Assembly (NCBI GenBank): GCA_000091165.1 | Contig: FP565575.1 | Coordinates: 2,640,001-2,672,000, forward strand | Source: Candidatus Methylomirabilis oxygeniifera | GTDB lineage: Bacteria; Methylomirabilota; Methylomirabilia; Methylomirabilales; Methylomirabilaceae | Length of the DNA: 32,000 nucleotides | Direction of reading: 5' to 3' | In this document: piece after piece, positions 1 to 32,000 of the stretch | Position numbering within the stretch: the first letter of the stretch is position 1 | Layout: every line of letters begins with the position of its first letter | Notes under the pieces: generated by a model | What the model was told of the DNA's origin: nothing | Databases searched by the model: none | Seen by the model: only the letters and a program-made list of their open reading frames with translations | Made by a program: the position numbers and the translations under genes

Positions 1-111
1 ATAACTGAATGCTCAGAAAGCCGAACCGGGCCTGTAGAGACTTTATTAAAGAATTGACCTGCTGCGTGGTCCAGCTAATCGCGTGATTTTCACGTACTGG
101 ATGACCTTGGT

Positions 112-888
112 GTGGACCAAAGTGAAAGCCGAATCAGATTCTCTTATACCATACCCATGAAACAGGATGACATATTGCGGAATCTTTCGGCGCGGGCCGG
201 TCGGGCGGTGGCCCATTACTGGGCAACCAGGGCTGCCCAACGAGACAGGCAGAAGCAGACCGGAAAGGCCGATCAGGGGCTGCGCAGCGCTGTGACCGGC
301 GGAGCGCAGATGGATGGATTCATTGACCTCTTCACCGAACTCATTACGGCCGCCGGGATACCTGCGCGGTACATCTTTCGGAGCAAGGACGTGGAGCTTC
401 CGGGATTCTTCCGTCCCACCAAGGAATGGGACCTGCTCGTCATCCGCGAGAAAACGCTACTCATTGCCATTGAAGCTAAGTCACAGGTCGGACCGTCGTT
501 CGGCAACAACTTCAACAACCGAACCGAGGAGGCGATGGGAAGCGCGCTCGACCTCTGGACCGCGTATCGGGAACATGCCTACCTCGCAAGTCCTCAACCG
601 TTCCTCGGCTACTTCTTCATGTTGGAGGACTGCGATGCCTCCAACAACCCGGTGAAAGTGCGGGAACCGCACTTCAAGGTTTTTCCGGAGTTTGTCGGCG
701 CGTCGTATTGTCGTCGGTACGAACTCTTCTGCCGAAAGCTTGTGCTTGAGCGATACTACACAACATCAGCGTTCATCACCTCGACGGCCAGCGACGGTAG
801 CAGGGGCCTGTTTTCAACGCCGGCGGACGACCTCTCGCTTGAGCGTTTCGCCAAGATTCTTGTCGGCCATTTGGCGGCCTTTGTGTGA
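112..888 (+). CDS. Type II restriction endonuclease, XhoI/PaeR7I-like (start uncertain: GTG 112 or ATG 157)
   Basis: 258-aa ORF. The segment DLLVIREKTLLIAIEAKSQVGPSFGNNFNNRTEEAMGSALD looks like a PD-(D/E)xK core, and I recognise it as XhoI/PaeR7I-family-like. Its stop (886-888) lies 4 nt before the ATG of a DNA methyltransferase. No clear SD precedes either candidate start. Confidence 0.55.
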   Translation: MDQSESRIRFSYTIPMKQDDILRNLSARAGRAVAHYWATRAAQRDRQKQTGKADQGLRSAVTGGAQMDGFIDLFTELITAAGIPARYIFRSKDVELPGFFRPTKEWDLLVIREKTLLIAIEAKSQVGPSFGNNFNNRTEEAMGSALDLWTAYREHAYLASPQPFLGYFFMLEDCDASNNPVKVREPHFKVFPEFVGASYCRRYELFCRKLVLERYYTTSAFITSTASDGSRGLFSTPADDLSLERFAKILVGHLAAFV

Positions 889-892
889 CCAG

Positions 893-1801
893 ATGGGAAC
901 AACGATGCACAGGCTGATCAACGGGGATTCGCGGGACCTCTCGTTCCTGCCGGACGCATCAGTCCATCTTATCGTCACGTCACCGCCGTACTGGAATCTC
1001 AAGCGGTATAACGAGAATCCGGACCAGCTTGGGCACATTCAGGAGTACGAAGCCTTCCTGTTTGAGTTGGAGAAGGTCTGGCGGCATGTCTACCGAATTC
1101 TCGTGCCCGGCGGTCGTTTAGTCTGCGTGGTCGGAGATGTGTGCGTTGCTCGGCGCGATTTTGGCCGGCACCTGGTTTTTCCACTGCATGCCGATATTTG
1201 CGTCGTATGCCGGCGGATCGGATTTGATAACTTAAACCCGATCATCTGGCACAAGATCGCTAACGCCTCCTATGAAGTTGAGAACGGGTCCAAGTTTCTT
1301 GGGAAGCCGTACGAGCCGAACGCCATCATCAAGAATGATATGGAATTCATCCTGATGCAGCGAAAACCCGGCGGGTACAGAAAGCCAACGAATCAACAGC
1401 GTGATGCAAGCCGAATCCGGAAAGATGACTTTGGCCAATGGTTTCAGCAGATATGGACTATCCCAGGCGCTTCGACTAAACAGCATCCCGCACCGTTCCC
1501 ATTGGAACTTGCCACCCGTCTGATTCGTATGTTCTCCTTCACGGGCGACACCGTCTTAGATCCTTTTTGCGGTTCCGGGACCACAATGATTGCGGCTCTG
1601 CGGACAGGCCGAAACAGCATCGGCGTTGAGATCGATCCGGAGTATTGCCGAATGGCTGCACGCTACCTCAAAGCTGAGGCCGGCGATCTTTTCTCGACCG
1701 TCCAGCTCCTGTTTGAAAAGACGGCCACCGAAACAGCGAGCCTTGTCAAGGAAGATCACGCTCTCTACGAAGTTCGACCAGCGAGGAAAAAACTCGAATA
1801 G
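893..1801 (+). CDS. DNA methyltransferase, beta-class N4/N6 family (SPPY motif, likely m4C)
   Basis: 302 aa from ATG 893. Motif IV LIVTSPPYWNLKRY lies near the N-terminus and AdoMet motif I VLDPFCGSGTTMIAA near the C-terminus, which is the beta-class order. The track ORF starts at 692, but that extension overlaps the REase gene and is R/S/T-rich. Confidence 0.85.
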   Translation: MGTTMHRLINGDSRDLSFLPDASVHLIVTSPPYWNLKRYNENPDQLGHIQEYEAFLFELEKVWRHVYRILVPGGRLVCVVGDVCVARRDFGRHLVFPLHADICVVCRRIGFDNLNPIIWHKIANASYEVENGSKFLGKPYEPNAIIKNDMEFILMQRKPGGYRKPTNQQRDASRIRKDDFGQWFQQIWTIPGASTKQHPAPFPLELATRLIRMFSFTGDTVLDPFCGSGTTMIAALRTGRNSIGVEIDPEYCRMAARYLKAEAGDLFSTVQLLFEKTATETASLVKEDHALYEVRPARKKLE

Positions 1802-1840
1802 GCCAACAAGCACATGCGGCGGGCGGTGGTGATGGCCGGG

Positions 1841-2065
1841 TTAACGCTCCAGGGCCAGGACGCTGAGTATTTCATTATGGAGCAGGCTGTTACTGGCTAC
1901 AATCTGTGGATTCGAAAGGACATATGGTCTGCCGCGAAGATCGGTGACCCGCCCGCCCGCCTCTGTTGCCATCAGCGAACCCGCCGCTATGTGCGGATAC
2001 AGCTTCATCTCCCGGAAACCGTCGAACCGTTCGGCAGCCATATAGCACAGGTCGAATGTCGGTAC
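1841..2065 (-). pseudogene. 3' remnant of an inositol monophosphatase (SuhB/IMPase family) gene
   Basis: The minus-strand ORF 1841..2113 ends with DLCYMAAERFDGFREMKLYPHIAAGSLMATEAGGRVTDLRGRPYVLSNPQIVASNSLLHNEILSVL. This matches only the last ~70 aa of IMPases (canonical ...YVAAGR.DG.WE..L.PWD.AAG.L...EAGG.VTD..G). The conserved WD is replaced by PH. The N-terminal ~190 aa are absent, because the next gene (2130, + strand) begins 17 nt beyond the ORF. Confidence 0.55.
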
Positions 2066-2129
2066 GCGCCAAGGTCGGCGTAACCATCCATCGATAAAGC
2101 TGAAGATCATCATAGTGGTGTGACGCCGA

Positions 2130-3041
2130 ATGGATCGTGTGACCGGACTCTTCCCGCTCTGGGCAGTGCTTATCTCGGCTGCCGCTATCGTTTATCCTGC
2201 GCCGTTGATCCCGCTCAAATGGGCGATTGTGCCGCTGTTGGGGGTCGTCATGTTCGGCATGGGTGTGACGCTGACGCCGCGCGATTTCACGGCCATCATG
2301 AAGCGGCCCCTCACTATCGCCCTCGGTGTGGTCTTACAGTTTCTTCTGATGCCTTTGATCGGGTGGCTGTTGACCCGGCTCCTCTCCCTCCCATTATCCC
2401 TGGCGGTGGGCGTCATCTTGGTGGGCGCGGCGCCTGGCGGGACCGCCTCGAATGTGATTACCTATCTGGCAAGGGGCGATGTGGCGCTCTCCATCACCCT
2501 AACCTCAATATCGACCATACTGGCCGTGGTGATGACGCCGCTGCTCACCTGGCTGTACATCGGGCAGTTGGTCGCCGTGCCTACCGGCGATATGCTGCTC
2601 AGTATCCTGGAGATTATCCTGGTCCCAGTGGCGTGTGGCATCTTCGTCAATGCGCGATGGGGCGGTCGACTGGGGAGTGTAAAGCGGCTGTTCCCCCTCA
2701 TTTCTATCGTCGGGATCGTCCTCATCATCGGAGTGATTGTTGCGCTGAATCAATCGCAACTGTCCACGCTGGTCGTTCCCGTCGTTATCGCCGTGATTCT
2801 ACACAACCTCTTGGGGCTGACAGGCGGGTACATGGTCCCCAAAGCGTTCGGGTTCGACTCTACCATCTGCCGAACGATTGCCATCGAGGTCGGCATGCAG
2901 AATTCTGGGCTGGCCGTGGCGCTGGCTGTCAAATATTTTTCGCCTGCCGCGGCGCTTCCTGGCGCCCTCTTCAGCATCTGGCATAACCTGTCAGGCGCGG
3001 CGCTGGCAAGCGTCTGGTCCCGAACCGGCCGACCGAGATAG
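2130..3041 (+). CDS. Bile acid:sodium symporter (BASS/SBF) family transporter
   Basis: 303 aa and polytopic. It has typical SBF stretches (GVTLTPRDF, PLIGWLL, GVILVGAAPGGTASNVITYLARGDVALSITLT, IEVGMQNSGLAVALA). Confidence 0.9.
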   Translation: MDRVTGLFPLWAVLISAAAIVYPAPLIPLKWAIVPLLGVVMFGMGVTLTPRDFTAIMKRPLTIALGVVLQFLLMPLIGWLLTRLLSLPLSLAVGVILVGAAPGGTASNVITYLARGDVALSITLTSISTILAVVMTPLLTWLYIGQLVAVPTGDMLLSILEIILVPVACGIFVNARWGGRLGSVKRLFPLISIVGIVLIIGVIVALNQSQLSTLVVPVVIAVILHNLLGLTGGYMVPKAFGFDSTICRTIAIEVGMQNSGLAVALAVKYFSPAAALPGALFSIWHNLSGAALASVWSRTGRPR

Positions 3042-3250
3042 GACACTGGTCCTCACATGGTCGCGATGCAGCGCCGTCATGTACTTCTTCGTACTCCCAC
3101 CGATATGAGGCCCCACACGGTTTGGTCAGAACCCACTCGCCAAGGCACAGTTTTTGCTTGCACTTTAGGCGCCCAATAAGGTAGACCTCAATGCAGACCA
3201 TAAGCTAGCCGAAGCTGAACCGGGCGTAAGTTCATTGAGGAGCCCCGCGC

Positions 3251-3553
3251 ATGAGCCCGAAAATCGCTATCGACCGCGACCAGATCGCCGACTTCTGCCG
3301 TCGTCACCATATCCGCAAGCTGGCACTCTTCGGCTCCGTACTTCGAGACGATTTCAGGCCGGACAGCGATGTCGATGTGCTGGTGGAGTTCGAGCCAGGG
3401 CACGTTCCAGGGCTAAGGTTTATTCAGATGCAAAACGAGCTTTCAACGATATTGGGAGGGTGGACGGTTGATCTTGTCACGCCCAAATTCCTTAACAAGC
3501 GTGTCCGTGGTCGCGTGCTTGCCGACGCGGAGATACAATATGCAAAAGGATGA
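3251..3553 (+). CDS. mntA: MntA-type nucleotidyltransferase antitoxin
   Basis: 100 aa with the minimal nucleotidyltransferase signature LFGSVLRDDFRPDSDVDVLVEF (GS...D.D). A GAGGAG SD sits ~10 nt upstream. The gene overlaps the downstream HepT gene by 14 nt. Confidence 0.85.
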   Translation: MSPKIAIDRDQIADFCRRHHIRKLALFGSVLRDDFRPDSDVDVLVEFEPGHVPGLRFIQMQNELSTILGGWTVDLVTPKFLNKRVRGRVLADAEIQYAKG

Positions 3554-3890
3554 CCTCGTCTATCTTGGTCACATGTTGGACACCGCCCGCAAAGCGTTCG
3601 ATAAAACACGCGGGAAGGGCCGGCTGGATTATGACGGTGATGAGAATCTGCGTCTGGCTTTAGCCCACTTGATCCAGATTATCGGTGAGGCGGCCAGGCG
3701 TGTTTCGTCGGAAGGGCGTACATCACACCCGGAAATTCCTTGGTCAGACATCATGGGGATGCGCCATAAGGTTGTCCACGATTACCTGGACGTGGATGAG
3801 GACATCGTTTGGGAAGTGGTGACGAGCGATCTACCGAGTCTTGTGAGCGCCTTGGAGAGGATTGTCCCACCCGAAGAGGTCGGTGCATGA
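3540..3890 (+). CDS. hepT: HepT-type (DUF86/HEPN) toxin
   Basis: 116 aa from ATG 3540. The HEPN Rx4H motif is present in MGMRHKVVHDY. The gene is paired and overlapping with the MntA gene. The track ORF start at 3468 is an out-of-context extension inside mntA. Confidence 0.85.
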   Translation: MQKDDLVYLGHMLDTARKAFDKTRGKGRLDYDGDENLRLALAHLIQIIGEAARRVSSEGRTSHPEIPWSDIMGMRHKVVHDYLDVDEDIVWEVVTSDLPSLVSALERIVPPEEVGA

Positions 3891-3893
3891 GCG

Positions 3894-3921
3894 ACCATAT
3901 CACTATCCACTGTGATATGGT
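3894..3921. repeat. Perfect 10-bp inverted repeat ACCATATCAC-(8 nt)-GTGATATGGT directly after the hepT stop
   Basis: Read directly: arms at 3894-3903 and 3912-3921 with loop tatccact. No T-run follows, so it is not a canonical intrinsic terminator. It could be an RNA-stabilising hairpin or a protein-binding palindrome. Confidence 0.4.
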
Positions 3922-4071
3922 TACCAGGCCTGAATGGCTGAACTTGCGTGGGGAGAACGGATGAGTAAAGCCTGAAAGGCTCAAGCTGAAAGATCTGGGG
4001 TGGACGAGTTTCCTGGGTCTGCTCCCCCAAGGAAAACCGAGGTCAAGATCACGCCTGCCAAGGGAAGGCCG

Positions 4072-4150
4072 ATGCTGACCTGGGTTGGGAAGCGGCCGCT
4101 CTCGTTCGTCACTGCCTTCCCCGCTCAGCATGTGGCGACCTTCGCGCCGC
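4072..4150 (+). pseudogene. Possible N-terminal remnant of an adenine-specific DNA methylase (type III Mod / type IIG-like)
   Basis: The translation MLTWVGKRPLSFVTAFPAQHVATF resembles the characteristic N-terminus (..L.W.GK...........PAQL.E.F) of many Mod-type methylases. The frame stops at 4185 with no methylase body behind it. Confidence 0.25.
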
Positions 4151-4334
4151 CCCAATCATCGACATGCTCGGCGAAGGGGCCCTAGTCACGCTGCAGACGA
4201 AGGGACGCTAGTCTTGCTGTCTCAATTGGCCAGTCAGAAGATCAGTTGTTTTCCTCTTCCCAACTGGCCTCGATTCTCTCTCTTGTGCTACATGCCGATG
4301 GAATCCCTATTGTCGACAGTAATCAAGGCTACCG

Positions 4335-4354
4335 ATTAGGAGACATTAGGAGAC
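4335..4354. repeat. Tandem direct repeat 2 x ATTAGGAGAC upstream of the orphan ORF
   Basis: Read directly: attaggagac attaggagac at 4335-4354, 28 nt upstream of ATG 4382. A separate GGAGG SD lies at 4367-4371. Confidence 0.5.
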
Positions 4355-4381
4355 AGCAATATTCTCGGAGGCGATGTTTGC

Positions 4382-5008
4382 ATGATATTTCAGGTTAGCC
4401 CCCATTTTACAAGTAAGAAGCTTAGCTCAGGCAGTCTTGAAGACAGGATCGATATCTATGAAGATCGCATTAAGGGATGGTTTCTCAACCCCGCGCGATC
4501 CTTGCTGGCTGTACCCAACTCGGAGCTGGCAGTCCTTCAGCTTTCAATCGGATACTTCGAAGGCTACGCAATCTACCGTAACGGTTCCGATAGCAGGCGC
4601 CACTCAAAGAAGTTCTTCTGCCAGGCATTCATGGAGGCCTTTCCCTACTCGAGACGTGGAACGGTACAAGGAATAGACCCGTCTCTGGATCTCATAGAGA
4701 AGCTGCCAGTTTTCCTCTATGAGGAGGCTCGGTGTGGGCTTTTTCACGACGGAATGATAGGACGTAGGATCGTGCTGGCTTCCTCCTCGGCACCAATATC
4801 GGTCTCAGCCCATAAGATTACTGGAGACGTCGGAGCGATCGTCATTGATCCAAGAAAATTTTTAGAGGCTGTGGAGGCGCATTTTACCGCCTATACCGCT
4901 AAACTTCGCGATCGCAATAACCCGGAACTACGAGCGAATTTCAACGCAGCTTGGGAATTGAAGAATCCTCCAGTGCCTCTTCGCTTTCCTCTGGGTGGTA
5001 TCCCATGA
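4382..5008 (+). CDS. Hypothetical protein, no family recognised (orphan, lower-GC)
   Basis: 208-aa ORF with a GGAGG SD 10 nt upstream of the ATG. The composition is non-repetitive and protein-like. Local G+C is visibly lower: my hand counts were 25/60 and 29/60 on lines 4381 and 4441, against 37/60 on line 6241. Confidence 0.6.
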   Translation: MIFQVSPHFTSKKLSSGSLEDRIDIYEDRIKGWFLNPARSLLAVPNSELAVLQLSIGYFEGYAIYRNGSDSRRHSKKFFCQAFMEAFPYSRRGTVQGIDPSLDLIEKLPVFLYEEARCGLFHDGMIGRRIVLASSSAPISVSAHKITGDVGAIVIDPRKFLEAVEAHFTAYTAKLRDRNNPELRANFNAAWELKNPPVPLRFPLGGIP

Positions 5009-5080
5009 GGTGTTGGCTATTTAGCGGGTGCCAACCTCTCTAACCATCAGCCTAAGTTTAAGTCGCGATAGGTTGCTAGG

Positions 5081-6190
5081 TTATAGTTGCTGGCGGAAGG
5101 GTGTGGCGTAGCCGGTCATTTCGAGATACCCCACGCCGGAGATCGGTCGGTCACCCACAGTCCCCGACACTGAAACCGATCCCTCCCAGTAGGTCACCAG
5201 AGTGCTGCCTCTCGTGTCCAGCTCCTGATCGGGAAACGCTGCCTGCACCGACAGGTCGAGGCGGCGACTGGGGACCTGTATCCGCCAACGGATCGGGTAT
5301 CGGCCGCTGCTCTTTGGACTCTGCCAGACCGCTTGCGGCGTGAGTTGGAAGGCGCTGAAGGGCAGATGCTCAATGCGCCCATCCGGATAGATCAGGCTGC
5401 CGCTCGAGTGGGGATCGGGGCGGCCATCCGTCAGACGGAGCTGATAGAGCATCAGTTCGACACCATCCTCAAGCTGGATCGCGAACCAGTCCCAACCTAC
5501 CTGCGATTCTGTAAGTTGGCTACTCCCGAATTCGTGATCCATCCAGGTTGATCCGGTTACGGTTTGCCGCTTTCCTCCGAAGGTCAAGGTGCCGCCGGTA
5601 GTCATCCTTGTAAGTGAGTAGTAGTGGGAGGCATGGCCGAGCCCTTCCGCCTTTTGGCTTACACCCTGACTGCCATGGATGGCGGGCGGTTTCGTCAGGG
5701 TCAGGGTGAGATCGATCGCATACCCTTCCGCACTCGCGGTCACACGGTGAACCTTTCCATCTCCACCGGCTTCCCACTGGCCGTTCCAGACCTTGAACTC
5801 TTTAGTCAAAGCGCCGGCCGAATCCAGGGCGCCGCGGCTTCGACGCTCCCAGTATTGGAAGCGGCGGTGCGTGAGGTCCGAGATGGCGAAGTGGGCCAGA
5901 TGCAGGTCGGACACCGCCCAGCGGGACCGGCTATTGCCACGCAGTACAGGATCGATGCCAACCCGAAAGAAGGTCAGTTGGTAACCGAACCGCTGTCCGT
6001 CCACAGTCTGTAGATGGCCGGAATAGTACCACCATTCGGTCTTGAAGTCGGGATGCGAGGCGTGGTCCCGCGGAAAGGCGAATCGATAGCCGGGAAGCGC
6101 CGGTCGGAAGGCCGCTTCTGCCGGCGTCCCGAGACCGCTGAGCAGATAGAGGAGCACTACTATCCCGATCCTGAACCCCTTATCCCTCAT
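5081..6190 (-). CDS. AttH-like exported protein with CrtC/lipocalin-like domain
   Basis: 369 aa with a signal peptide (MRDKGFRIGIVVLLYLLSGLGTPAEA). It carries the hallmark FAFPRDHASHPDFKTEWWYYSGHLQ...GYQLTFFR of the CrtC/AttH family. It overlaps the upstream permease gene by 11 nt. Confidence 0.8.
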   Translation of the reverse strand: MRDKGFRIGIVVLLYLLSGLGTPAEAAFRPALPGYRFAFPRDHASHPDFKTEWWYYSGHLQTVDGQRFGYQLTFFRVGIDPVLRGNSRSRWAVSDLHLAHFAISDLTHRRFQYWERRSRGALDSAGALTKEFKVWNGQWEAGGDGKVHRVTASAEGYAIDLTLTLTKPPAIHGSQGVSQKAEGLGHASHYYSLTRMTTGGTLTFGGKRQTVTGSTWMDHEFGSSQLTESQVGWDWFAIQLEDGVELMLYQLRLTDGRPDPHSSGSLIYPDGRIEHLPFSAFQLTPQAVWQSPKSSGRYPIRWRIQVPSRRLDLSVQAAFPDQELDTRGSTLVTYWEGSVSVSGTVGDRPISGVGYLEMTGYATPFRQQL

Positions 6191-8726
6191 ACGCTACCGC
6201 TGCTGCGATGTTCAGGCGGGCCGCCTGCCTGGCAGGCAGGTAGCCGGCCAGTAAGGCCGCGCCGAGTGTGATGATCGACGACTTGAGGACAACCCACCAG
6301 GAGAACTGAAACTGAATAGTCCAGCCGAACGACTGCTTATTGATGACATGGATCAGAATGAGCGACAACGCGATGCCGGCCAACAGGCCAAGCAGTTCGG
6401 CCCACAAGCCAAGGAGTCCCGCTTCTCCAAGGACAATTCGTAGAAGCTGCGCCCTCGTCGCCCCGACCGACCGCAGTACGCCGATCTCCCGACGGCGACT
6501 CAGGACCGAGGCCCACAAGACGTTGAAGATCCCGAGGATGCCCACCAGGATTGCGATCAGCTCCAGGGCGCGCGCTATCGCAAAGGTATTGTCAAAGATC
6601 TCCAGCACCCTGGCTTTCAACGCTCGATTCGAGTGGAGCACGATCGCGCCATCTTCGCCCGCAATCGCCAGAAGCTGCCGCCGCACAGCCGCCTCGTCGG
6701 CGCCCGGCTGAAGATAGATCGCCAGGATATCGGCTCCATATTCGCCCCCCATCCTCGCCCAGAGGCCCCGATCCATCACCACCTTGCCGCCATCGGTTGA
6801 GTAGTCATAGAAGACCCCGACAATCGGGAGTTCGACCCGACCTGAGGGGAGAACGAGAGGCAATCGGTTCCCCTCGGTGAGCCCTCTGGACAGCGCGAGG
6901 CTTTCCGAGATGATCACTCCGCCATCGGTCCTGGCGTGCTGAAGAACTGCAGCCGACTCCCCCTTCCTGAACAGGAGCCTGCCGTAACGCGCAAGTACCT
7001 CGAAGTCGCCCGCCGCGAGCAATCCGTCCTGTCCCAGCAATTCGACTCGCGTGCCGATGAACGGGTCAAGGGCGGCGATACCGGGGATCCTGGCGGCGCC
7101 CTCGATGAGGCTGTTCGGAAGCCTTGCCTGGCTCCCCTTCACGAAACGCGCAGCCGGCGACACGATGAGATCGGCCCGGATCGTCTGCTCCACCCATAGC
7201 TCCACCGTCCGCCGGAAGCTACCGATCATCAGGGTCAACCCAACCAGCATCGCAATAGCGGTCATCATCGCGGCGACTGCGACTGCGCTTCGCCCGACCT
7301 GCGAAGAGAGGTTGCTGGCCGCAAGCGTCAGCAGTGGAGCCCGGCTTCCCCCACAGAGGGCGTGAATGCCCACCCCGGTCAGGCGTAAGAGCTGGGGGGT
7401 GAAACAGGCGACCCCAAAGACGAGGCAAGCCAGAGAGAGATAACCGAAGAGGGGAGTACCACTAACCGGACCCGGGTGAGTCAGCAGGAACGAGGCGGTA
7501 AGCAGCAAGAGGCCGCACAGCAAAGCAAGCAGAGAGCGGCGCATCCAGGTCCTTTGAAAGGACCCGATCTGCATCGCGTCCTTCGGCGCGATCCGGCTCG
7601 CCGCATAGGCCGGCGCGAGGGAGGCCAACAGGGCGCCGACGCTTCCCAACCCGAGCGTTGTGAGTAGCAGGACCGGACTGACCTCGATCTCTTCTACCCG
7701 AAGGTAGGTATAGAGGGTTGAGACCGTCCTCGAGACGGTCTGCAGGAGTGCTCGGCCCAGCAGCAGCCCACCCCCGGCTCCAAGCAGCGAACCCAGCAGC
7801 CCAAGCGCCGCCCCTTCCGCGGCAAAGAGCGCGGCCAGTGCACCCCGCGTGAGCCCAAGTGAACGGAGGATGCCGATCTGACGCCGCCGCTCCAGGACCG
7901 AAAGGGAGACGGCATTGTAGACCAGGAAGAGGCTGACCAGCAGCGCGATCGCGCTCAGGGCGGTCAAGTTGAGACGAAACGCTCTGAGCATCTTCTCCAC
8001 CTGGTGGCCTCGCCGATCCGGTCGCTGGACGGTCAGATACGTGGGAAGGACGTTCGCCAGGCGTGCCCTGATCTCGTCCAGCGGCACCCGCTCATCCGTC
8101 ACCAGATCGATCCGATCGAGTCGCCCGATCTTCCCGAACGCCTCCTGGGCGGCAGCGATGTCCAGGATCGCGATATTGCCGTCGAAGGCCCTGGCCGGCC
8201 CTTGCGGGGCAAGTAGTCCCTTGATATTGAAACGCTGCCTCCTGGATCCGACCAGGAGGGTGAGGTGGCCACCTTTCTGCAGTCCGTGCGCCTCTGCAAA
8301 CGCCGCAGTCACAAAGATTACGTTTGGGCTGAGCAGCTCCTCGATTTGAGGCGGACGATCGCTGGCCACCAGTCGGTATTCCCGAAACGGGTCTTCGGCA
8401 AATAGATCGACCCCGATCAGTACAAGGGCTTCGCCCGGCTGATCAGCGACGGCAGCGACCGTTTGTATGATCGGCGCGGCCGCCGACACCCCGTCCAGTC
8501 GTTGCACTGCCGGCAGGAGCCGCTCATCGACACCCAGTTCGCCACCGGAGATCTCCAGCGTGGCCCGACCTGCCACCAGATCAATGGCCCGCGTAAACGA
8601 ACGCAGGACGCTCTCGTTGGTGGTTTGGATCGCAGTGAAGGTGGCGATGCCGATGGCGACACCCGTTACGGTGACCAGCACCCGGACCGGACTTGTCCAT
8701 AAATGGCGAAGGATGGTGAGTCGCAT
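6180..8726 (-). CDS. ABC transporter permease, fused double FtsX-domain (MacB/AttFG-like)
   Basis: About 848 aa from ATG 8726 (a GTG at 8744 is an alternative). It has two repeats of a large extracytoplasmic loop followed by an FtsX 3-TM bundle (..RRREIGVLRSVGATRAQL.. and ..RRRQIGILRSLGLTRGAL..). It lies immediately downstream of the ATPase gene. Confidence 0.9.
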   Translation of the reverse strand: MRLTILRHLWTSPVRVLVTVTGVAIGIATFTAIQTTNESVLRSFTRAIDLVAGRATLEISGGELGVDERLLPAVQRLDGVSAAAPIIQTVAAVADQPGEALVLIGVDLFAEDPFREYRLVASDRPPQIEELLSPNVIFVTAAFAEAHGLQKGGHLTLLVGSRRQRFNIKGLLAPQGPARAFDGNIAILDIAAAQEAFGKIGRLDRIDLVTDERVPLDEIRARLANVLPTYLTVQRPDRRGHQVEKMLRAFRLNLTALSAIALLVSLFLVYNAVSLSVLERRRQIGILRSLGLTRGALAALFAAEGAALGLLGSLLGAGGGLLLGRALLQTVSRTVSTLYTYLRVEEIEVSPVLLLTTLGLGSVGALLASLAPAYAASRIAPKDAMQIGSFQRTWMRRSLLALLCGLLLLTASFLLTHPGPVSGTPLFGYLSLACLVFGVACFTPQLLRLTGVGIHALCGGSRAPLLTLAASNLSSQVGRSAVAVAAMMTAIAMLVGLTLMIGSFRRTVELWVEQTIRADLIVSPAARFVKGSQARLPNSLIEGAARIPGIAALDPFIGTRVELLGQDGLLAAGDFEVLARYGRLLFRKGESAAVLQHARTDGGVIISESLALSRGLTEGNRLPLVLPSGRVELPIVGVFYDYSTDGGKVVMDRGLWARMGGEYGADILAIYLQPGADEAAVRRQLLAIAGEDGAIVLHSNRALKARVLEIFDNTFAIARALELIAILVGILGIFNVLWASVLSRRREIGVLRSVGATRAQLLRIVLGEAGLLGLWAELLGLLAGIALSLILIHVINKQSFGWTIQFQFSWWVVLKSSIITLGAALLAGYLPARQAARLNIAAAVAYEG

Positions 8727-8745
8727 GACAGACCAGGTATGCACG

Positions 8746-9423
8746 TCAGGATCCCTCGAGCCCCTCTATCCGTCCGTCACAGAGGGGGATGATCCGACCG
8801 GCCCTTCTCACAGCCTCCGGGCTGTGGGTGGCTAGGACGATCGTCTGACCGTAATCCTGATACAGCTCCTCGAGCAGATCCAGGACCGCGCTGCCTGCCA
8901 CCGAATCCAGGTTTCCGGTCGGCTCGTCGGCCAGGACAACCCGCGGCTCGGCCACGATCGCTCGGGCTATGGCCACCCGCTGCTGTTCCCCGCCGGACAG
9001 CTCATGGGGCCAGTGCTCCGCGCGATGTACCAAACCTACCCGTTGCAGCCCACGCTCAACGCGCCGTTCGACGTCAGCGCGCTGCACCCCATCCAGCAGC
9101 AGAGGCAGGGCGACGTTTTCTCTGGCGGTGAGTGTCGGTAGCAGGTTAAAAAACTGGTAGACGATCCCAACCCTACTCCGGCGAAGCCGCGTCAGGCTAT
9201 CGTCGGACAGGCGATCCAGGCGCTCTCCATCAAGCCATACCTCACCCGACGTCGGCCGGTCGATCCCGGCCATCAGGTTGAGCAGGGTGCTCTTACCGCA
9301 ACCGCTCGGCCCGACCAACGCGACGAACTCCCCCGGCCCGATGGTCAGCGTGACCCTATCCAGGGCCCGCACGAGAACCTTCCCCAGCGAATAGATCTTC
9401 GAAACCTGCTGTAACCTGATCAT
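8746..9423 (-). CDS. ABC transporter ATP-binding protein (LolD/MacB-type)
   Basis: 225 aa with Walker A GPSGCGKST, signature LSGGEQQRVAIARA, Walker B VVLADEPTGNLD and an H-loop (ATHS). Confidence 0.95.
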   Translation of the reverse strand: MIRLQQVSKIYSLGKVLVRALDRVTLTIGPGEFVALVGPSGCGKSTLLNLMAGIDRPTSGEVWLDGERLDRLSDDSLTRLRRSRVGIVYQFFNLLPTLTARENVALPLLLDGVQRADVERRVERGLQRVGLVHRAEHWPHELSGGEQQRVAIARAIVAEPRVVLADEPTGNLDSVAGSAVLDLLEELYQDYGQTIVLATHSPEAVRRAGRIIPLCDGRIEGLEGS

Positions 9424-9518
9424 CTGCGTGTACTCATCTCAATCCCATTATTACGTGGACCTTCCGCCGAGTCAACGCACTCGCTTCCGGATGGTCCCTT
9501 CCAAAGCCAGGAATTCGA

Positions 9519-9547
9519 TTGACAAGCCTGGAGACGGGGGGTATAGA
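9519..9547 (+). promoter_or_regulatory. Sigma70-like promoter candidate for pal (TTGACA-17-TATAGA)
   Basis: TTGACA at 9519-9524, a 17-nt spacer, then TATAGA at 9542-9547. It sits in the divergent intergenic region ~120 nt upstream of ATG 9666. Confidence 0.4.
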
Positions 9548-9665
9548 TACCTCTATTCCAAATTTGGCTATTCGTCGTACGCTTGATGTGCATGAGGCAA
9601 GGTTGCGCGGTAGGCGCTGCGAGTGGCGCGATCCCAAGGGACATTGTTTGAGGAGGCGAAAGCAA

Positions 9666-10220
9666 ATGGGGAAATCATGGGGGCTTAGGACCATATCGAG
9701 CATAGGATTGCTGTTATCCATCGTGCTTCTGCTCTCAGGCTGCCTGAAGCGTGCAGATCTTGGCGATATGGGAGACTCGACCTCGATGCAATCGGAGGAG
9801 GCAGTGAAACAATCGAAGTCGATTCAGGAGCGTCCGGTTGCAGGAGCGCCCTCGGCGCAGCAACCGGCAACGGCAGGCAAGGAGTCGCCGCTCAAGGATA
9901 TCTTCTTCGATTTTGACAAATCGACCATTCGCGACGATGCGAAGTCAAGCCTCAATGAGGACCTTCAGTGGCTCAACGCGAATCCGACGGCGCAGATCGT
10001 AATCGAGGGCCACTGCGACGAGCGCGGGACGGCGGAATATAATCTTGGTTTGGGCGAACGACGGGCCAAGGCTGCCAAGGACTACGTAATGGCGGCGGGA
10101 ATCAATGCGAAGCGTATCAGGACCGTGAGCTTCGGGAAAGAACGCCCGTTTGCCACAGGTCATGATGAGTCGGCATGGAAGTGGAACCGGCGGGCGCACT
10201 TCGTGGTAGACGAGCGGTAG
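9666..10220 (+). CDS. pal: Peptidoglycan-associated lipoprotein Pal (OmpA-C-like)
   Basis: 184 aa from ATG 9666 with a GAGGAGG SD upstream. It has a lipobox (LLLSGC) and an OmpA-like domain (IFFDFDKSTIRDDAK..LQWLNANP..IVIEGHCDERGTAEYNLGLGERRAKA..Y....G...R..TVSFGKERP). Confidence 0.9.
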   Translation: MGKSWGLRTISSIGLLLSIVLLLSGCLKRADLGDMGDSTSMQSEEAVKQSKSIQERPVAGAPSAQQPATAGKESPLKDIFFDFDKSTIRDDAKSSLNEDLQWLNANPTAQIVIEGHCDERGTAEYNLGLGERRAKAAKDYVMAAGINAKRIRTVSFGKERPFATGHDESAWKWNRRAHFVVDER

Positions 10221-10230
10221 CGCCACGACG

Positions 10231-11556
10231 TTATGAGCGAAAAAAGAAGAGGGTAACCAGGAGAAACAGGGGAAGGAGGATGCCGGCGGTATACTTCATG
10301 TACCCAAAGAAAGACGGCATCTTGACCCCGGCCTCTTCCGCTATCGCCTTGACCATGAAGTTAGGACCGTTGCCGATATAGGTATTCGCTCCCATAGCGA
10401 CGGCGCCGACAGAGATCGCCGTCAGGAGCGTTTCCCCATGCATGCCTCCGGTTATCGCCTTCAGAAGCAGACCCAGATGCGCGGCCTCCGTCCCCATCAG
10501 GCCGCTTGCCATCGATGCGAAGGTCAGATAGGTCGGCGCGTTATCAAGGAAGCTCGAGAGCAACCCCGTCACCCAAAAGAACTGCCATGGGTGCGTAAGG
10601 CCAAGCTCGCCTCCGCGTGACTCCAGGATCACCAGCGCGGGAATCATCGTCGCGAAGATCCCGGCGAAGATCACTGCAACCTCTATGATGGGGGACAGGG
10701 TAAAGTTGTTGGCAGCGCGCGTGTTCTGACGTGTCAGCAGCATAGACAGTCCTGCAAGGATACCCATCCCCACGATCTGCCCTCCCCGACGCGCATAGTC
10801 GGACTGCAGGCCGATCTGGTCACCGAATCGCCCGACCACAAAGGCGACCGTGAGCACGCCCAGTAAGAGCAGGAAGTTTACCTTGCCTTCCACGCTGAGC
10901 TTTTCCCGGGTCTCGAACTCCGTCCTCACAGCCCCCTGGTGTATTGTCTGTTCGGCTGCAAACCGACGCCGGTCCCATAAGTAGAAGATGATGAGGAGTG
11001 TCGTGACCATTAGGATCCAGTGAGGCAGCAGTCGGATCGTCCAGTCGAACGGCACCCCTCGAAGAAAACCGAGGAAGAGCGGCGGATCGCCAAGGGGGGT
11101 GAGCATCCCGCCGATATTCGAGACGATGAAGATGAAGAAGACCATGATATGCACCTGATGCCGCCGCCGCTCGTTCGCGCGAAGGATCGGACGAATCAGC
11201 AACATCGAGGCGCCTGTCGTTCCGATAATGTTTGAGAAGATGGCTCCTGTCGCCAGGACGACGGTGTTGGTGAACGGTGTTCCAGGCAGTGAGCCTCGCA
11301 GGTAGATGCCGCCGGAGATGATGAACAGGGCCGAGAGCAGGGCCATAAATGCCGCATACTCAACCCCCGTTTCAATGAGGCGAGAACTCTCCAGCCTGAA
11401 GATGTAGAATACGACGGGAAGTGCGAAGAGGGCGCTGATGATCCCCTTATTCAGGTTGGATTCCCACCAGTGAGGAACAAGCAGCGGCAGAACCGCGATC
11501 GACAGGAGTAACAGGGCGAATGGGGCCGCCCAGATCAGTCCAAGCTGATGATCCAA
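10231..11556 (-). CDS. Ion transporter of the ArsB/NhaD (citrate-transporter-like) superfamily, putative Na+/H+ antiporter
   Basis: 441 aa with ~11-12 predicted TM segments. The glycine-rich motif pattern (SNIIGTTGASMLLIRP; NAPTYLTF; GANTYIGNGPNFMV) is typical of this permease superfamily. Confidence 0.75.
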   Translation of the reverse strand: MDHQLGLIWAAPFALLLLSIAVLPLLVPHWWESNLNKGIISALFALPVVFYIFRLESSRLIETGVEYAAFMALLSALFIISGGIYLRGSLPGTPFTNTVVLATGAIFSNIIGTTGASMLLIRPILRANERRRHQVHIMVFFIFIVSNIGGMLTPLGDPPLFLGFLRGVPFDWTIRLLPHWILMVTTLLIIFYLWDRRRFAAEQTIHQGAVRTEFETREKLSVEGKVNFLLLLGVLTVAFVVGRFGDQIGLQSDYARRGGQIVGMGILAGLSMLLTRQNTRAANNFTLSPIIEVAVIFAGIFATMIPALVILESRGGELGLTHPWQFFWVTGLLSSFLDNAPTYLTFASMASGLMGTEAAHLGLLLKAITGGMHGETLLTAISVGAVAMGANTYIGNGPNFMVKAIAEEAGVKMPSFFGYMKYTAGILLPLFLLVTLFFFRS

Positions 11557-11680
11557 TAGCCCCCACCCTCCTTCGCGGCTACAGTGATACCCGGCAGGAC
11601 CAAGAGTGTCGACGTCGATTTTATGTGTGAGCCGTTACCCTACCAGAACGGACGCAGAAGTCAATACGTGTTCGGGGTTG

Positions 11681-11708
11681 TTGTTGGGCGACTCCGCTGT
11701 GCTATACT
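11681..11708 (+). promoter_or_regulatory. Sigma70-like promoter candidate (TTGTTG-16-TATACT)
   Basis: TTGTTG at 11681-11686 and TATACT at 11703-11708, ~150 nt upstream of the metallophosphoesterase ATG. Confidence 0.3.
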
Positions 11709-11856
11709 GATCTTAGCGTATGAACAGTCTCGGCAGAACAATACGTTTCGTCCACCCCGAGCCTACCGAAAGGGCGGAGGGCAGACAAGAGGTTGTCGGA
11801 CATGCTCCTCGAGGAAAAAATGGGGAGCTTGTCGCTGTGCATGGCTTCGCAGCAGG

Positions 11857-12870
11857 ATGGCAAGGCTGATGAACGGGGTCTTCCGGGTCGCCCACCTCTC
11901 TGATCTCCATCTCACTTCACTGGTCGACGTCACAATCCGCGATCTCCTGAACAAGCGCGCGCTCGGTTACCTGTCCTGGCGCCTTCGGCGCCGTCACGAG
12001 CACGTACCCGCAATCCTGGATGCCCTGCGTCACGACTTGAGCGGGCTGACCCCGGACCATATCGTCATCACGGGCGATCTGACCCATATCGGCCTCCCGA
12101 GTGAATTTCAACAGGCCCAACAATGGCTGGAGACGCTTGGTGCGCCGACCGACGTGACCATTATTCCGGGCAACCATGATGCCTACGTCCGCGCTCCGTG
12201 GGACGATACCTTCGCCTTATGGACGCCCTACATGACCTCTGATCCGGGATCACAGACCGGGGGCCAGCAAGCGCCCGGCGAGTCATTCTTTCCAAGTGTA
12301 CGTGTGCGCGGGCATGTCGTACTGATTGGGGCAACCTCTGCGCGTCCATCCGCTCCGTTTTTCGCTACGGGAAGCCTTGGGACCGCACAGATGGCCAGAC
12401 TTGGCGATCTCCTCGATCTGACCCGCCGACAGGGCCTGTTCAGAATCCTGCTCATCCACCATCCTCCTCTGGCGGCCATAGTCCAATGGCGGAAACGACT
12501 CACCGATGGGGCCGCGTTGATCAGCCTTCTCGCGCGACACGGTGTCGAGATGATTATACACGGACACGCTCATCGCTCTTACGTGGGACATATTCCGTCG
12601 GCGCACGGTGAGATGTCCGTGATCGGGGTCCCCTCTGCTTCTGCGCGCGGGGCAAATCCGGAACGGCGCGCAGCGTACCATGTCTACGAGGTGCGTCCGT
12701 TGTCTCACGGATGGGAGGTTCGGACGTCGGTTCGCAACTACTCCCTGAACGACCGTTGTTTTGTTGCGGGAACGCAGCGAACAACACGGATGCCCGGTTC
12801 GGTCACGGACTTACTGCACACGACGATACACCCACACCGTCACGCCGCCCAGCACGGCCAGCGGGCTTAA
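11857..12870 (+). CDS. Calcineurin-like metallophosphoesterase
   Basis: 337 aa from ATG 11857. The full motif set is present: AHLSDLHL, ITGDLTH, IPGNHD, LIHHPP, IHGHAH. The upstream part of the track ORF (11584-11856) is R/C-rich and unlikely to be coding. Confidence 0.8.
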   Translation: MARLMNGVFRVAHLSDLHLTSLVDVTIRDLLNKRALGYLSWRLRRRHEHVPAILDALRHDLSGLTPDHIVITGDLTHIGLPSEFQQAQQWLETLGAPTDVTIIPGNHDAYVRAPWDDTFALWTPYMTSDPGSQTGGQQAPGESFFPSVRVRGHVVLIGATSARPSAPFFATGSLGTAQMARLGDLLDLTRRQGLFRILLIHHPPLAAIVQWRKRLTDGAALISLLARHGVEMIIHGHAHRSYVGHIPSAHGEMSVIGVPSASARGANPERRAAYHVYEVRPLSHGWEVRTSVRNYSLNDRCFVAGTQRTTRMPGSVTDLLHTTIHPHRHAAQHGQRA

Positions 12871-13878
12871 GACCGTCAACGCCGCGTTCAGATGCAAAAT
12901 AGCCCCCAGATGAGCAATGAAATGGCTGCCCAGATGAAAGGCGGCGCCGATCAGCGATCCGTGAAGGATCCGCTTGCCGGCAGTCGCTTTCCGAAGCGGA
13001 CCGAGCACAAAGGGGATGGCGACGAGGACCATCATCAGGGTCGAGAGGGGCATCGTCATCTGTTGCCACAGCCGAATCTCCAGACGCGCCACATCCTGGC
13101 CGGTCTTTTTCAGGAATGCGATATACTGGCTGAGAGTCGAACGCGATAAAATCTCGGCGGGCAGGACGAGCAGTTCCGCCTGTGTCGGCGTTAACGACCC
13201 GGCCCAGGAAAGGCTGGCAAGCTGTTTCGATGCGACTCCCCCTCCATCGACCATTCGTTGCACGACATCGATGAGCACCCACCGATGTGAACCCTCAGGT
13301 TCGGCGCGCGCGGCCCATGTCACCAGGCGCAACCGATGGTTATCATCGAATTCGTAGATCTCGACATTGGAGAGAATACGACCGGGCAGCACTTGGTACA
13401 CCCGGATAAATTGCCGCCCATCGCGCGACCAGAACCCCTGTCTGGTATGCAGGGCTTCCGGTTTCGAGATCGCCTGGATGCGGCGCATATAGGCGAGCTG
13501 ATCTGCGGATGGAGCGATCCATTCCTGAACTCCTATCACCGCGATCATGAGGAGAATGCCGGTTACGGTCACCGATGCGCCGATTCGCAGCGGCGAGGTG
13601 CCCAAGGTCTGCATGGCGATAAGTTCGTGGCTGCTCGCCAGTTCTCCCAGGCCGATGATGCTTCCCAGTACGGCGGTCGTCGGCGCCAGTTCGATCATCC
13701 GGCTGGGTATTGTCAGGATGACGTTCAGGAACGCGTCGCCCAGCGTGTAGGTGCCGCGGCCCACCGAGTCCAACTCGTTGACGAGGGCCATCAGACTGAA
13801 GACCGACAACAAGACAGCCATCACAAGGGCATAACCCCTGATCACTCTGAACCAGATATGGCGATCGATCGTACTCAC
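12811..13878 (-). CDS. lptG: LPS export ABC permease LptG (YjgP/YjgQ family)
   Basis: 355 aa from GTG 13878, which overlaps the upstream gene's TGA as GTGA. It has the YjgP/YjgQ architecture: 3 TM segments, a periplasmic beta-jellyroll, then 3 TM segments. It is the second gene of the pair. Confidence 0.75.
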   Translation of the reverse strand: MSTIDRHIWFRVIRGYALVMAVLLSVFSLMALVNELDSVGRGTYTLGDAFLNVILTIPSRMIELAPTTAVLGSIIGLGELASSHELIAMQTLGTSPLRIGASVTVTGILLMIAVIGVQEWIAPSADQLAYMRRIQAISKPEALHTRQGFWSRDGRQFIRVYQVLPGRILSNVEIYEFDDNHRLRLVTWAARAEPEGSHRWVLIDVVQRMVDGGGVASKQLASLSWAGSLTPTQAELLVLPAEILSRSTLSQYIAFLKKTGQDVARLEIRLWQQMTMPLSTLMMVLVAIPFVLGPLRKATAGKRILHGSLIGAAFHLGSHFIAHLGAILHLNAALTVLSPLAVLGGVTVWVYRRVQ

Positions 13879-14945
13879 GATTGGGTTGTCCGTCTCCACA
13901 GCAGGCTTGCAACCAGGATCGCTAAGAGAAGATGGACCCACCAGATACCCGGAACGGTGCTCACCACTCCCTTTTCAACCCAATGTCTCGCCATCATGTT
14001 CAGGTTATAAAATGTGGCATAGCTTACGACCGACACGAATAACTTCGCGTACTTGCCTTGGCGTGCCCTGGCACGACTGAGAGGGAAGCCTAGCAATCCC
14101 ATCAGCAGGGCAGCCACCGGGGTTGACAGTCGCCATTGAAACTCCGCGATATCCTTGGGTGAAGCTGAGCGCGCTAATTGCCAGGTTGGAGCGGCTTTCC
14201 GCTTGTACTCTTCCGACAGGGTCCGTGCTTTCTCCCACTCGAGAACCAGTTCGTCGGATGTGGCCTGTCGGACTGCGCCACGATCTCGAGAGAGCTCGTA
14301 GATCTGCGCTCCGGAACAGACCAGGGTCCGGCCGGCGCCCGCTTCTACAGCTTCAGGGTAGTGAGCCTCATCCGCCCAAATGAGCCGAATCCGATCCTCC
14401 GAACGAGACTGGATAAAGACCTCCCGCATTCGACCGCTGCTCTGGGCGCGCCGCTGAAAGAACAGGACAGTCCCGGAGGAGTTTTCGTAGAAGTGACCCG
14501 GCTGCATATCGTTCAGATCGACGTCCGCAGCCGCCTCGCGCTCCAGACGATAGCGATTTTCGTTGGCCCATGGTCGGACATAGATGGACAGAAACGCCAC
14601 GATCCCCGCCACGATCAGAGAACCCACACACACGATACGCATGATTCGTGACGGGCTGACACCGGAGCTGAAGAGAGCGGTCATTTCGGAATCGGTATAG
14701 AGACGACCCAGCGTCACGACAACCGACAGGTGCAGCGCAATCGGCAGCAAGAGCTCCAGTGCCACCGCAGCCCTGACCAGGACCAGCGGCAGCACGCTTT
14801 GAAAGGGCATGATGCCGTCGGCTACCCGATTGAGATAACGGACGGCAGTAAAATTGGCGAACAACAATAACAGCCCGCCGCAAAATATCACAAGCGGCTT
14901 GGCGATCTCCCTGGTCAGATACCGATCGAGTAGCAACATGGGCAT
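13875..14945 (-). CDS. lptF: LPS export ABC permease LptF (YjgP/YjgQ family)
   Basis: 356 aa with N-terminus MPMLLLDRYLTREIAKPL, typical of the YjgP/YjgQ family. It is the first gene of a translationally coupled pair. Confidence 0.75.
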   Translation of the reverse strand: MPMLLLDRYLTREIAKPLVIFCGGLLLLFANFTAVRYLNRVADGIMPFQSVLPLVLVRAAVALELLLPIALHLSVVVTLGRLYTDSEMTALFSSGVSPSRIMRIVCVGSLIVAGIVAFLSIYVRPWANENRYRLEREAAADVDLNDMQPGHFYENSSGTVLFFQRRAQSSGRMREVFIQSRSEDRIRLIWADEAHYPEAVEAGAGRTLVCSGAQIYELSRDRGAVRQATSDELVLEWEKARTLSEEYKRKAAPTWQLARSASPKDIAEFQWRLSTPVAALLMGLLGFPLSRARARQGKYAKLFVSVVSYATFYNLNMMARHWVEKGVVSTVPGIWWVHLLLAILVASLLWRRTTQS

Positions 14946-15084
14946 CTACGAAATGTCACAGCTATCCCTTTCAAGATGTGATATGGTATCGTACTGCTGC
15001 CGGATTGCACAAGTCCGCTTTTCTTCAAGACAAGGCCGAATGCCACCGGGCATGGCGGCGTGGGTTCGCAGGAGGAGATTGTCA

Positions 15085-15804
15085 ATGAGGTGTATCATAT
15101 TGAGTGCAGGTCAAGGCCGACGCCTGCTCCCGCTGACGGCGGAGGTTCCGAAATGCGCTCTTCAGATCGGGGGCCAATCGATCGTCGAGCGGCAAATCAC
15201 CCAGTTGATGAAGTGCGGCATCGACCAAGTGACTGTCATCGTGGGTTTCGGGGCCGACAAGGTGGAGCACATCATACGCAGTCATTTCCGGCCGGACCAG
15301 GCGACAACCCTGTATAATCCCTTTTTTGCCGTGAGCGATAATCTGGCCAGTTGCTGGCTGGCCCGTCACCTGATGACCGAGGACTTTATTCTGCTGAACG
15401 GCGATACCCTGTTCGAGCCGGCTATTCTTCAATCTCTCCTGGATACGCCGCTTGAGCCGATCACACTCGTCATAGACCGTAAACCGGCGTATGACGATGA
15501 CGATATGAAGGTGATGGTAGAAGAACGTCAAGCGCTCAGAATCGGGAAGACCTTGAGTCCGGAACAGTCTCATGGAGAGTCGATCGGTATGACGCTGTTC
15601 CGCGGAAGCGGGCCGAACCTCTTCTCCGACGCTATTGAGCGTGCGGTGCGAAAACCCGACGCCCTGACGTGGTGGTATCTCTCGGTCATTAACGAACTGG
15701 CGCAGACAGGTCTGGTCTGGACCTGTCCCGTCGAGGGTCTGAAGTGGGCCGAAGTGGACTGTCTCGCCGACCTTGAGTATGCCAGAAAACTGGCCGTCTT
15801 GTGA
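15085..15804 (+). CDS. LicC/IPCT-like sugar- or alcohol-phosphate cytidylyl(nucleotidyl)transferase
   Basis: 239 aa from ATG 15085 with a GGAGGAG SD at 15071-15077. It has the N-terminal signature IILSAGQGRRLLPLT..PKCAL and the C-terminal W.EVD...DL..A motif, as in LicC-type CTP:phospho-alcohol cytidylyltransferases. Confidence 0.8.
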   Translation: MRCIILSAGQGRRLLPLTAEVPKCALQIGGQSIVERQITQLMKCGIDQVTVIVGFGADKVEHIIRSHFRPDQATTLYNPFFAVSDNLASCWLARHLMTEDFILLNGDTLFEPAILQSLLDTPLEPITLVIDRKPAYDDDDMKVMVEERQALRIGKTLSPEQSHGESIGMTLFRGSGPNLFSDAIERAVRKPDALTWWYLSVINELAQTGLVWTCPVEGLKWAEVDCLADLEYARKLAVL

Positions 15805-15832
15805 GCGGAGCAATTCGGCGATCTGAGACCGT

Positions 15833-16633
15833 TTATGAATTGTTGCTCCCGGCCACCGTCTGAGCCAACTCCCAATCACTGATCGTATCCACGTCCAGCG
15901 CAGCCTCAGGAAATGGGAGCATGATGACGTCGATCGAAAGGTTGAGGCGCCGCGAGAGCCCGGCGAGGGCCTGAGGAAGCGACAACCATCCGAAGACAAA
16001 CCTCAAGACCGACGTCCAGCCCAGCATCGAAATGAGTCGGACCGGTTTCTTGCGCAGGCCTTCGACCCGGCTCCAGAACTGTATCAGCGAACGGCCTCGT
16101 GCGGTCAACACCGCATACAGGTTACATCCGCAGACCCCACCGTCCTGGAACTTGAGTACGGTACGCCGCATCGTCGGGTAAGCGGTCGCGACCAGATCGT
16201 GTGCGGCCAATCCGACTACGACATCGGCATTGCCGGCCCGCGCCGCCGAACAAAAGTAGTCGATGACCCGGGCGTTGAGGAGGGCATGGTCCGCCGTCAC
16301 CAGCAGAACCGGATGGTCCTGGGGTAACGACTGCATGACGGTGTATGCGCTGACGCTGGGCGTCGCATACGCCTCGTGCCATGCGACCGCCTCGGACACG
16401 ACCAGACCGCGAAGCTCGTTGTTCATCTCCACTGCCTGCCACTGAGGCCCGCACAGGATACGATCTCCGATCGCTTGCGCCTCAGCCAGGGCGCCCAGTA
16501 CGCGGAGGACCATGGGGACGCCTCCAACAGGAACCAGCGCCTTGCACTGGACTCCCGCTGCGCGAGCCACCGGGTCGTCAGGCGCACGGTCCCCGGCAAG
16601 CACAATCGCGGTAAACGGCTGACTATGACTCAT
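15833..16633 (-). CDS. MobA-like (NTP_transf_3) nucleotidyltransferase
   Basis: 266 aa. The N-terminus AIVLAGDRAPDDPVARAAGVQCKALVPVGGVPMV and the mid-protein LLVTADHALL resemble the GT-A fold MobA-like NTP transferase family. Its ATG overlaps the upstream gene's stop as ATGA. Confidence 0.65.
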   Translation of the reverse strand: MSHSQPFTAIVLAGDRAPDDPVARAAGVQCKALVPVGGVPMVLRVLGALAEAQAIGDRILCGPQWQAVEMNNELRGLVVSEAVAWHEAYATPSVSAYTVMQSLPQDHPVLLVTADHALLNARVIDYFCSAARAGNADVVVGLAAHDLVATAYPTMRRTVLKFQDGGVCGCNLYAVLTARGRSLIQFWSRVEGLRKKPVRLISMLGWTSVLRFVFGWLSLPQALAGLSRRLNLSIDVIMLPFPEAALDVDTISDWELAQTVAGSNNS

Positions 16634-17832
16634 TGCAATGCCTTTTCATAGATCCGGTAGCGCTTATACGGTACCCCCCCTATGGTGACCAGCATATTTC
16701 GCATCGGCATGTTGTCCTCCAGGATCCAGGACAGCTCAACCTCTCGGACTCCGCGCCTGATTTCATATTCGCGCACCGCATCGATGAGCATGAAGGCCAG
16801 CGCCGCCCCCATCGCGCCTCCTTGAAAAGACTTACGTACGCCCATTAGAGCGACGCGGGCCGTAGTCGGACGCCGAACCTTGAGCCGCCACAAGAGCTTG
16901 AGCCAGCCGAACGGCAACAAACGTCCATCAAGATCGCGTATCGCTTCATTGAGATTCGGAAAGGCCACGATCATGCCGACGGGCGCCCCGTCGATTTCCG
17001 CAATTTGTACGCACTCATCCTCAACTAATAGTCGCAAGCTGTTCCCCAGATCCTGGAACTCCTCCTCCGTGAAGGGAATGAAGCCCCAGTTTTCAGACCA
17101 CGCGTCCTCGTAGATCTCTTTAAGAATGCGGAGTTCTTCTTTCATTGATGATCTGCGCAACGGCCTGATTCGGACATAGCCGGCAGCTTTCTTCACAACG
17201 GTCCGCATGAGCGCAGGGGGCGTAAAATCGGCAGCCACACGGTAGGCCAGCAGGTCTTTCGAGCCCTGGTATCCCTCGGCGATGATCCGATCGGCATAAT
17301 AGGGGCGGGCATGACCCATCATAATCATGGGCGGCGTCTCGTACCCCTCCACGAGCAACCCGCACTCCTGGTTGATTGAGAGGTTGAATGGACCTCGGAT
17401 GCGTAACATCCCATGGTCGCGCAGCCATGTTTCCGCCGTACTCAACAAGGCGTGAAACGTTTCCGCGTCGTCCTCAGCTTCAAGCAGACCGAAAAAACCG
17501 GTGGCATCCCGATACTGCGCCTCATGCAGCGCGTCAATTTGGGCGCTGATTCGACCGATCGGCTTGGTCCCGCGGTAGGCGAGCCAGAAACAGGAGCGCG
17601 CGTGCGCGAAGTAGGGGTTACGCGGAGAGAACTGCTCCCGACGCTCGATCAGCAAGGGGGGAATCCACGCGGGATCGTCGGCATAGACCGACCACGGGAG
17701 ACGAATAAATCGGTGAAGATCCCGCGATCTGTTTATCGGTACAATGCGTACGGATTCACGAGTGGCTTGTATGGCAGGGGGTGTATCTCCAGGCAGGGTT
17801 GTGGAGTTCCGATCGGCCACTACGCCACCCAT
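16630..17832 (-). CDS. Large GNAT-like N-acyltransferase (candidate bacterial ceramide synthase)
   Basis: 400 aa from ATG 17832. The conserved-looking body starts at VRIVPINRSRDLHRFIRLPWSVY. The C-terminal acyl-CoA N-acyltransferase-like core is ..APVGMIVAFPN...VALMGVRKSFQGGAMGAALAF...ELSWILEDNMPMRN. The function call is an inference from context. Confidence 0.7.
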   Translation of the reverse strand: MGGVVADRNSTTLPGDTPPAIQATRESVRIVPINRSRDLHRFIRLPWSVYADDPAWIPPLLIERREQFSPRNPYFAHARSCFWLAYRGTKPIGRISAQIDALHEAQYRDATGFFGLLEAEDDAETFHALLSTAETWLRDHGMLRIRGPFNLSINQECGLLVEGYETPPMIMMGHARPYYADRIIAEGYQGSKDLLAYRVAADFTPPALMRTVVKKAAGYVRIRPLRRSSMKEELRILKEIYEDAWSENWGFIPFTEEEFQDLGNSLRLLVEDECVQIAEIDGAPVGMIVAFPNLNEAIRDLDGRLLPFGWLKLLWRLKVRRPTTARVALMGVRKSFQGGAMGAALAFMLIDAVREYEIRRGVREVELSWILEDNMPMRNMLVTIGGVPYKRYRIYEKALQ

Positions 17833-17888
17833 GCGGGAATCGATCTGCTCGCTTTTAACAAATCGTACAGTCCCCTTTCGTTTTTTTG

Positions 17889-17917
17889 TTGCACAAAACC
17901 GCTCAGTTTTGTATATA
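17889..17917 (+). promoter_or_regulatory. Weak sigma70-like promoter candidate (TTGCAC-17-TATATA) in the divergent intergenic region
   Basis: TTGCAC at 17889-17894 and TATATA at 17912-17917 (TATAAT at 17914-17919). The AT-rich core could act as a -10 element in either orientation. Firing rightward, it would leave a ~400-nt leader before ATG 18320. Confidence 0.25.
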
Positions 17918-18319
17918 ATACGCGCTGGCCTTTGGCAGTGACGGCGGTAGACCGGGCAGCTACCTGAGATGGACACTATTATGCACGTTTAGCCATGGCG
18001 TTCAACACATTAAATTGGTTTTATGAGACGGTATGTCTGCCATCCTCGTGCGCGTAGTGAGTGCAGACGAGTATCGCAACGGCGATGTACTGTTGTACAC
18101 CTCAATACGTCAGCTCCCTCAGAAAGGCGTGCGGCGCTGGCGATCTGCCGCCGGTCGTTTTATGCGGGCCGCTCAGCAGGTGGGCTTACCGCCTGCAGTC
18201 GTTACGAAGAGATTGAGCCTGTTCGGTTCCTCTTTAGCCAGTACGTAACAGACCTTTCCGGCGCTGAGAGGTTGGGTTATCAGTCAACTTCGTTTTGTGT
18301 ATAGGGGGGTGTAGGGGGA

Positions 18320-20146
18320 ATGATAACAGAACCAACGCCGACTGAGAATACCCTGCCGCTTCGAGTCACCGGCTTCTCCACGCTGGCCGAAGCGCTGGAT
18401 TATGCAGCCGGGGGGGGGACCGGATTCAATTTTTATGGGGACCGCGGTGAGCTGTACGCCGTCCTGCCGTATGCCGATCTTCGAGAGCAGGCGCGATTAC
18501 TGGCGCGTCGCCTTATGGGGCTGCGCCTCGAACGGGGCGCGCACGTGGCCATCGTCGCGGATACCGGTCCGGATTTTCAGCGCTTCTTCTTCGCGTGTCA
18601 GTATGCCGGCCTGGTGCCTGTTCCTCTGTCGGCATCGCTCCTCATAAGCGGTCGCAAGCGATACGTCACCCAACTTCGGGCGCTTCTGGCAAACTGTCGT
18701 CCGTCCATCGCGATGGCTCCACCTGAATTTTTCCCATTCCTCAGCGAGGCCGCCGATGGCCTCGAGCTGGTCCACGTCGGTACGGCAGACGCGTTTGACA
18801 GCCTGCCCGAATCCTCAGAGGAGTTGGAGCCGTTACGTTCCGAGGAGATGGCCTATCTTCAATATACCTCAGGGAGCACACGGTTTCCCCGCGGGGTCAT
18901 GATTACCCAGAGCGCGGTCCTTGCCAATCTGGAGGGGATCCTTCAACAGGGTCTTCAGATTCGCTCGGGAGATCGCGCGGTATCCTGGCTGCCTTTTTAT
19001 CACGATATGGGGCTTGTGGGATTTGTGCTCGCGCCGATGGTGGGCCAGGTATCCGTCGATTATCTGAAAACGCAATCGTTTGCCATGCGACCCCGGTTGT
19101 GGCTGGCCCTGATGACACAGGCGAAGGCCACGATCTCTTTCAGCCCTTCCTTTGGATATGAGATGTGCGTGAGGCGCCTCAGGCATGATGAGGCCGGCAG
19201 ATTTGACCTTAGCGCATGGCGCGCTGCAGGGGTAGGCGCTGAAACCATTCGGCCCGGCGTCTTAAAGGATTTTGCAGATGTGCTGGCGCCGAGCGGATTC
19301 AAGCCCAGCGCATTTCTGGCCTGCTATGGCATGGCGGAGGCCTCCCTTGCTGTGACGTTTGCGCCGATAGATACTGGTGTTGCCGTTGATCGGGTAGACC
19401 GAACCCTGTTGGCCAAGTATGGAGTGGCCTCCCCCCTGCACGAGTGTGAGATCGGGTCGGACTCGGATAAAACGAGCATAAGCCAATTTGTCAACTGCGG
19501 CGTTCCACTGTCCGGAATTGACGTTGAGATACGAGACGAACAGGGCCATGTTCTGCCTGACCGTCACGCAGGCATCATTTTCGTACGAGGCGCCAACATG
19601 ACCTCCGGTTACTTCGGCGATCCCGAGAAAACTCGAAAGGTCTTGTCTTCGGACGGATGGCTCGATACGGGAGACCTCGGATATCTTGTAGACGGCAGTC
19701 TCGTCATCATCGGCCGAAAGAAAGATGTCATTATCGTGCATGGACGGAATATCTGGCCTCAGGATCTGGAGCATCTTGCCGAGGAGTTACCGGAGGTCAG
19801 GCCTGGCGACGCATGCGCATTCTCGGTGGAGACCCCGGACCGGACCGAGATGGCGGTGATGGTCGTTCACTGCCGTGAGCTGGATACCGTCAAGCAGGCC
19901 GATTTTATCCGCCGGCTGCAAGGGCTTATCCGTGAGTATTTTGCGCTCGACTGTTTTGTTGAGCTTGTTCCTCCTCGTACCCTGCCGCGCACGTCCTCCG
20001 GGAAGCTCTCCCGTTCGAAGACCCGGGAAGAGTTCTTGGGTCGCAATGACGCGGCCCGACTCTTTCACGGCCGAAACGGATCCGGTCACATCAGTCTTCC
20101 GCAGCCCGGTCGGCAAGCGGACTCATGCGCGGCGTCATCGCGCTGA
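18320..20146 (+). CDS. Fatty acyl-AMP ligase / acyl-ACP synthetase (FAAL-like adenylate-forming enzyme)
   Basis: 608 aa with the AMP-binding core YLQYTSGSTRFPRGVMIT. It also has FAAL-like features (YGMAE, DTGDLGY, GRKKD, SSGKLSRS). Confidence 0.9.
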   Translation: MITEPTPTENTLPLRVTGFSTLAEALDYAAGGGTGFNFYGDRGELYAVLPYADLREQARLLARRLMGLRLERGAHVAIVADTGPDFQRFFFACQYAGLVPVPLSASLLISGRKRYVTQLRALLANCRPSIAMAPPEFFPFLSEAADGLELVHVGTADAFDSLPESSEELEPLRSEEMAYLQYTSGSTRFPRGVMITQSAVLANLEGILQQGLQIRSGDRAVSWLPFYHDMGLVGFVLAPMVGQVSVDYLKTQSFAMRPRLWLALMTQAKATISFSPSFGYEMCVRRLRHDEAGRFDLSAWRAAGVGAETIRPGVLKDFADVLAPSGFKPSAFLACYGMAEASLAVTFAPIDTGVAVDRVDRTLLAKYGVASPLHECEIGSDSDKTSISQFVNCGVPLSGIDVEIRDEQGHVLPDRHAGIIFVRGANMTSGYFGDPEKTRKVLSSDGWLDTGDLGYLVDGSLVIIGRKKDVIIVHGRNIWPQDLEHLAEELPEVRPGDACAFSVETPDRTEMAVMVVHCRELDTVKQADFIRRLQGLIREYFALDCFVELVPPRTLPRTSSGKLSRSKTREEFLGRNDAARLFHGRNGSGHISLPQPGRQADSCAASSR

Positions 20147-21078
20147 CGGGAGCGACCGGATTTATTGGAAGCGCCCTGGCTCGAAGGCTGACAAAGGAAG
20201 GATGGCAGGTACGCGCGCTACACCGTTCACCAACCCCGCCGGCATACCTGACGGGCATCTCGCTGGAGTGGGTACGGGGGACGCTCGATGATCGCGATAG
20301 CCTTGAAGGCCTGGTGGGCGACGCGGATGTTGTGATCCATTGCGCCGGGGCCCTGCGCGGTATTACCGAGACAGACTTTTACCCGGTCAATGTTGAGGCA
20401 GTCTCACGGCTGGCCTCTATCGCTGCGAGCCGCAGTCCTGCCCCCCGATTTCTCCTGATCTCATCCCTGGCAGCTCGAGAGCCCGGATTATCACCCTACG
20501 CGGCCAGCAAGCGGATGGGGGAGATCGCCCTGTCGAAAGCGGGTGACCGGCTGCTGTGGACCGCGCTTCGCCCTCCAGCGGTCTATGGTCCAGGTGACCG
20601 CGCATTGCTTCCCTTGCTTCGCCTGATGTGGCATGGGATTGCCCCCATACCTGGGCGCCAAGACGCCAGATTCTCCTTACTCTACGTGGAAGATCTGGCG
20701 GAAGCCGCGGTGAAATGGCTCGCCGGCGACGTCCCGGAGAGATGTGCATTTGAGTTGGATGATGGACATCCTCAGGGATATACGTGGCGCGAGGTGACGG
20801 AGACCTTCGAACGGCTCAGGGGAAGATGGGTGGTTCGTATTCACGTTCCCGAACTGATGTTGAAACTGACTGCCGGGCTTAACAAGATGGCGGCTTCCGT
20901 GATAGGATATTCCCCGATGTTGACCCCCGGCAAAGTACGGGAGTTCAGGCACCCGAACTGGATCTGCGATAACGCTCCGTTTCGCCGGGTCGTCGACTGG
21001 ACGCCGACGGTGGAGCTGGAAGAGGGGCTGCGGCTGACGCTTGGCCTCCAGGGTGGTAAACTGACAACTAGAAACTGA
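20125..21078 (+). CDS. NAD(P)-dependent epimerase/dehydratase-family (extended SDR) reductase, candidate ceramide reductase CerR
   Basis: 317 aa with the Rossmann motif LTGATGFIGSALARRL and the catalytic Y...K in YAASKRMGE. It overlaps the ligase gene by 22 nt. Confidence 0.8.
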   Translation: MRGVIALTGATGFIGSALARRLTKEGWQVRALHRSPTPPAYLTGISLEWVRGTLDDRDSLEGLVGDADVVIHCAGALRGITETDFYPVNVEAVSRLASIAASRSPAPRFLLISSLAAREPGLSPYAASKRMGEIALSKAGDRLLWTALRPPAVYGPGDRALLPLLRLMWHGIAPIPGRQDARFSLLYVEDLAEAAVKWLAGDVPERCAFELDDGHPQGYTWREVTETFERLRGRWVVRIHVPELMLKLTAGLNKMAASVIGYSPMLTPGKVREFRHPNWICDNAPFRRVVDWTPTVELEEGLRLTLGLQGGKLTTRN

Positions 21079-21111
21079 AAACTCAACACTTCATAGCTTC
21101 ATAGTGAACAG

Positions 21112-21360
21112 ATGACCCACTACGAAACGATACTTCCACAGCTCTATGAGATCTTGAAGCCGTTCACGCAGGAAGGCCAGGCTCTATCCGATGAGACGGA
21201 GCTCGTAGCCGATCTCGACCTCGATTCGATGAAGGTCATGGAGATCCTGCTTGAGGTGGAGGAGCGGTTCGACATCTCAATCCCCTTAAATGTCATCCCG
21301 GACGTCCGAACCATTAGAGATTTTGCCCGCCAGATCGAGCAATTGACGGAGCGGAGGTGA
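21112..21360 (+). CDS. Acyl carrier protein
   Basis: 82 aa and acidic. The phosphopantetheine attachment motif is DLDLDSMKVMEIL. Confidence 0.9.
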   Translation: MTHYETILPQLYEILKPFTQEGQALSDETELVADLDLDSMKVMEILLEVEERFDISIPLNVIPDVRTIRDFARQIEQLTERR

Positions 21361-22547
21361 CAGTGCTTCTGGAGAAGTTCCGACCACTCGCCGACGCCCG
21401 TGAGGCGTTGACACAATTAAGCCAAGATCCCTTTCGGGTGACGATTGAACGAATTCTGTCGCCGACGGAGGCCCTCGTCAATAGTCGTCCAATGATTCTG
21501 GCCGGAACGAACAACTACCTCGGTTTGACGTTCGATCCTGAGTGCATAGAAGCAGCAGTGCAAGCGGTGCGGGAACAAGGAACAGGTACGACAGGATCCA
21601 GAATGGCAAACGGCAGCTTCAGCGGACATCTTGCATTGGAGAAAGAGTTGGCAGAATTTTTTGGGCGCCGGTGGTGTGACGTATTCTCAACCGGCTATCT
21701 GGCCAACTTGGGCGTGATAGCGGCGCTCACCGGGCCTGGCGACGTGATCCTGATCGATGCCGATTGCCATGCGAGTATTTACGATGGATGCCGGATGAGC
21801 GGGGCGGAGATTATTCGATTTCGTCACAACGACGTTGCCGACCTCTATAAGCGCCTCGCGCGTTTGAAGGAGCGAAGCACGAACACGCTGATCATTGTGG
21901 AGGGTCTCTACAGCATGCTCGGCGATCGGGCGGCGCTGGCGGAGATTGCGGCCGCAAAACGCGAGTTCGGCGCGTATCTGCTGGTCGACGAGGCCCATTC
22001 GCTTGGCGTTTTGGGGGAGCGGGGCCGTGGGCTGGCCGAGGAGGCCGGCGTCGAAGACAGCATCGACTTTATCGTCGGAACGTTCAGTAAGAGCCTGGGC
22101 GCGACCGGCGGGTTCTGCGTCTCGGATCATCCTGAGATTGACCTGGTCAGATATGTCAGCCGTCCGTACATCTTCACCGCGTCGCCTTGTCCATCAGTTA
22201 TCGCCTCCACAAGAGTCGCCTTGCACAAGCTTCGGACTCATCCGGAGCTGCGCGTGCGACTCTGGAACAATGCGCGGCAGTTGTATGACTCGTTGAAAGG
22301 ATTGGGATTCAGGCTGGGCCCGGACCCCAGTCCGATTATTGCGGCCCGATTCAGCCAGAAAGACGAGACGATCGCTTTCTGGAACGGTCTCCTCGATCAA
22401 GGCATCTACGTCAACATGATATTGCCGCCGGCCGCTCCCGACGGTGGAAGCCTGCTCCGATGTAGCGTGAGCGCGGCGCATACACCGGATCAGATGGACC
22501 GCATTTGCCAAGCCTTTGCGTCCGTCAAGGCGGCTCTCCCCTCTTAA
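21357..22547 (+). CDS. spt: Alpha-oxoamine synthase, serine palmitoyltransferase-like (PLP-dependent)
   Basis: 396 aa. Its GTG start overlaps the ACP stop (GTGA). It has NNYLGL, the PLP-lysine motif GTFSKSLGATGG, and VDEAHSLGVLG. The Spt versus BioF/Kbl assignment rests on context. Confidence 0.8.
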   Translation: MTVLLEKFRPLADAREALTQLSQDPFRVTIERILSPTEALVNSRPMILAGTNNYLGLTFDPECIEAAVQAVREQGTGTTGSRMANGSFSGHLALEKELAEFFGRRWCDVFSTGYLANLGVIAALTGPGDVILIDADCHASIYDGCRMSGAEIIRFRHNDVADLYKRLARLKERSTNTLIIVEGLYSMLGDRAALAEIAAAKREFGAYLLVDEAHSLGVLGERGRGLAEEAGVEDSIDFIVGTFSKSLGATGGFCVSDHPEIDLVRYVSRPYIFTASPCPSVIASTRVALHKLRTHPELRVRLWNNARQLYDSLKGLGFRLGPDPSPIIAARFSQKDETIAFWNGLLDQGIYVNMILPPAAPDGGSLLRCSVSAAHTPDQMDRICQAFASVKAALPS

Positions 22548-22641
22548 TCTCGCCAATTGATGCGATTGTCGATGTTCTCGTCGGCGTGTTACGATGAAAT
22601 AAAATTCATAGCCCGCCGCGGGTGTTTCGGGGCTGATTGAC

Positions 22642-23583
22642 ATGTACTGGTGGACACCTCTGCGCACACGCTCCGCGTTCAAGCGGTTGGTCCGCGAGCT
22701 GGATCCGGACATCGCCCTCACCCTTGTCGACGTTGGCTCGGCCGGTGGACTGAAGGATCGGTGGCGGCTTCTGGAAGGGCGGTTGCACAGCTATTGCTTC
22801 GATCCGCGCGAGGATGCTTTGCCCAGAGAGGAGTCTGATAGGACTGTGCTGCCATTCGCGGTGGGTCGCACGCAGGGTACCGCGGATTTCTACCGTACCC
22901 ACTTCGGAAACATGAGCTCCATGCTTCGACCCAATGCGGATACCCTGTACAGATTTTACAATCGCGAGTTTAAGTTCGAGGTAGTATCCGTCGAGAAACT
23001 GATGATTCAGCCTCTCGATAACGTTATTCCAGGGTCCGAGATCGATGCCCTGAAAATAGATGCGCAAGGCGGCGAACTGGAGATTCTTCTTGGAGCGCAG
23101 AGGCTGCTGGACTCCGGTCTGTTGCTGGCTGAAGTTGAGGTGTCCTTCATCGAGCGCTATATGGCCCAGCCGCTGTTCGGAGATGTTGCGGCCTTCATGC
23201 GCTCACACGGCTTCGACCTTCTCGATCTCTATCGGTTGCGGCACTACTACCGCACCAACCGCCGCGGCCTGCGAAAGCATCAGATGATTCCCGATTCGCA
23301 GTCCGGCCAACTCTCGCATGCCGACGCCATCTTCTTTCTGAGCGACGAGGCATTTCTGTCATGGCTCGATCGACTGGCTGTCGTCGGCAAGTCGAGTTTT
23401 TTGGTGAAGGCGATTCTTCTGCTGTTGATCTACGGGAAGTTCGATCGGGCGCTGCAGCTTTTTGAGGAGCACCAGACCTTGTTGTCTGAATCGTCGCGGA
23501 GGTCGCTTGCGCTTTTTTTCGACCAGCTTCCGCTGTCCGATCGCCGCTCCGCCACATCGCGAAACAAGGGGTTTCACGGGTAA
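22642..23583 (+). CDS. FkbM-family methyltransferase
   Basis: 313 aa with VDVGSAGG (AdoMet motif I) and IDALKIDAQGGELEILLGA, both typical of Methyltransf_21/FkbM. Confidence 0.8.
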   Translation: MYWWTPLRTRSAFKRLVRELDPDIALTLVDVGSAGGLKDRWRLLEGRLHSYCFDPREDALPREESDRTVLPFAVGRTQGTADFYRTHFGNMSSMLRPNADTLYRFYNREFKFEVVSVEKLMIQPLDNVIPGSEIDALKIDAQGGELEILLGAQRLLDSGLLLAEVEVSFIERYMAQPLFGDVAAFMRSHGFDLLDLYRLRHYYRTNRRGLRKHQMIPDSQSGQLSHADAIFFLSDEAFLSWLDRLAVVGKSSFLVKAILLLLIYGKFDRALQLFEEHQTLLSESSRRSLALFFDQLPLSDRRSATSRNKGFHG

Positions 23584-23873
23584 GTGACAGATGCAGAAAG
23601 CGCAGCGTGGTCGAGAAACCGGCCAGCCCAGGCCGTAAGTTATTATTCTTTGATGAGCACAAGCTCGCAACTCTGCTCGCGAATGCCGGCGCTGGAGCAT
23701 AATCATTCCCGCAGTGTAGGCTCCCATCGCGTAAAATCGGCCTAGGTTCGGAAGAGCTACCCGCAGTGACGATACCACGGAGGCAGCATAGCAGCATCGT
23801 AACAATGTTGCAGCAACGTTGGCCCCGGAGGCCTTGCGTTTAGCCGCGTCAGTTCAGACAGGTGTGTGTTGCT

Positions 23874-25628
23874 ATGCGGTTTTTGATCACCATTATTCGG
23901 AAGTATCCCCGCCGAAGCGCGCTGACGATGGTCTGCCTGCTGTTTGCGAGCGTTGCAGAGGGGGTCGGGCTCCTCATGCTGCTGCCCGTGCTCAGCGTGG
24001 CGACCGACAATCAGACCCGGGACACCGGTTCTCACCTGTTCGGAACGGAGCAGTTTCTGATGCAGGCGTTATCAGTCGTGGGGCTGACGCCGACGGTCGG
24101 CACGTTGCTGATTCTTATCGTCCTCTGTGTGGCGGTTAAATCGGCCTTCACCCTGTTGGCGAAAATTCAGGTCGGATACACTGTGACGCACGTCGCCACC
24201 GGTTTGCGGCTTTCTCTGCTGCAAACCCTGCTGGCTACACGGTGGGAGTATTACGTACGGCAACCGGTCGGGAGCTTAGCCAACGCGGTAGGCACTGAGG
24301 CGATGCGGGCGGCACTGGCGTATCTTGAAGGCGCCAAAGGCATCACCTTATTCGTTGAAGCCATCGTCTATGCAGGTGTGGCCTTCGTTGTTGCAGGGAA
24401 GGCGACCTTGACGTTTCTGATTCCAGGAGTATTGATCCTCTACGGTCTCAGCTATCTCGTTCGTATGGCGCATCAGGCGGGAACCCGCCAGACCAGATTA
24501 TTGAAATCCCTTGTGGCCGGCTTGACGGATAGCCTCCAATCCATTAAACCACTCAAGGCAATGGCGCGGGAAGAGCTGATCGGTCCATCGCTTCAGTCCA
24601 GCACCAGGCGCTTGAACCGGGCGGTCCGGCGAGACGTGCTGAGTACGGAGGCCCTGAGTTCCTCTCAGGATCTCGGGCTGGCGATCGTCATTGCTGTCGG
24701 GTTATACCTGGCTTTGAGTCGGTGGAATATGCCCCTGAATGCCGTCATGGTGATGGTCCTTCTTCTTGCTCGAATGCTGACCTGTCTTGCCAAGACGCAA
24801 CGGCAATACCAAAAAATGCGAACCCTTGAAAGCGCCTTCTGGTCATTGCGGGCTGCGATCGACGGCGCGAACCGTGATCGCGAAACGGAACCCGGAGGCG
24901 CGTCTCCCAGCCTCGAAAGGTCTCTTCGCCTGGACAAGGTCAGCTTCGGATATGACAAGCAATGGGTGCTTCGGGATGCGTCGCTGACCATTCCTGCGGG
25001 ATCATTCACTGTCATCATAGGGCCTTCAGGGGCCGGCAAGACGACGGTTGCCGATCTGTTGACGGGCCTGTTGCGCCCGCAGCAAGGCTGCGTCTGGATC
25101 GACGATCTGCCGTTAGACCGGATTGATTTGAGGCAGTGGCGGCGGATGATCGGGTACGTGCCGCAAGAGCCTTTCCTCCTTCACGACACCGTGCTGCAGA
25201 ACGTGACGCTTGGCGATCCCGGTCTGAACGAGGCCGATGCCGAGGCGGCACTGCGTGCCGCCGGCGCCTGGGACTTTGTGACGGCACAACCGTCCGGGAT
25301 CCACAGCTCGGTCGGAGAACGCGGCACCGCACTTTCCGGAGGCCAGCGGCAACGCATTGCGATCGCCAGGGCGTTGGTGCATCGGCCGAAGCTGCTGATC
25401 CTGGATGAGGTGACCAGCGCGCTTGATCAGGAGAATACGGCGACGATTTGCCGAACGCTGCGCGGTCTTCGTGGTCGACTGACCATCGTGGCGATCTCAC
25501 ACGAGTCTGCCGTGGTAGAGAGCGGCGACAGGGTCTATCGGATACACAAGGGCGAAGCGTCTTTAGTCACCAACGGCTGCGATTCGGATGTGGTCTTCGG
25601 TGGATCGGTGAAACAATCTCAAAGGTAG
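23874..25628 (+). CDS. ABC exporter, fused TMD-NBD (MsbA-like lipid/polar-lipid exporter)
   Basis: 584 aa from ATG 23874 (GTG 23862 is an alternative). A six-TM N-terminal domain is followed by Walker A GPSGAGKTT, signature LSGGQRQRIAIARAL and Walker B LLILDEVTSALD. Confidence 0.9.
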   Translation: MRFLITIIRKYPRRSALTMVCLLFASVAEGVGLLMLLPVLSVATDNQTRDTGSHLFGTEQFLMQALSVVGLTPTVGTLLILIVLCVAVKSAFTLLAKIQVGYTVTHVATGLRLSLLQTLLATRWEYYVRQPVGSLANAVGTEAMRAALAYLEGAKGITLFVEAIVYAGVAFVVAGKATLTFLIPGVLILYGLSYLVRMAHQAGTRQTRLLKSLVAGLTDSLQSIKPLKAMAREELIGPSLQSSTRRLNRAVRRDVLSTEALSSSQDLGLAIVIAVGLYLALSRWNMPLNAVMVMVLLLARMLTCLAKTQRQYQKMRTLESAFWSLRAAIDGANRDRETEPGGASPSLERSLRLDKVSFGYDKQWVLRDASLTIPAGSFTVIIGPSGAGKTTVADLLTGLLRPQQGCVWIDDLPLDRIDLRQWRRMIGYVPQEPFLLHDTVLQNVTLGDPGLNEADAEAALRAAGAWDFVTAQPSGIHSSVGERGTALSGGQRQRIAIARALVHRPKLLILDEVTSALDQENTATICRTLRGLRGRLTIVAISHESAVVESGDRVYRIHKGEASLVTNGCDSDVVFGGSVKQSQR

Positions 25629-25682
25629 AGAGTCGGAATGGCTGCGCAGTAGTCCCTCCTCGCGGAAGGGATGCGGATGACC

Positions 25683-25711
25683 TTGACTAAACCGACGCGA
25701 GCATATAGTAT
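25683..25711 (+). promoter_or_regulatory. Sigma70-like promoter candidate (TTGACT-17-TAGTAT)
   Basis: TTGACT at 25683-25688 and TAGTAT at 25706-25711 (TATAGT at 25704-25709). It lies in the 184-nt gap between the ABC exporter and the CDP-alcohol phosphotransferase gene. Confidence 0.35.
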
Positions 25712-25812
25712 AAGTTGCTGTTTTTAACCTCGCCTTCCGAACGCGTGACCCGGTATCGGGATAACGGCGGGGCGGCGTCCCGCATTCCCAGAAAGTGTAT
25801 TCGTTTCACGTC

Positions 25813-27018
25813 ATGACCGTATACGCCCACATACTCGGAGAGGCTCCAGCCACGCTATGGGGGCTTTCATCCAGAGAGCGCTACCGTCGTGTACTGGCGC
25901 CGGTCGGTGTCACCGCGATTGCGGATGATCTCTCCTCGTTGCGTCCGGACGATTCGGTGTTGATTGTTCGAGGGGATTATCTCTTGGACAGCCGCGTCCT
26001 CCAGGGCTTGACTGAGTCCTTACACGTCATGATTGAGGCGCCGGCCGGGCCATCGCGTGCGCTTATCGTAGCTCACGTGCCGGCCAATCTGGCAATGGAG
26101 GCGAGGGCGGTTCTCTCCCTGGAAAAGGGTGCGGCACTCCCGCCATCCGTTCGTATCGAAAAGCTTGAAGACCAACTGGTCTCATTCGATAGGCGGTTGC
26201 GCAAAGCGGAGCCACCCTTTGCGGAACCGATCAGGGCCGATACGAAACGGGCGTTGGAGGAGCGCCTATTTTCCAGTTCGTATAAAGGCGTGACCGATCT
26301 CGTCACGAAGTGGCTGTGGCCTTCGCCTGCCAAATGGGCCGTACATCTGTGCGTAGCCGCCGGGCTGAGACCCAACCATGTGACCGCGGTCAGTGTGCTG
26401 TTAGTCATAGCGGCTGCGATCCTTTTTGCGAAAGGTCTCTACGGGTGGGGTCTTGCCGCCGGATGGTTCATGACCTTTCTTGATACGGTGGATGGCAAGC
26501 TTGCTCGGGTGACGGTCACCAGCACCAGATTTGGGCACCTGCTTGACCACGTGTTGGATCTGGTACATCCGCCCTTCTGGTACCTGCTGTGGGGATTCGG
26601 ACTGGAGTCATTCGCCCCTGGCATTCCGTGGCTGACCCTGCGTGTGGTGATATGGGCGATTTTCATTGGATACATTGGCGGACGTCTTGTCGAGGGGATA
26701 TTCAGAAAGTGGCTTGCCGGTTTTGTCATCTTCTGCTGGCGTCCTTTTGACTCGTACTTCCGATTGGTAACGGCCAGGCGCAACCCGAATATGATTCTGC
26801 TCACCGCAAGCCTCATCTTCAGCAGGCCGGACCTGGGATTAGTGGCGGTTGCCGAGTGGACAGTGCTGTCGACGCTTGTGCTCCTGCTCCGCCTCGGCAT
26901 TGCCTTCTATGCGCGCACGCATGGACCGTTGCGATCCTGGCTGGCCGACGATACCGGGCGTGCCGGCAACGGCTCGCTCGCCGTACGGCTGTTTGTCCAT
27001 CAAGTTCCCACTCCGTAA
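25813..27018 (+). CDS. CDP-alcohol phosphotransferase with N-terminal extra domain (DIPPS-like architecture)
   Basis: 401 aa from ATG 25813 (GTG 25795 is an alternative). A perfect CDP-OH-P signature D-x2-DG-x2-AR-x8-G-x3-D-x3-D (DTVDGKLARVTVTSTRFGHLLDHVLD) is encoded at 26482-26559. It is preceded by ~155 soluble residues and then YKGVTDLVTKWLW...RPNHVT. Confidence 0.85.
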   Translation: MTVYAHILGEAPATLWGLSSRERYRRVLAPVGVTAIADDLSSLRPDDSVLIVRGDYLLDSRVLQGLTESLHVMIEAPAGPSRALIVAHVPANLAMEARAVLSLEKGAALPPSVRIEKLEDQLVSFDRRLRKAEPPFAEPIRADTKRALEERLFSSSYKGVTDLVTKWLWPSPAKWAVHLCVAAGLRPNHVTAVSVLLVIAAAILFAKGLYGWGLAAGWFMTFLDTVDGKLARVTVTSTRFGHLLDHVLDLVHPPFWYLLWGFGLESFAPGIPWLTLRVVIWAIFIGYIGGRLVEGIFRKWLAGFVIFCWRPFDSYFRLVTARRNPNMILLTASLIFSRPDLGLVAVAEWTVLSTLVLLLRLGIAFYARTHGPLRSWLADDTGRAGNGSLAVRLFVHQVPTP

Positions 27019-27048
27019 GTCGGGAGTGGCAGAGGACGATTTCACGCT

Positions 27049-28095
27049 ATGTTGCAAGGTATGATGCCAGCGCACGGGAAGAGTGACGCGAGTCGTGCAT
27101 CCGGTGCGTGCCTGCCGTTGGACAAACACGGCACGAGGCGGGTCGGCGTGCTGATCAACCCGGAGAGCGGGACGAATCGAGAGGGTCTTCAGGCCCTCCT
27201 ACACGTCCTGGACCAGTATAAGCCGGTGATCCACCGGTATGTCGTCGGCCCGGCAAGTGTAGCCGGCGCTCTTGCGGCAATGGCTGCCCAGCGAGTGGAT
27301 GTCGTGGCTGTCTGCGGTGGGGATGGAACCGTCCAGGCTGTGTTGACTGCCCTGTTACACAACGGACCCTTTGCCGCATTGCCGTCCCTGGCGCTCATTG
27401 CAGGAGGGACCTCGAATATGACCGCTGCCGATGTCGGCGTAGTCGGCAAGCCGGCGCGGGCATTGCGGCGCCTGTTGGCATGGTCTGAGGGAAGGGGCCC
27501 GACGGGTCAGGTTGTGCGACGGGCGATCCTGCGAGTGGATGGCGGGGCGGACCGCGCGCCGCAGTTTGGGATGTTTTTCAGCGCGGCCGGCATCGTCGAC
27601 GTCACCCGCGCCCGATGGGCGACCCGTCGGCGGGCCAGATCGAAACCGATGCGCGGCGCCTTGGGGACGGCTGTTACGGTCAGCCGGTATCTGCTGGGTC
27701 TTGCGCTTGGACGTCGAGTTGTCGAACCGACTCCGATCTCGGTCCGCTTAGACGGTCGGTCACACAGTGCGAATAACTACCTCGCGCTGTTCATCACGAC
27801 CTTGGAACGGTTAAATCCCGGGATACGACCATACTGGGGCGAGGGACATGGTCCGCTCAGGTATACGGCGGTGGCCTATCAACCGCGGAACCTGCTGCTG
27901 GCTGCGCCTTCGCTTATCCGTGGCAGACGCAGCCGATACCTGACGCCGGAGTCCGGGTATGCGAGCGGGAATATCCATGAAGCCGTGTTGCAACTTCAGA
28001 CGGAATGCGCGCTTGACGGAGAACTACTCGGGAGCGCGACGCCGCGCCCACTCGCGGTAACTTGCGGAGGGGAGGTTAACTTTGTACGATTATGA
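27049..28095 (+). CDS. Lipid kinase of the DAGK-catalytic-domain family (YegS/BmrU/sphingosine-ceramide kinase-like)
   Basis: 348 aa with VGVLINPESG, VCGGDGTVQAV and IAGGTSNMTAADVG, the canonical DAGK_cat motifs. Confidence 0.8.
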   Translation: MLQGMMPAHGKSDASRASGACLPLDKHGTRRVGVLINPESGTNREGLQALLHVLDQYKPVIHRYVVGPASVAGALAAMAAQRVDVVAVCGGDGTVQAVLTALLHNGPFAALPSLALIAGGTSNMTAADVGVVGKPARALRRLLAWSEGRGPTGQVVRRAILRVDGGADRAPQFGMFFSAAGIVDVTRARWATRRRARSKPMRGALGTAVTVSRYLLGLALGRRVVEPTPISVRLDGRSHSANNYLALFITTLERLNPGIRPYWGEGHGPLRYTAVAYQPRNLLLAAPSLIRGRRSRYLTPESGYASGNIHEAVLQLQTECALDGELLGSATPRPLAVTCGGEVNFVRL

Positions 28096-29203
28096 AAAAA
28101 AAGCGGCGGTTGTCGCTCAGCAAGAGACTCCGGATTTTTCCCGCCGGGAGATCAAGAAGCTCGTTCACGATCTATTCACGCCCAAGCCGCTACTCTATTG
28201 GACCGATTTCCTGGTTACGGTGTCCATCGGGTACGGTTTTGCCGCAATCTACCTGACGGCGCCGGCCTTCTCGCTGCTTCAGATTGCCGCAATGTTGTTG
28301 TCCGGACTGGCGTTGTTTCGGGTCGGCATCTTCATTCATGAGCTTGTCCACAGGGAGGAACCCTCCATGATAGGATTTCATATCGCCTGGAATCTTCTTG
28401 TCGGGATGCCCCTGCTCATGCATTCATTTCTGTACAGGAATCACCTCGACCATCATCACCCACGCAAGTTCGGAACGCCCGCCGATGGTGAGTATCTACC
28501 CCTGGGCTCGGCTCCCCTTCGAGAAACTGCGTTGTATTTCGCACAAGTCCCGGTCCTGCCGATCATGGCCGCCTTCCGCTTTCTGATCCTCGTGCCGTTG
28601 TCGTTCCTGAATCCCCGTTGGCGAAGGTGGCTCCTCGAGTGTCGGTCATCCTATGCGATCGATCCCTACTATAGGCGCACCATCCCATCAACGGAACGTC
28701 TGGATCTCTGGGCTGCGCTTGACCTGCTCGGCTTTGTCTGGGTGGTCGGTGCTCTTACCTTGATTCTCAGCGGTGTGATCGCATGGACGACGATCGGGCT
28801 CTTGTATTGCCTGGCCATCTGGACGATCGGCCTGAACTGGATTCGTACTCTTGCTGCGCACCGGTTTATGAATGAGGGCGGCAACATGACGTATGAGGAG
28901 CAGGTTGAAGACTCCCTCACCATCGGGGGGCATTCCCTCCTGTCGTATCTCCTGTTTCCGATCGGTTTGCGGTACCACACCATTCATCACCTGTTCCCGC
29001 TGATGCCCTATCATGCGATGGGCGAGGCGCATCGCCGCCTGATGAATGGGCTTCCCGAAGACTCGGTGTACAGAAAGACGATCGTCCCCGGTTTGGTGGC
29101 TGTGCTCCGAGATCTCCTGCGTCACGCCAGTCTGGCAGGAAAGGCCGGCCGCAATCCGATGCAGGTGTGGCGCCATCCGGAAACGGCGACGTATGCGCGA
29201 TAA
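28082..29203 (+). CDS. Membrane fatty-acid desaturase-family enzyme (candidate sphingolipid desaturase/hydroxylase)
   Basis: 373 aa. The TTG start at 28082 overlaps the kinase gene by 14 nt, and there is no in-frame ATG before residue 71. Three His boxes are present (HELVH, HLDHHH, HTIHHLFP) with flanking TM segments. Confidence 0.8.
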   Translation: MYDYEKKAAVVAQQETPDFSRREIKKLVHDLFTPKPLLYWTDFLVTVSIGYGFAAIYLTAPAFSLLQIAAMLLSGLALFRVGIFIHELVHREEPSMIGFHIAWNLLVGMPLLMHSFLYRNHLDHHHPRKFGTPADGEYLPLGSAPLRETALYFAQVPVLPIMAAFRFLILVPLSFLNPRWRRWLLECRSSYAIDPYYRRTIPSTERLDLWAALDLLGFVWVVGALTLILSGVIAWTTIGLLYCLAIWTIGLNWIRTLAAHRFMNEGGNMTYEEQVEDSLTIGGHSLLSYLLFPIGLRYHTIHHLFPLMPYHAMGEAHRRLMNGLPEDSVYRKTIVPGLVAVLRDLLRHASLAGKAGRNPMQVWRHPETATYAR

Positions 29204-30155
29204 ACCGGCGGCGTGGACGCGGCTCACCTCTTTCATCGAACAGTATAGCGCGAGACCTGTGACGCCGGGGATTCGTGCGCTGGCCGACGCGCTTCTAAAG
29301 CAGTACGGCAACGGCGCTGCCGCAATACTCGCATACGGTTCCTGCTTTCGCAACCGGACGGATGAGGGGCTTGTCGACCTGTGCGTGCTGGTCGACAGCT
29401 ACCGGTCTCTCCCTGGAGCCGTATGGCAGCACTGGCTCTACCGGGTCCTACCTCCCACGGTATTTTATCTGGAGATCCCGCACAACGGCCGCCGGCTTCG
29501 GGCAAAATATATCGTGATCTCACGCGAAGATTTCGAGCGAGGCGTCTCGCCGCGCTGTTTCTATTCGTATCTCTGGGGTAGGTTCGCACAACCTGCGGGG
29601 GTACTGTATGCCAGAGACGAGCGAAACGCCCATCGGGTCTACAAGGCATTAGCCCAGGCCGTCGTCACATTTGTGGGTCGTGTCGTGCCGATTCTGCCGT
29701 CTATGTTCGATGCCCGCGATCTGTGGCAACAGGGGCTGCGCCTGAGCTATGGCACTGAATTGAGACCTGAGCGGACGGACGCCGTCGCGCGGCTGGTTGA
29801 CCACTCTTTTGATTACTATGAGCAGATCAGTCGCATCGGAATGGAGTGCGTGCAGTTCGATGTGCGACCGATCGACGAGGCTCGGACAACCAGATACCGT
29901 GCGGCAATCCCGGACTCGATCCGTTTCATTGCCGACCTTGCATGGCGCATTCGGAAAGTACACGGAAAAATACTGAACGTCCTGCGTCTGCTGAAAGGAC
30001 TATTCACGTTCAAGAGCGGCAGGGACTATATCCTGTGGAAGATCGAACGACATTCCGGCATGAAAGTAGAAGTGCCGCCGTTCTACGAGCGTTACCCATG
30101 GTTCGCAACGGCGTTGATCCTCGGAAGGCTCTATCGGCGCGGGGCGTTCCGTTAG
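29193..30155 (+). CDS. Tam41/Mmp37-like nucleotidyltransferase (putative lipid-phosphate cytidylyltransferase)
   Basis: 320 aa from ATG 29193, overlapping the desaturase stop by 11 nt. Collinear resemblances to Tam41, from memory of its motifs: AYGSCF (YGSGVF), VDLCVLVD (IDFI..V), VFYLEIPHNGRRLRAKYIVISREDF (VYFN....NG..IKYGVVS...L), YLWGRFAQP (YLAGRLQKP) and LSYGTELRPE (ISY.GD.RM.E). The coding call is strong. The family call is moderate. Confidence 0.55.
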   Translation: MRDKPAAWTRLTSFIEQYSARPVTPGIRALADALLKQYGNGAAAILAYGSCFRNRTDEGLVDLCVLVDSYRSLPGAVWQHWLYRVLPPTVFYLEIPHNGRRLRAKYIVISREDFERGVSPRCFYSYLWGRFAQPAGVLYARDERNAHRVYKALAQAVVTFVGRVVPILPSMFDARDLWQQGLRLSYGTELRPERTDAVARLVDHSFDYYEQISRIGMECVQFDVRPIDEARTTRYRAAIPDSIRFIADLAWRIRKVHGKILNVLRLLKGLFTFKSGRDYILWKIERHSGMKVEVPPFYERYPWFATALILGRLYRRGAFR

Positions 30156-30172
30156 GGGACGATCGGTCAGCC

Positions 30173-30688
30173 ATGAATCGCGTACCGGCTATCTTATCCA
30201 GCCTTTTGCTCGCGTACCTGCTCTTACTGCCATGGAATGTGCAAGCCCTGATCGAAGCAACCGAGGGGGCATGCACCCGCACTTCCGCCGCCATCGATGT
30301 TCGAGTACAGGGGGTGAGGAGCGATCGCGGCAACATTATGTTCGTCCTGTACGGCGACAATCCAGACGATTTTCTGGTAAAAGGGAAGAGGATCTTTAAG
30401 CAACAGTTTGCCGCGAAGCGCGGAACCGTGGCGTTCTGCGTGATCGTCCAAAAGGCGGGCGCCTATGCCGCCAGTGTGTACCACGATGAAAACGGCAACA
30501 AGAAATTTGATAGGAACTGGATCGGAATACCCGCCGAGGGCGCCGGTTTCTCGAATAATCCCACGCTGCTGTTAGGCCCACCCAGCCATGCGCAAGCGGC
30601 GTTTCAGGTCTCGAACGGCCCCAAGCGCGTGGAGATCCAGCTCAATTATTCCATCGTATCCGGACGACAAAGCCCTAATCTGCCATAG
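30173..30688 (+). CDS. Exported DUF2141-family protein
   Basis: 171 aa from ATG 30173 with a signal peptide (MNRVPAILSSLLLAYLLLLPWNVQA). It has SDRGNIMFVLY..., YHDENGNKKFDRNWIGIPAEGAGFSNN and ..I.L, as in DUF2141. Confidence 0.7.
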   Translation: MNRVPAILSSLLLAYLLLLPWNVQALIEATEGACTRTSAAIDVRVQGVRSDRGNIMFVLYGDNPDDFLVKGKRIFKQQFAAKRGTVAFCVIVQKAGAYAASVYHDENGNKKFDRNWIGIPAEGAGFSNNPTLLLGPPSHAQAAFQVSNGPKRVEIQLNYSIVSGRQSPNLP

Positions 30689-30968
30689 TCAAGGACCGGT
30701 CGCTTTCGAAGTTGAAGATTGCCCCATATTCCAAAGTAGATTATCAACATGCACCAAAAGTATATGAATGGCGGCGCAGGAGCTCCGGTACATGTTGGAG
30801 AGGTTCAGTCCTCTGGCCGGAGGAATGAAGGTGTTACCGAAAGGTCATCTGCTTGCCGTTATCTCGATATGGGCGGGTAGGTATTAGGTTCCCCCGCGTA
30901 CACTCCTTATTTCCGGGGAGAGGCGCACCCCGGCTGGCGAACGAGACGACTGCGCCCCACTATGGCTC

Positions 30969-30992
30969 GCGGGCCGCACGGCCCGCCTTTTT
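30969..30992 (+). terminator. Rho-independent terminator
   Basis: A 7-bp all-GC stem GCGGGCC (30969-30975) / GGCCCGC (30980-30986) with loop GCAC, then C and TTTTT (30988-30992). The T-run is present only on the + strand. Confidence 0.65.
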
Positions 30993-31006
30993 ACGGAGGC
31001 TCCATA

Positions 31007-31450
31007 ATGTTGCAACAATGGGTGAGACTCGCTCTACTCCTCGCTTTGGTTGTGATGCTCCCACTTCTCGATCCGAATCCTGCACTTGCCGGTCAGGAGA
31101 TCACGGCCGCAGTCGCCTATGCGGGGAGCCCATCCTTTGCGGATACCATGGCAAATTCCCGAACTACTTTCGCCTCCAGCGACGGCATCAGCTTTGCGGC
31201 ATTCATCGATACCGATGGCCTGTCTTGGTCCTCAGTAACCATACAGGCGTATATCTTCGACCAACTGGGTAAACTGCGACATGTGGAAACCACCTCGTTT
31301 AGCAACTCGTTTAGTGGAGGGCTCTGGCGTTTGGGAGTGACCGTGGGCGCTGGAATACTTCCGACCGGACAGTATCGGTGGCTGGTGGCCGTGATCGGGA
31401 ATGACGGGACCACCTTTGCCTCGACGCTTCAACCTCTCGTAATTCAGTAG
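31007..31450 (+). CDS. Small secreted hypothetical protein
   Basis: 147 aa from ATG 31007 with a GGAGG SD at 30995-30999. It has a signal peptide MLQQWVRLALLLALVVMLPLLDPNPALA and a beta-rich, S/T/G-rich mature part. No family was recognised. Confidence 0.55.
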   Translation: MLQQWVRLALLLALVVMLPLLDPNPALAGQEITAAVAYAGSPSFADTMANSRTTFASSDGISFAAFIDTDGLSWSSVTIQAYIFDQLGKLRHVETTSFSNSFSGGLWRLGVTVGAGILPTGQYRWLVAVIGNDGTTFASTLQPLVIQ

Positions 31451-31778
31451 CGGGGAGCGTAGTTGGGCTAATGAGGGTACAACAACACGAGCTGCCGGCA
31501 ATGCTCGCGCATGTACATCGTCACATGGCCCTTGTGGAGTAAGAGTTCGTTCCTCACCGCGGGCCAATCGTATCCTGGAGGCGACAATACGACGCGACTC
31601 AGTAGTACCCGGTTCATTTTAAGTACAACTTACGCAGAGTTTTTATTGATGGGGATTTCCGAGCATGTCAAGGTGTAAACCATTTCGAGCTACGTCAGAA
31701 AACTGTATCCTTATAACACAAGAAGTTACAAACCTCGAAATGCTGATGTTACATTTAACCGGACACTACTGGACGCGG

Positions 31779-31880
31779 CTATTTAATGAATATCGCGAAG
31801 ATCGCTCCGATAATGAGGAGAGCGATCAATGCCACGAACGGAAGAAGCAGCAGTGGGTAATCTCGAAGCTTGAGGCGCAT
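31779..31880 (-). CDS. Possible 33-aa single-TM membrane peptide
   Basis: Below the ORF-track size cut-off and translated by hand from the minus strand: MRLKLRDYPLLLLPFVALIALLIIGAIFAIFIK. A GGAG lies 8 nt upstream of the ATG. It follows the stop (31902-31904) of a minus-strand ORF that enters from beyond the window end. Confidence 0.3.
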   Translation of the reverse strand: MRLKLRDYPLLLLPFVALIALLIIGAIFAIFIK

Positions 31881-32000
31881 ACGATCTCCGAAGCTAAATA
31901 TTTAAGTGCTGTAGGCTGGGATGAGTGATGCGAATCCCGGCAGTTGGCTTACTTCCATCGATACGCCGCAACGTCCGGTGATACCGCCAAGGTCATTGAG

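Follow-up and report, generated by a model that had tools for sequence, protein, structure and literature searches.

The question raised by this locus, which lies in a 32,000-nucleotide stretch of Candidatus Methylomirabilis oxyfera DNA (the window), is whether its sphingolipid-type genes and large head-group module represent a new lipid pathway. The original prediction held that such a combination of families was unknown from any characterised sphingolipid locus and that the product was likely an undescribed lipid. Neither claim stands, because the Caulobacter CPG/CPG2 cluster has exactly the same combination of families; this part-for-part match therefore argues for a further instance of a known system, not a new lipid pathway. 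We put at about three in four the probability that the locus is the Ca. M. oxyfera counterpart of the Caulobacter system, with substrates, product and transport predicted by homology. It would thus form a complete cluster for a negatively charged sphingolipid and its delivery to the outer membrane. For the window itself we describe family assignments, motifs, fold, synteny, co-occurrence and gene fusions.

Extent and organisation of the locus

All 14 CDSs predicted at 15085-30688 are present with their claimed families (ORF check, Pfam and NCBIfam), as are the start/stop overlaps in every case given: ATGA for the GNAT/NT2 (MobA-like) pair, a 4-nt GTGA for the ACP/Spt pair, 22 nt for FAAL/SDR, 14 nt for DAGK/desaturase and 11 nt for desaturase/Tam41-like. 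The boundary was drawn too narrow, because lptF, lptG and an upstream metallophosphoesterase gene are members of the conserved set; these flanking genes probably belong to the sphingolipid system, and the actual extent of the locus is about 11857-30990. Of the neighbours originally named, lptF and lptG do abut the cluster, and pal (9519-10220) is some 5 kb upstream. The GNAT and FAAL transcription units diverge from an intergenic region (17833-18319) containing promoter-like matches at 17890-17919 (plus strand) and 18005-17978 (minus strand), identified purely by resemblance to the consensus. A terminator-like GC hairpin and T tract (30969-30986, plus strand; 7 G-C pairs, then CTTTTT) is the probable 3' end of the plus-strand operon.

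We surveyed around 80 Spt loci from Nitrospirota, Desulfobacterota, Gammaproteobacteria, Nitrospinota, Calditrichota and Methylomirabilota, and counted each gene family over the 35 loci that were fully covered. The same gene set recurs near Spt in many phyla with its order shuffled, and the grouping of these families is therefore not due to chance.

Ceramide backbone genes

The AONS encoded at 21357-22547 (plus strand) is a true serine palmitoyltransferase (Spt), as originally proposed. It matches the equivalog NF047599 at 631.8 bits (cutoff 500) and scores 424-439 bits against the solved bacterial SPTs, the highest being that of Sphingomonas (439), compared with 212 for KBL, 197 for cysteate acyltransferase, 187 for BioF and 120 for CqsA. 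Family assignments likewise identify the neighbouring genes as the bacterial ceramide set, which was also foreseen. The AasR-like fatty acyl-AMP ligase/acyl-ACP synthetase (18320-20146, plus strand; NF006624, 762 bits against a cutoff of 600), found in 33/35 loci, would load a fatty acid onto the dedicated AcpR-like acyl carrier protein (21112-21360, plus strand; Pfam PP-binding), and Spt would condense the acyl-ACP with serine. The product would then be N-acylated by a bCerS-like GNAT N-acyltransferase (bacterial ceramide synthase; 16630-17832, minus strand; Pfam Acetyltransf_1). Its ORF opens at 17976, with a likely start at 17832 that gives the 400 aa quoted originally; the gene is found in 24 of the 35 loci, and the protein is 50.5% identical to that at the CC_1154 position of a collinear Roseomonas cluster. 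Reduction of the N-acylated product to dihydroceramide would fall to the CerR-like extended SDR (20125-21078, plus strand; Pfam Epimerase, E 5.7e-26), whose gene is present in all 35 loci.

Head-group genes

Family assignments agree with the original view of the remaining genes as a phosphorylation, nucleotide-activation and head-group module, together with export functions. NT1 (15085-15804, plus strand; Pfam NTP_transferase / NTP_transf_3), with a gene in 22/35 loci, is a CpgD-like cytidylyltransferase of the IPCT/LicC fold and is predicted to be a CTP:phosphoglycerate cytidylyltransferase. Its residues G9, R13, K23, N86, N105-G106-D107, S166 and W197 show little or no variation (33-34 of 34 family members) and coincide with the catalytic and glycerate-contacting residues named for CpgD (bioRxiv 10.64898/2026.05.18.725363). 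The CpgA-like CDP-alcohol phosphotransferase (25795/25813-27018, plus strand; Pfam PF01066, CDP-OH_P_transf), with a gene in 7/35 loci, consists of a soluble N-terminal domain (about 190 aa) and a transmembrane domain whose TM segments begin at residue 196, and its motif D230xxDGxxAR-x8-GxxxDxxxD255 is intact. The N-terminal domain bears only a weak resemblance to a nucleotidyltransferase (hhalign P 0.0027, probability 11%).

Both proteins have their best NCBIfam matches among inositol-phosphate enzymes, and a rival reading is that the ceramide backbone carries inositol phosphate or another polyol phosphate, giving an inositol-phosphoceramide-like lipid; NT1 would then be an inositol-1-phosphate-type cytidylyltransferase and the phosphotransferase a DIPPS/PIP-synthase-like enzyme. 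In IPCT/DIPPS and the bacterial inositol-lipid pathways (PIP synthase, Bacteroides inositol phosphoceramide), a cytidylyltransferase with this fold likewise accompanies a CDP-alcohol phosphotransferase, and AF2299 and DIPPS share the extra N-terminal cytoplasmic domain. The best NCBIfam match of NT1 is the IPCT half of IPCT/DIPPS, those of the phosphotransferase are archaetidylinositol-phosphate and PIP synthases, and PDB matches include IMPCT (4jd0) and PIPS (6wm5). These NCBIfam scores, however, are far below the equivalog cutoffs (71.6 against 580; 47.5 against 180), and an inositol-1-phosphate synthase was found neither in the window nor in the gene lists of related loci. IMPCT is the best structural match of CpgD too, yet CpgD, the characterised NT1 homologue, uses phosphoglycerate, unlike these inositol systems; moreover, the N-G-D of NT1, invariant in the family, and its other residues at CpgD glycerate-binding positions contrast with the C-G-D of Thermotoga IMPCT. 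We thus regard an inositol-type head group as unlikely.

NT1 also matches LicC (1jyk), and PGAP names its Pseudomonas homologue 'phosphocholine cytidylyltransferase family protein', both of which would fit a Kennedy-type route to a sphingomyelin-like or ceramide-phosphoethanolamine-like lipid, with a LicC-like enzyme making CDP-choline or CDP-ethanolamine, the phosphotransferase acting on ceramide and FkbM methylating the product. This is very improbable: the cluster has no choline or ethanolamine kinase, FkbM is missing from nearly all related clusters, the conserved pairing of ceramide kinase and Tam41-like genes and their fusions would be left unexplained, and phosphoglycerate is the head group in the homologous system that has been characterised.

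In a CPG/CPG2-type pathway, NT1 would instead supply CDP-glycerate, from which the phosphotransferase would add the second phosphoglycerate. The MobA-like nucleotidyltransferase NT2 (15833-16633, minus strand; Pfam NTP_transf_3, E 2.3e-12; gene in 26/35 loci), the counterpart of CC_1153, and a calcineurin-type metallophosphoesterase, the counterpart of CC_1158, may contribute to this step. The closest solved protein to NT2 is the uncharacterised TTHA0179 (2dpw). The metallophosphoesterase (11857-12870, plus strand; Pfam Metallophos, E 3.4e-15), whose ORF opens at 11584 with a likely ATG at 11857, has its gene in 14/35 loci and occurs together with lptFG/DAGK/Tam41-like genes in loci L084, L086, L081 and L090.

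Upstream of these reactions, the CpgB-like lipid (ceramide) kinase (27049-28095, plus strand; Pfam DAGK_cat, E 2.5e-16; gene in 10/35 loci) would form ceramide-1-phosphate, which the CpgC-like Tam41-fold nucleotidyltransferase (29193-30155, plus strand; gene in 10/35 loci) would convert to the first phosphodiester head group. This 320-aa protein has no Pfam match above threshold, PF09139 reaching E 0.013 and 15.3 bits against a gathering score of 24. It is nevertheless Tam41-like, as first suggested: PF09139 matches 16 of 19 family members, the top PDB match of its profile is Tam41 (6ig2), and the five best Foldseek matches of its AF2 model (pLDDT 84.8) are all Tam41. It shares with mitochondrial Tam41/TAMM41 (CDP-diacylglycerol synthase, PF09139; 6ig2, 6ig4, 7ecd) the predicted fold of an NTase domain and a helical domain (Foldseek E down to 6.6e-10, TM up to 0.64), with an identity of just ~15%. 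The sequence motifs YGS...D and KY..S..D...GRF.QP, judged against the Pfam consensus, are shared as well.

Tam41 proper uses phosphatidate, and CpgB also phosphorylates diacylglycerol in vitro (S1 Text of PMC11324152). The kinase, Tam41-like protein, phosphotransferase and metallophosphoesterase might accordingly act on a glycerolipid or an LPS/lipid A-related acceptor, the linkage to Spt being secondary, and the module does lie away from Spt in the close relative Methylomirabilis sp. L083, and in the Syntrophobacteria locus L086 it stands beside lptFG, surrounded by genes for lipid A acyltransferases. We consider this distinctly improbable, since deleting the homologous genes in Caulobacter causes the specific loss of ceramide phosphate, CPG or CPG2, and linkage of the module to Spt is seen in the window and in L041, L043, L048, L060, L077, L080, L081 and L090. 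The genetic context of the Tam41-like protein points to ceramide-1-phosphate, not phosphatidate, as its predicted lipid substrate. The kinase and Tam41-like genes are directly adjacent in 14 of the 18 loci with both, the desaturase being the sole separator in 2 more, and Tam41-like proteins occur naturally fused to the CDP-OH phosphotransferase (21 members, on many contigs), the DAGK kinase (2 members) and the MobA-like nucleotidyltransferase (1 member). In another relative (L001), a NeuB/CMP-sugar cassette follows Spt in place of the head-group module.

Comparison with known clusters

The Caulobacter cluster CC_1152-CC_1168 (CCNA_01210-01226), described in papers of 2022-2026, makes ceramide phosphoglycerate (CPG) and ceramide diphosphoglycerate (CPG2) (PMC9393093; PMC11324152 and its S1 Text; PMC12275187). 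CpgD is its IPCT/LicC-like CTP:phosphoglycerate cytidylyltransferase, CpgA the CDP-alcohol phosphotransferase, CpgB the ceramide kinase and CpgC a Tam41-like protein; CC_1161 is described as Tam41-like, and CC_1159 (PF01066) has the architecture of the window phosphotransferase, cytoplasmic N-domain included. The MobA/CofC-like nucleotidyltransferase CC_1153 is needed for CPG2, to the formation of which the calcineurin-type phosphoesterase CC_1158 contributes (PMC11324152). Shared with the window are the Spt, AcpR, CerR, AasR and bCerS families, the CpgD-type, MobA/CofC-like, calcineurin-type phosphoesterase, CpgA, CpgB, CpgC and LptF/LptG families (LptF2/G2 being CC_1155/1156), and the local order cpgA-cpgB-cpgC, which is that of the window CDP-OH phosphotransferase, kinase and Tam41-like genes. 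Orthology to the Caulobacter proteins is predicted from family membership, architecture and synteny, together with a transitive chain by way of other bacteria. The hosts belong to different phyla (Methylomirabilota and Alphaproteobacteria), and the window lacks the Caulobacter LptC2 (it has no LptC paralogue), HIT protein and CDP-glycerol glycerophosphotransferase-like gene, whereas FkbM, an in-operon FA_desaturase and DUF2141 are found in the window and not in the Caulobacter cluster. No lipid data on Methylomirabilis sphingolipids were found in the literature searched.

Plasmid pRo-1 of Roseomonas gilardii is collinear with the published Caulobacter order, HIT gene included, and its proteins are 32-50% identical to those of the window. 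The Pseudomonas IncP plasmid pPNP1 (Pseudomonas sp. JS425) carries 14 homologues, and its proteins are 32-57% identical to those of the window, apart from the metallophosphoesterase, which has 27% identity over 45% of the protein. Contiguous CPG-type clusters are also known from Azotobacter vinelandii and Pseudomonas luteola (Olea-Ozuna et al., 2024, S2 Table). Like the window, these two clusters and that of pPNP1 are contiguous, have lptFG mid-cluster and lack CC_1166-1168 homologues; pPNP1 further shares the ABC exporter adjoining Spt. The gammaproteobacterial clusters differ in lacking FkbM, FA_desaturase and DUF2141, and pPNP1 in having a glycosyltransferase and an Asp/Asn beta-hydroxylase.

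Transport and lineage-specific genes

LptG (12811-13878, minus strand; TIGR04408, 319.5 bits against 240) and LptF (13875-14945, minus strand; TIGR04407, 314.7 bits against 230) both score above the NCBIfam equivalog cutoffs; the lptG ORF runs to 13941, with a GTG at 13878 that adjoins the stop codon of lptF. In 28/35 loci the distance from lptF/G to Spt is no more than 10 kb, and the synteny of lptF with sphingolipid genes is kept across phyla. With the rest of the Lpt bridge, LptFG would carry the lipid to the outer membrane after flipping by the MsbA/HepA-like ABC exporter (23862/23874-25628, plus strand; fused TMD-NBD, Pfam ABC_membrane and ABC_tran), which reached no NCBIfam equivalog cutoff and whose gene is beside Spt in 28/35 loci. 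A sphingolipid flippase has yet to be identified in bacteria (PMC11087976); the MsbA-like exporter is a candidate, where Caulobacter has the Wzx-like candidate flippase CC_1166.

The membrane di-iron desaturase/hydroxylase (28082-29203, plus strand; Pfam FA_desaturase, E 5.9e-26), with three His boxes (HELVH, HLDHHH and HTIHH), would modify one of the chains. Its gene lies between the kinase and Tam41-like genes, overlapping both and translationally coupled to them, and has the same position in L083, L084 and L089. The FkbM-family methyltransferase (22642-23583, plus strand; Pfam Methyltransf_21, E 2.5e-13) is a lineage-specific extra, restricted among related loci to the Methylomirabilis relatives L002 and L089. 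Like FkbM, the exported DUF2141 beta-sandwich protein encoded by the last gene of the operon (30173-30688, plus strand; Pfam DUF2141, E 3e-31; signal peptide) is a lineage-variable accessory, its gene being found in or beside cpg-type genes in Roseomonas, Qipengyuania and other Methylomirabilis (L083, L089), and also inside the Spt-centred Methylomirabilota locus L003. FkbM, the Spt-adjacent MsbA-like ABC exporter, the desaturase/hydroxylase and the exported DUF2141 protein are the lineage-specific or uncharacterised extras of the window.

Results and discussion

Our analysis indicates, at roughly three chances in four, that the locus is a CPG/CPG2-type anionic sphingolipid system in a new phylum (NC10), with a few lineage-specific accessories; CPG and CPG2 are the ceramide phosphoglycerate and diphosphoglycerate produced by Caulobacter CC_1152-CC_1168 (CCNA_01210-01226). 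All fourteen coding sequences of the original prediction were found in the window with their named families (Pfam/NCBIfam), and the start/stop overlaps (ATGA, GTGA, 22, 14 and 11 nt) were confirmed. This combination had been thought foreign to every characterised sphingolipid locus, but the Caulobacter region contains the same families one for one, which makes the window a match to a characterised system. The functional side of the earlier interpretation thus stands, whereas its novelty does not, since the Caulobacter CPG/CPG2 system had already been characterised. The cluster boundary, drawn at 15085, also has to be moved, as lptG and lptF (12811-14945) and a metallophosphoesterase gene (11857-12870) directly upstream are part of the system too. 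We infer that the product of the window cluster is ceramide phosphoglycerate or diphosphoglycerate. The contig WBTX01000001.1 of assembly GCA_009026205.1 is 100% identical across window positions 20173-32000, and neither Rfam families nor tRNAs were found within the window.

Spt (21357-22547), an ACP (21112-21360), a FAAL-type ligase (18320-20146), an extended SDR (20125-21078) and a GNAT protein resembling bCerS (16630-17832, minus strand) make up the bacterial ceramide gene set, as worked out in Caulobacter (PMC9393093, PMC11324152, PMC11087976). The Spt protein passes the equivalog cutoff of NF047599 (631.8 bits versus 500) and scores 424-439 bits against the solved Sphingomonas SPTs, compared to 212 for KBL, 197 for cysteate acyltransferase, 187 for BioF and 120 for CqsA. 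The assignment of this α-oxoamine synthase to Spt rather than to BioF or Kbl was thus upheld, and the NF047599 score and the SPT ranking rule out all four of the other enzymes. The PP-binding ACP overlaps Spt by 4 nt, and the FAAL-type ligase (NF006624, 762 bits versus a cutoff of 600) is the predicted acyl-ACP synthetase for this dedicated ACP. The GNAT protein is 50.5% identical to the Roseomonas protein at the position of CC_1154.

The Caulobacter counterparts of the remaining genes have been described. CpgD (CC_1152), which has the IPCT/LicC fold, has been shown to produce CDP-glycerate (PMC12275187); its crystal structures have been described (bioRxiv 10.64898/2026.05.18.725363), and its residues N90, N110 and S170 touch the glycerate moiety (PMC12275187; bioRxiv 10.64898/2026.05.18.725363). 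CC_1153, a MobA/CofC-like nucleotidyltransferase, is needed for CPG2; CC_1154 is bCerS; LptG2 and LptF2 are encoded by CC_1155 and CC_1156, and a calcineurin-type phosphoesterase by CC_1158; CpgA (CC_1159) belongs to PF01066 and bears an N-terminal cytoplasmic domain; CpgB (CC_1160) has demonstrated ceramide kinase activity; and CpgC (CC_1161), which carries a Tam41 InterPro signature, is required for the conversion of ceramide-1-phosphate to ceramide phosphoglycerate (PMC11324152 and its S1 Text; PMC9393093). The order of the phosphotransferase, kinase and Tam41-like genes in the window is that of cpgA-cpgB-cpgC, and is also that of the Azotobacter and P. luteola clusters (PMC11324152 table). 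The likeness to Caulobacter rests on families and order, and is bridged through the Roseomonas gilardii plasmid pRo-1 (NZ_CP095555.1, record 1-16909), whose proteins are 32-50% identical to those of the window. This plasmid carries, in order, a nucleotidyltransferase, a bCerS-like protein, (a desaturase), LptF/G, HIT, (DUF2141), a metallophosphoesterase, a CDP-alcohol phosphotransferase, an acylglycerol kinase, a hypothetical protein and Spt; it is collinear with the published CC_1153-CC_1162, HIT gene included, the DUF2141 gene being placed between those for HIT and the metallophosphoesterase. The pRo-1 bCerS-like gene bears the annotation 'dATP pyrophosphohydrolase', probably in error.

The CpgD-like cytidylyltransferase of the window (NT1, 15085-15804, plus strand) belongs to a family in which G9, G11, R13, K23, N105-G106-D107 and S166 are invariant in 34 sequences, and N86 and W197 are kept in 33 of the 34. 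By position only, these residues map, with offsets of 3-5, onto G12, R16, K26, N90, N110-G111-D112, S170 and W201 of CpgD, and N-G-D stands where the Thermotoga IMPCT has C-G-D. This pattern, as mapped by position only, would favour phosphoglycerate over inositol phosphate as the substrate. Membership of an inositol pathway of the IPCT/DIPPS or PIP-synthase type was rejected, the scores being far under the cutoffs (71.6 and 30.1 bits versus 580 for IPCT/DIPPS; 46-47 bits versus 170-180 for the PIP-synthase type) and no inositol-1-phosphate synthase being found in the window or in the listed neighbourhoods of related loci. The CDP-alcohol phosphotransferase (CpgA-like, 25813-27018) has a complete PF01066 motif (DxxDGxxAR...GxxxDxxxD), and some 190 soluble residues precede its first transmembrane segment. 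This N-terminal domain (25813-26380) has a weak local likeness to the 'GD' strand of NT1 (VLIVRGDYLLDSRVLQGL versus FILLNGDTLFEPAILQSL; hhalign P 0.0027, probability 11%); it could be a degenerate nucleotidyltransferase domain as in IPCT/DIPPS-type fusions, the match being too weak to claim this. The MobA-like nucleotidyltransferase (NT2, 15833-16633, minus strand; Pfam NTP_transf_3) and the metallophosphoesterase (Pfam Metallophos) are both co-conserved with the cluster. A close relationship of NT2 to CofC or MobA was not borne out in the PDB, where its best match is an uncharacterised Thermus protein.

The kinase (CpgB-like, 27049-28095) matches Pfam DAGK_cat (E 2.5e-16), and the protein encoded at 29193-30155 is the predicted counterpart of CpgC. 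The description of the latter as Tam41-like has gained support from several sides: Tam41 is the top PDB match of its family profile, the five best Foldseek matches of its AlphaFold model (pLDDT 84.8) are all Tam41 (E down to 6.6e-10), and PF09139 matches 16 of 19 relatives (best E 2.4e-10), the protein itself, the single product of the fourteen genes that lacks a Pfam match over threshold, scoring 15.3 bits (E 0.013; gathering cutoff 24 bits). The modelled protein has the Tam41 fold but belongs to a separate bacterial subfamily. A search of 1.84 billion representatives with its profile gave 1497 clusters, and among the best 150 of these we found natural fusions of the Tam41-like domain to a CDP-alcohol phosphotransferase (P0345, 757 aa; 21 cluster members spread over numerous independent contigs), to a DAGK kinase (P0259, 662 aa; 2 members) and to a MobA-like nucleotidyltransferase (P0342, 594 aa; 1 member). 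One of the fusions to the phosphotransferase comes from a Lysobacterales MAG. Through these fusions, the CpgC-type enzyme is linked with the three enzymes proposed as its partners (kinase, phosphotransferase and MobA-like enzyme). We suggest, tentatively, that CDP-ceramide may be made by the Tam41-fold enzyme, acting as a CTP:ceramide-1-phosphate cytidylyltransferase. To our knowledge, CDP-ceramide is an activated lipid intermediate that has never yet been observed. If this suggestion were correct, the kinase, the Tam41-like enzyme and the CDP-alcohol phosphotransferase would be the sphingolipid analogue of the route from phosphatidate via CDP-diacylglycerol to the head group.

Co-conservation of the cluster genes in other genomes, which had been proposed as a check, was found: the same families recur around Spt in the 80 loci surrounding close Spt relatives that we searched with the window proteins, and this recurrence rules out chance adjacency. 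In the 35 loci that cover a full 10 kb to either side of Spt, the CerR-type SDR occurs in all 35, lptFG and the ABC exporter in 28 each, the MobA-like enzyme in 26, the GNAT in 24, the CpgD-like enzyme in 22, the metallophosphoesterase in 14, the kinase and the Tam41-like gene in 10 each and the CDP-alcohol phosphotransferase in 7. The kinase and Tam41-like genes are directly adjacent in 14 of the 18 loci with both, and are split solely by a desaturase in 2 more. The gene order is shuffled among Nitrospirota, Desulfobacterota, Gammaproteobacteria, Nitrospinota, Calditrichota and Methylomirabilota, which points to selection acting on gene content instead of common descent of one arrangement. 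A Nitrospirota-type contig (L084) keeps the window order of phosphotransferase, kinase, desaturase (28082-29203 in the window) and Tam41-like gene; lptFG and the genes for the phosphoesterase and the two nucleotidyltransferases adjoin this four-gene block. The full gene set, including lptFG, recurs in Nitrospirota, Desulfobacterota, Nitrospinota and others, as well as on an IncP plasmid. In a Syntrophobacteria MAG (DATKKR010000081.1, L086 4254-16580), lptF, lptG, metallophosphoesterase, kinase and Tam41-like genes lie amid three lipid A acyltransferase genes, surrounded by sulfotransferases, glycosyltransferases and Wzy; no Spt was found within 10 kb.

The IncP plasmid is pPNP1 of Pseudomonas sp. 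JS425 (NZ_CP073662.1, record 57838-88713), which has 14 homologues of window genes: the ABC exporter, Spt, ACP, SDR, FAAL, GNAT (interrupted by IS5), NT2, lptF, lptG, kinase, Tam41-like protein, metallophosphoesterase, CDP-alcohol phosphotransferase and NT1. A lipid pathway of the outer membrane, together with its own LptFG, appears to be horizontally mobile. Next to the pPNP1 cluster lies a class 1 integron with sul1. The cluster has near-identical matches on a plasmid of Pseudomonas BYT-5, and a Diaphorobacter plasmid carries a more distant match.

Both lptF (TIGR04407, 314.7 bits versus 230) and lptG (TIGR04408, 319.5 bits versus 240) are assigned at the equivalog level; no ORF in the window was assigned to the LptC family. 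No bacterial sphingolipid flippase is known, as stated in the field (PMC11087976), and one candidate is the ABC exporter (23874-25628 in the window), whose gene neighbours Spt in most lineages. The Wzx-like gene of Caulobacter is far less widely conserved than this exporter. The DUF2141 protein (30173-30688) is a recurrent neighbour of cpg-type and Spt genes. It is encoded in or beside cpg-type genes in Methylomirabilis (the window and loci L083 and L089), Roseomonas and Qipengyuania, as well as within Spt-centred loci of one Methylomirabilota (L003) and one Nitrospinota MAG (L018). In Sphingomonas oligophenolica and a Nitrospirales contig it does not adjoin the cpg genes, and its membership of the system is therefore only tentative. 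Its predicted structure is a generic beta-sandwich with no significant match in a PDB search, and the window protein is identical to one encoded on a Methylomirabilis contig. If the CDP-ceramide reading is true, a bacterial sphingolipid transport route would be made up of the Spt-adjacent ABC exporter, LptFG and the exported DUF2141 protein. Among the compared loci, FkbM (22642-23583 in the window) occurs in close relatives only.

Within the genus, the genes that follow Spt are variable. In Methylomirabilis sp. GCA_002634395.1 (NSJM01000004.1, L083 7220-11496), the head-group module, consisting of a short CDP-alcohol phosphotransferase-like ORF (202 aa), kinase, desaturase, Tam41-like gene and DUF2141, lies away from Spt and adjoins RND efflux and CopCD genes. 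In the Ca. Methylomirabilis oxygeniifera MAG JACPQW010000210.1 (L001 9711-17686), whose Spt is 96% identical to that of the window, FkbM, ABC and cpg genes are replaced after Spt by a NeuB/CMP-sugar cassette (NeuB-like, HAD, SDR, aldehyde dehydrogenase, CMP-sugar-type cytidylyltransferase and transketolase). Members of the genus may therefore differ in head-group chemistry. A contig labelled 'Patescibacteria group bacterium' (DATMXF010000092.1) encodes cluster proteins 91-98% identical to the Methylomirabilis ones, except for the metallophosphoesterase (86%) and FkbM (67%), and has probably been mis-binned.

Ca. Methylomirabilis oxyfera (oxygeniifera in GTDB), the source of the window, is a nitrite-dependent methane oxidiser of the phylum NC10, and a complete CPG-type anionic sphingolipid system can now be placed in it. 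In the literature searched, we found no report of sphingolipids in this organism and no paper linking Methylomirabilis or DUF2141 to sphingolipids; the presence of the system leads us to expect such a lipid class, possibly a biomarker, in the organism. Our comparison reaches past the published survey, which took in Proteobacteria only, and the CpgC-type fusions, the Spt-adjacent ABC exporter and the DUF2141 neighbour provide leads on open questions.

Beyond the cluster, an ORF of 147 aa (31007-31450), which includes a hydrophobic N-terminal segment, follows a terminator-like hairpin (30969-30986); it has no family match, is kept in the identical assembly GCA_009026205.1 and is absent from the related loci. 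Positions 112-1801 encode an XhoI-family restriction endonuclease (PF04555, E 7.6e-92) overlapping an N6/N4 DNA methylase gene, predicted to form a type II restriction-modification pair, and 3468-3890 holds a HepT-like (HEPN) ribonuclease toxin gene. An operon on the minus strand (5081-9423), which lies directly upstream of pal (9519-10220), encodes an exported protein with a CrtC/lipocalin domain, a duplicated permease of the MacB/FtsX type (854 aa) and an ABC ATPase, and would be another envelope-related transporter.

Follow-up and report, generated by a model that had tools for sequence, protein, structure and literature searches.

A 32,000-nucleotide stretch of DNA from Candidatus Methylomirabilis oxygeniifera (hereafter the window) contains a fatty acyl ligase, a reductase, an acyl carrier protein (ACP), and an α-oxoamine synthase side by side, an arrangement that raises two questions: whether these genes constitute a bacterial ceramide pathway and, if so, which amino acid the synthase condenses with its acyl substrate. 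An earlier note on this DNA had equated the four genes with the bacterial ceramide core, described them as translationally coupled, and left the amino acid open. The first of these claims is borne out by family models, homology, and collinearity with operon versions in E. coli and Nitrosomonas. The stretch 18320–22547 is very probably an aasR-cerR-acpR-spt operon of the ceramide pathway, with bcerS divergently oriented upstream, in a host that belongs to the NC10 lineage. The assignment of gene identities comes from homology and synteny in this analysis, and the chemistry from published work on Caulobacter. The + strand of 18320–22547 contains four intact ORFs in the ORF listing, which encode a fatty acyl-AMP ligase (FAAL), an NDUFA9-like extended short-chain dehydrogenase/reductase (SDR), an ACP, and a PLP-dependent α-oxoamine synthase; a GNAT gene lies just upstream, divergent from aasR.

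16630..17832, − strand: bcerS/cerS-type GNAT N-acyltransferase, ~400 aa if translation starts at ATG 17832 (Pfam Acetyltransf_1); the ORF extends upstream to a GTG at 17976
18320..20146, + strand: aasR-type fatty acyl-AMP ligase / acyl-ACP synthetase, 608 aa, containing YLQYTSGSTRFPRGV
20125..21078, + strand: cerR-type NDUFA9-like extended SDR, 317 aa, with TGATGFIG and YAASK
21112..21360, + strand: acpR-type dedicated ACP, 82 aa, with DLDSM, DSM being the phosphopantetheine site
21357..22547, + strand: predicted spt (serine palmitoyltransferase), 396 aa, GTG start, with GTFSKSLG

Pfam assignments bear out the four-gene block, in order of transcription (AMP-binding, 5.8e-52; Epimerase/extended SDR, 5.7e-26; PP-binding, 6.8e-10; Aminotran_1_2, 6.3e-55), a result far beyond chance. 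Relative to two close relatives, dN/dS is 0.08–0.22 for all five ceramide genes, which are under purifying selection. Translational coupling holds for part of the block. The SDR gene starts 22 nt inside the ligase gene, and the acpR stop and spt start share 4 nt as GTGA, with GGAGCGGAG just before; the SDR and ACP genes, however, are separated by a 33-nt spacer, so that overlap is found at two of the three junctions rather than at all of them. The tight ACP-to-spt junction is widespread. In a comparison set of 80 related loci drawn from many phyla, with counts expressed over 81 loci, this junction is 4 nt or less in 41 of 45 loci, and the four-gene block is kept in at least 63 of the 81 across phyla. 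The closest related loci also come from Candidatus Methylomirabilis (NC10).

The link to characterised enzymes runs through E. coli. All five genes are collinear with the E. coli cluster (yghO, divergent from FAAL-SDR-ACP-spt), at 48% identity between the GNAT and YghO (over 373 aa, E 7e-130), 44% for the ligase (over 563 aa), 39% for the SDR, 39% for the ACP, and 57% for the synthase. The BL21-type E. coli operon (yghO-ECD_02851-02854) and N. eutropha Neut_0458-0461 have the same aasR-cerR(epi)-acpR-spt order as the window, and the E. coli cluster genes and Neut_0458-0461 have been identified as orthologues of CC_1154 and CC_1162–1165 of Caulobacter, with YghO listed as the counterpart of CC_1154 (aca/cerS) (PMC9386255). 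Orthology to the Caulobacter enzymes is thus established via these E. coli orthologues and the literature rather than by direct sequence comparison. The E. coli cluster further resembles the window in its divergent GNAT gene, adjacent LptF/G genes, and overlapping or tight start/stop junctions, but it lacks the head-group genes of the window. In N. eutropha, unlike in the window, the acyltransferase is encoded elsewhere in the genome (Neut_1100).

In Caulobacter crescentus, aasR (CC_1165), cerR (CC_1164), acpR (CC_1163), and spt (CC_1162) lie next to one another, as the earlier note had stated, and cerS/bcerS (CC_1154) belongs to the surrounding CC_1152-CC_1168 phosphosphingolipid/Lpt2 cluster (PMC9386255, PMC11324152, PMC11087976). 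The same five protein families and the same four-gene block occur in the window, although its host is an NC10 bacterium and Caulobacter a member of the Proteobacteria, and although bcerS sits directly beside the operon in the window and not in Caulobacter.

The individual enzymes conform to these assignments. The ligase scores 762 bits against the NCBIfam fatty acyl-AMP ligase model NF006624 (cut-off 600) and has homologues in 66 of the 81 loci. An adenylate-forming enzyme of the FAAL type, it is a homologue of CC_1165/ECD_02851 whose gene is linked to acpR-spt, and it is predicted to acylate AcpR; AasR has been shown biochemically to acylate AcpR, and acyl-AcpR to be the preferred Spt substrate (PMC9386255). 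The ACP has the phosphopantetheine Ser, is encoded just upstream of spt within the same operon, and is distinct from housekeeping AcpP, falling below the cut-offs of all AcpP models (42 vs 84 bits); its homologues are found in 78/81 loci, and its E. coli cluster relative is the AcpR orthologue. The SDR, with homologues in 74/81 loci, combines TGxxGxxG and YxxxK motifs with NDUFA9-like character and a location within the spt cluster. Its PDB matches are mostly NDUFA9 or 39 kDa complex I subunits, and CerR is likewise described as NDUFA9-like in the literature. No sugar-nucleotide epimerase equivalog in NCBIfam is reached (GalE, 24 vs 262 bits). GNAT homologues are present in 40 loci of the 81-locus comparison.

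The identity of the synthase was assessed by requiring a score above the curated cut-off of the NCBIfam Spt equivalog, NF047599, and below those of the sister α-oxoamine synthases. It reaches 631.8 bits against a cut-off of 500. The scores for BioF (331.5 bits; cut-off 426), Kbl (303; 460), ALAS (227; 338), and CqsA (198; 428) all lie below threshold. Among solved structures, the best matches are the Sphingomonas SPTs 2x8u (1.3e-130) and 2jg2 (4e-126), with Kbl (1e-61) and cysteate acyltransferase (5e-57) considerably weaker. In an alignment to 2jg2, synthase residues H138, D211, H214, K245, and R368 fall opposite H159, D231, H234, K265, and R390 of the S. paucimobilis enzyme (SpSPT), its PLP-binding Lys (K265) and catalytic His/Asp/His/Arg. 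The S. paucimobilis and S. wittichii SPTs (2jg2, 2x8u) are ~50% identical to the window Spt over the full length. They differ from it in two sequence features, SpSPT Arg378, which is replaced by Leu (L356), and a PPATP motif that reads PPAAP in the window, as well as in gene context, with aasR unlinked in sphingomonads and part of the spt block here.

These scores bear directly on two competing accounts of the synthase. The block might merely resemble the ceramide core and contain instead a BioF/Kbl housekeeping gene or belong to a CAI-1-type or amino-polyketide signal pathway, in which, as the earlier note stated, a ligase-ACP-synthase trio also occurs. Given the subthreshold BioF, Kbl, and CqsA scores, the five-gene collinearity with a sphingolipid cluster, and the recurrence of LptFG, kinase, and CDP-alcohol transferase neighbours, the family and context comparisons leave this account effectively refuted. 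Orthology of the synthase to BioF or Kbl, or of the SDR to sugar-nucleotide epimerases, had been named beforehand as fatal to the ceramide assignment, and neither was found. A subtler possibility is that the synthase accepts alanine, glycine, or cysteate, which would yield a 1-deoxy-sphingoid, a sulfonolipid/capnine-type, or another amino lipid. α-Oxoamine synthases are promiscuous, environmental bacteria contain 1-deoxyceramides, and the loss of the Arg378 equivalent could be read in the same direction; the E. coli spt, however, has Leu at this position too. The Spt equivalog score and the gap between the SPT and cysteate acyltransferase structure matches argue against a non-serine substrate, as does a context of bcerS, cerR, and a ceramide-kinase-like gene, the kinase requiring a C1 hydroxyl that only serine supplies. 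A substrate other than serine thus appears very unlikely, and the homology evidence strongly favours serine, a narrower outcome than the fully open choice of the earlier note.

With serine as the favoured substrate, the Caulobacter chemistry can be transposed to the ceramide operon of the window. AasR would activate a free long-chain fatty acid and load it onto AcpR, and Spt would join acyl-AcpR and L-serine, releasing CO2 and forming 3-oxosphinganine. The GNAT bCerS would then attach the amide-linked acyl chain, and CerR, the NDUFA9-like SDR, would reduce the 3-keto group to yield dihydroceramide. The literature offers two models for the order of these last two steps, reduction after N-acylation being one, and the window sequence fits either. 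In the eukaryote-like order (the Olea-Ozuna/Geiger model), the same genes lead to the same products, but a cytoplasmic SDR reduces 3-oxosphinganine to sphinganine before N-acylation by the GNAT. This order has been proposed for the same gene set, and bCerS is reported to take both 3-oxo-sphinganine and sphinganine. No N-terminal signal peptide is evident in the translation of the window SDR because its Rossmann motif begins at residue 8; this feature and the translational coupling of the SDR to the cytoplasmic ligase are in keeping with an NAD(P)H-using enzyme located in the cytoplasm. In Caulobacter, by contrast, CerR is reported to reside in the periplasm as a peripheral protein of the inner membrane, CerR fusions behave as periplasmic, and deletion of cerR leads to accumulation of oxidised ceramide. 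The eukaryote-like order seems possible for the window, though the less probable course.

The four-gene block forms the core of a ~19 kb island (11.6–30.2 kb), the remaining genes of which are the following.

11584..12870, + strand: metallophosphoesterase, CC_1158-like by domain type (Pfam Metallophos; 13 loci)
12811-13941 and 13875-14945, − strand: LptG and LptF permease pair (TIGR04408, 319.5 bits, and TIGR04407, 314.7 bits, both above cut-off)
15085..15804, + strand: nucleotidyltransferase, CC_1152-like by domain type (Pfam NTP_transferase, NTP_transf_3; 32 loci), with a weak match to inositol-1-P cytidylyltransferase
15833..16633, − strand: MobA-like nucleotidyltransferase, CC_1153-like by domain type (Pfam NTP_transf_3; co-located in 40 loci)
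22642..23583, + strand: FkbM-family methyltransferase, between spt and the ABC exporter (Pfam Methyltransf_21, 2.5e-13)
23862..25628, + strand: MsbA-type ABC exporter, candidate sphingolipid flippase (Pfam ABC_membrane, ABC_tran)
25795..27018, + strand: CDP-alcohol phosphatidyltransferase family, CC_1159/CpgA-like by domain type (Pfam CDP-OH_P_transf; 6 loci)
27049..28095, + strand: DAGK/LCB5-type lipid kinase, ceramide kinase CpgB-like (Pfam DAGK_cat; GGDG in the translation)
28082..29203, + strand: membrane fatty-acid desaturase/hydroxylase family (Pfam FA_desaturase; 7 loci)
29193..30155, + strand: Tam41/Mmp37-like protein, CpgC/CC_1161-like, a weak assignment (sole Pfam match PF09139, E 0.013)

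By domain type, the island parallels the Caulobacter cluster in its two nucleotidyltransferases, its LptF/G pair, and its phosphoesterase, and likewise in a CDP-alcohol transferase, an LCB5/DAGK-type kinase, and a Tam41-like protein. These accessory proteins match the descriptions of CC_1152, 1153, 1155/56, 1158, 1159, 1160, and 1161 by domain type and synteny only, and their genes recur beside spt in related loci. CC_1158 has a phosphoesterase domain, CC_1153 is described as MobA/CofC-like, and for CpgB an LCB5 DAG-kinase domain containing GGDG has been reported; LptF2/G2 are part of the Caulobacter cluster (PMC11324152), and LptF/G genes are adjacent in 34–40 of the related loci. For the Tam41-like protein, a profile of 12 homologues again gives a weak best PDB match, Tam41 6ig2 (E 0.005), and the gene is paired with the kinase gene in 11 loci. 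By analogy with the Caulobacter ceramide-phosphoglycerate and Lpt2 domain types shared by these genes, it is probable that the ceramide is phosphorylated, acquires an anionic head group, and is then exported towards the outer membrane.

The island departs from the Caulobacter cluster in its transport and modification genes. Counterparts of the Wzx-like CC_1166, LptC2, and CC_1167 were not seen in the window, which contains instead the MsbA-type ABC exporter. This protein reaches no NCBIfam equivalog, and an exporter of this kind is encoded immediately downstream of spt in 48 of the 69 loci with room for it. The FkbM methyltransferase and the desaturase/hydroxylase also lie within the cluster, unlike in Caulobacter. 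The former has a homologue in a single locus among the 81 (L002, 67%); as to the latter, Caulobacter sphingolipids are modified by a DesA-family hydroxylase. A tentative, rather speculative extension is that the product in NC10 methanotrophs is a CPG-type anionic phospho-sphingolipid like that of Caulobacter, on which the FkbM methyltransferase and the desaturase/hydroxylase act in this lineage, and that the MsbA-type exporter is the missing flippase, which would carry (oxo)ceramide through the inner membrane to reach CerR and a dedicated LptFG.

The core gene set has been described before, and the four-gene block adds nothing new on mechanism. Mildly new are the NC10 host, the MsbA-type ABC exporter linked to spt, which is a candidate flippase, and the lineage-specific FkbM methyltransferase; no link between Methylomirabilis and sphingolipids was found in the literature searched. 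The locus predicts sphingolipids, probably phosphorylated and on their way to the outer membrane, in Candidatus Methylomirabilis, a nitrite-dependent methane oxidiser whose lipids serve as environmental biomarkers. It also provides a non-proteobacterial case in which one island unites the five ceramide genes with most of the genes for head group and transport, which helps to trace the spread of the pathway, and with the recurrent spt-linked ABC exporter there is now a specific candidate for the flippase that bacterial sphingolipid transport still lacks.

The four genes stand at exactly the coordinates of the earlier note, which had read them from sequence alone as a bacterial ceramide core, and an ORF listing places all of them on one strand:

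Four-gene block (each gene on the same strand as the other three)
18320-20146, ligase (aasR), 608 aa
20125-21078, SDR (cerR), 317 aa
21112-21360, ACP (acpR), 82 aa
21357-22547, Spt synthase (spt), 396 aa, GTG start

All quoted motifs (YLQYTSGSTRFPRGV, TGATGFIG, YAASK, DLDSM and GTFSKSLG) are present in the translations, and the Pfam matches (AMP-binding, Epimerase of the extended SDR type, PP-binding and Aminotran_1_2) have E-values of 1e-10 to 1e-55. Translational coupling had been proposed for the whole block. The SDR gene starts 22 nt before the ligase gene ends, and the ACP stop and synthase start overlap in GTGA, preceded by the Shine-Dalgarno-like GGAGCGGAG, but a 33-nt spacer separates the SDR and ACP genes, so that overlap extends to two of the three junctions.

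Identification of the synthase as a serine palmitoyltransferase (SPT) is provided by NF047599, the NCBI curated equivalog for this activity, which it passes with 631.8 bits (cut-off 500). Sphingomonas SPTs rank first among solved structures (1e-130 and 4e-126). The earlier note had weighed its reading against orthology to BioF or Kbl, and both are rejected: the synthase scores 331 bits against a BioF cut-off of 426 and 303 against a Kbl cut-off of 460, with the Kbl structure at 1e-61 versus 1e-130 for SPT. A CAI-1-type CqsA is likewise discarded (198 bits, cut-off 428), as is a cysteate-C-fatty acyltransferase (structure match 5e-57 versus 1e-130 for SPT), and the ALAS cut-off is missed (227 versus 338 bits). 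Alignment with 2jg2, at 50% identity, shows retention of the equivalents of His159, Asp231, His234, Lys265 and Arg390, presumably the catalytic residues of S. paucimobilis SPT. Arg378 of that enzyme is replaced by Leu in the window synthase and also in E. coli spt. The solved SPTs are close enough (50% identity) for the alignment to settle what the active site looks like. A search of the assembly collection for an exact match to the Spt protein returned none.

The ligase clears NF006624, a fatty acyl-AMP ligase subfamily, with 762 (cut-off 600), and the ACP falls below all housekeeping AcpP cut-offs. The SDR reaches no curated family; at 24 bits it stays under the GalE cut-off of 262, which disfavors the sugar-nucleotide epimerase orthology considered previously. 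Its solved relatives are, almost without exception, NDUFA9/39-kDa complex I subunits, and CerR is described in the literature as NDUFA9-like.

This kind of ceramide operon is already known, and its gene order is in print for both N. eutropha and E. coli. The E. coli locus reads yghO (-); fatty acyl-AMP ligase, NAD-dependent epimerase family protein, acyl carrier protein and spt (+); lptG and lptF (-). It is collinear with the window, including the divergent GNAT gene (16630-17832), and its junctions are similarly overlapping or tight. Identities to the E. coli proteins are 44% for the ligase, 39% for the SDR, 39% for the ACP and 57% for Spt, and the GNAT protein shares 48% identity with YghO over 373 aa. 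Of 5426 complete E. coli genomes, 4099 carry a DNA match to acpR-spt that is annotated as spt, a count that marks the cluster as widespread in that species.

The window is tied to Caulobacter through this E. coli comparison plus published orthologue lists. Padilla-Gomez et al. 2022 (PMC9386255) list yghO/ECD_02850 to ECD_02854 as orthologues of Caulobacter aca/cerS CC_1154, aasR CC_1165, epi/cerR CC_1164, acpR CC_1163 and spt CC_1162. Neut_0458-0461 of Nitrosomonas eutropha, identical in gene order to the window, are listed there likewise as orthologues of Caulobacter ceramide genes. The Caulobacter gene set named in the earlier note is thus correct and already in print (PMC9386255). So is its proposal that a dedicated ligase and ACP supply Spt: in Caulobacter, AasR puts the fatty acid on AcpR, and Spt prefers acyl-AcpR as substrate (PMC9386255). 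Genes resembling spt with CerR and bCerS neighbors have been reported in MAGs of ~40 phyla (PMC11334938). A literature search found no paper linking Methylomirabilis or Methylomirabilota to sphingolipid synthesis, and Methylomirabilota is not named in the Black Sea study's supplement.

Scanning species-representative genomes with Spt as query gave 80 loci, the nearest from Candidatus Methylomirabilis/Methylomirabilota MAGs (96, 94, 89, 87 and 82% amino-acid identity); the nearest Methylomirabilis MAGs share 92-94% nucleotide identity across the common region. This places the window in an NC10 bacterium. When the loci were searched by tblastn with every window protein, homologues of the ligase, SDR and ACP turned up in 66, 74 and 78 loci, counts restricted mainly by contig ends. 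Common order and strand of all four genes are retained in at least 63 loci, spanning Methylomirabilota, Nitrospirota, Acidobacteriota, Desulfobacterota, Gammaproteobacteria, Nitrospinota, Calditrichota and others. Of 45 loci in which the ACP/spt junction could be measured, 41 have it at ≤4 nt; 16 loci share the 22-nt overlap of ligase and SDR, and others have spacers there. Relative to the two closest relatives, dN/dS is 0.08-0.22 for the five ceramide genes (bcerS included), indicating that they are functional.

A larger island surrounds this four-gene core, and its accessory genes recur as spt neighbors in related loci:

Island genes flanking the block
11584-12870, upstream, metallophosphoesterase
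12811-14945, upstream, LptG/LptF pair, exceeding curated cut-offs
15085-15804, upstream, nucleotidyltransferase
15833-16633, upstream, nucleotidyltransferase
16630-17832, upstream, divergent, GNAT gene (bcerS)
22642-23583, downstream, between spt and the ABC exporter, FkbM-family methyltransferase
23862-25628, downstream, same strand as spt, MsbA-type ABC exporter
25795-27018, downstream, CDP-alcohol phosphatidyltransferase
27049-28095, downstream, DAGK/LCB5-type kinase with GGDG motif
28082-29203, downstream, fatty-acid desaturase/hydroxylase
29193-30155, downstream, Tam41/Mmp37-like protein, 320 aa

The phosphosphingolipid and Lpt2 genes of Caulobacter, CC_1152-CC_1161, have been described (Olea-Ozuna et al. 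2024; Dhakephalkar et al. 2023). Comparison with these descriptions by domain type and synteny suggests a match there for each accessory class. The 29193-30155 protein is probably the counterpart of CpgC (CC_1161): its likeness to Tam41/Mmp37 is weak (sole Pfam match Tam41_Mmp37, E 0.013; best family-profile match 6ig2, E 0.005), and it is paired with a DAGK-like kinase in 11 loci. In the window, the desaturase gene sits between the two. Directly after the Tam41-like gene lies a DUF2141 protein (30173-30688) with an N-terminal signal-like sequence and homologues near spt in two related loci, L003 and L018.

The divergent bcerS/aasR intergenic region (17833-18319) spans 487 nt. No RNA family, and hence no riboswitch here, emerged from an Rfam scan covering the entire window. 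The best + strand promoter-like site, at 17890-17919, is of consensus level only, and the region holds two + strand terminator-like hairpins, terminator counts being near chance. Elsewhere in the window, an XhoI-family restriction endonuclease gene and the overlapping N6/N4 DNA methylase gene after it form a type II restriction-modification pair (112-1801). An apparent operon at 5081-9423 (-) encodes a CrtC/lipocalin-domain protein, an FtsX/MacB-type permease (854 aa) and an ABC ATPase, adjoined by an OmpA-family protein (9519-10220) and a CitMHS_2 transporter (10231-11556).

Among the 81 loci compared, a homologue of the FkbM methyltransferase occurs only in one (L002), at 67% amino-acid identity versus 93-98% for flanking genes. 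By this comparison the gene is a lineage-specific insertion between spt and the exporter, and its product may catalyze a lineage-specific lipid methylation step. In the closest MAG (L001, 9467-19457; Ca. M. oxygeniifera, 93-94% nucleotide identity), synteny with the window (22537 onward) ends exactly after the spt stop, and NeuB-like, SDR, aldehyde dehydrogenase, CMP-sugar cytidylyltransferase-like, transketolase-like and methyltransferase genes replace those of the window. This break could reflect a variable region or a rearrangement.

In 48 of the 69 loci with enough sequence, including loci within L005-L010 and L021-L076, spt is followed immediately, on its own strand and no more than 600 nt away, by an MsbA-type ABC exporter. 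The window exporter reaches none of the NCBIfam curated equivalogs. Its equation with the putative Caulobacter flippase CC_1166 is rejected because CC_1166 is Wzx-like. The Klein lab describes the sphingolipid flippase as not known, and a literature search for an ABC flippase linked to spt yielded none. As a candidate flippase for sphingolipid/oxo-ceramide, the spt-linked exporter differs from CC_1166.

In the proposed scheme, AasR would adenylate a fatty acid and move it to holo-AcpR, and Spt would condense acyl-AcpR with serine to 3-oxosphinganine, two steps with published biochemistry for orthologues (PMC9386255). Acylation of the Spt product on nitrogen by bCerS would precede reduction of the 3-keto group by CerR. 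This order follows the Klein-lab model, which, as cited in PMC11087976, rests on oxo-ceramide build-up in a cerR mutant and a periplasmic CerR; the Geiger lab proposes a eukaryote-like order (PMC9386255), and the window sequence appears to fit either. The SDR, lacking a signal peptide and coupled to a cytoplasmic ligase, gives no support for a periplasmic location. The kinase and head-group enzymes would then probably generate an anionic phosphosphingolipid, to be exported via the ABC exporter and LptFG.

Follow-up and report, generated by a model that had tools for sequence, protein, structure and literature searches.

A probable cpgA-cpgB-cpgC head-group module with an inserted desaturase/hydroxylase gene in the sphingolipid island of Candidatus Methylomirabilis

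Four co-directional genes occupied positions 25813–30155 on the forward strand of the analysed window, a stretch of 32,000 nucleotides from Candidatus Methylomirabilis oxygeniifera (contig FP565575.1, positions 2,640,001–2,672,000). They encoded a CpgA-like CDP-alcohol phosphotransferase (25813–27018, 401 aa), a CpgB-like lipid kinase of the DAGK_cat/LCB5 type (27049–28095, 348 aa), a membrane di-iron desaturase/hydroxylase (28082–29203, 373 aa) and a CpgC-like nucleotidyltransferase with a Tam41 fold (29193–30155, 320 aa). The desaturase gene had a TTG start, preceded by GGAGGGGAGG, and overlapped the kinase stop codon (TGA, 28093–28095) by 14 nt, while the ATG of the Tam41-like gene overlapped the desaturase stop codon (TAA, 29201–29203) by 11 nt. 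The four families encoded back to back, their coordinates and both overlaps agreed with the original prediction made from the DNA. The 25813 start was confirmed by a 401-aa database protein of Ca. Methylomirabilis with 100% identity, and for the Tam41-like gene the start at 29193 was favoured over an upstream ATG at 29046, since 320-aa homologs gave 100% coverage. A consensus scan indicated a sigma-70-like promoter match (TTGACT-17-TAGTAT, 25683..25711, forward strand) in the 184 nt that separate the phosphotransferase gene from an ABC exporter gene; this match may mark a promoter internal to the head-group operon. Downstream, a gene for a DUF2141 protein with a signal-peptide-like N-terminus (30173..30688, forward strand; PF09912, E=1.1e-31) started 17 nt past the Tam41-like stop codon and, judged by this spacing, may close the operon. 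The consensus scan also gave a terminator-like site 3' of the operon, a GC-rich hairpin with a T run behind it (30969..30986, forward strand).

The head-group genes lay at the 3' end of a complete island for sphingolipid synthesis and export (about 11.6–30.7 kb), and the predicted location of the operon inside a sphingolipid cluster was borne out by the spt, ACP, FAAL, cerR-like and bcerS-like genes alongside. The island was compared with 80 related loci or genomes from Nitrospirota, Desulfobacterota, Myxococcota and Alpha-, Beta- and Gammaproteobacteria. At its 5' end, a calcineurin-like metallophosphoesterase, the counterpart of CC_1158, was encoded on the forward strand (11584..12870, true start probably near 11857; PF00149, E=3.4e-15); it was present in 58 of the 80 loci, mostly divergent from the phosphotransferase and kinase genes. 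Two reverse-strand genes (12811–13941 and 13875–14945; PF03739, E=6.6e-61 and 4.1e-71) encoded LptF/LptG paralogs, counterparts of CC_1155/CC_1156 with homologs in 41–46 of the 80 loci. They are predicted to extract the sphingolipid from the inner membrane and transport it; a Caulobacter preprint deals with Lpt paralogs in sphingolipid transport. A CpgD-like cytidylyltransferase of the COG1213/LicC/IMPCT type followed on the forward strand (15085..15804; PF12804, PF00483; GQGRR...K...D). It matched PntC (6pd1, E=3.6e-11), IMPCT (4jd0, E=8.8e-11) and LicC (1jyk); for Caulobacter CpgD, whose product is CDP-glycerate, the best structural match was likewise reported to be 4JD0 (PMC12275187). The CpgD-like enzyme is predicted to make a soluble CDP-head group, which is CDP-glycerate in Caulobacter. 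On the reverse strand lay the genes for a second additional nucleotidyltransferase, the MobA/CofC-like counterpart of CC_1153 (15833..16633; PF12804, E=2.3e-12; TTHA0179, 2dpw, E=9.4e-17), and for a GNAT-type, bCerS-like bacterial ceramide synthase, the counterpart of CC_1154 (16630..17976; PF00583, E=2.8e-8). The MobA-like gene adjoined bCerS in 44 of the 80 loci, and bCerS homologs (40–74% identity) were found in 43.

The ceramide backbone genes spanned 18320..22547 on the forward strand and encoded a fatty acyl-AMP ligase (FAAL, 18320–20146; NF006624, 762 bits), an SDR/CerR-like reductase (20125–21078; PF01370), an acyl carrier protein (21112–21360; PF00550) and serine palmitoyltransferase (spt, 21357–22547; NF047599, 632 bits against a cut-off of 500). 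Between spt and the head-group genes, also on the forward strand, were genes for an FkbM-family methyltransferase-like protein (22642–23583; PF05050, E=2.5e-13), with homologs in none of the 80 loci, and an MsbA-type ABC exporter (23862–25628; PF00005, PF00664), with homologs in nine. In the same comparison, a DUF2141 homolog occurred in one alphaproteobacterial sphingolipid locus (L075), and clustering of all other ORFs yielded no further gene in more than 10 loci.

Scanned alone, the 29193–30155 product matched PF09139 (Tam41_Mmp37) with 15.3 bits (E=0.013), short of the curated cut-off of 24 bits, and the predicted Tam41 membership did not stand at this level; it stood by family profile and fold. 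Of 38 members of the family, 11 reached E<=1e-3 with PF09139, the best of them 5.7e-13, and none matched any other family. The family profile matched Schizosaccharomyces pombe Tam41 (6ig2, E=6.7e-6), with which the family had the residues YGS...D...D/E, K-Y, RF-QP and SY...R...E in common. The five best PDB matches of the AlphaFold model (pLDDT 86.6, pTM 0.84) were all Tam41 (6ig4, E=5.5e-10; 7ecd, target-normalised TM-score 0.63), followed by aminoglycoside nucleotidyltransferases with TM-scores of about 0.3. The protein had an 86% match to a Ca. Methylomirabilis protein, and its family comprised 1511 clusters at 50% identity (E<=1e-3) in at least 596 species genomes.

The kinase belonged to PF00781 (DAGK_cat, E=2.5e-16) and carried GGDGT, upholding the family originally assigned to it; the CxxxCxxC motif of eukaryotic CERK was not found in this protein. 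By orthology and synteny with Caulobacter CpgB, it is predicted to be a ceramide kinase. Ceramide kinase activity has been proven biochemically for CpgB, which phosphorylated diacylglycerol about as well as ceramide in vitro (PMC10331486). This activity, phosphatidate as the known substrate of Tam41 and the existence of a bacterial (Firmicutes) Tam41 structure, 7ecd, would fit local synthesis of CDP-DAG by the kinase/Tam41-like pair, an alternative raised in the original prediction. In the form considered here, the kinase acts on diacylglycerol and the Tam41-like enzyme provides a CdsA-independent route to the phosphotransferase, with sphingolipids uninvolved. We consider this very improbable, since Caulobacter genetics already disfavour it: the cpgB deletion mutant was without ceramide-1-phosphate (C1P), and the cpgC mutant kept C1P and lost ceramide-phosphoglycerate (CPG) (PMC9393093). 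Deletion of cpgB also left PA levels unchanged, and nearly all genera carrying cpgB also have sphingolipid synthesis genes. Additionally, the kinase/Tam41-like pair lay within or beside spt, bcerS, cerR and ACP genes across phyla.

The gene between the two encoded a protein with a PF00487 match (FA_desaturase, E=5.9e-26) and the His boxes HELVH, HLDHH(H) and HTIHH, as predicted; a sequence search of the PDB gave no relative. A homolog at the same position occurred in only one of the 80 loci (L003, Nitrospiraceae), and the gene is a lineage-specific insertion. Its genomic context suggests that the enzyme presumably modifies the ceramide moiety, by desaturation or hydroxylation.

Caulobacter genetics place the Tam41-fold enzyme after the kinase, and it is predicted to act on C1P; it is possibly a CTP:ceramide-1-phosphate cytidylyltransferase. 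A different chemistry would avoid free CDP-ceramide, either through use of an NTP other than CTP, yielding ceramide phosphate linked to AMP, GMP or UMP, or through direct coupling of C1P to glycerate or phosphoglycerate. Zik et al. attributed to CpgC the addition of glycerate to C1P, the wording of Olea-Ozuna et al. was no more specific than "NDP-activated", and no enzyme dedicated to consuming CDP-ceramide was identified in the conserved neighbourhood of the 80 loci. The protein also had only about 15% sequence identity to Tam41, and its C-terminal third, including a conserved LWKIERHSG motif, lay outside the region aligned to Tam41. We judge such chemistry quite unlikely. The nucleotidyltransferase signature and several family-invariant residues are common to SpTam41, and the fold match spanned both the nucleotidyltransferase and the winged-helix domains, the two that make up the CTP pocket of Tam41. 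Olea-Ozuna et al. also regarded direct, unactivated esterification of C1P with glycerate as energetically unfavourable.

The phosphotransferase matched PF01066 (CDP-OH_P_transf, E=4.5e-10), and its predicted perfect motif (D-TV-DG-KL-AR-x8-G-x3-D-x3-D) was read directly in the sequence and was invariant in 30 homologs. The transmembrane catalytic domain followed a cytoplasmic domain that took up the N-terminal 160 aa or so; this had a nucleotidyltransferase-like fold, but the GxGxR signature was absent from it. The closest whole-protein folds to the AlphaFold model (pLDDT 77) in Foldseek were AF2299 (4o6n, E=2.8e-10 over 383 columns) and IPCT-DIPPS (4mnd, E=4e-7), both with a nucleotidyltransferase-like N-terminal domain. 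DIPPS uses a soluble CDP-alcohol as donor. The best NCBIfam matches, far under their cut-offs, were archaetidylinositol-phosphate and PIP synthases, which use CDP-lipids.

In 73 of the 80 loci, a co-directional kinase homolog preceded the Tam41-like gene (median gap about 27 nt), with a gap of <=430 nt in 70 of the 73, an arrangement that is thus not due to chance. Phosphotransferase homologs were present in 41 loci, 38 of them with the contiguous order phosphotransferase, kinase, Tam41-like. In the other three (L044, L051 and L072) the kinase was not detected, and in L044 and L072 the phosphotransferase and Tam41-like genes were directly adjacent. Natural fusions of Tam41-like domains with a DAGK_cat kinase (P0170), a CDP-OH_P_transf domain (P0248, a cluster of 21 members) and a MobA-like transferase (P0251) are new in the present analysis and indicate functional coupling of the fused partners.

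The contiguous order, the P0248 fusion, the adjacency in L044 and L072 and the NCBIfam matches favour the linear pathway originally proposed, from ceramide through C1P and CDP-ceramide to ceramide-phospho-X. There, the adjacent phosphotransferase would take CDP-ceramide as donor, as PgsA, PssA and Pis take CDP-DAG, and join it to a soluble alcohol in one step. Indeed, the fusion and the adjacency could equally mean that the phosphotransferase uses the Tam41-like product. We nevertheless regard this pathway as unlikely. Its first part, kinase and then Tam41-like enzyme acting on ceramide, is supported by the cpgB and cpgC genetics; its last step is probably wrong, since a Caulobacter cpgA deletion kept CPG and lost only CPG2 (PMC9393093). 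CpgA was assigned to addition of the second phosphoglycerate, with CDP-glycerate made by CpgD as donor, and the fold neighbours AF2299 and IPCT-DIPPS also speak against a CDP-lipid donor. Co-occurrence in 10-kb neighbourhoods pointed the same way. The upstream flank was complete in 51 loci. Of these, 35 had the phosphotransferase, 28 of them together with the LicC-like transferase, and the latter was found in 0 of the 16 others (Fisher p=3e-8, uncorrected for phylogeny), which fits the CpgA assignment; these 16 of 51 had the kinase/Tam41-like pair without a nearby phosphotransferase.

We therefore interpret 25813–30155 as probably the cpgA-cpgB-cpgC head-group module of Ca. Methylomirabilis, belonging to a Caulobacter-type pathway for anionic phosphosphingolipids (CPG/CPG2) and interrupted by a desaturase/hydroxylase gene. 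The kinase would convert ceramide to C1P, and the Tam41-fold enzyme would most likely activate it with CTP to CDP-ceramide, by analogy with the conversion of PA and CTP to CDP-DAG by Tam41. A glycerate-type alcohol would then displace CMP to give ceramide-phospho-X. Caulobacter genetics, CpgD biochemistry and the co-occurrence data suggest that the phosphotransferase is most likely not the consumer of CDP-ceramide and probably extends the head group, transferring a phospho-alcohol to the lipid from the soluble CDP-head group of the CpgD homolog (15085–15804). An alternative in the original prediction, transfer from a CDP-head group made by the LicC-like enzyme, came closest to this model; its acceptor would be ceramide-phosphoglycerate and not ceramide. 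From context and Caulobacter mutant phenotypes, the MobA-like transferase, metallophosphoesterase, ABC exporter and LptF/G proteins may contribute to head-group processing and export. The head group in Methylomirabilis could be other than glycerate.

The original prediction knew of no description of a CDP-ceramide-type pathway. This was not sustained, because the gene set is that of the published Caulobacter CC_1152-CC_1168 / cpgABCD system, in which CpgC carries the Tam41 InterPro domain IPR015222, acts after C1P and was proposed in 2024 to produce NDP-ceramide. The term "CDP-ceramide" was not found in the literature searched, CDP-ceramide has never been detected, and the CpgC step was described as proceeding "through a yet unidentified mechanism" (PMC12275187). 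Orthology to CpgA, CpgB and CpgC was a two-step chain, from the window to Nitrosomonas in this analysis and from Nitrosomonas to Caulobacter in the literature, complemented by domains and synteny. The Nitrosomonas locus L077 contained seven consecutive genes for bCerS, MobA-like transferase, LptF, LptG, phosphotransferase, kinase and Tam41-like protein. Neut_1100-1106 have this order and were published as the orthologs of CC_1154, CC_1153, CC_1156/CC_1155, CC_1159 (CpgA), CC_1160 (CpgB) and CC_1161 (CpgC) (PMC11324152 Table S2D). The domains of the Caulobacter proteins (S1 Text) agreed one for one with those in the window: IPR015222 Tam41, PF01066 with an N-terminal cytoplasmic domain, PF00483/PF01128/PF12804, MobA/CofC-like and calcineurin-like. 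Unlike Caulobacter cpgABC, the Methylomirabilis cluster contained an additional, inserted desaturase/hydroxylase gene.

Four open reading frames in one direction filled positions 25813–30155 of the window. They encoded a 401-aa CDP-alcohol phosphotransferase (25813–27018, + strand; PF01066 CDP-OH_P_transf, E=4.5e-10), a 348-aa lipid kinase (27049–28095, + strand; PF00781 DAGK_cat, E=2.5e-16), a 373-aa His-box desaturase (28082–29203, + strand; PF00487 FA_desaturase, E=5.9e-26) and a 320-aa Tam41-like protein (29193–30155, + strand; sub-threshold match to PF09139 Tam41_Mmp37). The four family features thus lay back to back as originally predicted, and the junction sequences confirmed the predicted overlaps of 14 and 11 nt. 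The desaturase gene started at a TTG at 28082, preceded by a GGAGGGGAGG ribosome-binding site, and its first 14 nt lay within the kinase gene. The start of the Tam41-like gene was an ATG at 29193, 11 nt ahead of the desaturase stop. This start was preferred because homologs measure 320 aa, which ruled out the upstream ATG at 29046. A DUF2141 gene (30173–30688), whose product has an N-terminus resembling a signal peptide, began 17 nt past the Tam41-like gene. Since a promoter-like match was located upstream of the phosphotransferase gene (25683–25711) and a strong terminator-like hairpin downstream of the DUF2141 gene (30969–30986), the transcription unit may extend to the latter. A DUF2141 homolog was also observed in one alphaproteobacterial sphingolipid locus (L075, 6022–6510).

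This head-group operon closes a complete sphingolipid island at its 3' end. The remainder of the island comprised a calcineurin-like metallophosphoesterase (11584–12870), two LptF/G paralogs (12811–14945, − strand), a LicC/IMPCT-like cytidylyltransferase (COG1213, CpgD-like; 15085–15804), a MobA/CofC-like nucleotidyltransferase (15833–16633, − strand), a GNAT-type acyltransferase resembling bacterial ceramide synthase (bCerS; 16630–17976, − strand), a set of fatty acyl-AMP ligase, SDR reductase, acyl carrier protein (ACP) and serine palmitoyltransferase (18320–22547; NF047599, 632 bits), and an FkbM-like protein with an MsbA-type ABC exporter (22642–25628). An Arg/Cys-rich ORF of 93 aa (18023–18304) between the divergent bCerS and acyl-AMP ligase genes had no Pfam match and no homolog among 80 loci, and was rejected as non-coding, probably no gene. 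The FkbM-family methyltransferase-like gene (22642–23583), located between the serine palmitoyltransferase gene and the ABC exporter, recurred in 0 of 80 related loci and may either stand for a lineage-specific sphingolipid modification or be unrelated. The phosphotransferase matched a Candidatus Methylomirabilis protein at 100% identity, and the Tam41-like protein matched another Methylomirabilis protein at 86%. Upstream of the island, an XhoI-type restriction endonuclease (PF04555, E=7.6e-92) overlapped an N6/N4 DNA methyltransferase (PF01555) in a type II restriction-modification pair (112–1801), and overlapping MNT-like nucleotidyltransferase (PF01909) and HepT-like RNase (PF01934) genes formed a HEPN/MNT toxin-antitoxin module (3251–3890). 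A CrtC-like lipocalin protein (PF07143 and PF17186) adjoined a MacB/FtsX-type ABC permease and ATPase (5081–9423, − strand). An OmpA/Pal-like gene (9519–10220) and a CitMHS_2 transporter (10231–11556) stood between these genes and the island.

Scanned alone, the Tam41-like protein of the window scored 15.3 bits (E=0.013) against PF09139, below the cut-off of 24. Formally, this is the outcome that the original prediction had named as refuting it, but family-level evidence overrules this single result and supports the predicted Tam41 relationship. There were 757 database homologs, many of which, at approximately 50% identity, carried a precomputed PF09139 match. Of 38 aligned family members, 11 reached E≤1e-3 for PF09139, the best with 5.7e-13, and no other family was matched by any of the 38; the homologs P0126 and P0137 scored 34–37 bits. 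The top solved protein for the family profile was Schizosaccharomyces pombe Tam41 (SpTam41), with E=9e-4 for 30 close sequences and E=6.7e-6 for the broad alignment of 38 diverse sequences (A2). The alignment of A2 with SpTam41 paired YGS with YGS, D62 with D, D68 with E or D, K105-Y with K-Y, R130-F..P with RF..P, and Y186/R191/E193 with Y/R/E. YGS, D62, D/E68, K105-Y, R130-F, Y186, R191 and E193 were common to SpTam41 and invariant in the 38 family members.

The AlphaFold model of the protein (pLDDT 86.6, pTM 0.84) had the Tam41 architecture, with a nucleotidyltransferase domain ahead of a winged-helix domain; in Tam41 the two jointly form the CTP pocket (PMC7018664). Its best five PDB matches were all Tam41 (285–301 columns, E=5.5e-10 to 1.3e-7, target-normalised TM-score 0.55–0.63), including 6ig4 at E=5.5e-10 and Firmicutes Tam41 7ecd at a target-normalised TM-score of 0.63. 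Aminoglycoside nucleotidyltransferases ranked next, with a TM-score of approximately 0.3. The C-terminus was modelled as helices (241–315; pLDDT 61–70 over the last 50 residues), and its sequence was Arg/Lys-rich and strongly conserved. The product of 29193–30155 is thus predicted to be Tam41-like by family and by modelled fold. With Tam41 (PF09139; 6ig2, 6ig4, 7ecd) it shares, besides the two domains, the signature YGS...D...D/E, K-Y, RF-QP, SY...R...E, a basic C-terminus modelled as helical and a peripheral, CdsA-unrelated architecture. It differs in its low identity (approximately 15%, with the window sequence alone under the Pfam cut-off), in a conserved C-terminal motif, LWKIERHSG, outside the Tam41-aligned region, and in belonging to a large bacterial family tied to ceramide kinase rather than to phosphatidate metabolism. 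The predicted substrate differs likewise: context argues for ceramide-1-phosphate (C1P) and not phosphatidate.

The kinase exceeded the PF00781 cut-off (59.9 bits against 23.6) and contained GGDGT, in agreement with the predicted DAGK_cat membership. The eukaryotic CERK motif CxxxCxxC was absent from its translation; GGDG without this CERK motif characterizes the CpgB type (PMC10331486). The desaturase scored 92.2 bits against PF00487 (cut-off 29.7) and had the His boxes HELVH, HLDHH(H) and HTIHH. No PDB relatives were found for it by sequence, NCBIfam gave only a weak GntB match, and a homolog at this position occurred in one of the 80 related loci (L003, Nitrospiraceae). The gene overlaps its neighbours on either side, those for the kinase and the Tam41-like protein. 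Its placement suggests that this desaturase or hydroxylase acts on ceramide or C1P.

The phosphotransferase scored 40.5 bits against PF01066 (cut-off 22). Its motif D-TV-DG-KL-AR-x8-G-x3-D-x3-D was perfect and placed on a transmembrane helical core, and the motif residues D224, D227, G228, A231, R232, G241, D245 and D249 were invariant in 30 homologs. The full-length predicted structure (pLDDT 77) was most similar to AF2299 and IPCT-DIPPS, and the fold also matched PIP synthases. AF2299 and IPCT-DIPPS (4o6m, 4o6n, 4mnd) likewise combine an N-terminal cytoplasmic nucleotidyltransferase-like domain with a six-helix PF01066 domain carrying the identical DxxDGxxAR...G...D...D motif. The identity with these proteins was 12–17%, and the predicted acceptor of the window enzyme is a membrane sphingolipid, in contrast to inositol phosphate. 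The N-terminal domain of the window enzyme is, moreover, probably non-catalytic, because it lacks the GxGxR cytidylyltransferase signature. This domain of approximately 160 aa (25813–26300) was nucleotidyltransferase-like in fold, weakly matched RmlA, IPCT and PntC, and kept invariant W16, R23, R26, D55, D59 and R61. It may be ligand-binding or regulatory.

Searching 1.84 billion cluster representatives with a profile retrieved 1511 clusters (50% identity) of the Tam41-like family at E≤1e-3, and a scan of one genome per species, seeded with the narrower alignment A1 rather than A2, found relatives in at least 596 genomes. All window proteins were compared by tblastn with the best 80 loci, which spanned Nitrospirota, Desulfobacterota, Myxococcota and Alpha-, Beta- and Gammaproteobacteria. 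A kinase homolog was located upstream of the Tam41-like gene on the same strand in 73 of the 80 loci, with a gap of at most 430 nt in 70 (median approximately 27 nt). Phosphotransferase homologs were detected in 41 loci, and in the 38 of them with a detected kinase the order was phosphotransferase, kinase, Tam41-like gene. The metallophosphoesterase (58/80), MobA-like transferase (44/80), bCerS (43/80), LptF/G (41–46/80) and LicC-like transferase (30/80) recurred as well. In gammaproteobacterial L044 (8720–10945) and L072 (8672–10936) and in L051, the phosphotransferase directly preceded the Tam41-like gene, with no kinase detected nearby.

The upstream flank was complete in 51 loci. Of these, 35 had a phosphotransferase, 28 of them together with the LicC-like transferase, which was found in 0 of the 16 without one (Fisher p=3e-8, phylogeny ignored). 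The kinase/Tam41 pair stood without a nearby phosphotransferase in these 16 loci. All unassigned ORFs of the 80 loci were clustered to look for an extra conserved transferase that might consume CDP-ceramide, and no cluster extended beyond 10 loci. The LptF/G pair, a second set of such permeases, also co-varied with the phosphotransferase (32 of 35 loci, versus 1 of 16 without it). A 2026 preprint describes Lpt paralogs as transporting sphingolipids in Caulobacter, which the conserved LptF/G pair of the island matches. Three natural fusions were found. P0170 (L082, 4390–6378) joined DAGK_cat and Tam41-like domains, with a separate phosphotransferase gene just upstream; P0248 (L081, 2397–4670; a 21-member cluster, one member of which was labelled as a Lysobacterales MAG) joined CDP-OH_P_transf and Tam41-like domains, with a LicC-like gene upstream; and P0251 (L083, 7364–9148) joined MobA-like transferase and Tam41-like domains. 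P0251 was surrounded by ketoacyl-synthase and polyketide-cyclase genes, not sphingolipid genes, so the Tam41-like family may serve another lipid as well.

The counterpart of this gene set is CC_1152–CC_1168 of Caulobacter crescentus, which directs the synthesis of two lipids, ceramide phosphoglycerate (CPG) and its longer relative ceramide diphosphoglycerate (CPG2) (Zik 2022; Olea-Ozuna 2024; Dhakephalkar 2023, 2025). CC_1160 (CpgB) has been purified and characterised as a ceramide kinase and also phosphorylates diacylglycerol in vitro (PMC10331486). Deletion of cpgC (CC_1161) retained ceramide phosphate but abolished CPG and CPG2, whereas deletion of cpgA (CC_1159, PF01066/PgsA-like) retained CPG and abolished only CPG2 (PMC9393093). 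CpgD (CC_1152) is a CTP:phosphoglycerate cytidylyltransferase, and its product CDP-glycerate has been proposed as the CpgA donor (PMC12275187, PMC13228409). The top structural match of CpgD is 4JD0 (PMC12275187), which the LicC-like window protein matched at E=8.8e-11 in a PDB sequence search; in the PDB search, neither window nucleotidyltransferase matched the CpgD crystal structures. The Tam41 InterPro domain has been noted in CC_1161 homologs of alpha-, beta-, gamma- and deltaproteobacteria (Olea-Ozuna et al., PMC11324152). Neut_1100–1106 of Nitrosomonas eutropha are listed as orthologs of bCerS, CC_1153, CC_1156/CC_1155, CpgA, CpgB and CpgC (PMC11324152, Table S2D), and Neut_1104–1106 share 25–41% identity with CC_1159–1161 (PMC11324152). 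The same seven consecutive genes were present in Nitrosomonas locus L077, each matching its window protein by tblastn. Between window and locus, the Tam41-like protein and the phosphotransferase were 38–43% identical and the kinase 32%. A profile built from four alphaproteobacterial homologs returned no named Caulobacter or Sphingomonas CpgC among its best 120 matches, all of which were Rhodospirillaceae-like or unnamed. The putative orthology to the Caulobacter proteins therefore rests on the chain from the window through Nitrosomonas to Caulobacter, together with synteny.

In a pathway of this kind, the kinase would turn ceramide into C1P, a step for which the biochemistry of the ortholog and the conserved context in the window speak strongly. 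The Tam41-fold enzyme would act on C1P; this order has been established genetically in Caulobacter. Its fold and the residues it has in common with Tam41 are most simply read as pointing to the transfer of a cytidylyl group, which would yield CDP-ceramide. The phosphotransferase would extend the lipid with a soluble CDP-head group, not with CDP-ceramide. The simplest reading in the original prediction was instead that the adjacent enzymes act in line, from ceramide to C1P, CDP-ceramide and ceramide-phospho-X, with the adjacent phosphotransferase consuming CDP-ceramide. The phosphotransferase–Tam41-like fusion keeps this linear scheme alive, but the cpgA deletion data, the co-occurrence with the LicC-like transferase and the AF2299/IPCT-DIPPS-like fold favour a soluble CDP-head group as the donor, and the 16 loci in which the kinase/Tam41 pair lacks a nearby phosphotransferase also count against it. 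We consider the linear scheme unlikely. The CDP-ceramide idea of the prediction was reasonable, while the role it gave to the phosphotransferase is probably wrong. Somewhat short of an even chance, in our judgement, is the broader proposal that the Tam41-fold protein, CpgC and their family of approximately 1500 clusters (at least 596 bacterial species) are CTP:ceramide-1-phosphate cytidylyltransferases, with the phosphotransferase taking CDP-ceramide as donor where it is fused or adjacent.

The CDP-ceramide idea, taken at first to be undescribed, was in print earlier for the Caulobacter orthologs. An "NDP-activated ceramide" was proposed in 2024 (Olea-Ozuna et al., PMC11324152), and the mechanism of CpgC was still called unidentified by the authors in 2025–2026 (PMC12275187). 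The term "CDP-ceramide" did not appear in our literature search, which also turned up no later work on how CpgC acts. As a discovery, the present result counts as modest, since neither the gene set nor the hypothesis was new to the literature; what the analysis adds is confirmation from the fold, the extent of the family and, with a bearing on CpgC, the fusions and the pattern of co-occurrence. The Tam41-like enzyme corresponds to the CpgC step from C1P to CPG. The fold, the Tam41-shared residues and the three fusions give concrete support for testing C1P cytidylyltransferase activity, and the co-variation of the phosphotransferase and LicC-like genes supports the placement of CpgA in the CDP-head-group branch. 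If the proposed activity is true, CDP-ceramide would be a genuine counterpart to CDP-diacylglycerol and the first liponucleotide among sphingolipids. The analysis also extends a predicted pathway for anionic phosphosphingolipids of the Caulobacter type to Ca. Methylomirabilis, a methane oxidiser of NC10, a genus and phylum for which a literature search found no sphingolipid reports, and identifies the kinase/Tam41-like pair as a widespread module of Nitrospirota, Desulfobacterota, Myxococcota and Proteobacteria. In Caulobacter, phosphosphingolipids can partially substitute for LPS and are the target of colistin and polymyxin.

Among known systems, the wall teichoic acid enzymes TagD/TarD and TagF, which form CDP-glycerol and polymerise it on an acceptor linked to lipid, offer an analogy, drawn by the CpgD authors (PMC12275187), in which a soluble CDP-activated three-carbon head group, the product of a cytidylyltransferase, donates a phospho-alcohol to a membrane-anchored acceptor. 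The families are unrelated (COG1213 versus COG0615, PF01066 versus the TagF type), the cpg-type acceptor is ceramide, and the transferred unit is glycerate in contrast to glycerol. For the Caulobacter cluster, the domain descriptions of all proteins matched window proteins one to one. Its cpgABC genes encode, in the same order as in the window, a phosphotransferase (PF01066) whose N-terminal domain is cytoplasmic, a kinase of the DAGK_cat/LCB5 type and a protein with the Tam41 domain. Shared as well are the COG1213 cytidylyltransferase, the MobA/CofC-like transferase, the calcineurin-like phosphoesterase, the LptF/G paralogs, bCerS, spt, ACP, cerR and the acyl-ACP/AMP ligase, all located at 11.6–25.6 kb in the window. 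No counterparts of the HIT protein CC_1157, CC_1167 or LptC2 were recognised in the window. The two clusters differ in phylum (NC10/Methylomirabilota versus Proteobacteria), in the overlapping His-box desaturase gene, whose insertion is all that sets the kinase and Tam41-domain genes of the window apart, and in the FkbM-like gene and MsbA-type ABC exporter where Caulobacter has the Wzx-like CC_1166. Judged from gene content and order, the window cluster is a predicted Caulobacter-type phosphosphingolipid system with the His-box enzyme, the FkbM-like protein, the ABC exporter and the DUF2141 protein as lineage-specific additions.
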